In this document: positions 1 through 64,000 of the stretch, in pieces
Layout of the letters: each line of letters starts with the position of its first letter
Numbering within the stretch: position 1 is the stretch's first letter
Assembly: GCF_964213995.1 (NCBI RefSeq)
Contig: NW_027590156.1
Coordinates: 1-64,000 of the forward strand
Origin: Mustelus asterias
Taxonomy: Eukaryota
Length of the DNA stretch: 64,000 nt
Direction: 5' to 3'
Position numbers and translations under genes: made by a program
Notes under the pieces: generated by a model
What the model saw: the letters and a program-made list of their open reading frames with translations, nothing else
Told to the model about the DNA's origin: nothing
Databases searched by the model: none

Positions 1-810
1 GGGACAGGACTGTTGAAATTGGAATGCTTACTTTATCTCGGAACAGGGGCTACTAAGGTGATTCAGTGTGGTGCATTCAGGGCGAGGGACCGATGATGTG
101 AGCAAGTCTAATTGAGTCAAGGGCCGAGGCAATTCAAGGGGCTGTGTGTTATAATCTAGTTCGGGGAGCGACGAGGTGGCAAAATGTGGGTCTATAATTG
201 ACAGAAATATGTGAGGTTGGATAGTAGGTTTCGGTGTCAGGATGGGATTGGTGAGATGGGACAGTGTGGTTCTGTCTAGAAAAATGTGTCGTATTGTGAG
301 ACAGGCTGGTTAAATCGGGGACAGCGACATATCAGGTGAAACATTATGGATCAGATTGGGAAAGGGACTGATGAGACGGGACAATGTTTATAAAACCAGG
401 CCAGCTTCCCATGGGGTATTTCACATTGTGAAATGGAACAGACAGTTGGAGTAATGTGATTGATTCTAGAGCATTAACCAATGAATTGGGACAGTTTGGC
501 ATTGACTGGTGAAGGTTTACAGTGTGGTGTATTTTGGGGCAGGGTAAGTGGAGTTCCGCTGGTGAAACTTGGACTAGTGCAAGGCCTGGTGATGAGTTAC
601 CGTGTGATTCAGTGTGAGACAGGGAAGGACACTGTCAATGAATATCACCGTGTAATCTGCGAAGTGTGACATTATTGTTCAGTCCGGGATAGGGGCTGAT
701 AAATTGGGGCAGTGACGTTCAATCTGGGAATAGGAGAGATTTGCAGTGGGTGGATATTTGCAGGAGGGTAGAGCTTTACAGGGGAGAGTTTTGCAGTCGG
801 TCAGTTTTCA
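1..810. repeat. Degenerate G-rich minisatellite (GGGACAGGGACTGGTGAAAT/CAGTGTG-like units, roughly 30 bp), ending in short TTTGCAG repeats
   Basis: Recurrent motifs gggacag, ctggtga and cagtgtg throughout; the period is estimated by eye. Confidence 0.5.
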
Positions 811-1584
811 TGCCCAAGTGCTTTCTCCTGAGACGGTATATTGAAACCCTGTCTTGACAATAAGAATGTATTGACTGCAAATCATGACATCTGAACTTTT
901 AAAACAGGAGTTTTAACAGGTGGGGAAACTACATGAATCCTGTTGCACTGGGGAACTGAGCTGTTGTGTATGTAAACAGGATGACTGAGTGAAGCATTTT
1001 CCACTTTCAGCTGGTGAGCATTATTTTCACAGAGTTTGTTTTTGTCACTGAATTTCCTGCTGATCTCAATCCCTGTCGTGATGGGTTTCATATACACAAC
1101 ATTCTCCAGGTAAATAAATGAAATACTGCAGATCTTGAATATCTGAAATAACAATAACAGAAAACACTGCAAATGCTCAGAAGATCTGGTAATGCCTGTG
1201 GAGGTCGAGAACAAAAAAAACAATTTCTGATGTTGATCCTCCTCCATTCATGAGTGAAAATATTTTTTTCTTATTTATCCTGTCACCCATCTGACAGGCC
1301 ACAATCAGATCATGTCAGCCCCCATTCCCCAGAGAAAGCACATTCGGGCTATTGAATCGTTCCTTGATGTCATAGCCTGCCACACTATAGTGGACGTGTT
1401 TTGATAATGTTTCTGCTCAGTTTTGAACCCTCTGTTGGTGCCCACGACACGACAGATGTCCTGCGGCGCAAAGCGACCAATTCATTTTAAAGAACGAAAG
1501 GGGAAGGTCTGTGATTGAGTGCAAGGCATGATGAACTCACACAAGGAATGGCAAAGAAAGCAACTTTGAGCTGCCGATGGCAGA

Positions 1585-1655
1585 TCCCGGGTGGTTTAGT
1601 GTTTCAGACTCAATGTTTTCAGGACCATGGCATGGGCTTGATGGTAGGTCACAAA
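1585..1655 (+). pseudogene. Highly degenerate tRNA-Glu pseudogene (inverted paralog at about 4040-4098)
   Basis: TCCCGGGTGGTTTAGTG...TTTCA aligns to vertebrate tRNA-Glu(TTC); the stems are broken. Confidence 0.5.
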
Positions 1656-1769
1656 TAGGGAACTAAACAGAACATTTTTAATGAGAAATCTGTCTGTGTG
1701 TGACGGACCAGAAGAAAGGCAATCGCTAAAGTAATGATGGTAAGTTGATTGGCGAAGTCATTGTCTGCT

Positions 1770-1841
1770 TCCCTGTTGATCCATTGGTTAGGATTCGGAA
1801 CTTTCATCACTGTGGCTTGGGTTCAAGCTCTGGCCAGAGAG
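1770..1841 (+). pseudogene. tRNA-Glu(TTC) pseudogene
   Basis: TCCCTGTTGATCCATTGGTTAGGATTCGGAACTTTCA...GGGTTCAAG matches tRNA-Glu with many substitutions. Confidence 0.7.
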
Positions 1842-2086
1842 TAACTATTTTGCGTTGCTGTGTGAACTGACAAATTTAAAGTGAATTCCTCATTCAGTTA
1901 AACTCGATCTGGCAGCATCCACGGAGTGGGAAACAGAGTGAATCTTCCAGCTGGATGATGCTTCATCAGAGCTGGAAAGGTCTGATATAAAACAGACGGG
2001 AAATAAGTCCTTGTCTGTGTTTCGGAGATATTATGAGAGAGTCGATGGGTTAGAAGTTCTATTCCTAACCCATTATGTGTTCTAGT

Positions 2087-2169
2087 GGTAGCGTGGCTGA
2101 AACGTTGAGTGCACTAGCGTTAAGCTGTAGTTTCTAAAGCAACCGTGTCTTCACATCCCACCACTGCCC
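2087..2169 (+). pseudogene. tRNA-Leu pseudogene
   Basis: GGTAGCGTGGCTGA...ATCCCACCACTGCC termini match tRNA-Leu(AAG/TAG); interior decayed. Confidence 0.6.
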
Positions 2170-2171
2170 CA

Positions 2172-2582
2172 AGTTTCTTCTCCTTTGGCTGTTCAGTGAT
2201 TGGCATTGTGGTAAGAACAAAAACCGATGGTGCGTGCTGATTTCAGGGTGAACTCGTCAGGCCGAATGTTCCACTTTGTTGCTGTAACTATCCTGTGATT
2301 TCGTATGAGTGACACTAACTCATTAACTCGTTGACGTGCTGTCCAAGTGGTTTTGGTAATGGATCTGATATCCATTGTTGTTTTCCGCGGAAGATTTGAA
2401 CAGCACCCACTGGGATGCTCAGCTTCCATTCTCTTCAGTACTCCAGAATTCGTTCAATAAAATCAAAACCTTCCAAATATTCAGGCCCATTTTTCATGCT
2501 TCAAATCCGCATTCCTTCATTTCTGTTCATCAACGAGAATTTACCAAATCTCCAGCCGGAAATGGATGAAAACTGAATCCAA
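2172..2582 (-). pseudogene. Strongly decayed TCR V relic (beta-like motifs) with 23-RSS
   Basis: Minus strand reads ...RPDEFTLKSA..GFCSY, then CACAATG (2210-2204) + 23 bp + GAAGAAACT (2180-2172); leader-like stretch with a gtaaat donor near 2544. Confidence 0.4.
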
Positions 2583-2594
2583 TTTGGTGACAAC

Positions 2595-2889
2595 CTTGAT
2601 TTATGGGTGTTTGCAATTCCTCGGGCCTTTGTCACTGTCGGTGTCAGCGTGTGTCCCTCTTTGTCCATCAATATGATTCAGTTTCCCGAAAGGGTGAACA
2701 CATTGTTACCATCTGCATTCGCTTATTTGATGAATCCTCATGGTAAATGGTACAGAAAATCACAAGATGTTTGAAAGTTGGGAGACAGATTAGCACGTTC
2801 TCTTTTACTTTCGAGTGGATATTGCTTATTGACTCAGGGCCCGTATGTTACACAGTGGAGGATTGTTGAAACTTTCACTGAGCAACATT
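2595..2889 (+). pseudogene. Strongly decayed V relic with IgNAR/NAR-TCR-like motifs and RSS heptamer
   Basis: Leader-like DLWVFAIPRAFVTVG|gt (donor 2641); KGEHIVTIC (Cys 2714); WYRKS (2748); STFSFTFEWILLIDSGPVC; perfect CACAGTG at 2851-2857 + 23 bp + weak nonamer; frameshifts are needed to join the motifs. Confidence 0.4.
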
Positions 2890-3376
2890 TAAGCAGACAG
2901 CGGATTCACTTGGTGTGATGCTGGGTTCCAGTTCTACATATGCAATCATACATTCAACTTATGTCAGTTGCTGTTCATCCATTTTGTCTCATAGTTTGTA
3001 ATTATTGGATACTAAAACTGCGCAGAATGTTCCATATGTGTTCCCCGCAAAACCTTGTACAACTGCAGCAACAATTCGTTATTCTTGTTCTCCAGTCTAC
3101 TGGCAACAAAGGCAAAAATGTAATTCCCCTTCCTAAATGTTTGCTGCAACTCAACGCTAGCTTTATGCATTCCATCTACAAATACTCCTCGGATTCTTTG
3201 AATATCAGCACCAACGTTCCCACCTTTTCAAAAATGTTCTGCTCTTTCTATTTTTACGAAAAGGTGAATGCCTATTCACTGTCCAAAATTGAACCCGCCC
3301 TTATCTGTGCATTAAAACTTGCCATATGGCCAGTCTCGCTGCCTTGTCCCTACAGATCATATGTGTTTTAAGCTGA

Positions 3377-3443
3377 AGTTCCAGCGAGAACTCACGAGCC
3401 CAGGCTTACAAAACCAACCATCTAATCACTGAGCTATGGAACC
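3377..3443 (-). pseudogene. tRNA-Thr(TGT) pseudogene
   Basis: Reverse complement GGTTCCATAGCTCAGTGATTAGA...TTGTAAGCCTGGG; T-arm partly deleted. Confidence 0.6.
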
Positions 3444-4140
3444 AATTGCCATTAAGAGCGCAGAGTGAGTGCCTCATTATCAGTGAAGTGAGGAACAGGC
3501 TGGATTTTCAGGTGGGTGATGTTTGATAGATGTGGAAATGTGAGATGGGGAGCAGAGTTAAACGATGCAACTTGATAGCGGCAGAGTGTGTCCGTTACTT
3601 TAACTGAAGAATGAATGCCATGGTATCCTTCTTTAGAGCTCAACTCTGAAATTTCCAGCTCTGGGACAAGTTCATCCAGCTAAAAGATTAACCGTGTTAC
3701 ACCCTTCACAGACACTGTGAGGCCTGTTTTCATTTAATGAAGAAATCAACAAAAAGTTATTCACTCCATGGCTGAGAATCAAATCTGCTACATGTCACTG
3801 AAGCCATGCCACTATACCCCCAAGGAAGCTGATGTGAGACATTGGAAATTAGATGATCATTACCACTGTACTTCAAGTTAAATAACATTCATGAAAGCTT
3901 TGTCATTTTACACTGACATTTTAACATCTTATAAACAATTGCATCAAAATGCGTTATTTCCGCTTGTATTCACGTTATTTCACTTCCTGGGACTGAGCAA
4001 TTTCCACCTTCAAAATGTGTTGTTCAGTTAACCGTTTGTCATCAGTCCCGGGCTCTGGCGCTGAAACCATTGACTCTCAAACACTGAACCACCCGGGCTC
4101 CACTATCACCTGCTCAATTTTGCCCTGTCTATCATTCCTT

Positions 4141-4358
4141 GTAAGAAGTTTAACAACACCAGGTTAAAGTCCAATAAATTGAGTTTGTGACTTTATAAGC
4201 TCTGTTTGTGAACAGAATTCCCACTCACCTGAAGAAGGGGCTTGGAGCTCCGAAAGCTTGTGTGGCTTTTGCTTCCAAATAAACCTGTTGGACTTTAACC
4301 TGGTGTTGTTAAACTTCTTACTGTGTTTACCCCAGTCCAACGCCGGCATCTCCACATC
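4141..4358 (+). mobile_element. Short Penelope-like element end with a 34-bp inverted repeat and target-site duplication
   Basis: Perfect inverted repeat 4141-4174 / 4288-4321; direct repeat ATCATTCCTTGT at 4131-4142 and 4356-4367; paralogous empty site at about 12126-12165. Confidence 0.75.
4226..4262 (+). ncRNA. Minimal type I hammerhead ribozyme motif
   Basis: CAC-CTGAAGA-A-GGGGC-TTGGA-GCTCC-GAAA-GC-TT-GTG: conserved CUGANGA and GAAA core, stems I and II, palindromic AAGCTT helix III. Confidence 0.65.
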
Positions 4359-4813
4359 ATTCCTTGTGTCAGTTAATCCATCCTTTCTTATTCTTTATCC
4401 TGGATCCCCCTTGTGTTTTTTTTTACGGCGTGGTTCCTGATGATCATAAAATGCTGGAAATACTCAGCAGATCAGTTAATGTTTGGTGACAAAAGAGAAT
4501 AATTCTGAAATTAACAGCATTCTGAAAAGTCCCTGCCCGGTTTCGACGCTGAATCCTTTCACGTATGAGGAGAATTTGATAACCACCACACGATAGAAAA
4601 ATGACGATATTCGAAATGGAAGCAGATCTGGGTTTCTGGAGGAGCAACTAAACTGGTTCTGCAAGCCCTTGAACTCCTCACATCAATTTACATTTGCATT
4701 GTTTTTGCTGGTTCCTTCTGTCACAATTCATAATTATGCATTCCAATGCATTAAATTTTTGTGATCACATGTTCGGGCAAAGGTATTTCATTACGTTTAA
4801 AGTCAGCAGGATA

Positions 4814-4898
4814 ACTGACAGAGGTGGGATTCGATCCCATTCCTCCACAGATACCTTTTCCCTAAATTCAATAGTTTAAATTTCTCATGATCGCTAAC
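4814..4898 (-). pseudogene. Degenerate tRNA-Leu pseudogene (paralog at about 12755-12840)
   Basis: GGTGGGATTCGATCCCA B-box-like segment and CCTAAAT anticodon region on the reverse strand. Confidence 0.5.
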
Positions 4899-5567
4899 AG
4901 TGCAAAAGGTGGCTGTCATCTCTGGCATTGCCAGTGAACAGAATAAATGGAGCAGCGTTTAGTCAAATGTCCAACTGAACATCCTCCACCACTTAGTAAA
5001 ATGTTGGCAGATCCCCAGACTCAACATAAATTACCCACCCTATCTCGAAAGCCCTTAATTCCCTCAGATTCCAAAATACACTCTATCTCAGCCTTCAATA
5101 TCCTAATCATTGAGGATTCACAGATCGCTGGGCGAGAGAATTTCAAAGATTCACACATCTTTGATCGAATAAGTATCTCCTTGTCTCTATCCTAAATGGC
5201 TGACACGTGAGCAGGCATTTTGTAAAGTCTCATTCAAAATTTGAAGAAGTCCAAATATCACATCATTGTGAGATAACGTAATCCCTTAATATTTAACAAC
5301 AAACGGGAATGAGACAACTTTTCCTCACACTGAGAGTTGACTGATTTTTAATAATAATGTCTTGCACTTTTCGAAAAGGTGAATGCAATAACCGTCACAC
5401 TTCAGAAACAAATTACAGATGAAAACGGCAGAAATTGATGTGTGCCGGTTACTTTCAGCGATAAATATCTGTTCTGTGTTACCTGGTAAATTTCACAGGA
5501 TCAACAGAGGTGAGATTGGTGGGTCCTGAAATTTGGAAGTTACACGTGAACAGTTTGTGGGGCTATT

Positions 5568-7936
5568 GTGGGGCTACTGTCAGGGAAAGGCACAAATGAA
5601 AAGTGGAAGTTTTTCAATGAACAAATACTGGGTGTCCTTGATAGGTATGTCCCTGTCACGCAGGGAGGAAATGGCCGAGTGAGGGAACCATGGTTCACGA
5701 AAGAGGTGGAATTTTTTGTGAAAAGGAAGAGGTTAACCTATGTAGGGATGAGGAAACAAGGTTCAGATGGCTCGATTGAGGGTTACAAGTTAGCAAGGAA
5801 CGAGCTGAAAAAGGGGCTTAGGAGAGCTTGGAGGGGACATGAAAAGTCCTTGGCGGGTCGGATCAAGGAAAACCCCAAGGCTTTTTACTCTTATGTGAGG
5901 AATAAAAGAATGACCAGGATGAGGTTAGGGCCGGTCAAGGACAGTAGTGGGAACTTGTGTATGGAGTCAGTAGAGATAGGCGAGGTGATGAATGAATACT
6001 TTTTTTCAGTGTTCACCAAGGAGAGGGGCCATGTTTTTGAGGAAGAGAAGGTGTTACAGGCTTATAGGCTGGAGGAAATAGATGTTCGGAGGGAGGATGT
6101 CCTGGCAGTTTTGAATAAACTGAAGGTCGATAAGTCCCCTGGGCCTGATAAAATATATCCTCGGATTCTTTGGGAGGCAAGGCATGAGATTGCAGAGCCT
6201 TTGGCTTTAATCTTTGGGTCCTTACTGTCCACGGGGATGGTGCCAGAGGACTGGAGAGTGGCGAATGTTGTTCCTCTGTTTAAGAAAGGGAATAGAAATG
6301 ACCCTGGTAATTATAGACCGGTTAGTCTTACTTCGGTGGTTGGTTAATTGATGGAAAAGGTCCTTAGGGATGGGATTTACGACCATTTAGAACGATGCGG
6401 ATTAATCCGGGATAGTCAGCACGGATTCGTGAAGGGCAAGTCATGCCTCACAAACTTGATTGAATTTTTTGAGGAGATAACTAAGTGTGTTGATGAAGGT
6501 AGGGCAGTTGATGCCACATACATGGATTTTAGTAATGCGTTTGATAAGGTCCCCCATGGTCGGCTTATGATGAAAGTGAGGAGGTGTGGGATAGAGGGAA
6601 AGTTGGCCGATTGGATAGGTAACTGGCTGTCTGATCGAAGACAGAGGGTGGTGGTGGATGGAAAATTATCGGATTGGAGGCAGGTTGCGAGCGGAGTGCC
6701 ACAGGGATCAGTGCTTGGTCGTCTGCTCTTTGTAATTTTTAATAATGACTTAGAGGAGGGGGCTGAAGGGTGGATCAGTAAATTTACTGATGACACCAAG
6801 ATTGGTGGAGTAGTGGATGAGGTGGAGGGCTGTTGTAGGCTGCAAAGAGACATAGATAGGATGCAAAGCTGGGCTGCAAAATGGCAAATGGAGTTTCACC
6901 CTGATAAATGTGAGGTGATTCATTTTGGTAGGACTAATTTAAATGTGGATTACAGGGTCAAAGGTAGGGTTCTGAAGACTGTGGAGGAACAGAGAGATCT
7001 TGGGGTCCATATCCACAGATCTCCAAAGGTTGCCAGTCAAGTCATAGAATCATAGAATCATAGAAACCCTACAGTGCAGAAGGAGGCCATTCGGCCCATC
7101 GAGTCTGCACCGACCACAATCCCACCCAGGCCCTACCCCCACATATTTACCCGCTAATCCCTCTAACATACGCATCTCAGGACTCTAAGGGGCAATTGTT
7201 TTTTTTACCTGGCCAATCAACCAAACCCGCACATCTTTGGACTGTGGGAGGAAACCGGAGCACCCGGAGGAAACCCACGCAAACACGAGGAGAATGGATA
7301 GAGCTGTGAAGAAGGCCTATAGTGTGTTCGCTTTTATTAACAGGGGGTTGGAGTTTAAGAGCCGTGGGGTTATGCTGCAACGAAACAGGACCTTGGTGAG
7401 ACCACATTTGGAATATTGTGTGCAGTTCTGGTCACCTCACTATAAGAAGGATGTGGAAGCGCTGGAAAGAGTGCAGAGGAGATTTACCAGGATGCTGCCT
7501 GGTTTGGAGGGTAGGTCTTATGAGGAAAGGTTGAGGGAGCTAGGGCTGTTCTCTCTGGAGCGGAGGAGGCTGAGGGGTGACTTAATAGAGGTTTATAAAA
7601 TGATGAAGGGGATAGATCGAGTGAACGTTCAAAGATTATTTCCTCGGGTGGATGGAGCTATTACAAGGGGGCATAACTATAGGGTTCGTGGTGGGAGATA
7701 TAGGAAGGATATCAGAGGTAGGTTCTTTGCGCAGAGAGTGGATGGGGTGTGGAATGGACTGCCTGCAGTGATAGTGGAGTCCGACACTTTAGGAACATTT
7801 AAGCGGTTATTGGATACGCACATGGAGCACACTAGGATGATAGGGAGTGGGATAGCTTGATCTTGGTTTCAGATAAAGCTCGGCACAACAGCGTGGGCCG
7901 AAGGGCCTGTTCTGTGCTGTACTGCTCTATGTTCTA
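5568..7936 (+). mobile_element. 5'-truncated CR1-clade LINE (ORF2 reverse transcriptase), inactive
   Basis: ORFs 5568-6347, 6348-7055 and 7237-7860 carry KSPGPD, NYRPVSLTS, QHGF, DFSNAFDKV, GVPQGSVLG, FTDD and LVRPHLEYC; in-frame TAA at 6345; (TTCTAT/CTCTAT) tail. Confidence 0.95.
7043..7296 (-). mobile_element. HE1-like V-SINE (5'-truncated) inserted in the CR1
   Basis: (CATAGAAT)n tail and GGAAACCGGAGCACCCGGAGGAAACCCACGC V-core; it splits the CR1 codons SQV|DRA. Confidence 0.9.
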
Positions 7937-8401
7937 TTTCACCTCACTATCGATTTCATGTTACAGAAAACAGCAATAGCTATTATTATTGGTTGAAAAA
8001 TCATTTGTGTTCTAATTCAGCATGTCAAGTCACATCTGATGAGAACATAAGTAAATGAAATTAAAAGGGAATGGTTTCACGGTTACGCCAGGATAATTAT
8101 GTACCTATCTGGTTAGATTGAGGATTGACGGGAAGCGGACAGGAAAGGATTTGAACTTCAGTTGGAAATTCCCAAAGCATCAGTGGGCCGGTTTTCAATC
8201 TTTTGTTTATACTGGCAGTCATTCAGCCTATGTTCCTTTGTGTGCTCTTTAAAGGAAAAATCCATTCCTTCCGCACACGTTCCTTTCACCTAACGGCTGG
8301 GACTGTCTCGTTGTTCCTGCCAGAAACGACACCGCTCACACTCTTTCATTCAAGATGAGCTGTCAGACTTTAGATGGAAGGACCAAAACCCAAGTTAATT
8401 C

Positions 8402-8470
8402 TGGCAGTGGTGGGATTTAAACCCATGTCTCCGCTGAGATTGGAACCTTAGACCGCTCGGCCTCGCGTCC
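8402..8470 (-). pseudogene. tRNA-Leu pseudogene with deleted anticodon arm
   Basis: TGGCAGTGGTGGGATTTAAACCCA...CCTTAGACCGCTCGGCC is the reverse complement of tRNA-Leu. Confidence 0.7.
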
Positions 8471-9397
8471 AGACGTTGTAATCATGTAATTTACTGATAT
8501 AGCTAGTGAAATAATTTAGAAGGAATGGAGATGGGAAGGGCCAGCAGAAATCTCCAACCTAATTTTTCATTGAATCTGGTCATCCTGAAATGTGTAACAA
8601 ACAAAAATCATCTGCAGTCAGAAAAACAATGAGCTGCATTTAAGGGTCGGCACCATTTAAACTGTCCTCAAACTCGTCTGGTTCCCAATCTCCTGCCAGA
8701 AATTACAACAAAACTTTCTGCTGAATTTGCTCAGGGTCTTTATTTCAGAAAGGACAGGGCACAACGCGAGACTGAGATTTCTATGCATTTCCAGGAAATA
8801 ACTTATTTGGTTTCACGGTTTGGACGAGAGCAGCAAATCTTCATTTTCTGATCTGCAATCAAAAGAGCAGTATCCAATTTCTAACCACCAAGTTACAGCG
8901 TGTTTTACAATTTGCTTCATCCACGCTCCTTTTGTTATTGTAATTTTCACTCCGGACGACTTTCACGACAAACAAGATTCTCCTACAAAATGGCACGTTG
9001 TGATTCACTACCAATGATGTGTCCGGCCAATGACAACATGCCGCACATACTCCACGACTGTTATCACTTTCGTTTCCGACGGTTCAAACCGCACTGAAAT
9101 ATTTCGAAATGTTTTTCATTGAAGAGTGAGGGATAAGTTTCATAATTCAGTGCCAGTGTACATGGCAAAATCTGACCCATTGCCATCCAGATTTTTCCTT
9201 ATATCACCAGCTCTATTGGCAGCGTTTTGCAGCCCACTACTGTCCTTCTCTTTCAGTGTTTTTCCATGAACATTTGCGCTTGTGATATTTCCAATGAAGT
9301 AAACTTGAAAATATCACTCGACTGAATTTAATAGGTCCGCTTCCGATCAGAGAGTGAATCGGATTAGTTCTTACAGTTTTGCCAGAGCAGTAATTAT

Positions 9398-9468
9398 TTT
9401 CCTGAGAGAGAATTGAACCGAAACCTCACGAGCAGAGTGCGGAACACAAACCAGTGGACTCCAGGGCA
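9398..9468 (-). pseudogene. Degenerate tRNA-Glu pseudogene
   Basis: TTCCTGAGAGAGAATTGAACC...AACCAGTGGACTCCAGGG resembles the reverse complement of tRNA-Glu. Confidence 0.45.
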
Positions 9469-9679
9469 ACGAGTGAACTTAGTTTCTCAAACCGATTGAC
9501 CTCATATTCCTTTGCTCATTATTTTCATCTCAGATTTGTTTTACCATCGACCAGTTGCTCCTTCAAAATGTCCTGTTTGGATGGTACATAAGTGCCTCCT
9601 TCAGCCAATGACAACACGGATTGAGTTCGCTGCATCATGAAATTGACAGTGAGGTGAAATAGTCCCACAAGATGCTGAA

Positions 9680-9962
9680 GTTTAGAAGGATGAGAGGAGA
9701 TCTGACCGAGGGAATAAAATTCTAAAAGGGATTGATCGATTAAACGTAAACCATCCCGAACAAGAGGTCACAGGTATAGAATGAGAGGCGGTGGATTTAA
9801 AAGTGAGATGAGAAGGAAGTACTTCTCGCAGAGTGTGGTGAATTGGTGGAACTCGCTGCCCCAGAGCACGGTGGAGTCTCAATCGCTGGATGATTTCAAT
9901 AAGGAGATAGATATATTTCCAACTTAAAAAACTAATTAAAGGGATATGGAAAACAAGCGGGG
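9680..9962 (+). mobile_element. CR1 3' fragment
   Basis: TTTAGAAGGATGAGAGGAGATCT...TTCTCGCAGAGTGTGGTGAAT typical of the CR1 ORF2 C-terminus. Confidence 0.8.
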
Positions 9963-10144
9963 ATTTAAAGAGCAGCGAAAGATGAAATTAAAAAAAAACT
10001 TTGCTGATGCAGGCATCTCTCGCCAGAGACTCAGAAAAGTGCAATGTAATAGAAGTTGAACTGGCTGACAAATTCCACCTTTGTAAGGAATTTAAACAAA
10101 AGTTCCTTCGACAAATCAATCCTCAACAATGGCAAATAAGAGAA

Positions 10145-10209
10145 AGGATCCACCTAAATTTAGACGCAGTTTGCTGGGTTCAAAGTGCTCACCATTAGAC
10201 CAGAGAACC
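10145..10209 (-). pseudogene. Degenerate tRNA-Gln pseudogene (duplicate of the 11087 unit)
   Basis: The flank 10010-10140 is homologous to 10940-11085; GTGCTCACCATTAGACC matches the Gln D-arm. Confidence 0.6.
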
Positions 10210-10332
10210 TATAATTTCGCAGCCGGTTGCAAATGGTCACTCAAAGCATTTGACCCACTTACTGTTGCTGCCACATTGAATGAAAAAGGTCACATGCTTT
10301 GAGTGACCATTTGCTTCGGGCGGCTCTGTTCC

Positions 10333-10405
10333 TGTTTTTGTGCTGTGATGGTGAGCACCCTGGACTCCGAATGCAGTAATCGGAGTTCAGAGCTTGGTAA
10401 AAGAT
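10333..10405 (+). pseudogene. Degenerate tRNA-Gln pseudogene
   Basis: GTGATGGTGAGCACCCTGGACTCCGAATGCAGTAATCGGAGTTCA aligns to tRNA-Gln(CTG). Confidence 0.6.
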
Positions 10406-10742
10406 TGTTTTTTTTGCTAAAGCAGTTAATGGGTTTGCTGAAGGGAATTTAATTTTAAGTTCTCAGTAAGTGGAAATTTCAGCAAATTACACCGCAACCA
10501 CGGATGTTGCAGCGAATGATTCTACTGGCGTCATTGCATCAACCCCAGAGAACGATTGCTCAAGAATACAAAGCGCTGAGAGGCAGGGAAGCTACAGTGG
10601 GCATTGTGTCCACCTGGACGTGTAATTCACTCTGTTATCTGTCTCAATCTAAACCAAAGTTAGGCGGTGAGAGGCCAGAGTGCGACACGTTACCCGTGGA
10701 ATCAACAGCACTCTGAAGGAAGACTTTTATCCCAAAACACAT

Positions 10743-10827
10743 ACACACGCCCACACCTACACACACACACACACACACCCACACCCTCTCTCTCTCGCTC
10801 ACACACACACCACACACGCTCACACAC
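10743..10827. repeat. (CA)n / (CT)n microsatellite
   Basis: Directly visible. Confidence 0.9.
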
Positions 10828-11086
10828 TTGCTCAATAATTGCCAGACTCCAGTCGAATTGTTATTGTGTGACACCAACCGCTTATTTTTTTCAACAGAGG
10901 AGTTGAAGGACAGCGAAAAGATGAAAAACACTAACGTTGCAAGGCTCTGGCGCCTGAGGCTCAGCAATGTGCATTGTAATAGCAGTTGAACTGGCTGACA
11001 AATTGTCCTCTCTATTCGTGCTTTGTGAGAAATTGAAACGAAACGCCCTTCAGCAAATCAATCATCTGCCTTTGCAAATTAAAGCA

Positions 11087-11158
11087 AGGCTCCGCCGAGA
11101 CTTGAACTCGGATCGCTGGATTCAATGTCCAGAGTGCTCACCATTACACCACGAAACC
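11087..11158 (-). tRNA. tRNA-Gln-TTG: tRNA-Gln(TTG), nearly intact (U33>A)
   Basis: GGTTTCGTGGTGTAATGGTGAGCACTCTGGACATTGAATCCAGCGATCCGAGTTCAAGTCTCGGCGGAGCCT folds as a cloverleaf; invariant U33 is replaced by A. Confidence 0.75.
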
Positions 11159-11573
11159 CAACTCACGGCAGCCATCTGAAAATCGTCGCTCAATACTTGT
11201 GCCAATTTGAACAGCAGGGAGAAATATCAGTCCCGTTGCACAATCCCGTCAATTACCCACAACAATTCATAATTACATTGCCCTTGCTGGTTGCTCCTGT
11301 AAAAATGAGTACGCTACCTTCAACTGCATTAAATTTTACTGCAGCTGATCACATTCAAAGAGCAATGTTAGCATCGAACAGATATCAACCTTACTGTGGT
11401 AACTTGACTGAACAACATCAGCTTATCAGAGCTCTGCTTTCATCACACTGGAAGCCAATGTGAAAATATGAAGAATTTCAAATCTTAACAGACAGAAAGG
11501 GGTGTGTGACTGTGGACAATTGGCGCTGTGCATATTCCTGTAATCAGTCTCTCGGAAAATCAGTCGGATGGGA

Positions 11574-11630
11574 TCCTGGTGGTCTCGTGGTTAGGATTCG
11601 GCGCTTTCAGGGTCGCAGGCTGCGTTCGAT
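11574..11630 (+). pseudogene. 3'-truncated tRNA-Glu(TTC)
   Basis: TCCTGGTGGTCTCGTGGTTAGGATTCGGCGCTTTCA...GTTCGAT, then unrelated sequence. Confidence 0.7.
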
Positions 11631-12321
11631 ATATTAAGACTTAATTATTTTTATAAACAAACCAGCAATACTTCCTGGTCCAAAGCAGTTCTGCCAGAAT
11701 CGGTGGAGTGAGATTTGCAGTTTTGCTTCCGAGTTGGAAATGTCACACGTGCAACAGGTCAAGAACAAACACAAATAGTGAAAAACAGTGATATGATGCA
11801 AAACGCTGCCGATAGAGGTAGTGATACAAGGGAAAATCTGGGTGGTAATGGGTCAGATTTAACCGTTTGCATTGACAGAAATATCACTCATTTCTGGATA
11901 ACATTCTCGGGCTAAATTACAAGAAAACCTCTCCATGAATGAAATACTAAACTATTTGACTTCGACTGATTGCAAGCAGTTTTCATTCAGAAAGCAGTAA
12001 TTGTGAAATTTACAAAGCGGGATGGAGAAAGACTCAGTTTCAGCGGTGACACTGCGGGAGGAATGGAGAGCTGGAGTACACTGAGAAAAGCAGCAAAGTT
12101 TAAACATAACCGGAACCAACCAATGTTGCCCTTGACCGTTATTCCTTATGTCAGTTAATCCATCCCGTCTGACTCACTGTCACAGACCTTCCCTTTTATA
12201 TTCTTTACTGAGTTATTTCCGCTTGAAATACCGGAGAAAACTCAATAGTTCAACTCAAGTTTCGTGATAAACGAGGATAACTCTGTAATCCGAACCACTT
12301 TGAAACAAAGCCATCGGGAAA

Positions 12322-12395
12322 TGTTTCCACCTGGTTTCGAACCGTGGGCTTTCGAGATGCAAAGCGAGCATGATGACCACATACCAACGTGGGTA
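12322..12395 (-). pseudogene. Degenerate tRNA-Val pseudogene
   Basis: TGTTTCCACCTGGTTTCGAACC is the reverse complement of the tRNA-Val 3' half. Confidence 0.55.
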
Positions 12396-12469
12396 CTTGA
12401 TGCAGCTCCGATTTAATGGGAGAGCAACTAAACTCGTCCGACAAGCCCGTCGGTTGCTCACTTTAACAA

Positions 12470-12615
12470 AAAGAGAAAACGCTGGAAAATCACATTGTGT
12501 CTGGCAGCATCTGTCGAAGAGAAAAGAGCTGACGTTTCGGTCGGGATGACCCTTTGTCAAAGTTTTGTGTGACACATTTGCTTTCAGATTCCAGCATCCA
12601 CAGTAATTTGCTTTT
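12470..12615 (-). mobile_element. Penelope-like 3' end fragment with mutated hammerhead core
   Basis: Reverse complement TTGACAA-AG-GGTC-ATCCC-GACC-GAAA-CG-TC-AGCT; same family as 13490-14055. Confidence 0.6.
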
Positions 12616-13179
12616 ATCCAGTTGCTCACTTTACATTCTCTCTGCTGGTTCCTCGAATCAAAATGAATGATGATTCATTCCACTGCATTAAATTTTAGTA
12701 ATCACATGTTTGACCAAAGCTGTTCATAACGTTTACAGGAATTTAAGTGAAAATCGAACAGTGGGAGAATGTGATCCCCCTCCTTCATAAAAATCATATC
12801 CTAAATTTAGTGTCTTAGATTTCCCATCAAGGACACCAGCAGAAGTCATTGCTGTCAGAGCTGGTATTGGCAATGAACCAAATGAATGGAATTGGATTAG
12901 ATCACATGTCCCATTGAGTCTCCTCCCCCACTTTAAATCAAATCCGAGCTCAACAACCGCCTCATTTCAGGAATCAATTCAGTTAAATTTGGTTCCACAC
13001 AAACAGGGAGAGAAGAGATGGAACAAAAACAAAAAAGGGGAATGGATAGTTAGACTGAGAGAGGGAAGGACTGAGACAGATCTACAGAGAGAAAAGAGAA
13101 AGTGCCAGAGTGGGGTAGACACTGAACAGAACAGATACACTTCATTGTTCCATACCGTTTCAAGAAAAAAAAAACTTGA

Positions 13180-13490
13180 AGGCATTGGAAAGAGCAAATG
13201 CTACGGCTCTGAAAAATATTCTGGCAATGGTGCTGAAGAATTGCGCTTCAGAATTTGCCGCACCTTCAGCTAAGCTGTTCCTAACCTACAACACTGGCAA
13301 CAACCGCCAATGCTACAACTTGCCCAAGATTGCCCGCTTTACAAAAATCAGGTCAAATCCAACGCCCCACATTACCACCAGTCTACTCTTGATCATCAGT
13401 AATGTGACGGAAGGGACAATAAACAATGATATCAAGAGGCATTCCAATGCAAACTGGAGGAACATCCCCCGATGTCACGATTCGGATCTT
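13180..13490 (+). mobile_element. Degenerate non-LTR retrotransposon RT fragment
   Basis: NILAMVLKNCASEFAAPSAKLF...SNP...SLLLIISNVTEG resembles the LINE ORF2 pre-RT region. Confidence 0.6.
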
Positions 13491-14055
13491 ACTGCATTCC
13501 AGACTTAACACTGAGTTCAACAACTTCAGAGCATCTCCTTTCCTCCATCTTCATCCCATTTCCATTTATTTTGTTTTATTTAATTTTATGCAATTTATTT
13601 TTATTAATTAATATTTTTTCTTTTATATCTATATTTATTTTTTTGATTTCCATGTTTTGCACTGTTTATTTAAAATCTCACTTTCCATCTTGTTGCCCCC
13701 TCTCCCTCCACCCCACTCGGGCCAACTCTTACATTTCCTTTGTTCTGCCATTTGCACATTCTGATCTCTAAATGCGCAGCCTGCAGCTCCCTTCTCAGCC
13801 ATGGTCACCACCATTTAATTTGTTTTTTGTTTTTCTTGATTGATATGTGACACCTTTGCCACCCACCCCTCACCCATATCCCTCACCATTACAGTATAAA
13901 TTTCGTCCACGTTTCTTTGTCTTCAGCTCTGACGAAGGTCATCCTGACTTTGAACGTTAGCTCTATTCTCTCTTCACAGAGGCTTTCAGACCTGTTGAGA
14001 TTTTCTGGCATTTTTTGACCTTGTTTCAGATTCCAGCATCCGCAGTAAATTTGTT
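13490..14055 (+). mobile_element. Penelope-like element 3' end (GIY-YIG C-terminus remnant plus UTR with hammerhead-like motif at 13925-13962)
   Basis: SRLNTEFNNFR resembles the PxGLNxEF end of PLE ORFs; AGCT-CTGACGA-AGGTCA-TCC-TGACTT-TGAA-CG-TT-AGCT. Confidence 0.65.
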
Positions 14056-14175
14056 TATATCAAGAGGCTCTTGTCAGACGGACTTGTCCCTGGAATACAA
14101 AAAAACCCCGCTGAAATTGAAAAAAATGCGCCAAGTTACCATAGATAGGCGAGATTCAAACCATTGCAGGCAGTT

Positions 14176-14246
14176 TCCCTGGTGGTCAATGGTTAGGATT
14201 TGTTGTTTTCACCATTGCGGCCCGAGTTCGATTCCCGGTCAGAAAA
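14176..14246 (+). pseudogene. tRNA-Glu(TTC) pseudogene
   Basis: TCCCTGGTGGTCAATGGTTAGGATT...TTTCACC...GTTCGATTCCCGGTCAG; acceptor and anticodon stems mismatched. Confidence 0.75.
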
Positions 14247-14451
14247 TGAAGATTTATTGTTTTCTTGCAGAACATGATGCAAGTGGAGTTGCAATTACTT
14301 CTTGATCGAAAGCATGAGTGATATTGCTGCCATTTTCAACAGCAGAGAGAAAAATCCGCCCCATTCCACAAGCTCGTCAATTACCCACAGCAATTTGTAC
14401 TTGCATCGCCTCTTTTGGTTCCTACAGTCAAAATTAACAATGAAACATTCT

Positions 14452-14753
14452 TGTAGAATCCCTACAGTACAGAAGGAGACCGTTCGGCCCATCGGGTCCG
14501 CACTGACAACAATCCCACCCACGCCCTATTCCCGGAAACCCACATATTTACCCTGATAATCCCGCTGACACGAGGGTCAATTTAGCATGGCCAAGCAACC
14601 GAAATCGCACATCTTTGGAAAGGAAACCGGAGCACACGGAGGAAACCCCCGCAGACAAGGTGCAAACTCCGCACAGGCAGTGACCTGAGGAATTTAACCT
14701 GAGCCAATGGCGCTTTGGGGCATCATTGCTAACCACTGTGCCACCATGCCGTC
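14452..14753 (-). mobile_element. HE1-like V-SINE, diverged
   Basis: tRNA-derived head (CTAACCACTGTGCCACC on +), V-core and CR1-type tail. Confidence 0.85.
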
Positions 14754-15081
14754 CTTTTCTAATGCATTTAATTTTACTGCAGTGTTAGTATCAACCTGTG
14801 ATAAACCGTCTTGTGGTAATTCTGCTGAACAACATTAACTTATCACTGTTAATGGAAATGGGTTCCAACCCCAAGTTAGGCGGCACTGTTTTTAAACTTT
14901 GCTGCTTTTCTGGGTGAAATCCAGCTCTCCATTTCTCCGGCAGCGTCAACGCTCAAACTGACACCAGATGACAGTACAGCCGGTAAAACTTGAGAGCTAT
15001 TTTTACTGACGCCCACGGACCCATTGCCAACCCGCAACTGTTTGCTTTTGAAGGATCATGGTAAGGAAACAGTACAAGCTC

Positions 15082-15155
15082 CGTCCCTGGGTGGTCTGGA
15101 CCCACCAACCTTTCGGTTAACAGTCGAACGCGCTGACCAATTGCACCACAGAGAC
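15082..15155 (-). tRNA. tRNA-Asn-GTT: tRNA-Asn(GTT), probable pseudogene (B box mutated)
   Basis: GTCTCTGTGGTGCAATTGGTCAGCGCGTTCGACTGTTAACCGAAAGGTTGGTGGGTCCAGACCACCCAGGGACG; GTTCGA is changed to GGTCCA. Confidence 0.8.
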
Positions 15156-16099
15156 TGATACAGCAGCTGTTAACGATATTCTAATCCACGGTGTCAATGA
15201 TCACAATTCTATTTCTGCGAAACCTGTTCCAGAACTACAGCATCACCGCACCATTTACAAGTCTACACAAGTCTCTTTGTGCATTTCGAATCCGTAATAT
15301 TGCTGTGGTGTAGCGGTTATACCCTTTCTCCTATGAACGTGCAGCTAAAATGAATCCATGTCTCTTGTCAGAGGGAGGAATTCAACGGGAGGGAAGGGAA
15401 CTGACCACCAGAAGCCCAAGGATCCAATACTTTCGATACAATCATCAATAACACCATTCACAACTGCATCTCCTTCCAATATTATGATCCGTTTCCCTCA
15501 GGATTTGTTCCACAATTTAATATTTTCTTTGTTCTCTCCTCATTTTGAAATGACAGGCGCTTCAATGTACAACACAAACACAACCTGACGGACGAACAGT
15601 GGGAGACAGGTCTCTGGGTAACACAAATCCCAGGGTGCCCATTTTCAGATTCACAACAGTCAGATTTTCAGCCAAATGAAGGAATTTATCACTGAAAAGT
15701 TTTGGAAAGTTGCTGTAAATGTTGTTTGTGACTCGCTCGGGTATTATGTAAATGCTACTCGAATGCTCAGTGAGTGGGCGATAATCTATCTGCGATTTGA
15801 TGAGTCTCTGATCGGTATATTGTGACGTTTTACCTGGGTTGGAGTATTCTGTGTCCCTGGCATGGGCAGTAACTCCCTGATTGAAGCTGCAGTTGCCACT
15901 TACCACTTTCTGCTGTCTGTGGGCGATTGGAGAGTGCGGGGTAAGATCCTGCTGCCTGTCCCTGTCTTACTCATTGTGGAAGAGAGAATCTTTGATGGGT
16001 TTGTTCCCCTCTCTGAAATGTGGCGTCAAATGACTGTTATTAATGGAGGTGACGCTGTGGTAGCCTTTAATATTCTGACACAAATGCGTAGGGCGCAGT

Positions 16100-16194
16100 G
16101 CCCCAGTGGCGCAATCGGTTAGCGCATGGTGTTTATACAGCAGTGCGTCCTGCGGGCTATGCCCAGGTTTTAAATTCGAGCCTCACCTGACGCG
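16100..16194 (+). pseudogene. Intron-containing tRNA-Ile(TAT) pseudogene
   Basis: GCCCCAGTGGCGCAATCGGTTAGCGC...TTATA[intron]ATGCC...TTCGAGCCTCACCTG; stems mismatched. Confidence 0.75.
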
Positions 16195-16235
16195 CAGATG
16201 CTTTAGGTCGGGCGAGTTATCGCTCGACCAGCTAA

Positions 16236-16579
16236 TCATAGAAGCATAGAAACCCTACAGTGCAGAAGGAGGCCATTCGGCCCATCGAGTCTGCACCGAC
16301 CACAATCCCACCCAGGCCCTACCCCCACATATTTTACCCGCTAATTCCTCTCACCTACGCATCCCAGGACTCTAAGGGGCAATTTTTTTAACCTGGCCAA
16401 TCAACCTAACCCGCACATCTTTGGACTGTGGGAGGAAACCGGAGCACCCGGAGGAAACCCACGCAGACACGAGGAGAATGTGCAAACTCCACACAGACAG
16501 TGACCCGAGCCGGGAATCGAACCCGGGACCCTGGAGCTGTGAAGCAGCAGTGCTAACCACTGTGCTACCGTGCCGCCCC
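16236..16579 (-). mobile_element. Full-length young HE1-like V-SINE
   Basis: GGGCGGCACGGTAGCACAGTGGTTAGCACTGCTG head, B box GGTTCGATTCC, V-core and CR1-like tail. Confidence 0.92.
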
Positions 16580-17387
16580 TTTTATTATGGGGACCAGCCA
16601 GGACAGCTGGTGGGATTTGAATACAATACGAAAAATCTGGAATTGAGAACCATTGATGACCATGAAAGCATTTTCGATTGTTGAAGGAACCCATATGATT
16701 CACCAATGTATTTTTGGAAGGAAATCTGCCCTTCTGACCTGGCCTAGCCTGCATGTGACTACAGAGCCACAGCAATATGGTTGCATCTCAACTCGGGTTG
16801 GGCAGTGAATGATGGCCAGCGACGGCAATGTTTCAGGAATGAACAAATGAAAAAGCCCGAATGTGCAAGTTTGAGAGAAACTTTCTGAACTGTCAGAGGT
16901 GGAAACGGTAACCAGTTCGAGATATTCTGTCGGGTTTGAGTGTGTACAGAAATGGGGAAGGGAAAATGCAACTCTGTGTAAGATACTGTATTCAGCAATT
17001 TCCTCTCACTCAGGTTAAAAATAAGTATAAATGTTTCCACCCGTTTTGGAACTGGGAACCTTTCATGTTTCAGATGAATGTGATAATCACTACACTACAA
17101 AAACGATGCTCGACAACTGACTGGAATTCGAACCGCGCTGTCTGACTGTACTTCAGAGTCATGTATTCTCTGTTTCTGAAGTGTGGTGTTTAATAAATTC
17201 ACCTAACACGTTAATGGTTCCCTGTGTGAAATAGGACAACAACAGTGTTCAAATTTCCTCATCTCTCAGTGTGAGGAAAAGTTACCTAATTTCCGTTTGT
17301 TATTAAATATTGACAGAAAACATTATCTCTCAGCCTAACTGCAGTTGCATTTCCAAGTGTTAAATAATATTCTGCAAAATGCTCAGT

Positions 17388-17647
17388 TAAAGTAAAGTTT
17401 ATTTATTAGCTACAAGTAAGGCTTACACTGCAATGAAGACACTGTGAAATTCCTTAGTCGCGAGCCTCCGGCGCCTGTTGGGGTCAATGCACATAACCAG
17501 CACGTCTTTCAGGCTGTGAGAAGAAACCCACGCAGACACGGGGCGAACGTACAAGCGCCACACAGACAATAACTAAAGCTGGGAATTGAACCTGGGTCTT
17601 TAGCGCTGTGAGATAGCAGTGCTGACCACTGTACCACCGTGCCGCCC
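17388..17647 (-). mobile_element. V-SINE, second subfamily (AATAAA tail)
   Basis: Same head and core, different tail (…GCCTTACTTGTAGCTAATAAATAAA). Confidence 0.8.
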
Positions 17648-17860
17648 GAGACATGGCAAAAGAGAAAAAAGGCGCAAATGTCATTTTATGATTCTAATGT
17701 GAGATGAATTTCTCTGCCGCATCAAAAAAGGGTATTGAGCCGAATTGTACTTCCACAAATCAGGTTGTGAAGTTAAATCAGACTGCACGGTTTGACCTTC
17801 TAGACCAGCCGCTTTTGTCCTCAGCGGATTTTCTGTATTGAAGGTGTTATCACATTCTAT

Positions 17861-18056
17861 TCATAGAAACATAGAAACATAGAAACCCTACAGTGCAGAA
17901 GGAGGCCATTCGGCCCATCGAGTCTGCACCGACCACAATCCCACCCAGGCCCTACCCCCACATATTTTACCCGCTAATCCCCCCTCTAACCTACGCATCC
18001 CAGGACTCTAAGGGACAATTTTTAACCTGGCCAATCAACCTAACCCGCACATCTTT
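17861..18056 (-). mobile_element. HE1-like V-SINE 3' half
   Basis: Nearly identical to 16236-16425. Confidence 0.9.
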
Positions 18057-19363
18057 GCACATATTTGCGCAGGTCCCAGGCAATAAACGGGGCAGAAACG
18101 TTATCAAAACTCACTGCTCTGAAGTTTCCGAATTCCAGTTTATGGTTAAATGTGAACTGAAAAGGGGATCAATCAAAATATTGACAAACATTGGTCTTCA
18201 CCATTTCTTAGAAAACTTATGCAGCTAAATCGCCAGTGCTTTTTGCCGGCAGGGGTGTTTGGAGAGTGGGGGAGACTGAAATATTGCAGCTTTTCCCTGT
18301 CTCATTAACTGTGTAACTGAGTAAGAGAGAATAATTTATGGGTTGGTGAGAATGGAATAATTGAACGGATTTCTAATGGGTTAGCTGCAGATACAAGTTA
18401 AGTCCAATAGTCAGAGACCCCCCATTGCAGACACATCCATGTCATCGGGAACCGGCTCTCCAACAACCGGCGCCGTCTCCATTCAAGCCTTTCGGTGTCT
18501 TGTCTGAAACCAAATATTCTGACTGTTCCGAAATTGATATTCGGTTTGAATTGCTGATGTGCAGTAACGAGAATCCTTTCAATGTCTCTGATCAGTTAAT
18601 TTTACTGAAAACATCAGAGTCAACGTTCCAGCCTCTTAAAGAATGGAAGGTTGCCTTGATTGTCTCTGCTCAGTCAGTCAACCCTTCAATCTCCTCTGAT
18701 TCCAGTTCCCAAACAGTTTCTAAAGATTCGCAAAGCTGGGGCAGTGTTTTCTGGTTTGCTTCCTGCTCCATTTTCCCCATCTGCCAACTGACAATATTTT
18801 CCAAAATCTCCGCTCAATCCTCCGCCTTTCCAGGGATGAGGAAATTCAGTTTTGTGGTGAGGTTATAGAGACCGGGTTTGTACTCTTGAGAGCAAAGTTA
18901 GTTAAGCAGAGATTTCACGGAGCTGCGGGGAGAATTGGATGATTTGGAGAACTCCTCCAAGGAAACATAGATACGCCGGATGACCAATTTGCCTTTCAAA
19001 GATTCTATGGTTCTCCTTGCTTCATGTCGCAGTCGCTTTATTTATTGTTAGACACCCTGAAAAGTGAGTAGGCGCAGGATGATAAGAGACTTCTGTAGTT
19101 TCAACTGGTTCTATTTCCGCCCAACAGTTCCGAGTGCCGCTGAGAGTCACCGCACGCGTCACTCAATATTGAATCTGCGGTACCCCGCCCACAGCTTCCG
19201 TTTGCTGCTCTCACTCTGACCCGATTGTGTGATTGGACAGATTGCTGAAGTTGCGCCATTCCTCTCATTGAGGTTGGATGAGCAGTGCAATGGGACGGGG
19301 ATCTGTGTTTCTGTCTCTGACGGAGGATTCCTCTCACTGCTGAGTTACAGACTGAGGAGGATC

Positions 19364-19696
19364 ATGGAAAACTGTCTCGCTCAGATCCTCATCATTATTT
19401 CAGTCCTCAGAAAGTTTTTTTCCTTCCCAGTAAAACTACATGCTCCTCCTGACTGCTGCAACCCAGATGTTATTGTTGCTAAAGCAACAGTGATGGTGGA
19501 GATGATAATTGTATCGCTCAACATGAGGCTGACTCTGATTCTCATTATTGTTGTTATTTCTGTTAGAATGGAGCCACCAAGACAAAGTGGAACAACTGGG
19601 TCCTGAAATATCTGTTAAGGAGGAAAGTAACGTGACACTAACCTGCACCTTGGAAACTAGCCATTCTAATCCTTATGTGTACTGTTATAGTCAGTG
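19364..19696 (+). pseudogene. TCR alpha/delta-type V pseudogene, 3'-truncated (leader + FR1/CDR1)
   Basis: Leader MENCLAQILIIISVLR (phase-1 GT donor lost); acceptor at 19566; EWSHQDKVEQLGPEISVKEESNVTLTCTLETSHSNPYVYCYSQ (conserved Trp changed to Cys); ends at a G-run. Confidence 0.8.
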
Positions 19697-19829
19697 GAGG
19701 GGGCGTGGGGGGGGGGCGGGGGTGATGGTATAGGGACACAATGAAGTCCTTTTATTTACGACGCGAAACAGATAGTATTTTTATTTAGTTTAATGTTTCT
19801 TTGCGTTCATACAGGGCATTGTGTATTTT

Positions 19830-20040
19830 TGAGCACGCACCACTATTAGACATGTTTCAGATGGTGATTAACTATGTTAATCTGCACCTATTAAACCAAC
19901 TAAATTCTGTTGTAAACTGCAGCAGATGCTAATATGTGCACGGTGTCAAAGTGGGAACGTTTCTTTCCTGACATTGCGTCATAAAATTCAGCATTTCTGA
20001 TTTTGGGGAAAGCATTTGAGGCCGAGGTCATTGCACTCAA
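19830..20040 (-). repeat. Inverted copy of part of the tRNA-Val array spacer unit
   Basis: Reverse complement matches 33955-34145 and 36225-36430. Confidence 0.75.
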
Positions 20041-20601
20041 CAGCAAATTTCAAAGCTATCTATGTAGAAAACAACTCGCATTCAATTTCACAGGAGTCCT
20101 AAAATCTACAGGTTGCATCACAGTAACAATAATACAAATCAGGAAAGATTTGGCAGAAACATATTTTGAACATATAATGAATACATTGAATCTCCAGAAA
20201 GAAAGCCATTTACCACTCAGCACCAACAGAGCATCACGTATTCATGACCACTGCAGCTAATCAATCAAGAAGTCGCATGGCACTGGGGAATGGGTACTTT
20301 CATTATTCTCATCATAAGTCACCAATTCAGAAATCTGCAAACATCCTTATAATTTGCCTTACTTGTTAGGAGACCACTATGTTTGTTTTGGACTCTGTTA
20401 CATTGATCAAATTGCATTGTAAATGATGACCACTCTCTGCATAACCAACTGTGCCCTGACCTGTGCCCCAAATTTAAACTTATTTAAATGAACCAGTGGC
20501 CTGATGCTCTACAATCGCAGTTCAATCGAGTAGATGTTTCAGGATAAACCTTTCCCATATCAGATTGTACTTTATATTGTTGACTTCATATATTCCTTGA
20601 A

Positions 20602-21425
20602 TCCCTGTGCCCTCTAGTTTTAGACTCCCCTACCTTTGGGAAAAAATATTGACTATCTCGATGAACCATGCCCCTCATTATTTTATAGACCTCTATAAGA
20701 TCACCCCTCGGCCTTCTACGTTCCAGAGAAAAATGTCCCAGTCTATCCAGCCTCTCCTTATAGCTCAAACCATCAAGTCTCGGTAGCATCCTAGTAAATC
20801 TTTCCTGCACTCTTTCTAGTTTAATAATATATTTCTATAATAGGGTGAACAGAACTGTACACAGTATTCCAAGTGTAGCCTTACCAATGTCTTGTACAAC
20901 TTCAACAAGACGTTCCAACCCCTGTATTCAATGTTCTGAGCAATGAAACCACGCACGCTGAATGTCTTCTTCACCACTCTGTCCACCTGTGGCTCCACTT
21001 TCAAGGAGCTATGAACCTGTACCTCTAGATCCCTTTGCTCTGTAACTCTTCTCAATGACCTACCATTAACTGAGTAAGTCCTGCCCTGGTTCAATCTACC
21101 AAAATGCATAACCTCGCATTTATCTAAAGTAAACTCCATCTGCCATTCGTGAGCCCACTGGCCCAATTTATCAAGATCCCGTTGCAATCCGAGATAACCT
21201 TCTTCACTGTCCACTGTGCCACCAATCTTCGTGTCATCTGCAAACTTCCTAAACATGCCTCCTTTTTTCTCACCTAAATAATTAATATAAATGACAAATA
21301 ACAGTGGACCCAGCACTGATCCCTGAGGCACAACGCTGGTCACAGGCCTCCAGTTTAAAAAACAACCCTCTACAACCGACCTGTGGCTTCTGTCATCAAG
21401 CCAATTTTGTATCCATTTTTAGCTA
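20602..21425 (-). mobile_element. CR1 LINE RT fragment
   Basis: VPQGSVLGPLLF, KFADDTK and LEYCVQF motifs in ORF 20816-21343. Confidence 0.92.
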
Positions 21426-21841
21426 CCTCCTACAGAGCGACATTAGCTACATAGAAGCGACTTTTAAAAACATATGCTTTATTTTCATAACTATCAGTAT
21501 CTTTCCGCACTATAAACACGGGCTGTGTGTCTGGATGTTGTCGGTACCAGTACAGCCTATAGTCGCTCTCTGCTCCTTGAAAGTGGAGTCACAGGTGGAC
21601 AGAGTGGTGAAGAAGACATTCAGCGTGCTTGGTTTCATTGCTACACGTTAAAAACACGATCTCGCCTTCTCTCTTAACATCTGATGTGAGCGGCTGGGTG
21701 ACAGAATCTCCATGTCTCAAATATGGAAATAACAACACAGAAAATGGTCAGAAGGGCGTATGATTAATTTGTGGTCTGGAACCAAGCTTGGGAAACGTGT
21801 GAAACAGTGCAATGTTTTTTGCACGTAATTACCTGTCAGGA

Positions 21842-22097
21842 ATGATCCCCACAGCAGCTGCATTGCCGCTGTCGCTCTGTAAAAGGGGAGCTGCGTGTTT
21901 GATTTTATCCGGTCTAATCCCAGCCTTCAATAATCAGCTTCCTTTTTCGTATGTTCTCAGCTCCCTCCCTTCTGTCTCCAGTGGTGCTGTGTGACACCCA
22001 GGTGGTGAGATAACAGACAGTAACCAGACGCACCGTGAGCTGGATTAACATAATCATCCTTACAGAGAGAACTTACACATTTAGCGATTGACTTGGG
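21842..22097 (+). pseudogene. Leader + N-terminal V fragment resembling an IgNAR/NAR-TCR V domain, truncated by a LINE
   Basis: ATG 21842 MIPTAAALPLSL-T|GT (21879), 103-bp intron, polypyrimidine-CAG acceptor (21981), then VLCDTQVVR*QTVTRRT..INI.ILTERTYTFSD..W. Confidence 0.55.
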
Positions 22098-22847
22098 GAA
22101 GAATGTAGAAAAATGGGGTACAGGAACATGGGAACAGCAGTAGGCCATTCTGTCCTTCGATTCTGCTTCGTCATTCAGTTAGATCAGGGCTGACCAGCCT
22201 GAACGCCACTTTCCCGCGCTATCTGCATAGCGCTTAATGCCATTCGGCTTCCAAAAGCTGTTGATTTTTTTGAACATGCTCAATAATTGACATTCCACAA
22301 AAAACCCTTATTTTCTTACTGTGACCCGGAAGCTAATGGAGGCTAAATAGTTCTGTCCTTGTTTTTTTTTTCTCAATACGTCCATTAGCCTTATTATCAG
22401 GACAGTTTTAACAGTGATTCCAGTGAATTTTTTCTGTGTGTGGGACATGGATACCACTAGTTGTCCATCGGTAGTTGAGATCAACCACATTGTTTTGGCT
22501 TTGGAGTCACGTGTAGGCCAGACCAGGTAAGGACGGCAGATTTCATTCCCCAAAGTACATGAGTGAACAAAGTGGGTTTTTCCGACAATCGACAATGGCT
22601 TCATGGTCGTCAGTAGATTCTTAGTTGTCGATATTGTTTTCATTGAATCGGGTCCGCGCAACATTCACTGAGTTTCTGGATTAATAGTCTCAGGATAATA
22701 CCCCCTCGGCCATCGCCTCTCCTGTTGTGAGTATCAGCAATACCGAAAATGTATAGAAGCACCACAGAGTGAATCATGCTCTATTTATAGCCCAATATTA
22801 TTACCATTCTCTGGTCCGTTCATCTTGTCACTCTGGGGCAATGTTTT

Positions 22848-22886
22848 TTTTTTCATACCAGGCTCCCTCTGGTTTCTGTCATTGCG
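22848..22886 (-). promoter_or_regulatory. Degenerate 23-bp-spacer recombination signal sequence
   Basis: CGCAATG + ACAGAAACCAGAGGGAGCCTGGT (23) + ATGAAAAAA; the CAC is mutated to CGC. Confidence 0.8.
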
Positions 22887-23140
22887 TCTCTCAGTCCACA
22901 GTAATACACCGCGCTGTCCGACAGCCACAGCTCACACATGCTGAAGTTCCCCTCGCTTTTCGACCTCTCGATATATGCAGAAAATAGTGTTCCCACGCCC
23001 TTTGCACTGGAAATATCTCCATAATAAGAGATATAGATCAAGAAGATGGGGGCTTTCTCCGTTCTTTTTGCTGGGAACCTTCTCCCGGTCCTGGCGATAC
23101 AATTGAATGTAATATGCACCAGCTGCTATGCAGTTAACCT
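22887..23140 (-). pseudogene. TCR alpha/delta-type V pseudogene, 5' part removed at a CR1 insertion
   Basis: NC..AYYIQLYRQ (W>L), frameshift, then EKAPIFLIYISYYG...LSDSAVYYCGLR followed by the RSS. Confidence 0.88.
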
Positions 23141-23147
23141 ATTGGTC

Positions 23148-24090
23148 ACCGGGGCATTGAGTTTAAAAAATGGCGAGTCATATTGCAGCTTTATAGCACG
23201 TTAGTTAGGCCGTACTTGGAATATAATTTTCAATTTTGGTCGCCACACTACCAGAACGATGTTGAGGCTTTGGAGAGGGTGCAGAAAAGATTTACCAGGA
23301 TGTTGCCTGGCATGGAGAGCATCAGAATCATAGAAACCCTGCAGTACAGAAGGAGGCCATTCGGCCCATCGAGTCTGCACTGACCACAATCCCACCCAGA
23401 CCCTACCCCCACATGTACACGTTAATCCCTCAAACCTACGCATCTCAGAACTCTAAGGGGCAATTTTAGCATGACTAATAAACCTAACCCGCACATTTTT
23501 GGACTGTGGGAGGAAATCCGAGCACCTGGAGGAAACCCACGCTGACACGAGGAGAATGTGCTTACGCCACAGACCGTGACCAAAGCCGGGAATCAAACCC
23601 AGGTCCCTGGAGCTGTGAAGAAGCACTGCTAACCACTGTGCTACCATGCCGCCCATTAGCTAAGAAGAGAGGTTGGAGAAACTTGGTTTGTTGTCACTTG
23701 AACGACGGAGGTTGAGGGACGACCTGATACAAGTCTACAAGATTCTGAGGGGCATGGCTAGAGTGGATAGTCAGAAGGTTTTTCCCAGGGTGGAAGAGTC
23801 AATTACTAAGGGGCATAGGTTTAAGGTGCGAGGGGCAAGGTTTAAAGGAGATTAATGAGGTAAGTGTTTTACACCGAGTGTGATGGGTGCCTGGAACACG
23901 CTGCCGGGGGAGGTAGTGGAAACAGATACGATAGTGACATTTAAGGTGCGTCCGGACAAATATATGAGTAAGATGGGAATAGAGGGATATGGTCCCCGGA
24001 AGGATAGCGGGTTTTAGTTCAGTCGGGCAACATGATCGGTGCAGGCTTGGAGGGCCTAAGAGCCTGTAACTTTCTTTGTTCTTTGTTCTT
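23148..24090 (+). mobile_element. CR1 3' fragment with a nested V-SINE (23322-23655, minus strand)
   Basis: LVRPYLEY...RFTRMLPG and LERRRLRDDL motifs; (TTCTTTG)n tail. Confidence 0.92.
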
Positions 24091-25289
24091 TGAGTCCCAT
24101 TCAAACTTCATCGCTGTAACCGGCTCCTTTGATATTGAGTCTCCAGTAGTGACACCGGCAGAAATTTAGAAATATTGAAAGTTAAGGTGTTATTATCATT
24201 CTATTGTAACTCATAACATCAGAACACGGATCACATTATCATCTACAGCAAAGCGGACCTAAATTACTGTCGACATCGCTTGCAAGAAGAAGTTTATGTC
24301 CCTTGTAGACTTACCAGGCAAAAGAGCTGAAACAGTGAGAAACGAATACAAAATGATACCCAACATGTTTGCAGCGAGTTTATTGCGGAATTAAACAGAA
24401 TGGGTTCAATCTGTAATTGTTTGGGTGAAGATATTTACATGTATTTCCGGTCTCTCCAGCGATTGGTTAATTCCCAAACGAATCAACTGGTGACGTCCAA
24501 TCATGTCCCTGATTCTCCAATTCATCCAATCAGCTCACAGACCCTTTGTTCTCCAGTTTATTACGTCAGAGCAGGGCCAGTGAATCAATGAAGTTGTTTT
24601 CCCCACAGCGGGACCGAAACGAGGATTCATCGCAATGTTGGCCCTTGAGCCAAGACAGCTTCTGAGGTGGTGACAATGAGGTAAATGGTTAATGTTGTCC
24701 TTGTAACAATGTCGGGAGTTCCCATTCAACAGTCTGAATATTTTGCATATCCTTTTTCACGTTATATGAAATTGAAAATATCTACAACGAAGAACGAATG
24801 TTCCAAAATACCCTTTTTGATTTTGATGCCCTTGCATTTAATATCAGCGGGGTTCTTGTCAAACGTTTTGGAGGGCCGAAGGGCCTGTTTCCTGTGCTGT
24901 ACTGTTCTCAACAGTGGGTGGGGGCGGTGGCCGGGGAAGGGGTGTGCTTCCACAGGTTGATCTTCAGATTCAATGTCACCGAGGAGATCCATCTACCTGC
25001 CTAAAGAATGTTCCTGGAGACCCATCTTCTTTCTCAGGAAGTCCATGTCCACCTCAGAATTTCTATTACCTAAATTGACCGCATCCAACACTCTCGGAGG
25101 CAATGAGTTCCAGGTCCTGAGCACTCGCTGTGGAAAAAATGTTGCTTCCAAATCTTCTTCGCCCCCGCCTTGCCCAATATCTTAAAATTTGCCCCTCCCC
25201 CTCTAAACTTGCCCTAATCTAGTCCACCTCGATTAAATCGCTCCTCAATCTCCTTCGCTCCAATGGACAACAATCCCAGCATCACAAAC

Positions 25290-25750
25290 CAGAAACTTCT
25301 GGCTAATTTGAACTTTTCAAAACTAAACTTACTCCAAAGAAATTCCTCCATCTGATTTAACTGAAATTTGTCAACTTTTAAAAAACATTTCTGTGTATTT
25401 TGCTTCTTAAAATTAAACATGTTTAATCAGAGTTCATCAACTTTTTAGAAAATGTTTTCACCATTTTGAAAAATGTAATGTTTCCTCATATTTTTCGAGA
25501 AATTTCCAACTTTTTAAAGAGTAGCTTAAACTTGCTAACATATTTTCCCCGAATACTTTAACGAGAATTCGTCATTTAAATAAACTATTTTTTTAAAAAA
25601 AACTTAATTGAAGTTTATCAGTATTTTTTTTCTTAAAATAGTCAACACTTTTTTGAACAATCATTAGCTAAGATAAATTTCATCATAGAAGCTGACTGCA
25701 TTTGGTCAACATTTCTCTGAATTGGTCCAAAATTTGTCAACACACATTTT
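25290..25750. repeat. AT-rich degenerate short tandem repeat (AAATTTGTCAACTTTTTAAAA-like)
   Basis: Recurrent motif visible by eye. Confidence 0.5.
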
Positions 25751-25797
25751 TCACCCACACGAACTACTGTTTGTGAACTACTGTTAAATTATCACAC

Positions 25798-25870
25798 AGA
25801 GCCAGCCAGGAGTCGAACCTGGAATCTTCTGATCCGTAGTCAGACGCGTTATCCATTGCGCCACTGGCCC
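25798..25870 (-). tRNA. tRNA-Arg-ACG: tRNA-Arg(ACG)
   Basis: GGGCCAGTGGCGCAATGGATAACGCGTCTGACTACGGATCAGAAGATTCCAGGTTCGACTCCTGGCTGGCTCT matches the vertebrate consensus except the discriminator base. Confidence 0.95.
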
Positions 25871-26319
25871 ATGGCAAAGCAGCGTGCAGCAATGTTTATA
25901 TATCGGTCCGAGGCTTCAAAATCGGCAGAAACATGGTCAAAACATATTCGTTTTTGTGAGGAAATATTACATAATTAAAATTTTCTCTACTCACTTACAG
26001 TAATTCTACTTTGCCTTGAATTGAGTTAATCTGCTGTGTTGGAATTCGAACCCTGGTTCCCAAAGCTTCAGCCTGCTTCTCTGCTTTATCAATCCAGCGT
26101 CAACAACATGACTCGAAACCGTACCCCTCCCGCTCGTGAATCCACGATTGAATATTACCTGAATGTAGTATCTTACAATCATATGGCATTGGCCCTTACT
26201 TGAGCCTCAAAATACATTCAGGAAAAGACAAAAGTGCGGAAAATTCACGACAAACTGAGCAGGAAAGAAGACACACCTATTCTGACTCAGCACGCATGTT
26301 ATCAGTTTATTCAGTGGCA

Positions 26320-26800
26320 AAAAGAGCAGGGCAGAGGATGGGAATCCTGTGGGAGTAACTCACCTCCCGACTCCCACAAAACAGTCCACGATCGACGTGG
26401 CACAAGTCAGGAGTGCGATAGAATATTCTCCACTTGTCTGCATGGTGCAGGAATCCACCAAAGGCACTTTAGACAGCATCTCCCAAACCCAAGACCGCTT
26501 CCACCTGGCAGCTCCCCTGCCAACCCCCCCCCCCCCCCGCCCCCTCTCCCCCCTCCCCCCTCCAACGCCACACAGCCAACACCACCCTCAATTCCCTCAG
26601 CATTCTGATTTGGAAATATATCGCCGTTCCTTCACTGTCATTGGGACAAATTCGTGGACTTCCCTCCCTAACAGCACTGTAAGTGTTCCTGTACAAATGG
26701 ATTACAACGTTTCAAGAAGGCAGCTCACCACAACTTTCTCAAGGCTAAATACTGATGGGCAGTGCATGCTGATCTAGCCAGCGACACCCACATGAACAAA
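26320..26800 (+). mobile_element. Degenerate LINE 3' fragment (same family as 29230-29830) with internal poly-C tract
   Basis: AQVRSAIEYSPL and RSFTVIGTNSWTSLP motifs. Confidence 0.7.
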
Positions 26801-27191
26801 AAGAAACATCCAGGCAGCTCCCTGAACCCATAATCATGGGGCCAGCTGAAGAGGTGAATGGAGATAAAATGAACGTCAAGTTACAGAGCCAACCCTGTTG
26901 ATCATATATTTATTTTCGAGCGAGTGTGTTGTGCTGATAGTTTCCTCACAGTTTGTGCTCAGGTTCTCAAACGAAACCCCATGTGGACCAATCCCAAAGT
27001 CTGCAATGCAAAGAAAAAAACAAAATCTGCAGCTCATGAAATCTGATCAAATCTTCGTGGGAGAGGGCGGCACAGTGGCTAGTTCTGCTGGCTCACAATA
27101 CCAGGGACCTGGTTTCGATTCTGGGGTTAGTCACTGTCTATGTGGATGGAGATATACAGCTTTTTAAAGTTGCAGCAGTAGCTCACCGATA

Positions 27192-27264
27192 GTCCCAGTA
27201 ACCTAACGCGTAAGGCACTGGCTTCCTAAACCAGGGAGCATGTGTTCGAGTCACTTCTGGGATG
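27192..27264 (+). pseudogene. tRNA-Arg(CCT) pseudogene
   Basis: GTCCCAGTAACCTAACGCGTAAGGCACTGGCTTCCTAAACCAGGG...GTTCGAGTC; A box mutated. Confidence 0.75.
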
Positions 27265-27349
27265 CGGCTTATTTTAACACTTAGGTGTCCAACATTGGCA
27301 AATGCATTTCTTGCCAACTAATCCTGGCTATTTCTGGGCAGATATGTTT

Positions 27350-27670
27350 TGGGTGGTACATTGGTTAGCACTGCCGCCTCAAAACGCCAGGGTCCGAGGT
27401 TCAAATCTGGCATCGGGTCGCTGTCTGTGTTGAGTTTGCACATTTTCCCCGTATCTGCATGGGTTTCCTCCGGGTGTTCCGGTTTCCTCCCATTGTCCAA
27501 AGATGTGCGGCTAATGTTGATTGACCGTGTTAAATTGGCCCTAGTGTCAGGGGTATTAGCAGGGTGAATGCACGTAGTTACAGGAGTGGGGCCTGGATGG
27601 GGTTGCGGTCAGTACAGACTTGATGGGCCGAATTGGCCTCGTTCTGTACTGCAGGGAATCTATGATTCTA
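27350..27670 (+). mobile_element. HE1-like V-SINE
   Basis: Head, V-core and TCTATGATTCTA tail. Confidence 0.85.
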
Positions 27671-28017
27671 ATGGAACCTTATAACATTCTGACCGGATGA
27701 AACAGGGTAGATTCAGAAAGAATGTTCTCTTTAGTGGGGAGTCCAGAACTCGGGATAATAGTTTGAGGATAACGGCTGAGATGATGAGACTTCCTTCAGC
27801 CAGAGAGTGGTGAATCTGCAGAGTTCTCTCCCACAGAAAGTAGTTGAGGCCGAACACTATGATTTCAAGAGAAGTTTAATATACTCTTGGTGCTAAATGG
27901 CGGATCAGGGTATTGAATTTGATTATCAGGCATGACAACAATGAATGGGAGATGATGTTCCAATGACCTACTCCTGGTTTCGATGTTTTGATGTAACAGG
28001 GATAAGAAGAAACAGTA

Positions 28018-28098
28018 GGGTTAGTCTCGGATTTCAACTCGGGATCTCGGTGGTTCAGGCATACCAAAATGCGATTCATACCCCTACACCAAGGAGCC
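28018..28098 (-). pseudogene. Degenerate tRNA-Pro pseudogene, longer than mature length (possible intron remnant)
   Basis: TCATACCCCTACACCAAGGAGCC and GGATTTCAACTCGGGA align to the Pro gene at 30106; 81 nt versus 72. Confidence 0.6.
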
Positions 28099-28374
28099 TA
28101 TAAGCAGCCACTGATTGAAAGAAAAGATGCTCTCTGGGCCATTCAAAACCGATCAGATAACTGCAGCGAAGGCGGAAGATGCTGCAGAAACTTAGAAATT
28201 CAGGCAGAATTTGTGGACAGGGAAACAAAGCTCATCTTTTACGTCCATGGCCTTTCATTACAACAGGAAAAGGTGAAAAATGTGGGAATTTGAAACGACT
28301 GAAACTCAGGAGGGAGGAAATGTAGCAACAGGAATAGTCTGGACGTCAGGAGAAATGAAATGATTTGATTTGGT

Positions 28375-29112
28375 TTTATTGATTATTGTCACATGTATTA
28401 GTATACAGTGAAAAGCATTTTTTCTTGCGCGCTATACAGGCAAAGCGTACCGTTCATAGAGAAGGAAACGGGAGAGTGCAGAATGTGGTATTACAGTCAT
28501 TGTCATGGTGTAGAGAAAGATCAACTTAATGCAAGATAATGTCCATTCAAAATTATGATGGCAGCAGGGAACAAGCTGTTCTTGAGTCGGCTAGTACGTG
28601 ACCTCAGACTTCTGTATCTTTCTCTCGAAGGAAGAAGGTGGGAGAGAGAATGTCCGGGGTGCGTGCGGTCCTTAACTATGCTGGCTGCTTTGCCGAGGCA
28701 GCAGGAAGCCTCGACAGTATCAATGGATGGGAGGCTGGTTTGAGTGATGGATTGGGCTACATTCACGACCCTTTGTAGTTTATTGCGGTCTTGGGCACAG
28801 CAGGAGCCATACCAAGCTGTGATACAACTAGAAAGAGTGTTTTCTATGGTGCACCTGTAAAACTTGGTGACAGTCGGAGCTGACATGCCAAATTTCCTAA
28901 GTCTTCTGAGAAAGTAGAGGCGTTGATGGGCTTTCTTCACCATAGTGTCGGCATGGGAGGCCAGGACAGGTTGTTGGTGATCTGGAGACCTAAAAACCTG
29001 AACCTCTTGACCCATTCCACTTCGTCCCCTTTGATGGAGACAGGGGCATGTTCTACTCTACGCTTTCTGAAGTCAATGACAATCTCCGTTTTGTTGACAT
29101 TGAGGGAGAGAT
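28375..29112 (-). mobile_element. Rex1/Babar-clade LINE 3' fragment
   Basis: KKAHQRLYFLRRLRKFG...FYRCTIE...AWYG...HPGHSL..LLPS...RLKNSLFP is characteristic of the Rex1 C-terminus. Confidence 0.88.
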
Positions 29113-29229
29113 GACAGAAATGAGAAATGAGAAAATACTTTGCGGTTCACGGCCTCAGGGTGCGGTACGCACTAAATCAGAAAATGAGTACACCACAGAA
29201 TAAGGCCATGCTAAGGAATGGCAATATAA

Positions 29230-29830
29230 TTCCAAGTCAGGATGGTGAGTGACTTGGAGGAGAACTTGCAGGTGGTGATGTTCCCATGTGTCTACTACCC
29301 TTTTCCTTCTGTATGGAAGTGGTCGTGGGTTTCGAAGGTGCTGTCTAAGGATCTTTGGTGAATTGCTGCTGTGTATCTTTTAGATACACATCGCTGCTAC
29401 TGAGCATCGGCTGCGGTGGTATTGAATGCTTGTAGATGTGGTGCCAATCAAGCGGGCTGCTTTGTCCTGGATAATGTCAATCTTCTTGAGTGTTTTTGGA
29501 GCTGCACCCATCCAGGCGAGGTGGGAATATTCCATCACGCTCCTGACTTGTGCCTTGTAGATGGTGGACAGACTCTGGGGAGTCAGGAGGTGAGTTATTC
29601 GCCACAGTATTCCTGGCCTCTGACCTGCTCTTGTAGCCATTGTGTTTATGTGGCGAGTCCAATTGAGTATCTGGTCAATGGTAACCGTAAGGATGTTAAC
29701 AGCGGGGGATTCAGTGGTGGAAAAACTATTGACAGTCAAGAGACGGTGGTTAGATTTTCTCTTAAGGTGATGGACATTGTCTGGCATTTGTGTGGCGCGA
29801 ATGTTACTTGCCACTTGTCAGCCCAAAACC
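29230..29830 (-). mobile_element. Non-LTR retrotransposon fragment (CR1/L2 group, distinct family)
   Basis: LNWTRHIN...IYKAQVRSVMEYS..AWMGA....IQDKAARLI. Confidence 0.85.
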
Positions 29831-30105
29831 TACAGTCTTATATAATGCAGCACACTGCGGACTTTCGAAATATGAAATAGAAACAGAAAATACTGGGTTA
29901 TGCCAGTATTTCTGGCACTATCTGTGGAGCGAGAATCAGAACTAACGTTTCCCGTCCAGATGTCACATGTGGGTGTCCGAGTGGGCTCTTTCCGTGCTGT
30001 AAAACTCTGTGCCTCGTTGACTCTTTTTCGGAGCCAGTCAGCAGAAAGCCCTTTGCACCTGAAACAAATCACAACATCTGACTTGGTCAAAAAGAAACAA
30101 ATGAG

Positions 30106-30195
30106 GGGCTCGTCCGGGATTTGAACCCGGGACCTCTCGCATGCTAATCAACTGCGACACCCTAAGCGAGAATCATACCCCTAGACCAACGAGCC
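30106..30195 (-). tRNA. tRNA-Pro-AGG: tRNA-Pro(AGG) with an 18-nt intron (30142-30159)
   Basis: Exons match the vertebrate Pro-AGG consensus; insertion TGTCGCAGTTGATTAGCA lies one base 3' of the anticodon; a T5 terminator lies just downstream. Confidence 0.93.
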
Positions 30196-30765
30196 TGCAC
30201 GTCAGCCGGTAGTGAAATAAAAATTGTTTAGCTTTCTACAAAGCAGTTCTGACACCTTGAGTGAACGCCGAAATTGTTTAAATAACTCACCGCATCGGCA
30301 TTTGTGGACTTTAAGTTCCAGCAAAATATCCGTCCAATGTTGTAACCTCGACTGTTTGCAACTGGGGGCTTTTGTTTATAAAGCACACATGTTACAGTCA
30401 ATTATTTTAACCCAGCGACTTCAACATGTGACAACTCTGAGTCTGCCTTTGATATTTGATCACTTTTGAAAGGTGTTGTCTGTCAGACAGTTAAAAGATC
30501 TGGAACATTTAAAGTACAGATTGATGACATCGTTCACCTGGGAGATCTGCGGGTTTGTGTGAAAGGATCGGGGAGCGATTGGACTTGATGTGATAGTAAT
30601 ATGAGTAAAAACATGTCAAATTTCCCAACAGTGACAATCAGTAACCTCAGTGAGAGAAAACACTCAGACGGGGCTGTATTGTCACGTTCACTATGAGTAA
30701 ATTTTCTCTGAAGTTTAACCCCATGTGTTGTCCTGACAATGAATCATTGACTATCGACCTGTGCC

Positions 30766-30804
30766 AGATTTTGTCTGAGGTCCGCGGGAGCCTCATTCAC
30801 TGTG
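30766..30804 (-). promoter_or_regulatory. 23-bp-spacer recombination signal sequence
   Basis: CACAGTG + AATGAGGCTCCCGCGGACCTCAG (23) + ACAAAATCT. Confidence 0.92.
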
Positions 30805-31281
30805 GCTCTCAGTGCACAGTAATACTCGGCGCTGTCTGTCACCTTCAAATCTTTCATGGGCAAGTGAAAAGAATTTTGTTTCAGGTTGAGATTCCCGCTG
30901 CAGTATAAGAAACCTGGAGCCGTTTCGGTACATTAGCGGCTCTGAGCAGTCAATGAGGAGCTCGGTGTGTGTACTGGCGATACCAGAACAGTTAATGTTG
31001 TGTACTTAAACTCGATCCCGAGTAACTGCAGGGTATTGCTGAATCTTCACCCTCTGCTGCTTGAACTCCTTGTTCTGACTGGGACACTGAGTCACCGTTA
31101 CTGATGTCTGAAAATAGGCAACAGACACGCAGCGGGTTAGAAGGAGTAACAACAATGGAATAATCCCCTCGAGATGGAAATGGGGAATGAATGTGGTGAC
31201 TGGCAGATGTCACGCAGAAGTTCAAAATGACAAACCTGCAATCAGGACAATAACCAGAGTGAGACAGAGTTTCACCCCCAT
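30805..31281 (-). pseudogene. Complete TCR alpha/delta V pseudogene (leader exon 31281-31236, V exon 31107-30805)
   Basis: MGVKLCLTLVIVLIA|GT..AG|DISNGDSVSQSEQGVQAAEGEDSAIPCSYS...*LFWYRQY..APH*...DLKVTDSAEYYCALR; two stops and one frameshift. Confidence 0.93.
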
Positions 31282-31550
31282 GGTTCGAGTTTGAACACCA
31301 GAAACAGAGAGACTGATCACTGTCTGAATCAGATCTGCAATTGGAGATGTTGAAACAGTCAGGGGGATGCTAGGGGGTCCAAGGGGACTCCATCTCTCCG
31401 CCCATCTTTACATCTTCAAACAGACAACTCCTTTAGAAAGGGGTTGTGATCTTTCATAAGTGATCAGAGAGTGTTCTCCCGTGGACAGCACAGCCGCACA
31501 TTGGAAACAGGTACACACACGGCAACCTGAAAAGACTGACACTTATAAAG

Positions 31551-31770
31551 ATCGTAGAATCGTAGAACCCCGACAGTAGAGAAGGAGGCCATTTGGCCCA
31601 GAGTGTTTGTACCGACCACAATTCCACCGAGGCCCTATTCCCGTAACCGCACATATAATCTCCCTGACACTAGGGGTCAATTTATCATGGCCAATCCAAC
31701 TCATCCGCACATCTTTGGTCTATTGGAGGAAACCACAGCATCCGAGGAAACCCAGCAGACATGCGGAGAA
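31551..31770 (-). mobile_element. Diverged V-SINE 3' part
   Basis: (CGTAGAAT) tail and partial V-core. Confidence 0.75.
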
Positions 31771-32042
31771 CAGATACACACACGGTCACGCGGAAAGACC
31801 AACACGAATAAGGATATATAACCATATAGATATATGCCCAGACAGTGACATCAATTCTAACGTCCCTCGTTAAAAATCCAGAATTATTCTGCAGATTTCT
31901 GACACCTATTAGTTTGCGTTGCTCACCATGATAATGCATGAATACCTCCACCTCCGTGTTCACGAGAAGCCTCGGATACTGCACAGAATCAACATAGAGA
32001 CATGTAAACTATGTGATAGATTCCCAAACCGATCGACTCAAA

Positions 32043-32250
32043 CATAGATTCATAGAGGTTTACAGAATGGAAACAGGCCCTTCGGCCCAACTTGTCCATG
32101 CCGCCCTTTTTTTAAACCCCTAAAATAATCCCAATTGCCCGCATTTGACCCATATCCCTCTATACCCATCGTACCCATGTAACTGTCGAAATGCTTTTTA
32201 AAAGATAAAATTGTACCCGCCTCTACTACTCCCTCTGGCAGCTTGTTCCA
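32043..32250 (-). mobile_element. CR1 3' end
   Basis: GGAAACAGGCCCTTCGGCCCAAC 3' stem-loop region and CATAGA tail. Confidence 0.8.
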
Positions 32251-32603
32251 CTAGACACACGGACAATCACTAAGAAAGATAACCAAGCACATTAGCACAG
32301 CCATTGACACACAAAAGAGAAATGAACTCATTGGCAACGGAAAAAGCGTGCTAGCTCCAGAGTAAACTTCCTGAACTGGAATTCCCTGGTGTGGTGTAAG
32401 TGCGGCAATATCGTGTTAGATATTCATTGCGATGGAACACAACATTTTAACAACAGGAGCAGCCGGAAATCTATTTCTCAACAATGCTGATCATTGATTG
32501 ACGACTCGACGTGACCCTTTTGCAGACTAAGCAATAATGGATGTATTTATTTTTACCGCCAAACATATCCTGATGTGTCCGTGTCCAGAATTTATTTACC
32601 AGT

Positions 32604-33093
32604 GTCACAACCAGGCTTACATTAATACTGCAAGTTACTGTAAAAATCCTTTCGTCGCCACATTCCGCCGTCCGTGTATCATAGAAACCCTACAGTGCAG
32701 AAAGAGGCCATTTGGCCCATCGAGTCTGCACCGAACACAATCTCACCCAAGCCCTACCCCCATATCTATCCACTAATCCCGCTAACCTCCGCATCTCAGG
32801 ACACTAAGGGTAATTTTAGTATGGCCAATCAACCTAACCCGCATATCTTTGGACTGTGGGAAGAAACCGGAGCACACGGAGGAAACCCACGCAGACACGA
32901 GGAGAACGTGCAAACTCCACACAGACAGTGACCCAAGCCGGGAATTGAACCCAGGTCCCTGGAGTTGTGAAGCAGCAGTGCTAACCACTGTGCTACCGTG
33001 CCGCCCTGTGTACACTAAGGAAGAAATTGAATTGAACCCGGGTCCCTAGCATTGTGAAACAGCAGTGCTAACCAATGTGCTATTGTGTTGCCC
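32604..33093 (-). mobile_element. Nested V-SINEs (young HE1-like 32679-33006 inside an older AATAAA-tail SINE)
   Basis: The outer element is interrupted at GTGTA, which is repeated on both sides. Confidence 0.85.
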
Positions 33094-33781
33094 TGTGTGA
33101 AGTCCGTGTGAATACGACAGATTCCGCATCCATTCTCGAGGTTCTCTGTTCGGATGTTCGGGACACAGGAGGACAACACAAGAAGACTGTTTCAGGTGTA
33201 GGTGATTCATTCGCGTCTGTTATATTCCACACTCTGTGTAATGTTGTGGAGTAAATGTCTTTATATTAGATATAATTCAGAAATAATGAGGAGATGCTTC
33301 ATCAGACTTAAATTCGTTTTCTAAAATCGATATGAAATCAATTGCATAAATAAATATATGTTTACATTGAAAACTATATCAGGAAGCTAAATCCAATACT
33401 TCCTGCCATTGGGTAAGGGAAAGGTTGTTAAAGCAAATTGTACATGGATTCCGCAGAAACTCCTTCTTCAAATGGGGATTTTTCAATGAATTAAAAGGGA
33501 GAAAAATCAGCTTCATGGAATGAGAGGAGGAAATTGAAATTGGAACAAAGAACAGTTCAGCACAGGAACAGGCCTTTCGACCCACCAATCCCTCAACGAC
33601 ATGTTAATTGTTTAGCTCCTCATAAAATAATTCGCATAGATCTGATGGATTGATGAGCCTCTCATCGTTCTGTGCCATTGTCAACCATTTTCGATCATTC
33701 TTAGATTAATGTGTCTACAGCATTCCCAATGAATGTTGCAACATTTCAAGACAGTCCCCTTGGGCTACGGAGCAGCCAACA

Positions 33782-33854
33782 GTTTCCGTGGTGTCGTGCT
33801 GATTGCATTTGCCTCACGCACGCAACGGCCCACGTTCGAAATCGAGCAGAAGCA
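33782..33854 (+). pseudogene. tRNA-Val(CAC) pseudogene
   Basis: GTTTCCGTGGTGTCGTG...GCCTCACGC...GTTCGAAA. Confidence 0.7.
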
Positions 33855-35372
33855 TTCATGAAATTTGTTCATTAAGGTTGAGGGAAGTCTGTATAATTTC
33901 AGATTGTAGCTGAACATTATCCGAAACTCGATGTTACAGCCATGTTATATTTGCGCTCACCTCGGCCTCAAAAGCTTTCAGCAAAATCAGAAACCTTGTA
34001 TTTTCATGACGCAATAGATGTTCCTTTTTTAAAACCGTGCACATATTAGCAATATTTTCAGTCCACACCAGAATTTAATAGGTTTATAAATGCAGACTAA
34101 CATAATTCATCACCAACTGAAACATGTCTAATAGTATTGTGTGCTCAAAAATACAGATACAAGTGATACTGTCACTGAACGAGAGGAAATGGAGCACATT
34201 TTCCCGAAGCATCTTTTTAAAATTGTTCTTCATAATAACGAAATAGGGAAAACCTCTCAGACAGAAGAGGAAATCGAGAATCAAAGCAGACCGTCTGGAT
34301 CTCCTGTAGATGAACGAGATTTAGGCGCCAGAATGTTTGTCACACAGAATAAAGAGGGATCAAGTATAACTAACAGATCATTCTTGAATCTCTTCCCTTT
34401 AAAGATATTTGATTTGGTTTAAAAGCTGATCATGGTCAAACTCAAGAAAGCACCATGGGATGTGTATTACCCGTGACTCGATTTATTTTGTTGGTCAATA
34501 ATGTTTGCAATTCAATGCTGTATATTTCAGACATATTCAATCCGCAATGAAGACATCTGTGTTACATAAATGGATTGATATTAAATGTTGATTACCGAAC
34601 AAATACTCGATATAACTGTTTGAAGTTAATCGATCGTATATGAGAATGACGCATCAATGATGGAGCAGAAATCATTGCTCCCTTAGACATTTGTCCGATG
34701 AACGCTTTTAAATTTTGAAATTCGAGACAAGTTGAGACATCACGTTGAGAGTAACGGTTGTCTTCTTGCACTGAGGTAAATGGACTCTCAGTCCTAACCA
34801 TTCGAATCTGCAGCAATAGAGCGGAGTTGAACAATGCAGTCAGACCGATTGTATATTCCAGAGATATTAAATTCAGAATTTGGACATACATATTGAATAA
34901 CTGTGTTGATATTAAAAATTGAATGAAGATCCAAGGTGGATTGGGCATGCTAAATTACCCTTTGGTTAGATTGAATAGCCATGGGAAAGGAGTAGTGTTG
35001 CGGGGGAAACGAGGGAAATGGCCTGGTTATGATGTCCTGGCGTCGCTGCTGATTCGTTCGATCGAATACCTTTTCTGCACTGATTCTATGATTCTATGAA
35101 AAAAAATACTGAGTATAATTGGTTGAGATTATTCGCAGGAAGATAAGAATGAAGCATTGATGATTGAGCACAAATCAGTGCTTTCTTAGACATTTGCCGG
35201 ACGAACTCTTTTTAATTTTGAAGAACAAGATAAGTTGAGATATCAGGTTGAAAGTCAGGGATGTACTCTTGTATTAAGTGATATGGGCCCTCAATCATAC
35301 CATTCAAACCTGCAGCAACACTGTGGAGTTAACATTGTAGTCAGGCCCATTGAGGCCCCAATCCTATCACTT

Positions 35373-35445
35373 GTTTCTGCAGTGGAGTGGTTATCCCGTT
35401 CGCCTAAAACACAAAACGTTCCCGGTCCGAAACAGGGAAGCAGCA
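35373..35445 (+). pseudogene. tRNA-Val pseudogene (anticodon now AAA)
   Basis: GTTTCTGCAGTGGAGTGGTTATCCCGTTCGCCTAAAAC. Confidence 0.7.
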
Positions 35446-35625
35446 TTCTTTAAGCTTTCTCATGGAAGATGAGGGAAATCCTGTATGATTTCCGTTCGTT
35501 GCTGAACATTATCCGAATCTCGACATTACAACAATATTATCTTTGCTCTGACCTCAAACTCAAATGGTTTCTGCGAATAAGAAATGCTGATTTCTTTTTG
35601 ACGCACTGACAGGAAAGAAACGTCT

Positions 35626-36178
35626 CTACGTAAAAAATCTGCCTCGTACATCTCCTTCAAACCTTGCCCCACGCACCTTAAACAGATATACCCTAGTAAT
35701 TGACTCTTCCGCCCTGGGAAAAAGCTTGTGACTATCCACTCTGTCCATGCCTTTCACAATCTTGTAGACTTCGATCAGGTCTCCCCTCAACCTCCGTCGC
35801 TCCAGTGAGAACAAACCAAGTTTGTCCAATCTCTCCTCGTAGCAAATACTCTCCATACCAGGCAACATCCTGGTTAATCTTTTCTTTACCCTCTCCAAAG
35901 CCTCCACATCCTTCTGGTAGTGTGGCGAACAAATTTAAATATTATATTCCAAGTGCGGCCTAACTAAGGTTCTATAAAGTTGCAACATGACTTGCCAATT
36001 TTTAAACTCAATGCCCCGGCCGATAAAGGCAAGCATGCCGTATGCCTTCTTGACTACCTTCTCCGCCTGCATTGCCACTTTCAGTGACCTGTATACCTGT
36101 ACACCCAGATCCCTTTGCCTATCAATACTCTTAAGGGTGCTGCCATTTACTGTATATTTCCTATCTGTATTAGATCTT
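35626..36178 (-). mobile_element. CR1 fragment
   Basis: VVKKAYGMLAFI...LVRPHLEY...LERRRLRGDLIEVYKI. Confidence 0.92.
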
Positions 36179-37080
36179 CGTTGCTGAACATTATCCGAAT
36201 CTTGATATTGCAGCCATATGATCTTTGCTCTGACCTCGGCCTCAAATGATTTCTGTAAAATAAGAATGTTGATAGCTTTTTGACGAACTGACAGGAAAGA
36301 AACCTTTCGATTTTGACACTGTGCACATATTCGCATCACGTTCAGTCTACAACAGAATGTAAAGAGTTTATAGGTGCAGATTAACGTAGCTAATCACCAT
36401 CTGGAACTTTTTGAATAGTAGTATGTGCTCCAGGGGACTGACACAAGTGATACGGTAAGTGAACTATAGGAAATGGCGCATATTTCCCAGAAGAATCTTT
36501 TTTTTAATCGTTCTTCAAAACAAAGAAATAGGAAAAAAAACAATCAGACAAATGAGGAAATCGAGACTCAGTGCGGATCTACTGAACTTTCATTTAAATG
36601 GCCGGAATTTATGCGCCTGAATGTTTCACACCCAAAAAAGAAAAGACTCAAGTGTCAATAACAGATAATTCTTCAATCTCGTCTATTTAAATGTAGTTCA
36701 CTTTGTTTAAATGTAGTTCGCTATGGTCAATCTCATAATTGTGCTCTGTATTCCCCGGTGACTCGATTCCTGTTGGTCAGTTATATTTACAATTCTATGA
36801 TATTCAATTTCAGAGATATTCAATTCATAATGAAGACATATGTGTTAAATAATGCATTGAGACTAAATATTGAAACAAATGCTGAGTACAATTGTACAAT
36901 GAACGTTGTTGAAGTGTCATCTGGACTCGAAACGTCAGCTCCTTTCTCTTCTTACAGGTGCTGTCAGACGTTGTGAGATTTTCCAGCATTTTTTCGTTTG
37001 GTTTCCGATTCCAGTATCCGCAGTAATTTGCTTTTATTGCTGAGTACAATTGGTTGAGATTATTCGAAGGAAGATGAGAA

Positions 37081-37800
37081 TAAAGAACAAAGAACAAAGA
37101 ACAATACAGCACAGGAACTAGCCCAAGCCCGTGCTGCTCCCTGGTCCAAACTAGACCATTCTTTTGTATCCCTCCATTCCAACTCCGTTCATGTGCCTAT
37201 CTAGATAAGTCTTAAACGTTCCCAGTGTGTCCGCCTCCACCACCTTGCCTGGCAGCGCATTCCAGGCCCCCACCACCCTCTGTGTAAAATATGTCCTTCT
37301 GATATCTGTGTTAAACCTCCCCCCGTTCACTTTGAACCCATGACCCCTCGTGAACGTCACCACCGACCTGGGGAAAAGCTTCCCACCGTTCATCCTATCT
37401 ATGCCTTTCATAATTTTCTACACCTCTATTAAGTCTCCCCTCATCCTCCGTCTTTCCAGGGAGAACAACCCCAGTTTACCCAATCTCTCCTCATAACTAA
37501 GCCCCTCCATACCAGGTCAACCTCCTCTGTACTCTCTCCAAAGCCTCCACGTCCTTCTGGTAGTGTGGCGACCAGAACTGGACGCAGTATTCCAAATGCG
37601 GCCGAACCAACGTTCTATACATCTGCAACATCAGACCCCAACCTTATACTCTATGCCCCGTCCTATAAAGGCAAGCATGCCATATGCCTTATTCACTACC
37701 TTCTCCACCTGTGACGTCACCTTCAAGGATCTGTGGACTTGCACACCCAGGTCCCTCTGCGTATCTACACCCTTTATGGTTCTGCCATTTATCGTATAGC
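37081..37800 (-). mobile_element. CR1 3' fragment
   Basis: (AAAGAAC)n tail; FTQRVVGAWNALP. Confidence 0.92.
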
Positions 37801-38021
37801 TATAGAATGATGCATTAATGAAAGGCTAGAAATCATTGTTCACTTAGATATTTGCCAGAAGAACGCTTTTAAATTTTGATGTTCAAGATAAGTTGAGCAA
37901 TCAGATTGAAAGCAACGGTTATCTTCCTGAATTAAGAAGCATGGGCTCTCAGTCTGACCATTGGAACCTGCAGCTGTTGAACATTGCGGACAGTCCGATT
38001 TGCTGCAGTTTGCGTCCAGCT

Positions 38022-38093
38022 GTTTCTCCAGTGTAGTGGTTATTATGTTCGTCTGACACGCGGAAAGATCCTGGTTCGAAACGGAGCAGAAAC
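38022..38093 (+). pseudogene. tRNA-Val pseudogene (anticodon now GAC)
   Basis: GTTTCTCCAGTGTAGTGGTTATTATGTTCGTCTGACACGCGG...GGTTCGAAAC. Confidence 0.7.
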
Positions 38094-39164
38094 ATTCATT
38101 AAGCTTTCTCATGTCGCGTGAAGGAAAATTGCATGATTTCAGTTCGTTTCTCAACATTATCTGAACCTCAATATTACAGGCATATTATTGTTGCTCTGAC
38201 ATCAGCCTCCAATGTTTTCTGTAAAATAAGAAATGCTGACTTTTTTTTGATGCACTGACAAGAATGAAACGTTTCTAATCGTAGTGTCTGCTCCAGAAGA
38301 CTGACACAAGTGATATTGTAAGTGATCTATCAGAAATGGCGTTCATTTCCCAGACGATTCTTTTAAAAAATCGTTCTTCACAAAAAAGAAATAGAAAAAA
38401 AAACACTCAAACAAATGAGAGAATCGGGACTCAGTGCAGATCTTCTGGACCTTCCTATAAATGGCCGGAATTTATGCGCCTGAATATTTCACGCCCATAA
38501 TAAAAAAAGGCCACGAACAGTTAATTCTTGAATCACTTCCATTTAAAACGTAGTTGACTTTGTTTAAAAGCTGGTTATGATCAACCTCAAAATTGCGATC
38601 TGTATTACCCGGTGATTCGATTCGTTCTGTTGGTCAGTTATGTTTGCAATTTCAGTGATATTCAATTCCAGAGATATTCAATTCATAATGAAGACATATG
38701 TGTTAAATAATGCATTGATACTAAATATTGAATAATAAAACAAATACTGAGTCCAAGTGCTCAATGAGCTTTCACAAAATGTCATCTGGACTCGAAAGGT
38801 CAGCCCTTTTCTCTCCTAACAGGAGCTGTCAGACATTGCGAGATTTTCCAGCATTTTCTCTTTTGGTTTCCGATTCCAGCATCCGCAGTAATTTACTTTT
38901 TGATTACAATTTGTTGAGATTATTCGAAGGAAGATGAAAATGATGCATTAATGAATGGGCAGAAATCAATGCTCACTTAGATATTTGCCAAACGAAAGCT
39001 TTTAAATTTTGATGTTCAAGATAAGCTCTGAAATCAGGTTAAAAGTACCGGTTTTCTTCTTGAATTCAGTGACATGGGCTCTCAGTCTATCCATTGGAAC
39101 CTGGAGCAACGCAGCGCAGTTGGACATTGCAGACAGGCCGATTAGCTAAAATATGCTGTCAGCT

Positions 39165-39237
39165 GTTCATGTAATGTCATGGTTATCGCGTTCGCCTCAC
39201 ACGTGAAAGATCCCCGGATCAAAACCCGGAAGAAGCA
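39165..39237 (+). pseudogene. tRNA-Val(CAC) pseudogene
   Basis: GGTTATCGCGTTCGCCTCACACGTGAAAGATCCCCGG. Confidence 0.7.
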
Positions 39238-39288
39238 CTTTTGGACCATTCTTATTCAGGGAGTGCGAAGCCTGCATGGTTTAACTTC

Positions 39289-39600
39289 CTAGAATCATGC
39301 AGTGAAGAGGGAGGCCATTCGGCCCATCGAGACTGCACCGAAAACAATCCCACCCAGGCCCTATCCCCATGACCCCATGTATTTACCTACCTCGCCCCCT
39401 GGCACTAAGGGGAAATTTAGCATGGCCTATCCACCTCGCCTGCACATCTTTGGACTGTGGGAGGAAACCAGGACCCGGGGAACACGGGTAGAACGTGCAA
39501 ACTCAACACAGACAGTGACCCAAGCCTTGAGTCGAACCCAGGTGTCTGTGAGGCCGCAGTGCTAACCAATGTGTCACTGTGCCGTCCCACTGTGCCACCA
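39289..39600 (-). mobile_element. Diverged V-SINE
   Basis: Head, core and tail recognisable. Confidence 0.8.
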
Positions 39601-40999
39601 TCATTGCTCACCATTATGTGAATCTCGATGTTACATCAACTCAAATGCTTTTCGGAAAATCGGACCTTACATTAATTCAACTGCCTTTAGGAAAATCAGA
39701 AATGCTGTTATTTAGGATGCAATGGCAGGAAATAAATGTTTGTCTTGTTTGTACATATATTCGCAACTCGTTCAGTCCGCAACAAAATTTAATGCGTTTA
39801 CCGGTGCAGACTAACAGATTTAAACACCATCTGAAACATGTCGACCAGTAATGCGGGCTCATAAAGACAGACACAAGTAAAACTGTAACTGAGCTAGAGG
39901 AAATGACACACATTGCTTCGAAGCTTGTTTTTAAAATTGTTCTTCCGAATAAAGAAATAGGAAAAACCACTCAGACAGATGAGGAAATCGAGGATCAGTG
40001 CGGAACTGCTGGGCCTCCTGTCGATGAAAGAGATTTAAGTGCCAGAATGTTTCACACACCGAATAAAGAAGGATCACGTATAACTAACAGATCATTCTTA
40101 AATCTCTTCCCTTGAAAGATATTTGCTTTTGTTTGAAAGCTGACTGTGGTCAATTTCAAAAAGTACCATGGGATGTGTATTTCCCAGTGACTCGCGCTCT
40201 TTTGTTGATTAGCCATGCTTGCAATTCAATGTTGTCTATTTCAGAGATATTCAATTCAGAATGAGGACATTTGTGTTAAATAAATGTATTGAAGTTAAAG
40301 GTTGAATCAAAAGAACCGGGAAGATACAATGTGATGGGATGGGATTTATTTTCTCCGCCCATTTGCATATCGGCAAATATTCACTTTCTGCAAAAAGATG
40401 CCATGATTTTCGGTAAGCGATCAGAGAGCGCCCTCCGTGGACAGTCCAACAGCATTGGAAACAGACGGAATACCAAGAGCCCACAAATGTACACTCAGAG
40501 ACATATCCAGTGCAGCTACAACATTGGACAAGAGGAATCATCCGCTCAACATCCACACTGTTGGCACCCCTTCGCGTTTTAAAGCTTTCAGTCAATTTGC
40601 CTCTTACTCTTCTGAACTCCCGTGGATACAAACCTGGCGTCAACATCCTTTCCTCATCAGATCACCCGCTCAGAGCTGGTGATGGTTTCGTAAAACTCCT
40701 CTGAACTTTTTCTCATGCATTAACATATTTCTTAAGATAAGGAGACAAGTAGTGTGCACAATATTTGATATATATCCAATGCCCTCGCCAATGCCCAATT
40801 TTACGATCTATCCTTGTGTCGCCAGCAGATATAACATCCATATCTTCACTGCCTTCATCACTGCAGAAATCATCCCACTTTAATGCTTTTTGACAAATTC
40901 AGCCAGAATGTATTTGTTCAGATCAAATCGTTTTTCGTCAACTTGCTTGAGTTTAATGCTGAACAACAGAGATGGTTTGTGAGGGTATTTCTCTTAATG

Positions 41000-42130
41000 G
41001 GCGTCCAAAGGTCATGTGATATGGTGCTACATCACAGCTTGTGAGTAAATGTGGAGATCAGAGAATAAAATGGATAGGAGCAACACGGATAGGAAATTGG
41101 CTGAGTGCCAGGAAACAACTCATAGCTGTTTTTCGGACTGGAACAAAGTTTGCAGTGAAGGTGCCAGGAACAGGTTATATGACTCTTGATCTTCCCGGCA
41201 TAGTAATGGCCGAGAGCTTGGTATGGAGGTCAGACTTTCAAAATCTGTGTATAATGCAAAACATGGAAACATTGCCAACCATCAGAAGACCGAGCAGAAC
41301 TTCAGAACGAAAAAAAAACTAATTTGTGGAATTGTCCTGCAATTGGGAGATTTAATTGATTGCATGTAAAGTTACAATATAGTTTTGTTAAGCAGAATGT
41401 GAAGAGACAAAGGGAAATGATGAAAACGCTATGAATGTGGCGGTAAGACGCCGAGGGACCTGAGTGAATATGTGCATAGATCATTCATGGTGGAAGATAG
41501 TTTGAAAGAGCGGAAAAGAAAATAGTTAACAGTCTTTGTTGGGGAAAATAATACAGAAGCAAGGAAGTTATGCTAAATTTGTAAAAAGCACTGGAAAATA
41601 GTCAACTGAAAAATTGCGTCAAATTCTGGGCACCAAACGTAAGGAGAAATGTAAAGCCAATAGGCTGGATGCAGGGGGAAAATACGAGATTAGTTCCAGA
41701 GATCAGAAACTTCAGTTCCGAAAATATATTGGTGAGGTTCGGACTGATTTCCTTGACAGGAAGTTGCTGATGTGATCCCATTGAGGCCTTCAAAATCCTG
41801 AGGGGTCTTGACAGAGTAGATAGAGAGTAATTGTTCAATAGCAGATGGATTTTGTAACAGAGGGCGCGGGTTGAAGTTAATTGGTGAAAGAAGCATGGAG
41901 TCATAACGAAAAACATTTTCGGACAGTGACTGATTCAGACCTGCAATCTGCTGTTTCAGAGTACGGTTCAGGGAGCGCCAATTGATGGTTTCAAAATGGG
42001 ATTGGATTATTGTCTGGAATTGAAAAAAATGCTGGACTGTGGGCTATAGAGTGTTATTGGATGAATTGCTCCTTTAGAGGACCAGCACATACATGATGCT
42101 TCAAAATGGCCTTCTTCTCTCCTGTAAATA
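41000..42130 (+). mobile_element. Old, highly degenerate CR1 remnant
   Basis: RIGNWLSARKQ and AATTCTGGGCACCA motifs, collinear with CR1 ORF2. Confidence 0.6.
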
Positions 42131-42649
42131 GTCTATCAGTATGGAAAATGAAGTCAGTGGCAAAGTGGTAATATCACTGGGAGAGGATTTCTGAGGGGAG
42201 GCAATTTTCTCAAGGTATATGTTCAAATCTAACTGCAAAAGAACGTGGGTTTTAAAATGCAATTGCAATTTTGAATTTAAACCTCGTTCCGTAATTGCGG
42301 CCAATACAAGTAATATAGCAGATCCTCTAATGCCCAGCAGAAAAGGAAACCATCCATCATTTCCCAGTTTGGCCCATAGCTGACTCAAGGCCCACACGTG
42401 TTTGGCGTTTACATGACTTCTGTGATGATCTAGGAAACCAATGAATTCAGAGTACTCGCGATTGCCAAATTATGCTGGCCTGGCCAGCTGTGTATACACC
42501 CCATGAAAGAATAAGAAACAGCAACGAAAATCAGCATTTCATAACATCTGCAATAGCAAAGGACGTCCAGGAGATGGCAGTGAAACCGTGCTCTTTGGCA
42601 CGACGCGAAACAGAACGTCTCAGTTATTGCTGCAATAGATGCAGTCTTT

Positions 42650-43385
42650 ATCCATCCTAAACTAGACCCAGTTTATGTGACACAAAATCATATTTCTGAT
42701 TACGTGACAATAATTCTCAATTGATTCTATACTCAGCAAAATCCTAGTTGTCACTATACCGCACCAAGCCTCATTTGATATTACATTGCTGGAATCTGCA
42801 ACGTATAAAGAAACCTCGACGATACCTCAACCACTGCTGCACCAGTCCACCTCCCTCTTTATACCGAATAATATCCTGTCTCTAATTATTGTTCTATTTC
42901 ATGACTCGTTCATTGCTCTAATGTCCCTGTCAAATCTTTTATCAATCTGAAGCCTTAGTTTGAAATTATTGCATCAGCTTTGTCTCAGTTTATATCATAC
43001 AATGCCCAGATTCAGATTCAACAGTATTTGAACCGATTGAACAGGTGGAGTTTTATTGCGCTAGCTGCTGTGTCCTTTATTAATGCGCCAAACCATACCA
43101 CTGTTCATTTTACACATTATCCCCTCTCAATTATTGCTTTACTCTGCATTGCCTCACTTTTTATTCCACTGGGTCACATCTCTGTTTATATCACACGAGA
43201 TTATATCCCTATATTCTAATAGCGTCCATGTGAGATTACATTACACTAGAACCTGTCTCAGTTTAAATTATAGTACACATTGTCTCTGCTTACATTAGAA
43301 TAAACCTTGACTTTGTTACAGCTGCGTAATTCATTTTTCTGTCTATGTGAGAAAACATCACGCTGGTTAGTACTACGCTATACAA
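42650..43385. repeat. Degenerate satellite of about 26-27 bp (TCTCTGTTTATATTACACTGGACCCTG-like)
   Basis: Same motif family as 47590-49520 and 59490-61810. Confidence 0.55.
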
Positions 43386-44185
43386 ATTCCGGACAAATGT
43401 GAGGTAATGCATTTTGGAAGGTCTAATACAGATAGGACATTTACAGTAAATGGCAGAACCCTTAGGAGTATTGATAGGCCAAAGGGATCTGGGTGTACAG
43501 GTACACAGGTCACTGAAAGTGGCAAGGCGGGTGGAGAAGGTAGTCAAGAAGGCATACGGCATGCTTGCCTTCATCGGCCGGTGTATTGAGTTTAAAAATT
43601 GGCAAGTCATGTTGACGCTTTATAGAATCTTAGTGAGGCCGCACTTGGAATGTATGGTCAATTCTGGTCGCCACACTACCAGAAGGATGTGGAGGCTCTG
43701 GAGAGGGTACAGAAAAGATTTACCAGGATGTTGCCTGGTACGGAGGGCATTAGCTATGAGGAGAGGTTGGAGAAACTTGGTTTGTTCTCACTGGAGCGAC
43801 GGAGGTTGAGGGGAGACCTGATAGAAGTCTACAAGATTATAAGAGGCATGGACAGAGTGGATAGTCAGAAGCTTTTTCCCAGGGTGGAAGAGTCAATTAC
43901 TAGGGGGCATAGGTTATGGTGCGAGGGGCAAGTTTTAAAAGAGATGTACGAGGCAGATCTTTTACACAGAGAGTTGTGGGTGCCTGGAACTCGTTGCCGG
44001 GGAGGTAGTGGAAGCCGACACGGTAGTGACTTTTAAGGGGCGCCTAGGAAAGTACATGAATGAGATGGGAATAGAGGGATATGGTCTTCGGAAGCGTAGC
44101 GTGTTTTAGTTAAGTCGGGCAGATGGTCGGTGCAGGCTTGGAGGGCCGAAGTGCCTGTTCCTGTGCTGTAATTTTTCTTTGTTCT
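43385..44185 (+). mobile_element. CR1 3' fragment
   Basis: ORFs 43450-43809 and 43650-44036 with CR1 C-terminal motifs. Confidence 0.92.
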
Positions 44186-44705
44186 ATACCCGCTCTCAGT
44201 AAGCACTGAACTGGACCCAGTCTACATTCATATTAGTACAAGTGCTGTATCAATAATTGTTGCACTCGACACTGTCTCTGTATCACTGCACAAAACCCGT
44301 CCTTCGTTCATAATACAACAGATCGTATTCGATGGATTGGCTATGCAAAATTGCCTGTTATTGTCCATAGGGTATGTGGATTCGCCATGGTAAATGTGTG
44401 GGGCTAACGGGGACAGGGCAGAGGGGAGGGCCTGGGTGGGATGCAAACTCGGTGAGCCAGATGGTCTTTTTCTGAACTCTAGGGATTCTATGGTTCTATG
44501 TCTAAGAATTATCATATCATACCTTGCTTAGACATTCGAGTGCTTATTTCTTTTAAATATTCTTTTCTCCAATTACCCCCTTTGGAGCAATGATTTCTTT
44601 CAGCAATTTCCCTTCAGTTTTCCAAGTGATAACCTTCAGTCCATCTCTGCCTTCCATGAGTGTATGAAAACACCAGACAGTTCATGTATTTCAACTGAAG
44701 AACAT

Positions 44706-44830
44706 TTAATATGTAACTATTTATTGACAACCATTCTGCTGTGTGCTCTTGCACACAAAACGATTTCAATCTGACTATCTTGCTCCCAGCGTTGACTTAT
44801 CTGTCATTAAAAATCTGTTGGAAAATGGAT
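44706..44830 (-). pseudogene. Possible V-segment 3' relic with RSS-like signal
   Basis: FSNRF..DKSTLGAR*SD*NRFVC (DSxxYxC spacing), then CACAGCA + 22 bp + ACATATTAA. Confidence 0.3.
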
Positions 44831-44987
44831 AAATCACATCTCGAATGACGAGGAGATTACTGGAAATTGATCCTCTTCGTGTCTCACTAAAGTTCCTGAT
44901 TTTCGACTCAATTATGTGCTGATTTGTGAAAATGATGGCGGCAGGAGATAATTACACCTGTAATTCTCAGACTTCTTATTCCTATTA

Positions 44988-45190
44988 ATGCAAATGATTG
45001 AAACATCAGCTGCTCTCCAGAGATGGAGCAATATTTCTGTTTAACCGTTACATTCGCCAATTCCATGGTAACCATCCTAAATATGTTCTACTGTGTATAG
45101 GTTGTACAATCTCTGTAACACGATGAATCAGGATCAGGTATATTATGAGGGTGGATATAAACAGTGATATTGCCTGGTGAACATGGACAG
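44988..45190 (+). pseudogene. Possible V-segment 5' relic: octamer, leader and FR1
   Basis: ATGCAAAT at 44988; ATG 45023 MEQYFCLTVTFA..|gtaacc; then SVT....QVYYEGG.TVILP with frameshifts; the residual intron is only 33 nt. Confidence 0.35.
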
Positions 45191-47257
45191 TAGCTGTTCA
45201 AGATGGCAGCTCATCATCACTTTGTCAGGGGCAATTAGAGAAGGGCAACAGATGCCAGTGATGCCCACGTCCCATAAATGATTAAAAATTATGCGGTAAC
45301 AACAGAGACAGAATCTAATCTAATATAGACAGATATGCTGGCGCAATGATAACATAAACTGGCCGGGAGAGTCATGTAAATTAATGTATGAGATATATAG
45401 AATATGAGAGACAGAACATGATATAACATTTAAATAAACATTTTTTTCCGTGTGATCATTCTAGAAAAAAGTAAATTGTTCAATAACAACTGGCAGGTGT
45501 CAAACGTAGCAAAACCAGATATTGGTTCCAATTCACTGTTAACTGTTAAGGATTATTGCACTTTTCCGAAACAAGTTCGATCCAATGCTAATTTGTTCAA
45601 AGTGATGGCTTGTAAATAGAATTGAATAATTGAATTTCGGAATCGTTCCTGGCAAATGTCCACCTCCAACCCTCCCATACACGAATAAAAGTGTTCAAAA
45701 CACTGGCAAGGAGATAGAGAGAGAGAGAGACACCGGGAGAGTTAGGAGAAAGAAAAACGGGGTGCTGACAGATAAAAGCTGAAGAACAAAAAATAAATAG
45801 CAGATGGAGAGAAAATGATCGAACAATGCAAGATAAGAGCTATCATTTCGTTTCTTCACGAAACCTGGGAGAGCTCAGTGACTGATCCACTGACCATCCA
45901 GTTATGTCCTGGAATGGAAACTCTGAACAGATCACAACAGACTCATTTGTAAATGTCACCACAATGTGATCTGTGTGTCTCTGCCCTGGCTCTGTGGACA
46001 GATATAGGCCGCACTGACAGATGTTCTCGTCAGATTGTGGCCCCTGGATTTATTTTCTGCTCAGAAGTGAAATGTGTGGTTTGGAACTGGCAGCAAGAAT
46101 CAGGAAGTTATATTACCTGAGAATGAAACAAACGGGGCCAGTTTAATGTTATCACCGTGAACAGTCTTCCTGCCTGCGAGGGTGAACTCATTCTGAAAGC
46201 TTCAAGAACAGTCACAGAATTGCTGCCGGTCGCAGCATTACATTCACTTCGATTGCCATGTTAATGAATCAAGAAAATGATCATATTTGGGGTTTAGGTA
46301 GGTTAATTGAAAGGAAGACGGATTGAAGATTATCGCTGAGAGAAAAGAGGGAAAATTAAAGCAACATTTTTCCCCGCACAGGTGTTCTAAGATAGAAAGT
46401 TTAAGTGTGTTAGGTGTTGTGTGAGTGAAATCGAGGAGAGCGTATAAAAGAGTGAACTGGTCTGTTTCCGGCGCTGAATTTTCCTCTGTTGAGATTGTTG
46501 TGCTTCATCTTTTCAGTCACAAGTTGCCTTAAGCATGAAAGTTAAACATTTTTGAACGAGTAGCCAGATCCGGCTCATGGGTACCTGTGTAAGTGAGCTA
46601 AAGGAGGTTGAGAGAGAGAAGAGAGGTTTTCCGATTTAGGTATTGTCTGAGACAGAGAAAGAGAGGAGAGAAGTTCAATGAGTCATTTGAAAGATGCAAT
46701 GCCTTGGCAGTGGAATGGCCAGCTGTATATCACAATCAAGAACGTCCAGAGCAGTTCATTTACTTTAGGCATTGACTGAGGCAAAGAATGTGCAAGTAAA
46801 TACTGAACAAATTACCATAAAATGCTTAAAACTAATTGCAATTATTTACATAGGAGTTATGACTGGTACCTCACATTGTTATGGGCATAGGGTCCATTTC
46901 GGCCTTGTGTAACTGTCTGTGTGGTTTTTGCAAATTGTGTGCGTGGGTTTCCGCCAAGTTTACCACTTTCCTCCTGCAGTCCAAAGATGTGCAGGTTAGG
47001 AGGACTGGTCATGCTGAATTGTCCCTGAGCATTTGCAGTCCAACGTGGCATACGTTTATCGTATTCCTCAATTTCTTTTGAACAAGAGGATGTTACAAGA
47101 TTCATCCCAAGCTTTCAAGAAATTATTGCACACAATACGAGAGCAACTAGATAGGATGTGCAACACCGAATATTTATTAACAAGATGAAATGCATACTTC
47201 CAGCCCCTTTCATCCACACGAATACGTTTCATTTCTTCAGTTAGTATCTATTTATTC

Positions 47258-47540
47258 AAAGTTAATTTATTAGTCACATGTCGGCTTGCATTAGCACTGC
47301 AATGAAGCGGCTCTGAGAATCCCCCAGTCGCCACACTCTGGCAGCTGTTCGGGTACACTGAGGGAGAATTTAACATTCCCAATGCACCTAACTAGCACAG
47401 CTTTGGAATGTGGAAGGAAACCGACACAGACGCAGGGAGAACGTACAAACTCCACACATATAGTGACCAAGCCAGGAATCGAACTCGAGTCCCCAGCACT
47501 GTGAGGCAGCAGTGCTAACCACTGCTCACCACTGCGCCAT
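47258..47540 (-). mobile_element. V-SINE, AATAAA-tail subfamily
   Basis: Homologous to 55800-56070 and 61327-61608. Confidence 0.8.
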
Positions 47541-47589
47541 CCAGCTAGCTTGGTCTTCCTCTTTTTCCATCCATCAGACGCATTTTATA

Positions 47590-49520
47590 GAAAATTAGTA
47601 ACTGAGGCAGTGCCTGCTATTTTATTCGGACCCAATGTAATGCAACGTGAGGTACGGGTGTACTCAGTAGTGCATGGCATACAACCTACCAAAAATAATA
47701 TCTGAGATGGAACCTAATGTAACATATGTGGACTATTGACTGAGCAACAACAGCTCAGAAATGATTAATTGTAGCATATATCACGGCATGTCTTCATGTA
47801 ATATAAAAGAAGCGGCATGTAATGTAATGTAAACAGATACAAGGTATATTGCAATAATGATTCAAATGAATCAAATGCAGTATATGAAGAGGCATGGCCT
47901 AGTGCATTACTGTATACGACTGCACCAAATGGGTTATTGCAGCGAACATCGTCAAGTACAGTACTAACTGAGACAGGGTTAATTGTAGCCCTTATAGATC
48001 AAGGCCCAGTCCGTTAATAAATTAAACTTCAGGTTGCGTTATATAGTGCAGAAAGAAAGATAAAACGAGATATGGTGGCGTACAGACATGACTGAGACAA
48101 CTCCTGTGCAATAAAAAAAATTACATGGTGAAATGCAGTAATAACAGAAGGAGGGGCAGTGTAATAAAACTAAACTCAATATATAGTGAAATTTAAGCAT
48201 ATACATCGTCGTACCATAGTAAGCAAGAGAACAAAAATGGCCATTAATATGTTCCTCGGAATCATAACCTAATTCAGTAATAAAATGCTATGAATCCTGG
48301 AGGATGAACTGCAGTGTTGACTGAGGGAGGAGAGAGAGAGAGAGAGACAGATGGACAAGTGCACTAATATCACTCCATTTATGATGAATGATCTGCTGAG
48401 TGTTTCTGGCAGTTCATTTTTCAGATCCCATGCATCCGCAGTATCTTGTTTTTGAGCAAGGAGATATTTGAACAGATTACTAAAAGGACGATCAATACAG
48501 GGACAGTTTTATGCCTTGATTTAGACGAGGAAAGTGAGATAAGGAGATTTCGGGAGGGAATAACAGAGCTTCGGGCCTGGGCAGATTAACACATCCCAAA
48601 CTGAAAAATAATTTTGAAGATAAGAATGGAAATTGCAGAAAATATATATATTTAAATTCTATTCAAACATAACTTGTTCTGTGGCCATTTCGTTTTATTT
48701 CTTTCTGAAACAGATGAACAATGAACCATTGGTTAGAAAATTGGCCTGTGGGAGCCCATCTGGCGATATTGCGAGTACAAAATTCTGTCTCATACCGCCA
48801 GTGTATCAGTTGAATGCTATTAATAAAATACGACAGGCGAAACAATCTTTATCGCTAAAATCTGCAGCAAATTGACATAGTGCAGCACAATCTACAACGA
48901 ATAAAAGGCATCATAACAGAGATTCCTAAATATATTGCAAAGAGCACTGCACTATTGTTCATATTGACCTGTCCCTCAATGCCAGTTTATCACTGAGAAA
49001 ATGTTATAACGTTCACGCTAAATATTACCCACACAATAGCAGAGTGATGAGACGTTTCTCACAGCTACTTATAAATATTAGCAAAAAATAAACCGACTGT
49101 TTCAAACAAGAATGATTGGTATCGGACAGGCACACCCACATATATCGTGATTGATAATATCTCGACAGGCAACATATTCATGGTCGCATGTTGGACTAAC
49201 AGATACAGGCTCTGACGTAATGTAAAGAGACAATTCCTGTGTAATATAAAAAGAGGTGGGATCCGACGTAATATAATCAGATCTGTGGTCCACTGTAGGA
49301 CTAATTGAAAGGACCTGATGTAGCATAAATAGAGAAATGGCTGAGTGTAGCATAACGAGAAAAACGACCGAATGTAGTATAAAGAGAGACAGGGTCCACT
49401 ACCATATCATTAAAGACTGGGTCTGGTACAACATAAATAGAAGTATGGACCAGTGTAATGTAATCAGAGGATTGATTCAGTTAATTAATAACTAATAAAG
49501 CAGGGTCTTCTACATACTGG
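47590..49520. repeat. Degenerate satellite of about 26-27 bp (CAGTGTAATATAAACAGAGACAGGGTC-like), interrupted
   Basis: Recurrent GTAATATAA / AGAGACAGGGTC motifs. Confidence 0.55.
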
Positions 49521-50129
49521 CCCTATTGCCAATGGATAGCGTTTTCTTCCTAATGAGCAAAACATGCTCATTCATAACTTTGAACTTCTGTACTAAATCT
49601 CCCATAAACTGCACTGTTCTAAAGGAAAGAAACTCCGCGTTCAGCTGTTCTGATAGTGTAGCTCATGCATGATGAACGTCAAGCTCCACACCACCTTCTG
49701 CCTCGCATGTTTCCCGATGTCATGTTAGGAATTGATGGAACTTTCACATGGATTCTCATTAATCAATGGCATCGTGTCAGAATAAGATTCAAGGCTAAGA
49801 AAAGACTTGCTTCTGACAATTAAATGCATCAGTGAAATATTGGACACAGATCTCAGAGTTTAGACACACTGAGCTCAATGTTATGTCAAAACACAGAACT
49901 GTGATCGGTTAACAGTCTTATCCCAGTGGAATCAACATCATTTTTGAGTCAAATGCTAATGTGCTCAATTCCCACAACAGATACCTGAGCTCATGATACA
50001 ACCTGTGACAAAGTGCTGAATGTTCAGTTGTTCCATTATTGGATGTGATGATATTTCAGTCCAAGGTGTAGCATACAATATTATTATTAAGCTTGTATTC
50101 CAGAAGCTTGAAGTAATGCTCTGCGGGCA

Positions 50130-51360
50130 AGAACATAAGAAATAGGAGCAGGAGTAGGCCATCTAGCCCCTCGAGCCTGCCCCGCCATTCAATAAGATCA
50201 TGGCTGATCTGACGTGGATCAGTACCACTTACCCGCCTGATCCCCATAACCCTTAATTCCCTTACCGATCAGGAATCCATCCATCCGCGCTTTAAACATA
50301 TTCAGCGAGGTAGCCTCCACCACCTCAGTGGGCAGAGAATTCCAGAGATTCACCACCCTCTGGGAGAAGAAGTTCCTCCTCAACTCTGTCTTATACCGAC
50401 CCCCCCCCCCTTTATTTTGAGGCTGTGTCCTCTAGTTTTAACTTCCTTGCTAAGTGGAAAGAATCTCTCCGCCTCCACCCTGTCCAGCCCCCACATTATC
50501 TTATAAGTCTCCATAAGATCCCCCCTCATCCTTCTAAACTCCAACGAGTACAAACCCAATCTCCTCAGCCTCTCCTCATAATCCAAACCCCTCATCTCCG
50601 GTATCAACCTGGTGAACCTTCTCTGCACTCCCTCCAATGCCAATATATCCTTCCTCATATAAGGGGACCAATACTGCACACAGTATTCCAGCTGCGGCCT
50701 CACCAATGCCCTGTACAGGTGCATCAAAACATCCCTGCTTTTATATTCTCTCCCCCTCGCAATATAGGCCAACATCCCATTTGCCTTCTTGATCACCTGT
50801 TGTACCTGCAGACTGGGCTTTTGCGTCTCATGCACAAGGACCCCCACGTCCCTTTGCACGGTAGCATGTTTTAATTTGTTTCCATTGAGATAGTAATCCC
50901 ATTTGTTATTATTTCCTCCAAAGTGTATAACCTCGCATTTATCAACGTTATACTCCATTTGCCATATCCTCGCCCACTCACTCAGCCTGTCCAAATCTCT
51001 CTGCAGATCTTCTCCGTCCTCCACACGATTCACTTTTCCACTTATCTTTGTGTCGTCTGCAAACTTCGTTACCCTACACTCCGTCCCCTCCTCCAGATCA
51101 TCTATATAAATGGCAAACAGTTGCGGCCCAAGTACCGATCCCTGCGGCTCGCCACTAGTTACCTTCCTCCAACCGGAAAAACACCCATTTATTCCGACTC
51201 TTTGCTTCCTGTCGGATAGCCAGTCCCCAATCCACTTTAACACACTACCCCCAACTCCGTGTGCCCTAATCTTCTTCAGCAGCCTTTTATGGGGCACCTT
51301 ATCAAACGCCTTTTGGAAATCCAAAAACACCGCATCCACCGGTTCTCCTCCATCAACCGC
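50130..51360 (-). mobile_element. Young CR1 3' fragment with an open RT frame
   Basis: ORF 50380-51339: DFQKAFDKV, PQGSVLGP, KFADDTK; intact 3' UTR and TTCTTATG tail. Confidence 0.95.
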
Positions 51361-52320
51361 AAGGGTTCAAATTCCACCCCAGCAACTGGGGAATTTCAAT
51401 TCAATTAATTGATTAAGCTGAATCAAACATCGTTGTCTAATTAATAACAATCATATTTCGGCAAAGTTCATCTTCTTCTCTGATGTATTTTAGGAGAGGA
51501 AATTTTACTTCTTACTTGTAAGACATATAAAATTGCCAGAAGAAGCAACAAGCCTGAGGGTTTGGAATGTTTTAAAATTCAACAAAAGAAGACACAATGT
51601 GCGAGGGGGGAAAGAGAGAATGAAAGTATAATGGCAGGAAGCAGAGAAACTAATTGTACAAGCTTCTCTGAATATCTGAAGAGACAAAGATTATTTAAGA
51701 CAAATTAGGTAGCTTCCAGTCACAATCCAGGGAAATTATAATGGGGAACAAAGAAATGTTGGATGAATAGAACACAAAGTTTGACTCCATCTTCACAAAA
51801 GGGGACACAAATATCCTCCCAGAAATGTTAGGGAACCAAGAGCTAGTTGGCATTGAAGAACACCAGTGTTAGTAGCAAAATCATGCTGGGGAAATTAATG
51901 GGGTGAAATGCTGATAAATCACTAAGGCCTGAGAATCTACATCCCAGAGTATGAATGAAAATGGCCCTGAAAATATTGGGTGCATTGGTGTCATCCTCTA
52001 AAATTCTATACACTCTGGATCAGTTCCTATAGATTGGAGGGTGACAAATGAAATCCCAATATGTACAAAGGAAGGGAGAGTAAAAATGTTGAATTACAGC
52101 CTGACTTTAGCATAAGCGAAGATGTTAGAGACTGTTATCAAAGACATGATAGCAAAATATTTGGAAAGCATTAACGGAATTTGATGAAGCCAGCATGGGC
52201 TTAAGGAAGATATGTCATTCTTAACAAACCTACTTGCGTTTTCTGAGGCTGTAAGTAATAGAATAGTGAGGGGGGGCGGGGGGGGGGGGGGATGGAGGGA
52301 GGGGGGAGGGAACCAGGGTA

Positions 52321-55300
52321 CATAGAACATAGAAACATAGAAATAAATACAGTACAAACAGGCCCTTCGGCCCACAAGTTGCGCCGGTCATGCCGCTACC
52401 TACCTAGGCTTATATATAGGCTTATCTATAACCCTCAATCCTGTTAAGTCCCATGTACTCATCCAGAAGTCTCTTAAAAGACCCTATCGAGTTTGCCTCC
52501 ACCACCACTGATGGCAGCCGATTCCATTCGCCCACCACCCTCTGAGTGAAAAACCTACCCCTGACATCTCCTCTGTACCTACTCCCCAGCACCTTAAACA
52601 CGTGTCCTCTCGTAGCAGCCATTTCAGCCCTGGAAAAAAGCCTCCGAGAATCCACCCGATCTATACCTCTCAACATCTTGTACACCTCTTTCAGGTCACC
52701 TCTCAGCCTTCATCTCTCCAAGGAGAAAAGACCGAGCTCCCTCAGCCTATCCTCATAAGGCATGCCAACCAATCCAGGCAACAGCCTTGTAAATCTTCTC
52801 TGCACCTTTTCAATCATTTCCACATCCCTCCTGTAATGAGGCGACTAGAACTGAGCACAGTACTCCAAGTGGGGTCTGACGAGGGTCTTATAAAGCTGCA
52901 TTATTATCTCCTGACTTCTAAACTCAATCCCTCGATTGATGAAGGCCAGCACACCATACGCCTTCTTAACCACCCCCTCTACCTGCGAGGCCGATTTAAG
53001 AGTCCTATGGACCTGGGCCCCAAGGTCCTTCTGATCCTCTACACTGCTAAGAGTCGTACACTTGATATTATACTCCTTCATCCCATTCGACATGCCAAAA
53101 TGGACCACTACACATTTATCCTGTTTGAAGTCCATCTGCCACTTCTCTCCCCAGTCTTGCATCCTATCAATGTCACACTACAGCTTCTGACATGCGTCCA
53201 ACCTATCCACAACACCACCAACCTTCGTGTCGTCGGCAAACTTACCAACCCTTCCCTCCACTTCCTCATCCAGATCATTTATGAAAATGACAGACAGCAA
53301 GGGTCCCAGAACAGATCCCTGGGGCACTCCACTGGTGACCGACCTCCGTTCAGAAAATTACCCGTCTACAACCACTCTCTGCCTTCTGCAGGCAAGCCAC
53401 TTCTGAATCCACAAGGCAACAGCCCCTTGTATCCCATGCCCTCTCACTTTCTTGAGAAGTCTTGCATGGGGTACCTTATCGAACGCCTTGCTGAAGTCCA
53501 TATAAACCACATCTACCGCTTTTCCTTCATCAATGTGTTTAGTCACATTTTCAAAGAACTCCACCAGTCTCGTAAGGCACGATTTGCCTTTGACAAGGCC
53601 GTGCTGACTACGTTTGAGCATACGAAACTCCTCTAAATGTTCATAAATCCTGTCCCCCAGGATCTTCTCCATCAACTTACCAACCACTGAGGTTAGACTC
53701 ACCGGTCGGTAATTTCCTGGGCGATCCCTATTCCCTTCCTTGAATATAGGAAACACATCCGCAATCCTCCAATCCTCCAGAACCTCTCCCGTCTCCATCG
53801 ACGACGCAACGATCATCACCAGAGGCTCTGCAATCTCTTCCCTCACCTCCCACAGTAACCTGGGGTACATCCCATCCGGTCCCGGCGACTTATCTATCTT
53901 GATGCTATTCAAAATTTCCAACACATCCTCTTTCTTAATGTCCACATACTCAATCTTTTCAGCCCACCTCAGTCCTGTAGTACAACCACCCAGGTCTTTT
54001 TCCACCGTGAATACCGAGGTAAAATATTCATTAAGCACCTCTGCTATTTCTTCCGGTTCTGTACAGACTATCTCACCTACACCTTTTATAATTCCTATTC
54101 CATCACATCTCATCCTTTTACTCTTCACATATTTATAGAACGCCTTCGGGTTCTCCTTAATCTTACCTGCCAAGGCCTTCTCGTGACCCCTTCTGGCTCT
54201 CCTAATTTCTTTCGTTCCGACAAGCCGTCTACTCATCTAGATCCCTATCATCGCCTAGCGCTCTGAAGCTTTTGTACGCTTTCCTTTTCTTTCTCACTAG
54301 GTTCAGCGCAGCTTTCGTGCACCATGGTTCCCGTAACCTACCAACACCTCCCTCTCTCATCGGAACGTTGTCATGCAGAACTCGAGGCAAACATTCCTTG
54401 AAAATCTGCCACCTTACTTCAGTACTTTTCCTCGAGAATGCCTCCTTCCAATTTACACATCTAATCTCCTGCCTGATGGCTTCATGTTTCCCCTTACTCC
54501 AGATAAACACTTTCCTAGCTTGCCTGATCCTATCTCTTTCCAATGCTTGCTCATTAGCCAGTACCAGGTCGAGTACAGCCTCTCCTCTTGTAGGCTTATC
54601 CACATGCTGTGTCAGGCAACCCTCCTGAACACACCTAACAACCCCCTCCCCATCCAAACCCCTTACTCTATGGATATTCCAATCGATGTTTGGGAAATTA
54701 AAGTCTCCCATCACGACAACCCTGTTATTCCTACATCTCTCCAGGATCTGTTTCCTATCTGCTCCTCAACATCCCTGTTACTATTGGGCGGCCTGTACAA
54801 AACACCCAGCAAAGTTATCGACCCCTTCCCGCTCCGAACTTCCACCCACAGAGACTCCGTAGACAATCCCTCCACGGCTTCCACATTCTCTGCAGCTCTG
54901 ACACTATTCCTGATCAGCAGTGCCACTCCCCACCCCCCTCTTTTGCCTCCCTGTCTGTCCTTTCTGAAACATCTGAAACCCGGCACCTGAAGTATCCAGT
55001 CCTGTCCCTGTCCCCAAGTCTCCGTAATGGCCACCACATCACACTTCCAAGCATCGATCCACACTCTAAGCTCATCCACTTTATTCACTACACTCCTGGC
55101 ATTAAAATAGACATATCTCAAACCTTTGGTTTGAGCTCTCCCCTTCCCCATCACCCGTCTATTCTCCCTCTTACACTGTGTACAATCCTTCTCTATTTGC
55201 GAGCTAGCCTCCTCGCTCTCAGTCACCTCATCACGATTCCCTCCCCCCAACCTTTCTAGTTTAAAGCCTCCCCAGTAGCCTTAGCCAACCTTCCTGCCAG

Positions 55301-55582
55301 GATATTTGTCCCCCTGGGATTCAAGTGCCACCCGTCTTTTTTGTACAGGTCACACCTTCCCCTAAAGAGGTCCCAATGATCCAGGAAACTGAATCCCTGC
55401 CCCCCGCTCCAGTCCCTCAGCCACGCATTCATCCTCCACCTCACTCCATTCCTGCTCTCACTTTCCCGTGGCACAGGCAACAATCCTGAGATTACTACCT
55501 TTGCGTTCCTCCTTCCCAACTGTCTACCTAACTCCCTATATTCTCTTTTCATTACACCTTCCGTCTTCCTACCTATGTCAGC
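52321..55582 (-). mobile_element. Long CR1 LINE: ORF1 SGNH-esterase C-terminus + ORF2 APE endonuclease and RT, frameshifted
   Basis: 55256-55588 LLPVP..FLDHW..DGWHLN; 54711-55250 YFNARS..ITETW; 54229-54714 MGDFNFP..LDLVL (internal deletion); 53358-54236 RT; TTCTATG tail. Confidence 0.95.
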
Positions 55583-55799
55583 GTGCATGTACGTGGTGCA
55601 TTTGCACTTTCAGAAGACATTTGAGACGGTTCCTCGTAAAATATTAGTAGGTCAAAATAAAGCACGTGGGATAGGGAATAATGTATTGACATTTGTGTAG
55701 AATTCGTTGACAGACAAGAAACAGAGAATGGAAATACATGGGTCTTTTTCCGAGTGGCAGTCAGCGACTGGTGGGGTACTTCATGATCCCAACTTATAT

Positions 55800-56070
55800 T
55801 ATTTATTTATTAGTCACATGTAGGCTAACGGTAACACTGCAATGAAGTTACTGTGAAAAACCTCGAGTCACCACACTCCAGCGCCTGTTCGGGTACACTG
55901 AGGGAAAGTTCAGCATGGCCAATGTCCCTGAGCTGCACGTCCTTCGGATTGTTGGAGGAAACCGGGGCACCCAGAAGAAGTCCATGTAAGCACGGGGAGA
56001 ACGTGCAGACTCCGTACAGAAAATGACCCAAGCCGGGAAGCGAACCCGGTCCCCGACCCCGTGCCACCGT
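55800..56070 (-). mobile_element. V-SINE, AATAAA-tail subfamily
   Basis: Core and tail homology. Confidence 0.8.
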
Positions 56071-56584
56071 GGGATCTGGATAAGGAAATCAAATGTAACA
56101 TGTCCTAAGCGGCTGGCGATATATAACTGTGAGCAATGAGGAGGATGCAGTGACTTGTGAGCTGTGAGGAGGATGCAAGGGTTTTCAATGTGATCTGGAC
56201 AAGTTGTGTGAATGGGTGAACATGTGGCAGATGCAATACAACGTGGCTAAATGTACAGTTATATGCGTGTGCAAAGAACAAAACAATATATATTTGGAAG
56301 TGTGATGTACAAATGGATCTGGGTATCCTTGTACACCAACCAATGAAATCGGAGAGGTATGTACAGCAAGCAATTTGGAAGGCCTTCGTTGCAAGAAGAT
56401 TTGAGTTCGGAATTAGTGAAGTCTTACTGAAGTAATGCCGGGTCTTCAGAAGACCACATCTGGAGTAATGCGTGTAGATTTGATCTCCCGACCTAAGAAA
56501 GGGTCTCTGGCGAGTGCAGCTGATACACGCATTGGTGGGACTGTCCTATAAGGCGAACTTGCATCGACCGGACCTGTATTCACT

Positions 56585-56712
56585 TGACTGACGTGATGAA
56601 CGAGCAGCGCTTGGAAAGCTCGTGATTCCAAATGAACCTGTTGGACTTTAACCTGGCGTTGCGAGACTTCTTACTGTGCACACCCAAGTGCAACGCGAGC
56701 ATCTCCACCTCA
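56585..56712 (+). mobile_element. Second copy of the 4141-type Penelope-like end, with 10-bp TSD and mutated hammerhead
   Basis: AACCTGTTGGACTTTAACCTGG...CATCTCCAC homology; TGTATTCACT at 56575-56584 and 56713-56722. Confidence 0.75.
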
Positions 56713-56799
56713 TGTATTCACTCGAGTTTAGAAGGATGAGAGGAGATCTGATTGAAATACATAAAATTGTGATTGCAACATTCAAAGCATAAAAAATGA

Positions 56800-57085
56800 G
56801 GGCGATGCAGTGGCACAGTGGCTGGCATGGCTGCTTTACAATGCCAGGGACCTGGGTTCGATTCCCACCTTGGGTCACTGTCTGTGCAGAGACTGCACAT
56901 TATCTGCGTGGGTTTCCTTCGGGTGCTCCGTTTTCCTCCCACAGTCCGAAAGACGTGCTGATTCGGTGCATTGGCCATGCTAAATTTTCCCTCAGCGTAC
57001 CTGAACAGGCGCTGGAGTGTGGCCATAGGGCCTTTTCAAAGTAACTTCATTGCAGTGTATGTCTACTTGTGCATTAATAATAAAT
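56800..57085 (+). mobile_element. V-SINE, AATAAA-tail subfamily
   Basis: Head with GGTTCGATTCC, V-core and tail. Confidence 0.85.
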
Positions 57086-59209
57086 GAAGTTATGAATAAT
57101 TAAACGAATTCTAACAGGGCTGGGCAGGCAAGATGAAGGAAGGACGTTTTCGCTGGTTAGGTAGTCTCAAACCAGGGATGCAGTCTCAAGACATAGGGTA
57201 GCCAATTTAGGACAGAAATGGGGAAATATTTATTCACTTCAGAGGCTAGTGAACATACGGAGTCCTGTAGCACTGAAGGCTTTGGATGTCATGCCACTGA
57301 ATAGATTCAAGAAATAAATCGATCTGTGATTAGATCTTAATGGTATCAGGGGGTGTGGGCAGAATCCAATAATGTGGCCTTGAGATAGGAAATAACCCAT
57401 AATCATGAAGACTGGTGGATCAGGCTCGACTGGCCTCCTCCGGCTCCTAATTTCTATGTACCTAATGTTCAGTCAATGTTCTGAGGACCTGAGTTCAAAT
57501 CCCGCCACGGCAGATGGTGGAACTTGAAATCAATTAAAACTATCTGGAATTAAGAATCTATTGATGACTATGAGACCATTGTTGATAGTTGTAAAAACCC
57601 ATCTAGTTTATTCATGCCTCTTTAGGGAACGACATCTGCCGTTCTTACCTTGTTTGACCTCCATGTGACTCCAGAGTCACAGCAATGTGGTTGACTCTCA
57701 ACTGCCCTCCACGGGCAACTAGAGATGGGCAACAAATGGTGGCCAGCCAGTAATGTGCAAGGCCCACGAATCAATAAAAAAAGCTATGTTTAGCCTGTCT
57801 GTCCTACATGTGACTCCAGTTCCACAGTGATGAAGCTGACCCTTACGTGCCTCTGAAATTGTCAAAACAGCCATTCAGGTGTTTCAAAGCTGCTGCAGAA
57901 AGTCAAACACAAATAAAACCGACCAGAGGGCAATAATTTCAAAACGGTAGTTCGCAACCGCCTTCTCAGGATGGGCAATAAATGCTGGCTTTGTCAGTGA
58001 TGCCCATATCCAGAGAATGAATAGAACAGTGCAAACTGCTGCGAATTCCGGAAATCTAAAAGTAAAACAACAAAAAAGGCAGGTCAGCGGGCATTAGCAG
58101 TGGGTGAAACAGATTCTTATTTCAGGCCGATGACAGAACGTAAAATCTCATTGATAAAATTCAATATAATAGGACTGTCCTGCCCAGTATCCTGGCCACT
58201 CATTCCTCAACTAAAATCACAAAATGACTGTTCGTTTACCACATCTCGCTTTGTGGGAGCTTGCTGTGCACCAAATACTTGCTGTCTGTCCAATATTACA
58301 GCAGTGAATAACTTCAGCAAAATATATCAGTGAGTTTTAAATGGTTTGGGACGACCTAAGGTCAGGTAAAGCGTTATAAAAATGCAAGGCCTTTCCAAAT
58401 GTTATTATAAAATGCAAGAATTGATATGTTAAAAGCTCTGCGATTAATGCGATTATCGTCACTCCTCTGCCTGATGTTTTAACATGTCTAGTTTTAGTAG
58501 ATTAAATCATCAATGAAATTGACATTCAGTGGAATACCAGCCTTTTCAAACATGTTTTATTTATTCTGACATCAGAACTTTCAGAACAAATTCTTGATTA
58601 GAGGGTATTTTTTTATTTGAATTAAATAGCGTCTGGTCAAATGGGTATTCACGAAGCTTCTATTGATTTTGAACCTGCTGTCAATATACTTTAAAGAAAC
58701 CGCTATTTTGAATTGAAACTAATGAATAAATGACGGTTTATCTGGTTTTGCTGCCATGAACATCTCATTGTAACCAGTGAGGTGTTTATGTTAATAAACA
58801 CAGAAATAGAAATCCCAGATTAGATTTATTGATTGACAAAAACACAACAAATATTTCCCCATCAACACAGCACAGAAATAGAGACAAACATGCAAATCAA
58901 TCATTGGATTTCAGTCGTGATTGTTTTTGGACATATTTTTTCATCAGTTATATACGCAAAACAAGCTATGATTATCTATGTTCAAAATTAAGAAAGATTC
59001 CCTCTAATCACAAAATATAAGGACACGGCAAATATATTTGCGGCGATTTAATGTGCTTTATCTCTCTTTGTCTTTCTCCTCTCTGATTCTGTGTCTTGTT
59101 TTGTCTCTCCATGATGGGTCATTGTTTTTACTCAACAACTTCAAGTCAAACTCCAGCTAATGTATTCTCTCAGGCCTATTTTCAGGTCTCTAACTAAATG
59201 GATTTAATT

Positions 59210-59490
59210 CAATCTACAGAGGGAGCTTTTCTCCTGATCATTCCCTGTATCTAACCCTTTCTGTCCCAGCGTCCAATTGTTTCAATGGACAGTGTAGAGA
59301 GGTTTTTACTGTTTCTAAACAGTCTTCATTTGCTGGAAATGCTTGATTGAGATAGTGTGGATGGAGTTTCACTTTTTATCTATCCCGTGCTACACCTGCT
59401 TGGGAGTGTTTAATGTTGCACTGTGGAGGGAGCTTTACATTCGGAGCCTAACCACATGCTACACCTGACCTTGGAATGTTTGATGGGACA
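59210..59490 (+). repeat. About four copies of a 65-70 bp satellite (ACAGTGTAGAGGGAGCTTTACT...CTAACCC...GGGAGTGTTTGATGGG)
   Basis: Unit repeated at about 59215, 59290, 59352 and 59418. Confidence 0.75.
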
Positions 59491-59824
59491 CTAGGCCCTG
59501 TCTCTATATTGCACTCATCTGTGACCTGTCTCTGCTGATGTTAAATTAACTAATCCCTGTTTCGGTTTATATTAAAGAAGATTTTGTCTCTGTTCACATT
59601 ACACTAGACGTACTTTCTGTTTATAATAAACTAGATGCTGTCTCTGTTAATATTACACGTCACCATGTCTCTGTTCATATTGAGATCGACAATGACTCTG
59701 CTTTTATTAATGTAGACCTGTCTCTGTACTAAACTGGATGCGGTCTTAGTTCTGCACTTGACCATGTTCATGTTCATGTTGACCATATTGGCCCTGGGGT
59801 TTTTCACTCTGGGTTTTCGCCTCT

Positions 59825-60068
59825 CCCTGGAGATCACATGGTCTGGAATGGGGGGGTGGGGGTGAGTTAATAGGTTGTAATGAACAAAGCATCGTAGCTG
59901 TGAGGGACAGCTCGGTGGATAGGATATTGGTATGTAGATAGGCTGGAAAATTGGGCGGGGATCCTGGATTCAGGATTCAATCCTGGACCGGGGAGCGGCG
60001 CGGGCTTGGAGGGCTGAAGGGCCTGTTCCTGTGCTGTATTGTTCTTTGTTCTTTGTTGTTCTTTGTTC
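59825..60068 (+). mobile_element. CR1 3' UTR fragment
   Basis: GGCTTGGAGGGCTGAAGGGCCTGTTCCTGTGCTG and (TTCTTTG)n tail. Confidence 0.8.
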
Positions 60069-60379
60069 ATTTTATATTGGGCACGGACTCAGTTATTACT
60101 GTACTGGATAATGCGCAATAATGTGAAAAGTGGCTATGGGAACATGATACTCTGCATCCTCCTATAGGTACAACTCTGACGGATGGAGACTAGTCTTGGG
60201 AACTGGAAAAGAAGAAGTGATATTTGAAAGCTCATTCTACTGACTGCATTGAAAATCGATATCAAATCCTGCGCAGCATACACTCTCGATCCAATACTTT
60301 CCGTTTCAATTCAGATTTTTTAGCCCAGCATATTTATGCATTATATTATCTCTCTACCTCACAGAACCGTGGAGTAATG

Positions 60380-61810
60380 TTAATGGAGCCATAGTTCAGA
60401 CAGAGGCATTCTATACTGCAGTATCAACAGTGACCTGGTCTCGCGAAATATAGACAGAGTCAGGGTCAAATGTCATATAAACAGGGATTGGGTCTAGTGC
60501 ATCATAAACTAAGCTCCGGTCAAGCGGAGTATTAACAGAGACAGGATCTATTTTAATATAAACAGAGGCCTTATGCAGTGAAATAGAAATGAGGTCGTGC
60601 CGAGTGCTTTGTGGGAAGTTAAAGGCAAAATACTGGCCTTACCAGAGACACCCACATCCCATGAAAGAAATATTTAAAAAATATGGATGACATCAACGAG
60701 TACAAGAAAAACTGAGATGGTGTCTAGTGCAATTTAACCGAATGCAGGAACTTGCGCGATATAAACTGAGACACATCGTGTCAATTACTGATACAGGCCT
60801 GAACCGATATTAACTGAGGCAGAGCTTAGCGCATTAGCAGTAATTACTGATACAGATTCTGGACTGACATAAACTGAGACAGAGGCCAGCGTGTTAATGG
60901 TCATTACTGAAGCAGTACCTAGACTGATAAAAACTGAGACAGAATTTACTGTGTTGTTAATGATTAGAGATACGATATTTAGACTGATATGAACTCAGAA
61001 AAAGGATAGTGCATTGGTAATAATTATTAATATGTGATCTAGACTGGCATACACTGAGATATGGACAATGCAGCAAATTAGAAGGATCACATGATGCAAT
61101 AATAACAGAGGCAGGGCACAGTGTTGAATAAACAAATACATGCACTCGTGCAGCATTAACTAAAACAGTGTCGAGTTTATTAGATCTAATGAACCATTAG
61201 AGTAATGACAGTGACCGAAACTTGTGTAACGCAAGAAGGATGTTGCTCCAGTATAGGAGTGACAGATACAGGTTCTGATGCAGTCGGAATTGAGACACAG
61301 TCTCTTCCCAGATTGAAGATTTAAAGCTTATTTATTGGTGTCATAAGTAGGCTTACATTCACACTGCAATGAAGTTACTGTGAAGAACCCCGAGTGGTCA
61401 CACTCCGGCGCCTGTTTGAGTACACTGAGGGAGAATTTATCATGGCCCAAATGCACCAAACCAGCACCTCCTTCGGACGGTGAGTGGGAACCGGAGCACC
61501 CGGAGGAAACCCACGCAGACACAAGGATAACGTGCCGACTCCACACAGACAGTCACCCATGTTGGGAATTGAACCCGGGTCCCTGGCACTGTGCCACCGT
61601 GCCGCCCTGATTAACTGAAACATATTTCAGCACAGTCATAATTCAGAAACCATCGTTAAAACAGGCCTTGGCTTCACTTATGAACAACTGATAATGAGCC
61701 GAGTAGAGAAACAACAGAGACAGGACATGCTGTAATGTGATTGGGACATGGCCTGTTGCAATACAAACAGACGTGGGGGCCAGTTGAACGTAATCAGAGA
61801 TATGACATGT
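60380..61810. repeat. Degenerate satellite of about 27 bp, including a 60-bp-period block (about 60780-61070)
   Basis: AACTGAGAC and ATTACTGA recur at exactly 60-bp spacing (60872, 60932). Confidence 0.7.
61327..61608 (-). mobile_element. V-SINE, AATAAA-tail subfamily
   Basis: Head, V-core and tail. Confidence 0.85.
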
Positions 61811-63800
61811 TCAAAATCATTTCATGAGGTTTTGGTGTCACTGGTAAAGTAGGATTTGTTGCCACTTATAATTTTTCCTTTGAGAATGTGCTAGTGAGCC
61901 CTCTTCTTAAATCATTGCATTCCATATGAGTAAGTACACATACAGTGCTGATAGGAAAGGAGTTGCAAGATTTTCATCCATTGACACTGAAAAAATAGTG
62001 ATATAGATCCCAGTCAAGACGGTGTGGAGGTTTTATGGGCATTTGCAGATGATTGTGTTCTCATGCATCTGCTGCCCTTGCCATTTTAGTGTCAGAGTTA
62101 ATGTGTTTGGAAGTTGCTACCAAAGGATTATGTTGCTGCTACACAAGTTGTATATGGGTCACACGACTAGAGTTGTACATCTGTGATGCAGAGAGTGAAT
62201 GTTTAAAGTGGTTGGTGGGGTGTCCATCCAGCCGCCTGCTTTTTACTGGGTGGTTTCGAGCTTTTTGGGGGTTGGTTCAGGACCATACGCCAGGCAAGTG
62301 GAGAATATTCAATCACAATCCTGACTTTTGCCTTTATATGATGGATAGGTTTGGGAAATCTGGAGGTGAGTTACTTAGCGCACAATTCCCAGCATCTGAC
62401 CTGCTTTTGTAGCAATATTATTTACATGGCTGTCCCAGTTCAATTTTCCATCAATGGCAATTCCCAGAATGATGATAGTCGGGTTTCGGCTGTAGTCATT
62501 CCATTAATGGCAAGCGGAGATGATTGCAATCTCCCTTACCTGAAAGGGTCATTGCCTGTCACTTGGGTGGCGCGAATTTCACATGCCACTTCACAGCCAA
62601 AACCTGAATGTTTCTAAGTCTTTCTGCTTACGGACACGGATAGCTTCAGTATCTGAGAAGTTGTTAATGTGCTGAACATCGTGCAATCATCAGTGAACAT
62701 CCGACTTCTGATCTTGTATTGAAGCGTGAATATTAGGCCGAGGGCACTATCCTGAGGAGTTCCTTCAGCAAATGCACTGTGACTGAGATGATTGGCTTTC
62801 AACAGCCACAACCATCTTACTCTGTGCTCGGTATGACTGAAGCCAGTGGAATGTTTTTTTCCCCGGATGCCCATTGACTGCAGCTTTGCTCGGGCTTATT
62901 GATGCCACAATCGGTCAAGTACTGCGTTGATGTCGAGGGCCGGCACTCTCACCTCACCTCATTAAAGCAGCTATTTCCACTAGATTTGGACTAAGCTTAA
63001 GTGATTTCTGGAACTGAGTGCTCCGAGTGGGACCCAAACAGAGCATCATTCAGCAGAATTCTAGTATTTGTAGTTGTAGCAGCATTGCTATTATTATGTT
63101 ATTATTAGTTTTTTAGATGATCCTTCATAGTTCCCATTACGTTGATCGAGTGAGGACGCATTGGGGGATATTTGGTCGGGTTGGGTTTGTCCTACCTTCT
63201 GAAACAGGTCATGTCTGCCAATTCTCACACTGTTGTGTATGTGACCGTGATGTAGCTGTACTTGCAGAGATTGGCTGAGGCTCAGCTAGCTCCAGAGCAC
63301 AAATCGTTATTATTATTGCTGAAATATTGTCAGGATCCATAATCTTTGCAGTATCCAATGCTTTCAGCACAGGGTTAGGCCACAGATCAATCATGATCAT
63401 ATTGCATGGCGGAGCGGGCTCCAGGGGCTGAATGGTCTACTCCTATTCCTATCCTCCATGTTATCATGTTGAATGAGTTGACCTCCTTGGAGACTGGCAT
63501 CTGTGATGTTCGGGGCATCAGGGAGAGGCCGAGATGGAACATCTTCTGGCTGAAGATGGCAGCAATTGTTTCAGTCTTGTTTCTTTTACCTTTTGCAGAG
63601 CTCCCCCATCATTAAAAATGGGGCTTTCGTTTGAGGCTCCTGCTGCAGTTACTTGTTTAAATGTCCATCACCATTCAGGACTGCATGTGGCAGAACTGCA
63701 AAGTTAGGGTCCAGTGTAGTATTTATTGAGGCAGTGCCTTCTTCATGGAATGTAAACCATCAAGATGCCAATTCCATCTGCTGGCAAAATTCTGCAATTA
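61810..63800 (-). mobile_element. Old degenerate LINE (family of 29230-29830)
   Basis: GTPQDSALG, MFTDDCTMF and LKALDTAKIMDPDNI motifs on the minus strand. Confidence 0.75.
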
Positions 63801-64000
63801 CAGTTACTGTAAATATATCGCTGTCAGGTATGATTTATGAGAGTAATATACAAATAATTCACATTCATAAATGTAATACCACATCCCCTTCTGCGGAAAG
63901 TGCCCAAATTTAAGGTGCAACGAATTACAGATTAGATGTACGTTGCTGAATAATACAGGTTAAGTTGTGTCCCGCAGGAGTCTGTCTTGAGGTCTCAATT

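Follow-up and report, generated by a model that had tools for sequence, protein, structure and literature searches.

Decayed TCR V segments and tRNA loci as probable cargo of a duplicated IgM minilocus unit in the shark Mustelus asterias

The stretch of DNA analysed here (the window, 64,000 nucleotides; C124:1-64000, NW_027590156.1, a contig unplaced in the Mustelus asterias assembly) flanks an IgM minilocus on its upstream side, within the published shark IgH/TCR-alpha-delta complex. The unit to which it belongs has been copied dozens of times, and the broken TCR V segments and tRNA blocks within it are, with good probability, passengers on that unit. An earlier sequence-only reading had described the window as a mixture of dead V segments and tRNA genes; its observation was partly confirmed and its interpretation partly supported.

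Results

C124:1-105464 is colinear with C71:6958620-7082037, in blocks that are 90-99% identical (most 95-99%). Downstream of the window, C124 carries an IgM minilocus in the order VH-D-D-JH plus four C exons, of which the last resembles mu chains. The VH lies at 84.7 kb and the last C exon at 100.6 kb, i.e. 21 kb to 37 kb past the window end, and the window itself holds no D, J or C exon, as had been stated before. C2H2 zinc-finger arrays are found at C124:108-126 kb, and intact V segments begin about 120 kb beyond V1, one of four V pseudogenes in the window (table 1).

Among 226 candidate copies of V1, the best 40 were 92-100% identical, with seven on C71 and six on C91. An IgH C exon was found 55-88 kb away, in the same geometry as in the window, for 25 of these 40 among the matches listed (67 field C matches, from the best 150 matches listed), and no other V1-to-IgH C geometry within 100 kb was seen for any of the 40. 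The V1 copies are mutually related, so these counts are not independent events, and some small scaffolds may be uncollapsed haplotypes. For the other 15 copies no IgH C exon lay within 100 kb among the matches listed, which may reflect short contigs, an incomplete match list or true loss. On C71, seven V1 copies share the chromosome with IgH C exons, three C-delta, the J-alpha array and C-alpha; IgH miniloci are thus linked there with TCR alpha/delta V and C genes, as in the published complex. Paralogy suggests that C124 is linked to C71. The V segments were also considered as orphons, i.e. as lying outside antigen-receptor loci, and this was rejected, since an IgM minilocus adjoins them and copies lie on the C-alpha chromosome.

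Table 1. Features of the window and their positions.
Feature	Position	Strand	Remarks
Duplication unit, upstream part	1..64000	.	Unit at least 105 kb, runs on into IgM minilocus
tRNA-derived loci, 15 (Glu, Leu, Thr, Val, Gln, Asn, Ile types)	1770..17243	both	Mostly decayed
tRNA-headed SINE, 348 bp, reference copy	16235..16582	-	18 pieces in window
V4, 5' third of TCR alpha/delta V exon	19570..19697	+	V-set E=0.015; 3' part gone
V3, TCR alpha/delta V pseudogene	21445..21863	-	tblastn E=1.4e-18 against intact V
V2, TCR alpha/delta V pseudogene	22850..24146	-	Split by LINE/SINE insertion; RSS degenerate
tRNA-Arg(ACG), near intact	25798..25870	-	Rfam 59.8 bits; final base unlike most paralogues
tRNA loci, two, decayed	27192..28098		Arg-type 27192-27264 (+); Pro-type 28018-28098 (-)
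tRNA-Pro(AGG) gene, intron-bearing	30105..30195	-	18-nt intron at canonical 37/38 position
V1, TCR alpha/delta V pseudogene	30766..31281	-	23-RSS at 30804-30766; split leader, ATG 31281
tRNA-Val loci, four, decayed	33782..39236	+	Every one inside a local duplication

The V relics V1-V4 were supported, and they lie in both orientations (three minus, one plus), in agreement with the earlier description. None of the four has an open reading frame, and the thresholds applied gave no match in the reversed window. A split leader plus V exon with Cys, WYRQ and YYC motifs is complete, although broken, only in V1, which is also alone in having a 3' RSS with a 23-nt spacer; V3 and V4 have lost theirs. 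The V exon of V1 contains two stops and one frameshift, and the Pfam V-set matched once in each of two reading frames (E=1.5e-4 and 1.9e-3). For V2, a 3' part (22850-23130; nhmmer E=1.3e-26) and a 5' piece (24092-24146; E=0.0027) were recovered, and Pfam alone matched no family. V3 has kept the leader and the 5' two thirds, with a 71-bp LINE-derived insert at 21572-21642 and a LINE in place of its 3' end, while V4 agrees with an intact V on C232 at 69% (amino acids) and 82% (nucleotides).

The best matches of the relics are intact 23-RSS V genes on dense V scaffolds. The V1 family has an intact member on C420, and its natural single-V PDB matches are TCR alpha chains; a V3-family homologue in a sawfish is named TCR alpha chain-like. 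These similarities suggest that V1-V4 are related most closely to TCR alpha/delta V and not to VH, VL or NAR V, alpha or delta being left unassigned. No open V frame was found in any of 27 copies of V1, a test that an intact control V passes, and V1 is therefore cargo. The V relics were likely already dead when copied with the IgM unit.

Further V remnants proposed earlier, a NAR-like fragment and several fainter relics, gained no support. A profile of three NAR V domains matched only the 3' end of V1, and single-sequence nhmmer searches for NARTCR/IgNAR V in the window found nothing beyond V1. With the V families of the query set, no candidate at 2204-2460, 44235-44300, 44850-45250 or 45990-46020 scored above the reversed or control sequences, and 2204-2460 and 44850-45250 matched no Pfam family in any of the six frames. 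The window could still contain very old relics from V families that the query set lacked. The nonamer at 2172, reported as an RSS abutting a tRNA-Leu relic, is a chance likeness; the relic itself (2086-2168) is real. A supposed V relic at 2172..2560 (minus strand, E=0.81) was rejected as the flank of a tRNA-Leu cassette common to other chromosomes. This flank (2180-2560) has 71-74% homologues on C12, C23, C72 and C75, and the three that were read (C12, C23 and C75) adjoin the same tRNA-Leu, with neither a V signal nor a conserved heptamer. The kb-scale tRNA cassettes would thus appear to be an old duplicated family that is also present on other chromosomes.

For tRNA loci, Rfam gave four matches at the gathering score and ARAGORN six calls, one of them the head of a SINE; with a lowered threshold ARAGORN gave 194 calls, which were discarded as noise. 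An nhmmer scan (52 queries, 46 from outside the window and 6 from inside; E<=0.01), which may miss isotypes absent from its queries, yielded 27 matches in the window and none in the reversed window. Four were SINE heads, which mimic tRNA genes and were therefore left out of the counts, and 23 were non-SINE loci (1770 to 39236), close to the 25 or so tRNA genes and pseudogenes first noticed. A genome-wide RF00005 search scored only 63 candidates and provided no background density, so sampled controls were used. In 90 kb from 9 large chromosomes there were six SINE heads and no non-SINE tRNA locus, and the tRNA density of the window is thus far above this control. SINE pieces numbered 18 per 64 kb in the window versus 19 per 90 kb in the control; we take the tRNA-headed element to be HE1.

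At least 21 of the 23 non-SINE loci are decayed or altered. In the block of 15 loci the Rfam gathering score was reached at 11087 and 15082. In tRNA-Arg(ACG) the gene body (diversity 0.050) shows no greater conservation than the distal upstream flank (0.041), and the activity of this gene is uncertain.

The exons of tRNA-Pro(AGG), labelled wrongly as Lys or Ala by ARAGORN, equal those of Pro(AGG) genes without an intron on C4, C10 and C17, and a T run follows within 45 nt downstream. The gene lies 571 bp from the nonamer end of the V1 RSS, where 570 bp had been given. Among 27 copies the exons are the same as in the window in 19, differ by 1-2 changes in six and are decayed in two. Diversity is 0.024-0.034 in the exons, versus 0.28 in the intron, 0.25 in the 20 nt upstream and 0.05-0.07 in the distal flanks. 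This hypervariable-flank pattern agrees with that of active tRNA genes in the accessible text of PMC6130373. The relic controls were not clean, upstream diversity being 0.158 in one and the body of another being conserved (0.017 vs 0.07). On C12 and C24, two intron-bearing Pro copies are attached to SINEs and resemble pre-tRNA retrocopies. Judged from these patterns of diversity, tRNA-Pro(AGG) likely stayed active. The V relics and most tRNA loci have duplicated and decayed together, as proposed earlier, but tRNA-Pro(AGG), with its conserved exons, has shared only in the duplication.

V and tRNA loci alternate in blocks and not singly as the earlier wording implied: 85 loci over 264 kb form 12 runs versus 41 expected, and 0/20000 shuffles were as low. 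tRNA loci also lie among intact V arrays (17 in 290 kb with 87 V matches), and this is not explained by passive carriage on the IgM unit. No tRNA locus was detected in any of three further regions: the IgM core (C124:40-130 kb), the 200 kb that surround five TCR-delta D-J-C units, and a 100-kb sample from the vicinity of J-alpha/C-alpha.

With Pfam PF09291 neither C-alpha nor the controls were matched, and a shark-like query was used instead. The genome contains 19 open TCR-delta constant exon matches, three of them on C71. The reading for J and transmembrane exons covered five of the 19, which form D-J-C units.

Discussion

Scattered V segments among IgM clusters are already known. The report on the elasmobranch antigen receptor complex (AgRC; Flajnik et al. 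2025, PMC12227049) places TCR alpha/delta V exons, pseudogenes among them, between IgM clusters, and the portions consulted resemble the present data in their IgM miniloci, NARTCR cassettes, TCR alpha/delta V in both orientations and C-alpha chromosome. In contrast, the word tRNA does not occur in the searchable text of the paper and two supplements, and the accessible text does not describe a composite duplication unit. Shark IgM miniloci (VH-D1-D2-JH-Cmu, 15-200 per genome) are reported to lie 120 kb or more from one another (Malecek et al. 2008, PMC2435157), comparable to the unit of at least 105 kb found here; the available text of that paper does not say what the spacer DNA contains, and tRNA does not occur in it. 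The Squalomix preprint (10.1101/2025.06.08.657570) reports that shark tRNA loci are clustered and that intron-containing tRNA genes are in excess, but in its accessible text the clusters are tied to histone genes, and 'immunoglobulin' and 'T cell receptor' do not occur. Here, an intron-bearing isotype has been multiplied by immune-gene duplication; the supplements of the preprint could list isotypes. No earlier report of the tRNA cargo or of the unit anatomy was found in the literature searched.

tRNA clusters also occur close to human TRA/TRD (14q11.2) and within the extended MHC. There, as on C124, tRNA and C2H2 zinc-finger genes adjoin immune loci, but the shark tRNA cassette is also present on unrelated chromosomes, and no paper on orthology of the shark and human linkage was found in the literature.

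The colinearity, copy number and fixed geometry of the unit point to passive carriage of V relics and tRNA blocks, and other readings have to be weighed against this. The tRNA blocks may be retained as Pol III/TFIIIC boundaries or as open-chromatin elements, so that each IgM minilocus can be activated independently, the conserved tRNA-Pro being functional in the unit. This would suit the position of tRNA loci between rearranging units and not inside them (0 in the three regions scanned), the independent rearrangement of shark IgM miniloci at least 120 kb apart (available text of PMC2435157) and a human tRNA repeat implicated as a boundary (accessible part of PMC4041453). However, nearly all of the tRNA loci are decayed or altered, two of the 27 Pro copies are decayed, and selection on the tRNA product accounts for the conservation of the Pro exons without a chromatin role, so that such a function seems unlikely.

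It is more doubtful still that the V segments were shuffled and amplified by ectopic recombination to which tRNA genes lent homology or fragility, as the sequence-only reading had suggested. Four of 36 distinct breakpoints (3426, 25776, 27252 and 30195) lie within 30 bp of a tRNA locus, but with an expected fraction of 6.6% this is not a significant excess (P=0.21; when the distance is widened to 100 and 300 bp, P=0.75 and 0.93). Two copies drop from 97-100% to 91-92% identity at tRNA-Pro, a dip that fits transcription-associated mutation equally well. Least probable of all is the placement first proposed, in which the V segments would be decayed orphons beyond every antigen-receptor locus or would mark the distal end of a single TCR translocon. 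The lack of D, J and C from the window and the 11.4 Mb between C-alpha and the C71 copy of the block would agree with it, but the block flanks an IgM minilocus inside the IgH/TCR-alpha-delta complex, intact V segments follow farther along C124, and C-delta units and the J-alpha/C-alpha array share a chromosome with seven copies.

Under passive carriage, kb-scale tRNA cassettes would have come to sit among TCR alpha/delta V arrays, and one mixed V/tRNA block would then have ended up beside an IgM minilocus, its V segments dying by frameshift, stops and LINE/SINE insertion. Expansion of the IgM minilocus would have multiplied the block, probably through unequal exchange among long, nearly identical units. 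Most tRNA loci would subsequently have decayed neutrally, while tRNA-Pro(AGG) would have been kept transcribed and, like any ordinary tRNA gene, under purifying selection. We infer this order of the four steps, and a role of tRNA in V(D)J recombination would not be required.

Fish TCR genes are described as translocon-type in the available text of PMC6795676 and PMC12227049. Table S1 of the latter lists one delta-constant gene model each for stingray and catshark, compared with 19 matches here. These 19 open exons are unreported in the literature searched, although Ott 2021, Deiss 2019 and Criscitiello 2006 could mention extras. The chances seem about even that the complex grew by copying composite units and that TCR delta, like IgM, is cluster-organised, with many (V)-D-J-C-delta miniloci (some with germline-joined V-D) among the IgM miniloci and separate from the J-alpha/C-alpha array; the boundaries between units may be formed by active tRNA genes.

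We define here the physical unit of shark IgM minilocus multiplication as a stretch of at least 105 kb with identifiable cargo. This unit explains the dead TCR V segments between IgM clusters and supplies markers for dating IgM minilocus expansions. Multiple intact D-J-C-delta units, if true, would matter for allelic exclusion in shark gamma-delta T cells and for the question whether cluster organisation is immunoglobulin-specific.

V relics and tRNA loci of the window

Four TCR alpha/delta-type V relics in the window were supported by motif, RSS and profile scans (at most 65 V queries, all from the same genome), which gave no comparable match in the reversed window. The sequence-only reading was correct in placing TCR-type V pseudogenes in both orientations; three of the supported relics are on the minus strand and one on the plus. 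Its NAR-like fragment was not recovered, as no NAR-type piece was detected in the window by profile scan. An RSS-like site and V relic proposed at 2172-2460 was rejected (E=0.81); homologues of 71-74% identity lie on C12, C23, C72 and C75, and because the three that were read all adjoin the same tRNA-Leu, with neither V signal nor heptamer, the stretch is tRNA-cassette flank.

Coordinates of V relics, tRNA genes and TCR delta elements (window positions unless a contig is named)
Feature	Position	Strand	Description
V1	31281-30766	minus	leader, intron, V exon with 2 stops and a frameshift, 23-RSS
V2	24146-22850	minus	V segment divided by a LINE/SINE insertion
V3	21863-21445	minus	71-bp insert inside; 3' end lost, replaced by LINE
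V4	19570-19697	plus	5' third of V only
tRNA-Pro(AGG)	30105-30195	minus	neighbour of V1
tRNA-Arg(ACG)	25798-25870	minus	
C-delta exons	C71:7138105, 11043423, 12270568; C436:226387; C123:615232; 14 other places		matches to constant query
Germline-joined TCR V-D (apparent)	C436:213681-213728; C71:11023741-11023780		directly upstream of J and C-delta

Rfam gave four tRNA matches at the gathering score in the window. When tRNAs of the genome itself served as queries (52, six of them taken from the window), the scan gave 27, comprising four heads of a 348-bp tRNA-headed SINE and 23 true tRNA-derived loci, close to the 25 or so genes and pseudogenes first counted. These 23 span 1770-39236, with none past 39.3 kb, and the majority are decayed. 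The same scan found no loci in the reversed window and no non-SINE tRNA loci in 90 kb of control DNA out of nine chromosomes, so that the window's density far exceeds that of this control (P ~2e-16 even with the control set at its upper 95% limit).

One decayed locus, at 16100-16192 (+), is an intron-containing tRNA-Ile(TAT) matching an intact copy on C96 at 81 of 98 bases. Nested local duplications (33780-40310, 71-82% identity) each carry a tRNA-Val relic, and a kb-scale Val-Glu-Leu-Thr tRNA cassette (1435-3750) is common, with its flanks, to C23, C75 and C12 at 70-76%. C16 carries tRNA arrays of a second kind at 97.3 and 98.4 Mb, homogeneous ones in which tRNA-Lys(TTT) and tRNA-Thr(AGT) repeat as 1.8-kb tandem units.

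Over 264 kb of C124, the contig of the window, 52 tRNA loci and 33 V matches formed 12 runs vs 41 expected, so that the proposed alternation of V segments and tRNA genes holds for blocks and fails for single loci. Dense arrays of intact V genes on other scaffolds had 17 tRNA loci and 87 V matches in 290 kb, made up of stretches picked around V matches.

Genomic setting

C124 is a 1.12 Mb contig of a 3.68 Gb genome, and the window is its first 64 kb. The IgM miniloci, the NARTCR cassettes and the names of homologues indicate a shark or another elasmobranch. Downstream of the window C124 carries an IgM minilocus (VH at 84.7 kb, then two D segments, a J and four C exons, the final one matching mu chains), followed directly by C2H2 zinc-finger arrays (108-126 kb). 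Beyond these come V segments of both orientations, some intact and some broken, with further tRNA blocks. Further C2H2 arrays lie on C71 at 9.6, 18.25-18.36 and 18.8 Mb. These arrays are reminiscent of the extended MHC, where tRNA and zinc-finger genes are mixed.

C71:6958620-7082037 is colinear with positions 1-105464 of C124, the majority of blocks being 95-99% identical, which defines a duplication unit of at least 105 kb. Past it the two contigs diverge, and C71 runs into a NARTCR cassette. This cassette is intact (C71:7085500-7091340), lies 4 kb past the IgM unit of the C71 copy, and contains NAR V-D-J and a supporting V that carries two 23-RSS in tandem. The 40 best V1 matches in the genome, seven of them on C71, were 92-100% identical; among the matches listed, 25 of the 40 had an IgH C exon 55-88 kb off in the same head-to-head geometry, and none had one within 100 kb in another geometry. 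The region is part of the antigen receptor complex described by Flajnik et al. 2025 (PMC12227049), in whose account TCR alpha/delta V exons sit between the IgH clusters.

TCR delta and TCR alpha constant genes

The TCR delta constant query had 19 matches among 29 candidates, none with stops, although some scaffolds may be haplotigs. Seven of these exons were 88.8-99.0% identical, and all five loci read had an intact transmembrane exon and several J segments upstream, from which TCR delta appears to be organized as multiple miniloci among the IgM clusters. A free D with 12/23 RSS was seen at two of the five, and one was read too short for D; at the other two, V appears to be joined to D in the germline, since the D end and RSS are shared. 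In short-read contigs C-delta fell into two classes, with 3 and 29 differences over ~246 bases; the run may come from the assembly's own sample. No report of multiple shark C-delta genes was found in literature covered mostly by title and abstract.

The C-alpha query matched two distinct exons, C71:18419404 and C546:240162. On the 20.4 Mb C71, C-alpha thus lies at 18.42 Mb; three 10-kb samples just upstream held 20 J motifs, and DNA sampled upstream of this J array contained zinc-finger genes and neither C-delta nor V.

Dead V1 and its tRNA-Pro neighbour

None of 27 V1 copies had an open V frame, in a test that an intact family member passes; V1 therefore probably lost its function before the expansion or in its early phase. 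The tRNA-Pro(AGG) gene, 571 bp from V1 and with an 18-nt intron at position 37/38, was found at 26/26 paralogous loci, which were selected by V1 similarity. In 19 of 27 copies its exons matched those of the window exactly; in six they differed by 1-2 bases, and in two they were decayed. Diversity across copies was highest in the intron (0.28) and the 20 nt upstream (0.25), lower in the distal flanks (0.05-0.07) and lowest in the exons (0.024-0.034). In human and mouse, active tRNA genes are marked by a body that is conserved and an intron and inner flank that diverge (PMC6130373). Five relic controls mostly lacked the Pro-type pattern (two partial exceptions), and tRNA-Arg(ACG) had an upstream peak (0.175 vs 0.041) with no clear conservation of the body (0.050).

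Exact copies of the 36-nt Pro 5' exon number 47 genome-wide, and 41 of them lie on C71 or small scaffolds. Of these 41, 24 were read: every one lay close to a V1 match, partial in two cases, and 23 had the intron, the remaining one being unparsed. The six loci elsewhere comprise three intronless copies with the same exons and three with introns, two of which are joined directly to a SINE (C24:20987216, C12:94078166) and resemble retrocopies of pre-tRNA. Judged by sequence, the intron-bearing tRNA-Pro(AGG) of the unit is likely active. A preprint reports an abundance of tRNA loci with introns in sharks (bioRxiv 10.1101/2025.06.08.657570).

Role of the tRNA loci

The suggestion that tRNA genes supply recombination-prone homology was not borne out. 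A tRNA locus lay no more than 30 bp from four of the 36 distinct paralogue breakpoints (6.6% expected, P=0.21) and no more than 300 bp from eight (32% expected). The tRNA scan found none in the IgM core of C124, and none were found in 200 kb around five C-delta units or in 100 kb sampled near C-alpha, a distribution that fits passive spacer cargo. The loci could still have a boundary role.

The V relics and tRNA blocks upstream of the IgM minilocus are a genuine feature of this DNA. That V relics occur among IgM clusters was already known, and literature covered mostly at title and abstract level yielded no report of tRNA genes in a shark antigen-receptor complex. What is new is that V relics and tRNA blocks were amplified together, carried by a defined IgM duplication unit as its cargo, which includes one intron-bearing, likely active tRNA.

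What the first reader, a model, noticed from the sequence alone, without database searches (positions are those of the whole stretch)
4131..4367. Intact minimal hammerhead ribozyme motif inside a 220-bp Penelope-like insertion bounded by a long hairpin
Seen: CAC-CUGAAGA-A-GGGGC(UUGGA)GCUCC-GAAA-GC-UU-GUG at 4226-4262, with a complete catalytic core, an extra A after A9, and helix III reduced to the palindrome AAGCUU. It sits in the loop of a perfect 34-bp inverted repeat, is flanked by a 12-bp direct repeat, and a paralogous empty site exists at about 12126-12165. Established: Penelope-like elements carry minimal hammerheads whose palindromic helix III is thought to form by dimerisation, and an extra A between A9 and G10.1 occurs in the CChMVd viroid hammerhead. 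Inference: this is a young non-autonomous, possibly self-cleaving retroelement family in sharks.
Basis: partly seen in the sequence, partly recalled or inferred. Interest (0 to 1): 0.7.

Follow-up and report, generated by a model that had tools for sequence, protein, structure and literature searches.

The report
Penelope hammerhead stub with cleavage footprint
This is a short leftover copy of a known kind of jumping gene that carries a small predicted self-cutting RNA motif, and about 1,600 copies of the same family in this genome begin exactly at the predicted cut, which likely records the ribozyme cutting in living cells.

Summary
The motif, the perfect 34-bp inverted repeat and the 12-bp direct repeat are real, and 17 close paralogous loci carry the empty site. 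It is not a non-autonomous family. It is the 3' end (ribozyme plus 36-nt tail) of an autonomous Penelope-like element, which has intact 892-893-aa RT + GIY-YIG copies and a 3,097-bp tandem unit. The 'hairpin' is the usual inverted, 5'-truncated second arm. Minimal hammerheads, the extra nucleotide after A9, inverted arms and a one-sided tail are all published features of these elements. Two motif patterns give 126,698 matches in this genome. What goes beyond my literature searches: arms begin at the predicted scissile bond about ten times more often than 4 nt upstream (1,615 versus 163 genome-wide; 41 of 96 arms in an 11-position window), and two sister subfamilies agree. That likely records cleavage in vivo, which reviews call unknown; reverse-transcriptase stalling is not excluded. 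This window's copy runs 85 nt past the cut, so it came from uncut RNA. Earlier notes of this scan report the same footprint in this genome and in others; I found it before looking them up.

The parts
4131..4142 (+). left copy of the 12-bp target-site duplication; last 2 nt shared with the inverted arm
   Evidence: present once in 17 of 18 empty paralogues
4141..4174 (-). inverted, 5'-truncated, tail-less arm (unit positions 3027-3060)
4175..4360 (+). forward arm: 3' UTR / pseudo-LTR of the autonomous element from unit position 2915, through the tail, into the first 2 nt of the next start codon
   Evidence: about 95% identical to intact-ORF copies
4226..4262 (+). minimal type I hammerhead: stem I 4226-4228/4260-4262, core 4229-4235, extra A 4236, stem II 4237-4242/4246-4251, core 4252-4255, palindrome AGCU 4255-4258, position 17 at 4259
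4259..4260 (+). predicted scissile bond; the position where other copies of the family preferentially begin
4288..4321 (+). part of the forward arm that matches the inverted arm (3' side of the 'hairpin')
4323..4358 (+). 36-nt tail between the two alternative 3' ends; ends right before the ATG in tandem copies
4356..4367 (+). right copy of the target-site duplication; first 5 nt shared with the element's end
   Evidence: 92 of 129 columns identical to empty locus L053
1489..1669 (-). second distant empty paralogue of the target site
   Evidence: 126 of 172 columns

Best explanation
The insertion is a 5'-truncated, two-armed copy of the 3' end of an autonomous Penelope-like retrotransposon, and its minimal hammerhead likely cleaves a minority of the element's RNA in vivo, because family copies begin preferentially at the predicted cut. 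Shown: the parent unit is 3,097 bp with an 892-893-aa ORF (RT, Cys linker, GIY-YIG); the predicted cut lies 99 nt before the next ATG; two-armed insertions have direct repeats of about 12 bp and as a rule one tailed and one tail-less arm. Inferred: the endonuclease cuts both strands about 12 nt apart; each 3' end primes reverse transcription, one at each of two start sites 36 nt apart; the two cDNAs are joined head to head. Inferred: when the template was already self-cleaved, likely as a double hammerhead paired through AGCU and perhaps with protein help, the cDNA runs off at the scissile bond. This copy came from uncut RNA, has no ORF and a single ribozyme, and is likely a passive relic later duplicated with its surroundings.
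For: Identity: L031 near-full copy with inverted arm; 17,997 first-look RT candidates, 142 scored; 20 of 20 loci picked for 912/913-aa open frames have an 892-893-aa ORF starting right after the tail; RVT_1 E 4.3e-10; DKG, RT motifs, CX4CxxC and GIY-YIG-like motif in 21 of 21 proteins. Architecture: (44 of 45 two-armed rows have one tail, 0 have two; 29 of 29 among loci not selected for a tail; direct repeat 10-16 nt in 43 of 45, 12 nt in 23). Structure: 157 of 160 cells paired, against 27.5-58.8% for slid controls; two-sided change in stem I in 7 of 20 sequences and in stem II in 1 of 20; position 17 never G in 223 motifs with that letter left free; GC at 15.2/16.2 in 218; extra A in 219. Footprint: 41 of 96 arms start at the cut; other bins 11, 9, 7, 2, 7, 3, 7, 7, 0, 2; binomial p 1e-17 for 39 of 90 marker-confirmed arms; 1,615 versus 163 genome-wide; 440 at a site 15 nt downstream for all subfamilies together, of which 4 of 30 inspected by eye were truncated copies with this family's marker; sister subfamily with U at 17: 17 of 35 at the cut; subfamily with A at 17: 32 of 48 within 0-2 nt. 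Both arms start exactly at the cut in L206, L303 and L324.
Against: No RNA-level or biochemical evidence was obtained. In the anole element, ribozyme mutants did not affect insertion in vitro and no RNA-seq ends were found at the cut (PMC11167929). Metazoan minimal hammerheads cleave weakly even as dimers (PMC4209133). Monomer stem I pairing probability here is only 0.04-0.14. The peak has a downstream shoulder: bins -1 to -8 hold 8, 7, 1, 1, 5, 4, 2, 2 against 11 at the cut, partly mixed with a sister subfamily. The two pattern designs disagree on the size of the excess, because acceptance depends on the partner arm. The 3' foot of an AAGCUU duplex coincides with the cut, so stalling would give the same peak in U17 subfamilies. 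About 3 of the 17 sister arms could be sequence variants rather than breaks. 4 of 36 cut-ending arms with a partner showed no tail on either arm. Compensatory changes are few independent events. GIY-YIG scored below Pfam's cut-off on the fragment (21.5 versus 22.6) and was not listed for the whole protein.
Confidence: 0.75

Rival explanations
1. Same element, but the ribozyme does not cut in vivo: reverse transcriptase stalls at a paired or protein-bound structure (the palindrome duplex or the folded core) whose edge falls on the scissile bond.
For: The AAGCUU duplex ends at position 17 (-4.3 kcal/mol). In the A17 subfamily, breaks at 0 and 1 nt cannot be told apart. Cleavage was dispensable in vitro.
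Against: The more stable stem II gives no comparable peak (7 and 7 arms at k=7 and 8 versus 41 at k=0). A polymerase would meet stem I first, 3-4 nt downstream of the cut, where bins hold 1 and 1. The core, the exclusion of G at position 17 and stem covariation are kept.
Confidence: 0.15
2. The peak marks a transcription start site of the pseudo-LTR promoter rather than a cut.
For: The pseudo-LTR is thought to hold a promoter. Earlier AI notes report fixed starts and capped-leader copies in related genomes.
Against: The peak tracks the scissile bond in subfamilies with different flanking letters. The letter before the break is G in only 1 of 17 arms of the sister subfamily, so there is no cap-G signature (the signature is recalled). 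The earlier notes place their start upstream of the motif, not at the cut.
Confidence: 0.05
3. One reading: a young non-autonomous family of 220-bp hairpin elements that copies itself as a unit.
For: 7 loci share the exact layout. Non-autonomous retrozymes derived from these elements are described (10.64898/2026.07.22.740005).
Against: The 7 loci share flanks at 98.8-100% and group together on the flank tree: one insertion, later duplicated. Independent copies have arms of very different lengths. There is no tandem array here, which that preprint's definition requires.
Confidence: 0.03
4. The inverted arm arises by fold-back self-priming on one cDNA instead of a second priming event on RNA.
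For: Palindromic and hairpin-loop junctions are frequent, arm lengths are often similar, and self-priming has been proposed (PMC3846280). In this window the short arm lies wholly within the long one.
Against: In 15 of 36 cases the arm ending at the cut lacks the tail while its partner has it, so the partner holds sequence that the first arm lacks. The anole protein extends both strands.
Confidence: 0.15

Closest known systems
Minimal hammerheads (min-HHR) in pseudo-LTRs of metazoan Penelope-like elements (Cervera and De la Pena 2014, PMC4209133; parts 1-2 of 4 read)
   Same: Type I, no real helix III, palindromic 15.2/16.2, extra nucleotide between 9 and 10.1, G10.1-C11.1, many subfamilies, mostly single dispersed motifs from truncated copies, pairs on opposite strands.
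   Different: 126,698 pattern matches here (arms, not insertions) against about 4,000 and 9,000 reported for coelacanth and Xenopus with another descriptor. The parts I read name no shark and say in vivo evidence is absent.
C-terminal EN+ PLEs of the Neptune/Nematis type (Craig et al. 2021, PMC8557442; passages read)
   Same: Single ORF with RT, CX2-5CxxC linker and C-terminal GIY-YIG; partial tandems; inverted 5'-truncated copy; 30-40-bp tail often at one end only.
   Different: No tree with reference elements was built, so Neptune versus Nematis is open. The one-tail rule and the 12-bp duplication are counted here. No microsatellite targeting is apparent in the duplications listed.
Poseidon of Anolis carolinensis, PAc (Frangieh et al. 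2024, PMC11167929; parts 1-2 of 4 read)
   Same: Two reverse-transcription start sites bounding the tail; both target strands cut and extended; hammerhead near the ORF start.
   Different: In PAc the ORF starts in stem II and the cut lies inside the ORF; here the cut is 99 nt before the ATG and the tail ends at the ATG. PAc gave no RNA ends at the cut; here genomic copies begin there.
Non-LTR retrozymes (10.64898/2026.07.22.740005; part 1 of 5 and passages read)
   Same: Short, non-coding, carry a type I hammerhead, related to pseudo-LTRs.
   Different: Retrozymes are defined there as tandem repeats with at least two ribozyme units; this is a single insertion by-product.
R2 and other LINE 5' HDV-like ribozymes (PMC6765202, PMC7761336; passages read)
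   Same: Self-cleavage is thought to set the 5' end of the retrotransposon RNA.
   Different: Different ribozyme class, and here only a few percent of arms begin at the cut.

Membership tests
EN+ Penelope-like element | single ORF with RT and C-terminal GIY-YIG endonuclease in the parent | tested here: met
   Pfam GIY-YIG E 2.9e-4, just under the cut-off, on a fragment; motif in 21 of 21 proteins
EN+ Penelope-like element | tandem or partial tandem copies forming pseudo-LTRs | tested here: met
   3,097-bp period in L071; upstream partial copy in 20 of 20 loci
EN+ Penelope-like element | inverted 5'-truncated arm, 30-40-bp tail at one end, target-site duplication | tested here: met
EN+ Penelope-like element | RT groups with PLE RTs in a phylogeny | not tested
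   no reference sequences on hand; no PDB relative at E<=0.01
Neptune/Nematis type | CX2-5CxxC linker between RT and EN | tested here: met
   CX4CxxC at residue 754 in 21 of 21; definition
Neptune clade | phylogenetic placement apart from Nematis | not tested
   no tree with references
PLE minimal hammerhead | complete core, stems I and II, extra nucleotide 9/10.1, palindromic helix III remnant, position 17 not G | tested here: met
   core invariance is built into the search patterns and is not itself a test
PLE minimal hammerhead | covariation in stems | tested here: met
   2 of 8 pairs with two-sided change, but 219 of 500 shuffles reach that number of pairs; few independent events
PLE minimal hammerhead | self-cleavage as a dimer | not testable with these tools
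   indirect only: 5' ends of copies at the scissile bond
Canonical type I hammerhead (Rfam models) | match to a curated model, stable helix III | tested here: not met
   no hammerhead family among 10 hits at E<=10
Non-LTR retrozyme / non-autonomous family | tandem units with two or more ribozymes, or a fixed short unit copied to unrelated sites | tested here: not met

The most novel reading that the evidence does not exclude
The shark-type Penelope hammerhead cuts inside the transposition complex, and its AGCU kiss pairs two element RNAs on the protein dimer, so each target strand gets a template: one primed at the tail end, one 36 nt inside. That would explain at once the two-armed insertions, the one-tail rule and the insertions whose two arms both start at the cut. 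Against it: Naiad elements make inverted insertions without hammerheads, and arm lengths are coupled even without cleavage.
Probability: 0.2. Interest if true: 0.75.

Novelty: new member of a known kind. Interest (0 to 1): 0.48.

Why it matters
The locus itself is one ordinary stub among more than a hundred thousand. [quoted passage not shown] If the excess of 5' ends at the scissile bond is a cleavage record, genome sequence alone shows that the ribozyme acts on RNA being reverse-transcribed and gives a rough cleaved fraction (at least 3%, perhaps about 5%, of arms). The test can be run on any genome rich in these elements. A young family with many intact, nearly identical ORFs (99.3-100% among 18 proteins) is also good material for biochemistry.

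Tried and rejected
Rfam scan: no hammerhead hit; the MIR5048 hit only reflects the hairpin. Search with the decayed copy at 56585-56713 returned mainly duplicates of that locus, so it gave little covariation. RNA: no RNA holder listed; the one raw-read run laid 0 reads and the three contig sets cannot show ends, so nothing is concluded on expression. No PDB relative. Test for a fixed start upstream of the motif: the walk stopped at subfamily polymorphisms (27, 28, 36 nt), and true breaks 1-25 nt upstream were spread out (5 of 29 unselected arms), so it is inconclusive. Partner-arm test: 36 of 42 partners of cut-ending arms do not pass the cut by more than 2 nt, against 8 of 17 controls (p 0.006), but control partners are short too, so I give it little weight. 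AAGCUU as a 6-bp helix III rejected. CChMVd parallel set aside as unnecessary. Rows left out before counts: duplicate loci of one insertion (91 loci examined; L013 gives 3 rows, two of them doubtful, and L137 gives 2); 4 of the 100 rows collapsed as identical contexts; 9 of 92 arms without a subfamily marker, which covers rows 1-90; one search set 2 holds 84 arms from a hand-picked part's 100 rows, leaving out rows read as intact or internally deleted. Lunse et al. 2017 could not be read; I saw only its title and how reviews cite it. One search returned an unrelated paper, unused. No supplements were read; those of PMC4209133 and PMC11167929 (Fig. S2) may bear on shark motifs and on genomic ends.

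Full report
Observation. The sequence at 4226-4262 is as described. A descriptor asking for the core, both stems and a palindromic helix III remnant finds only this hit in the window, and 1 of 200 shuffles gives any. The 34-bp inverted repeat and the 12-bp direct repeat are perfect, and the region folds with z -8.8 because of the repeat. Rfam has no matching hammerhead model. The proposed empty site is a distant paralogue (92 of 129 columns). A search with the left flank fetched 25 of 40 scored loci: 7 filled, 98.8-100% alike in their flanks and grouped on a tree, and 18 empty, 17 of which carry the 12-mer once. The duplication is therefore real, and the seven identical layouts are one insertion copied with its surroundings. 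The insertion is older than about 1% and probably younger than about 4% flank divergence.

What it is. The forward arm matches 40 of 40 scored places at 92-100%. Independent copies continue upstream into a common sequence, and L031 shows a near-full element with inverted arm, partial tandem and a broken ORF. An RT fragment gives 17,997 first-look candidates, 142 scored. All 20 loci picked for 912/913-aa open frames hold an 892-893-aa ORF that starts right after the tail, and L071 is a 3,097-bp tandem. The protein has an RT domain, DKG, a CX4CxxC linker and a GIY-YIG-like motif in 21 of 21 copies; Pfam's GIY-YIG score stays just under its cut-off. The linker is the mark of the Neptune and Nematis clades (PMC8557442, passages); I built no tree. 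In the unit, the predicted cut lies 99 nt before the next ATG and the tail is 36 nt. The window holds unit positions 2915 to the end forward, and 3027-3060 inverted.

Insertion architecture. Among 91 loci, 45 two-armed rows were resolved: 44 have one tailed and one tail-less arm, none has two tails, and 29 of 29 follow the rule among loci not chosen for a tail. Direct repeats are 10-16 nt in 43 rows and 12 nt in 23; two L013 rows are doubtful. In a second set, 32 of 36 had one tail, 4 none and 0 two. Inverted truncated copies and a one-sided tail are published (PMC8557442; PMC3846280, passages). The anole protein cuts and extends both strands and starts at two sites that bound the tail (PMC11167929, parts 1-2 of 4). 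I infer a staggered cut with one priming at each site. Simple fold-back is disfavoured, because in 15 of 36 cases the partner has a tail that the cut-ending arm lacks.

The ribozyme. Two non-overlapping patterns count 78,455 and 48,243 motifs, with 0 for reversed controls; these are arms, not insertions. In 223 distinct motifs from fetched loci (a selected set with some duplicates), the first pair of stem I is C-G in 170, U-A in 39 and U-G in 8; the third pair of stem II is G-U, A-U or G-C in 80, 73 and 65; position 17 is U, A or C but never G; the extra nucleotide is A in 219. On a hand-picked alignment of 20, 98.1% of cells pair against at most 58.8% for slid controls, though only 2 of 8 pairs change on both sides. 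This matches the published minimal hammerhead, including the extra nucleotide (PMC4209133, parts 1-2 of 4). As a monomer the window copy forms stem I with probability 0.04-0.14, in line with the dimer model (PMC6765202, section 11 part 2).

Footprint of cleavage. If cut RNA is reverse-transcribed, copies should begin at the scissile bond. A pattern selecting arms that break within 11 positions at or upstream of the cut has 1,571 matches. For the first 100 listed, 96 distinct arms were scored by script: 41 at the cut, then 11, 9, 7, 2, 7, 3, 7, 7, 0, 2 (p 1e-17 for 39 of 90 marker-confirmed arms against 1/11; a few arms belong to the same insertions). Genome-wide, 1,615 arms begin at the cut with two foreign letters before it, against 163 four bases upstream. 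Fifteen bases downstream the count is 440 for all subfamilies under a stricter filter; by eye, 10 of 30 inspected are intact variants and 4 are truncated copies with this family's marker. A two-sided pattern gave 11 at the cut, 1 upstream and a shoulder downstream (8, 7, 1, 1, 5, 4, 2, 2), partly from a sister subfamily whose own cut falls at -2. In the subfamily with a different stem I and U at 17, 17 of 35 arms begin at the cut, about 3 of them ambiguous. In the one with A at 17, 32 of 48 begin within 0-2 nt, blurred by A-rich junctions. Three insertions have both arms exactly at the cut with 2-3 letters between. 1,615 is 3% of the 48,243 intact motifs of this class; correcting for the filter gives roughly 5% (my estimate).

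Rivals. Stalling at the palindrome duplex would give the same peak and is not excluded, but the stronger stem II and the foot of stem I give none. A start site at the bond is unlikely: the peak follows the bond across subfamilies and 1 of 17 junctions has a G. Against cleavage mattering: it was dispensable in vitro and unseen in anole RNA-seq, most arms pass the cut, and this window's arm passes it by 85 nt. RNA data here were no test.

Novelty. The element and motif are new members of known kinds. Ten literature searches found no paper reporting genomic copies that begin at the hammerhead cut, nor a shark study of these motifs; subscription papers, Lunse et al. 2017 and supplements were not seen. 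A 2020 review calls the in vivo activity unknown (PMC7761336, passages); PMC6155905 (passages) added nothing. After my counts I found that earlier AI notes report the same footprint in this genome and others; look-ups by sequence and place gave nothing. Those notes are not independent support. Verdict: an ordinary stub of a known class, with a family-level signal that makes an open question testable; interest 0.48.

Noticed in passing
window 1-64000; G000 C71, C91, C124 and small contigs: The window lies in a heavily duplicated region with tRNA genes: ARAGORN lists 6, a weak tRNA-like Rfam hit lies at 3376-3443, and the target site has at least 40 paralogues.
   Followed up: partly
window 56585-56713: Decayed copy of a sister subfamily with a broken hammerhead core and the tail; duplicated at dozens of paralogous loci.
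   Followed up: partly
L003-L007, left direct repeat: 5 of the 7 filled paralogues carry one substitution in the left copy of the duplication; the window and L002 keep both perfect.
   Followed up: no
L066 2762-2944; L070 2289-2469: Independent insertions of the same element family in two of the empty paralogues, at other sites.
   Followed up: no
L151, L153, L174, L016, L009, L015, L161: The two arms of many insertions end within 20 nt of each other in unit coordinates, even far from the ribozyme, which suggests coupled synthesis; others differ by hundreds of bases.
   Followed up: partly
L193, L199, L285, L299, L283: A recurring junction in which one arm starts at or next to the cut and the other 6 nt downstream, leaving a hairpin with a 6-nt loop.
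   Followed up: partly
L071-L090: The intact 893-aa proteins are 99.3-100% identical (mean 99.7%, 18 proteins), so one subfamily looks very young; its stem II wobble sits one pair away from the window's.
   Followed up: partly
L125, L142: Some sister copies continue after the tail-less end with a different common sequence, perhaps another tail type.
   Followed up: no
window 4520-4590, minus strand: By eye this resembles a degenerate tRNA gene (recalled pattern; not called by ARAGORN or Rfam).
   Followed up: no
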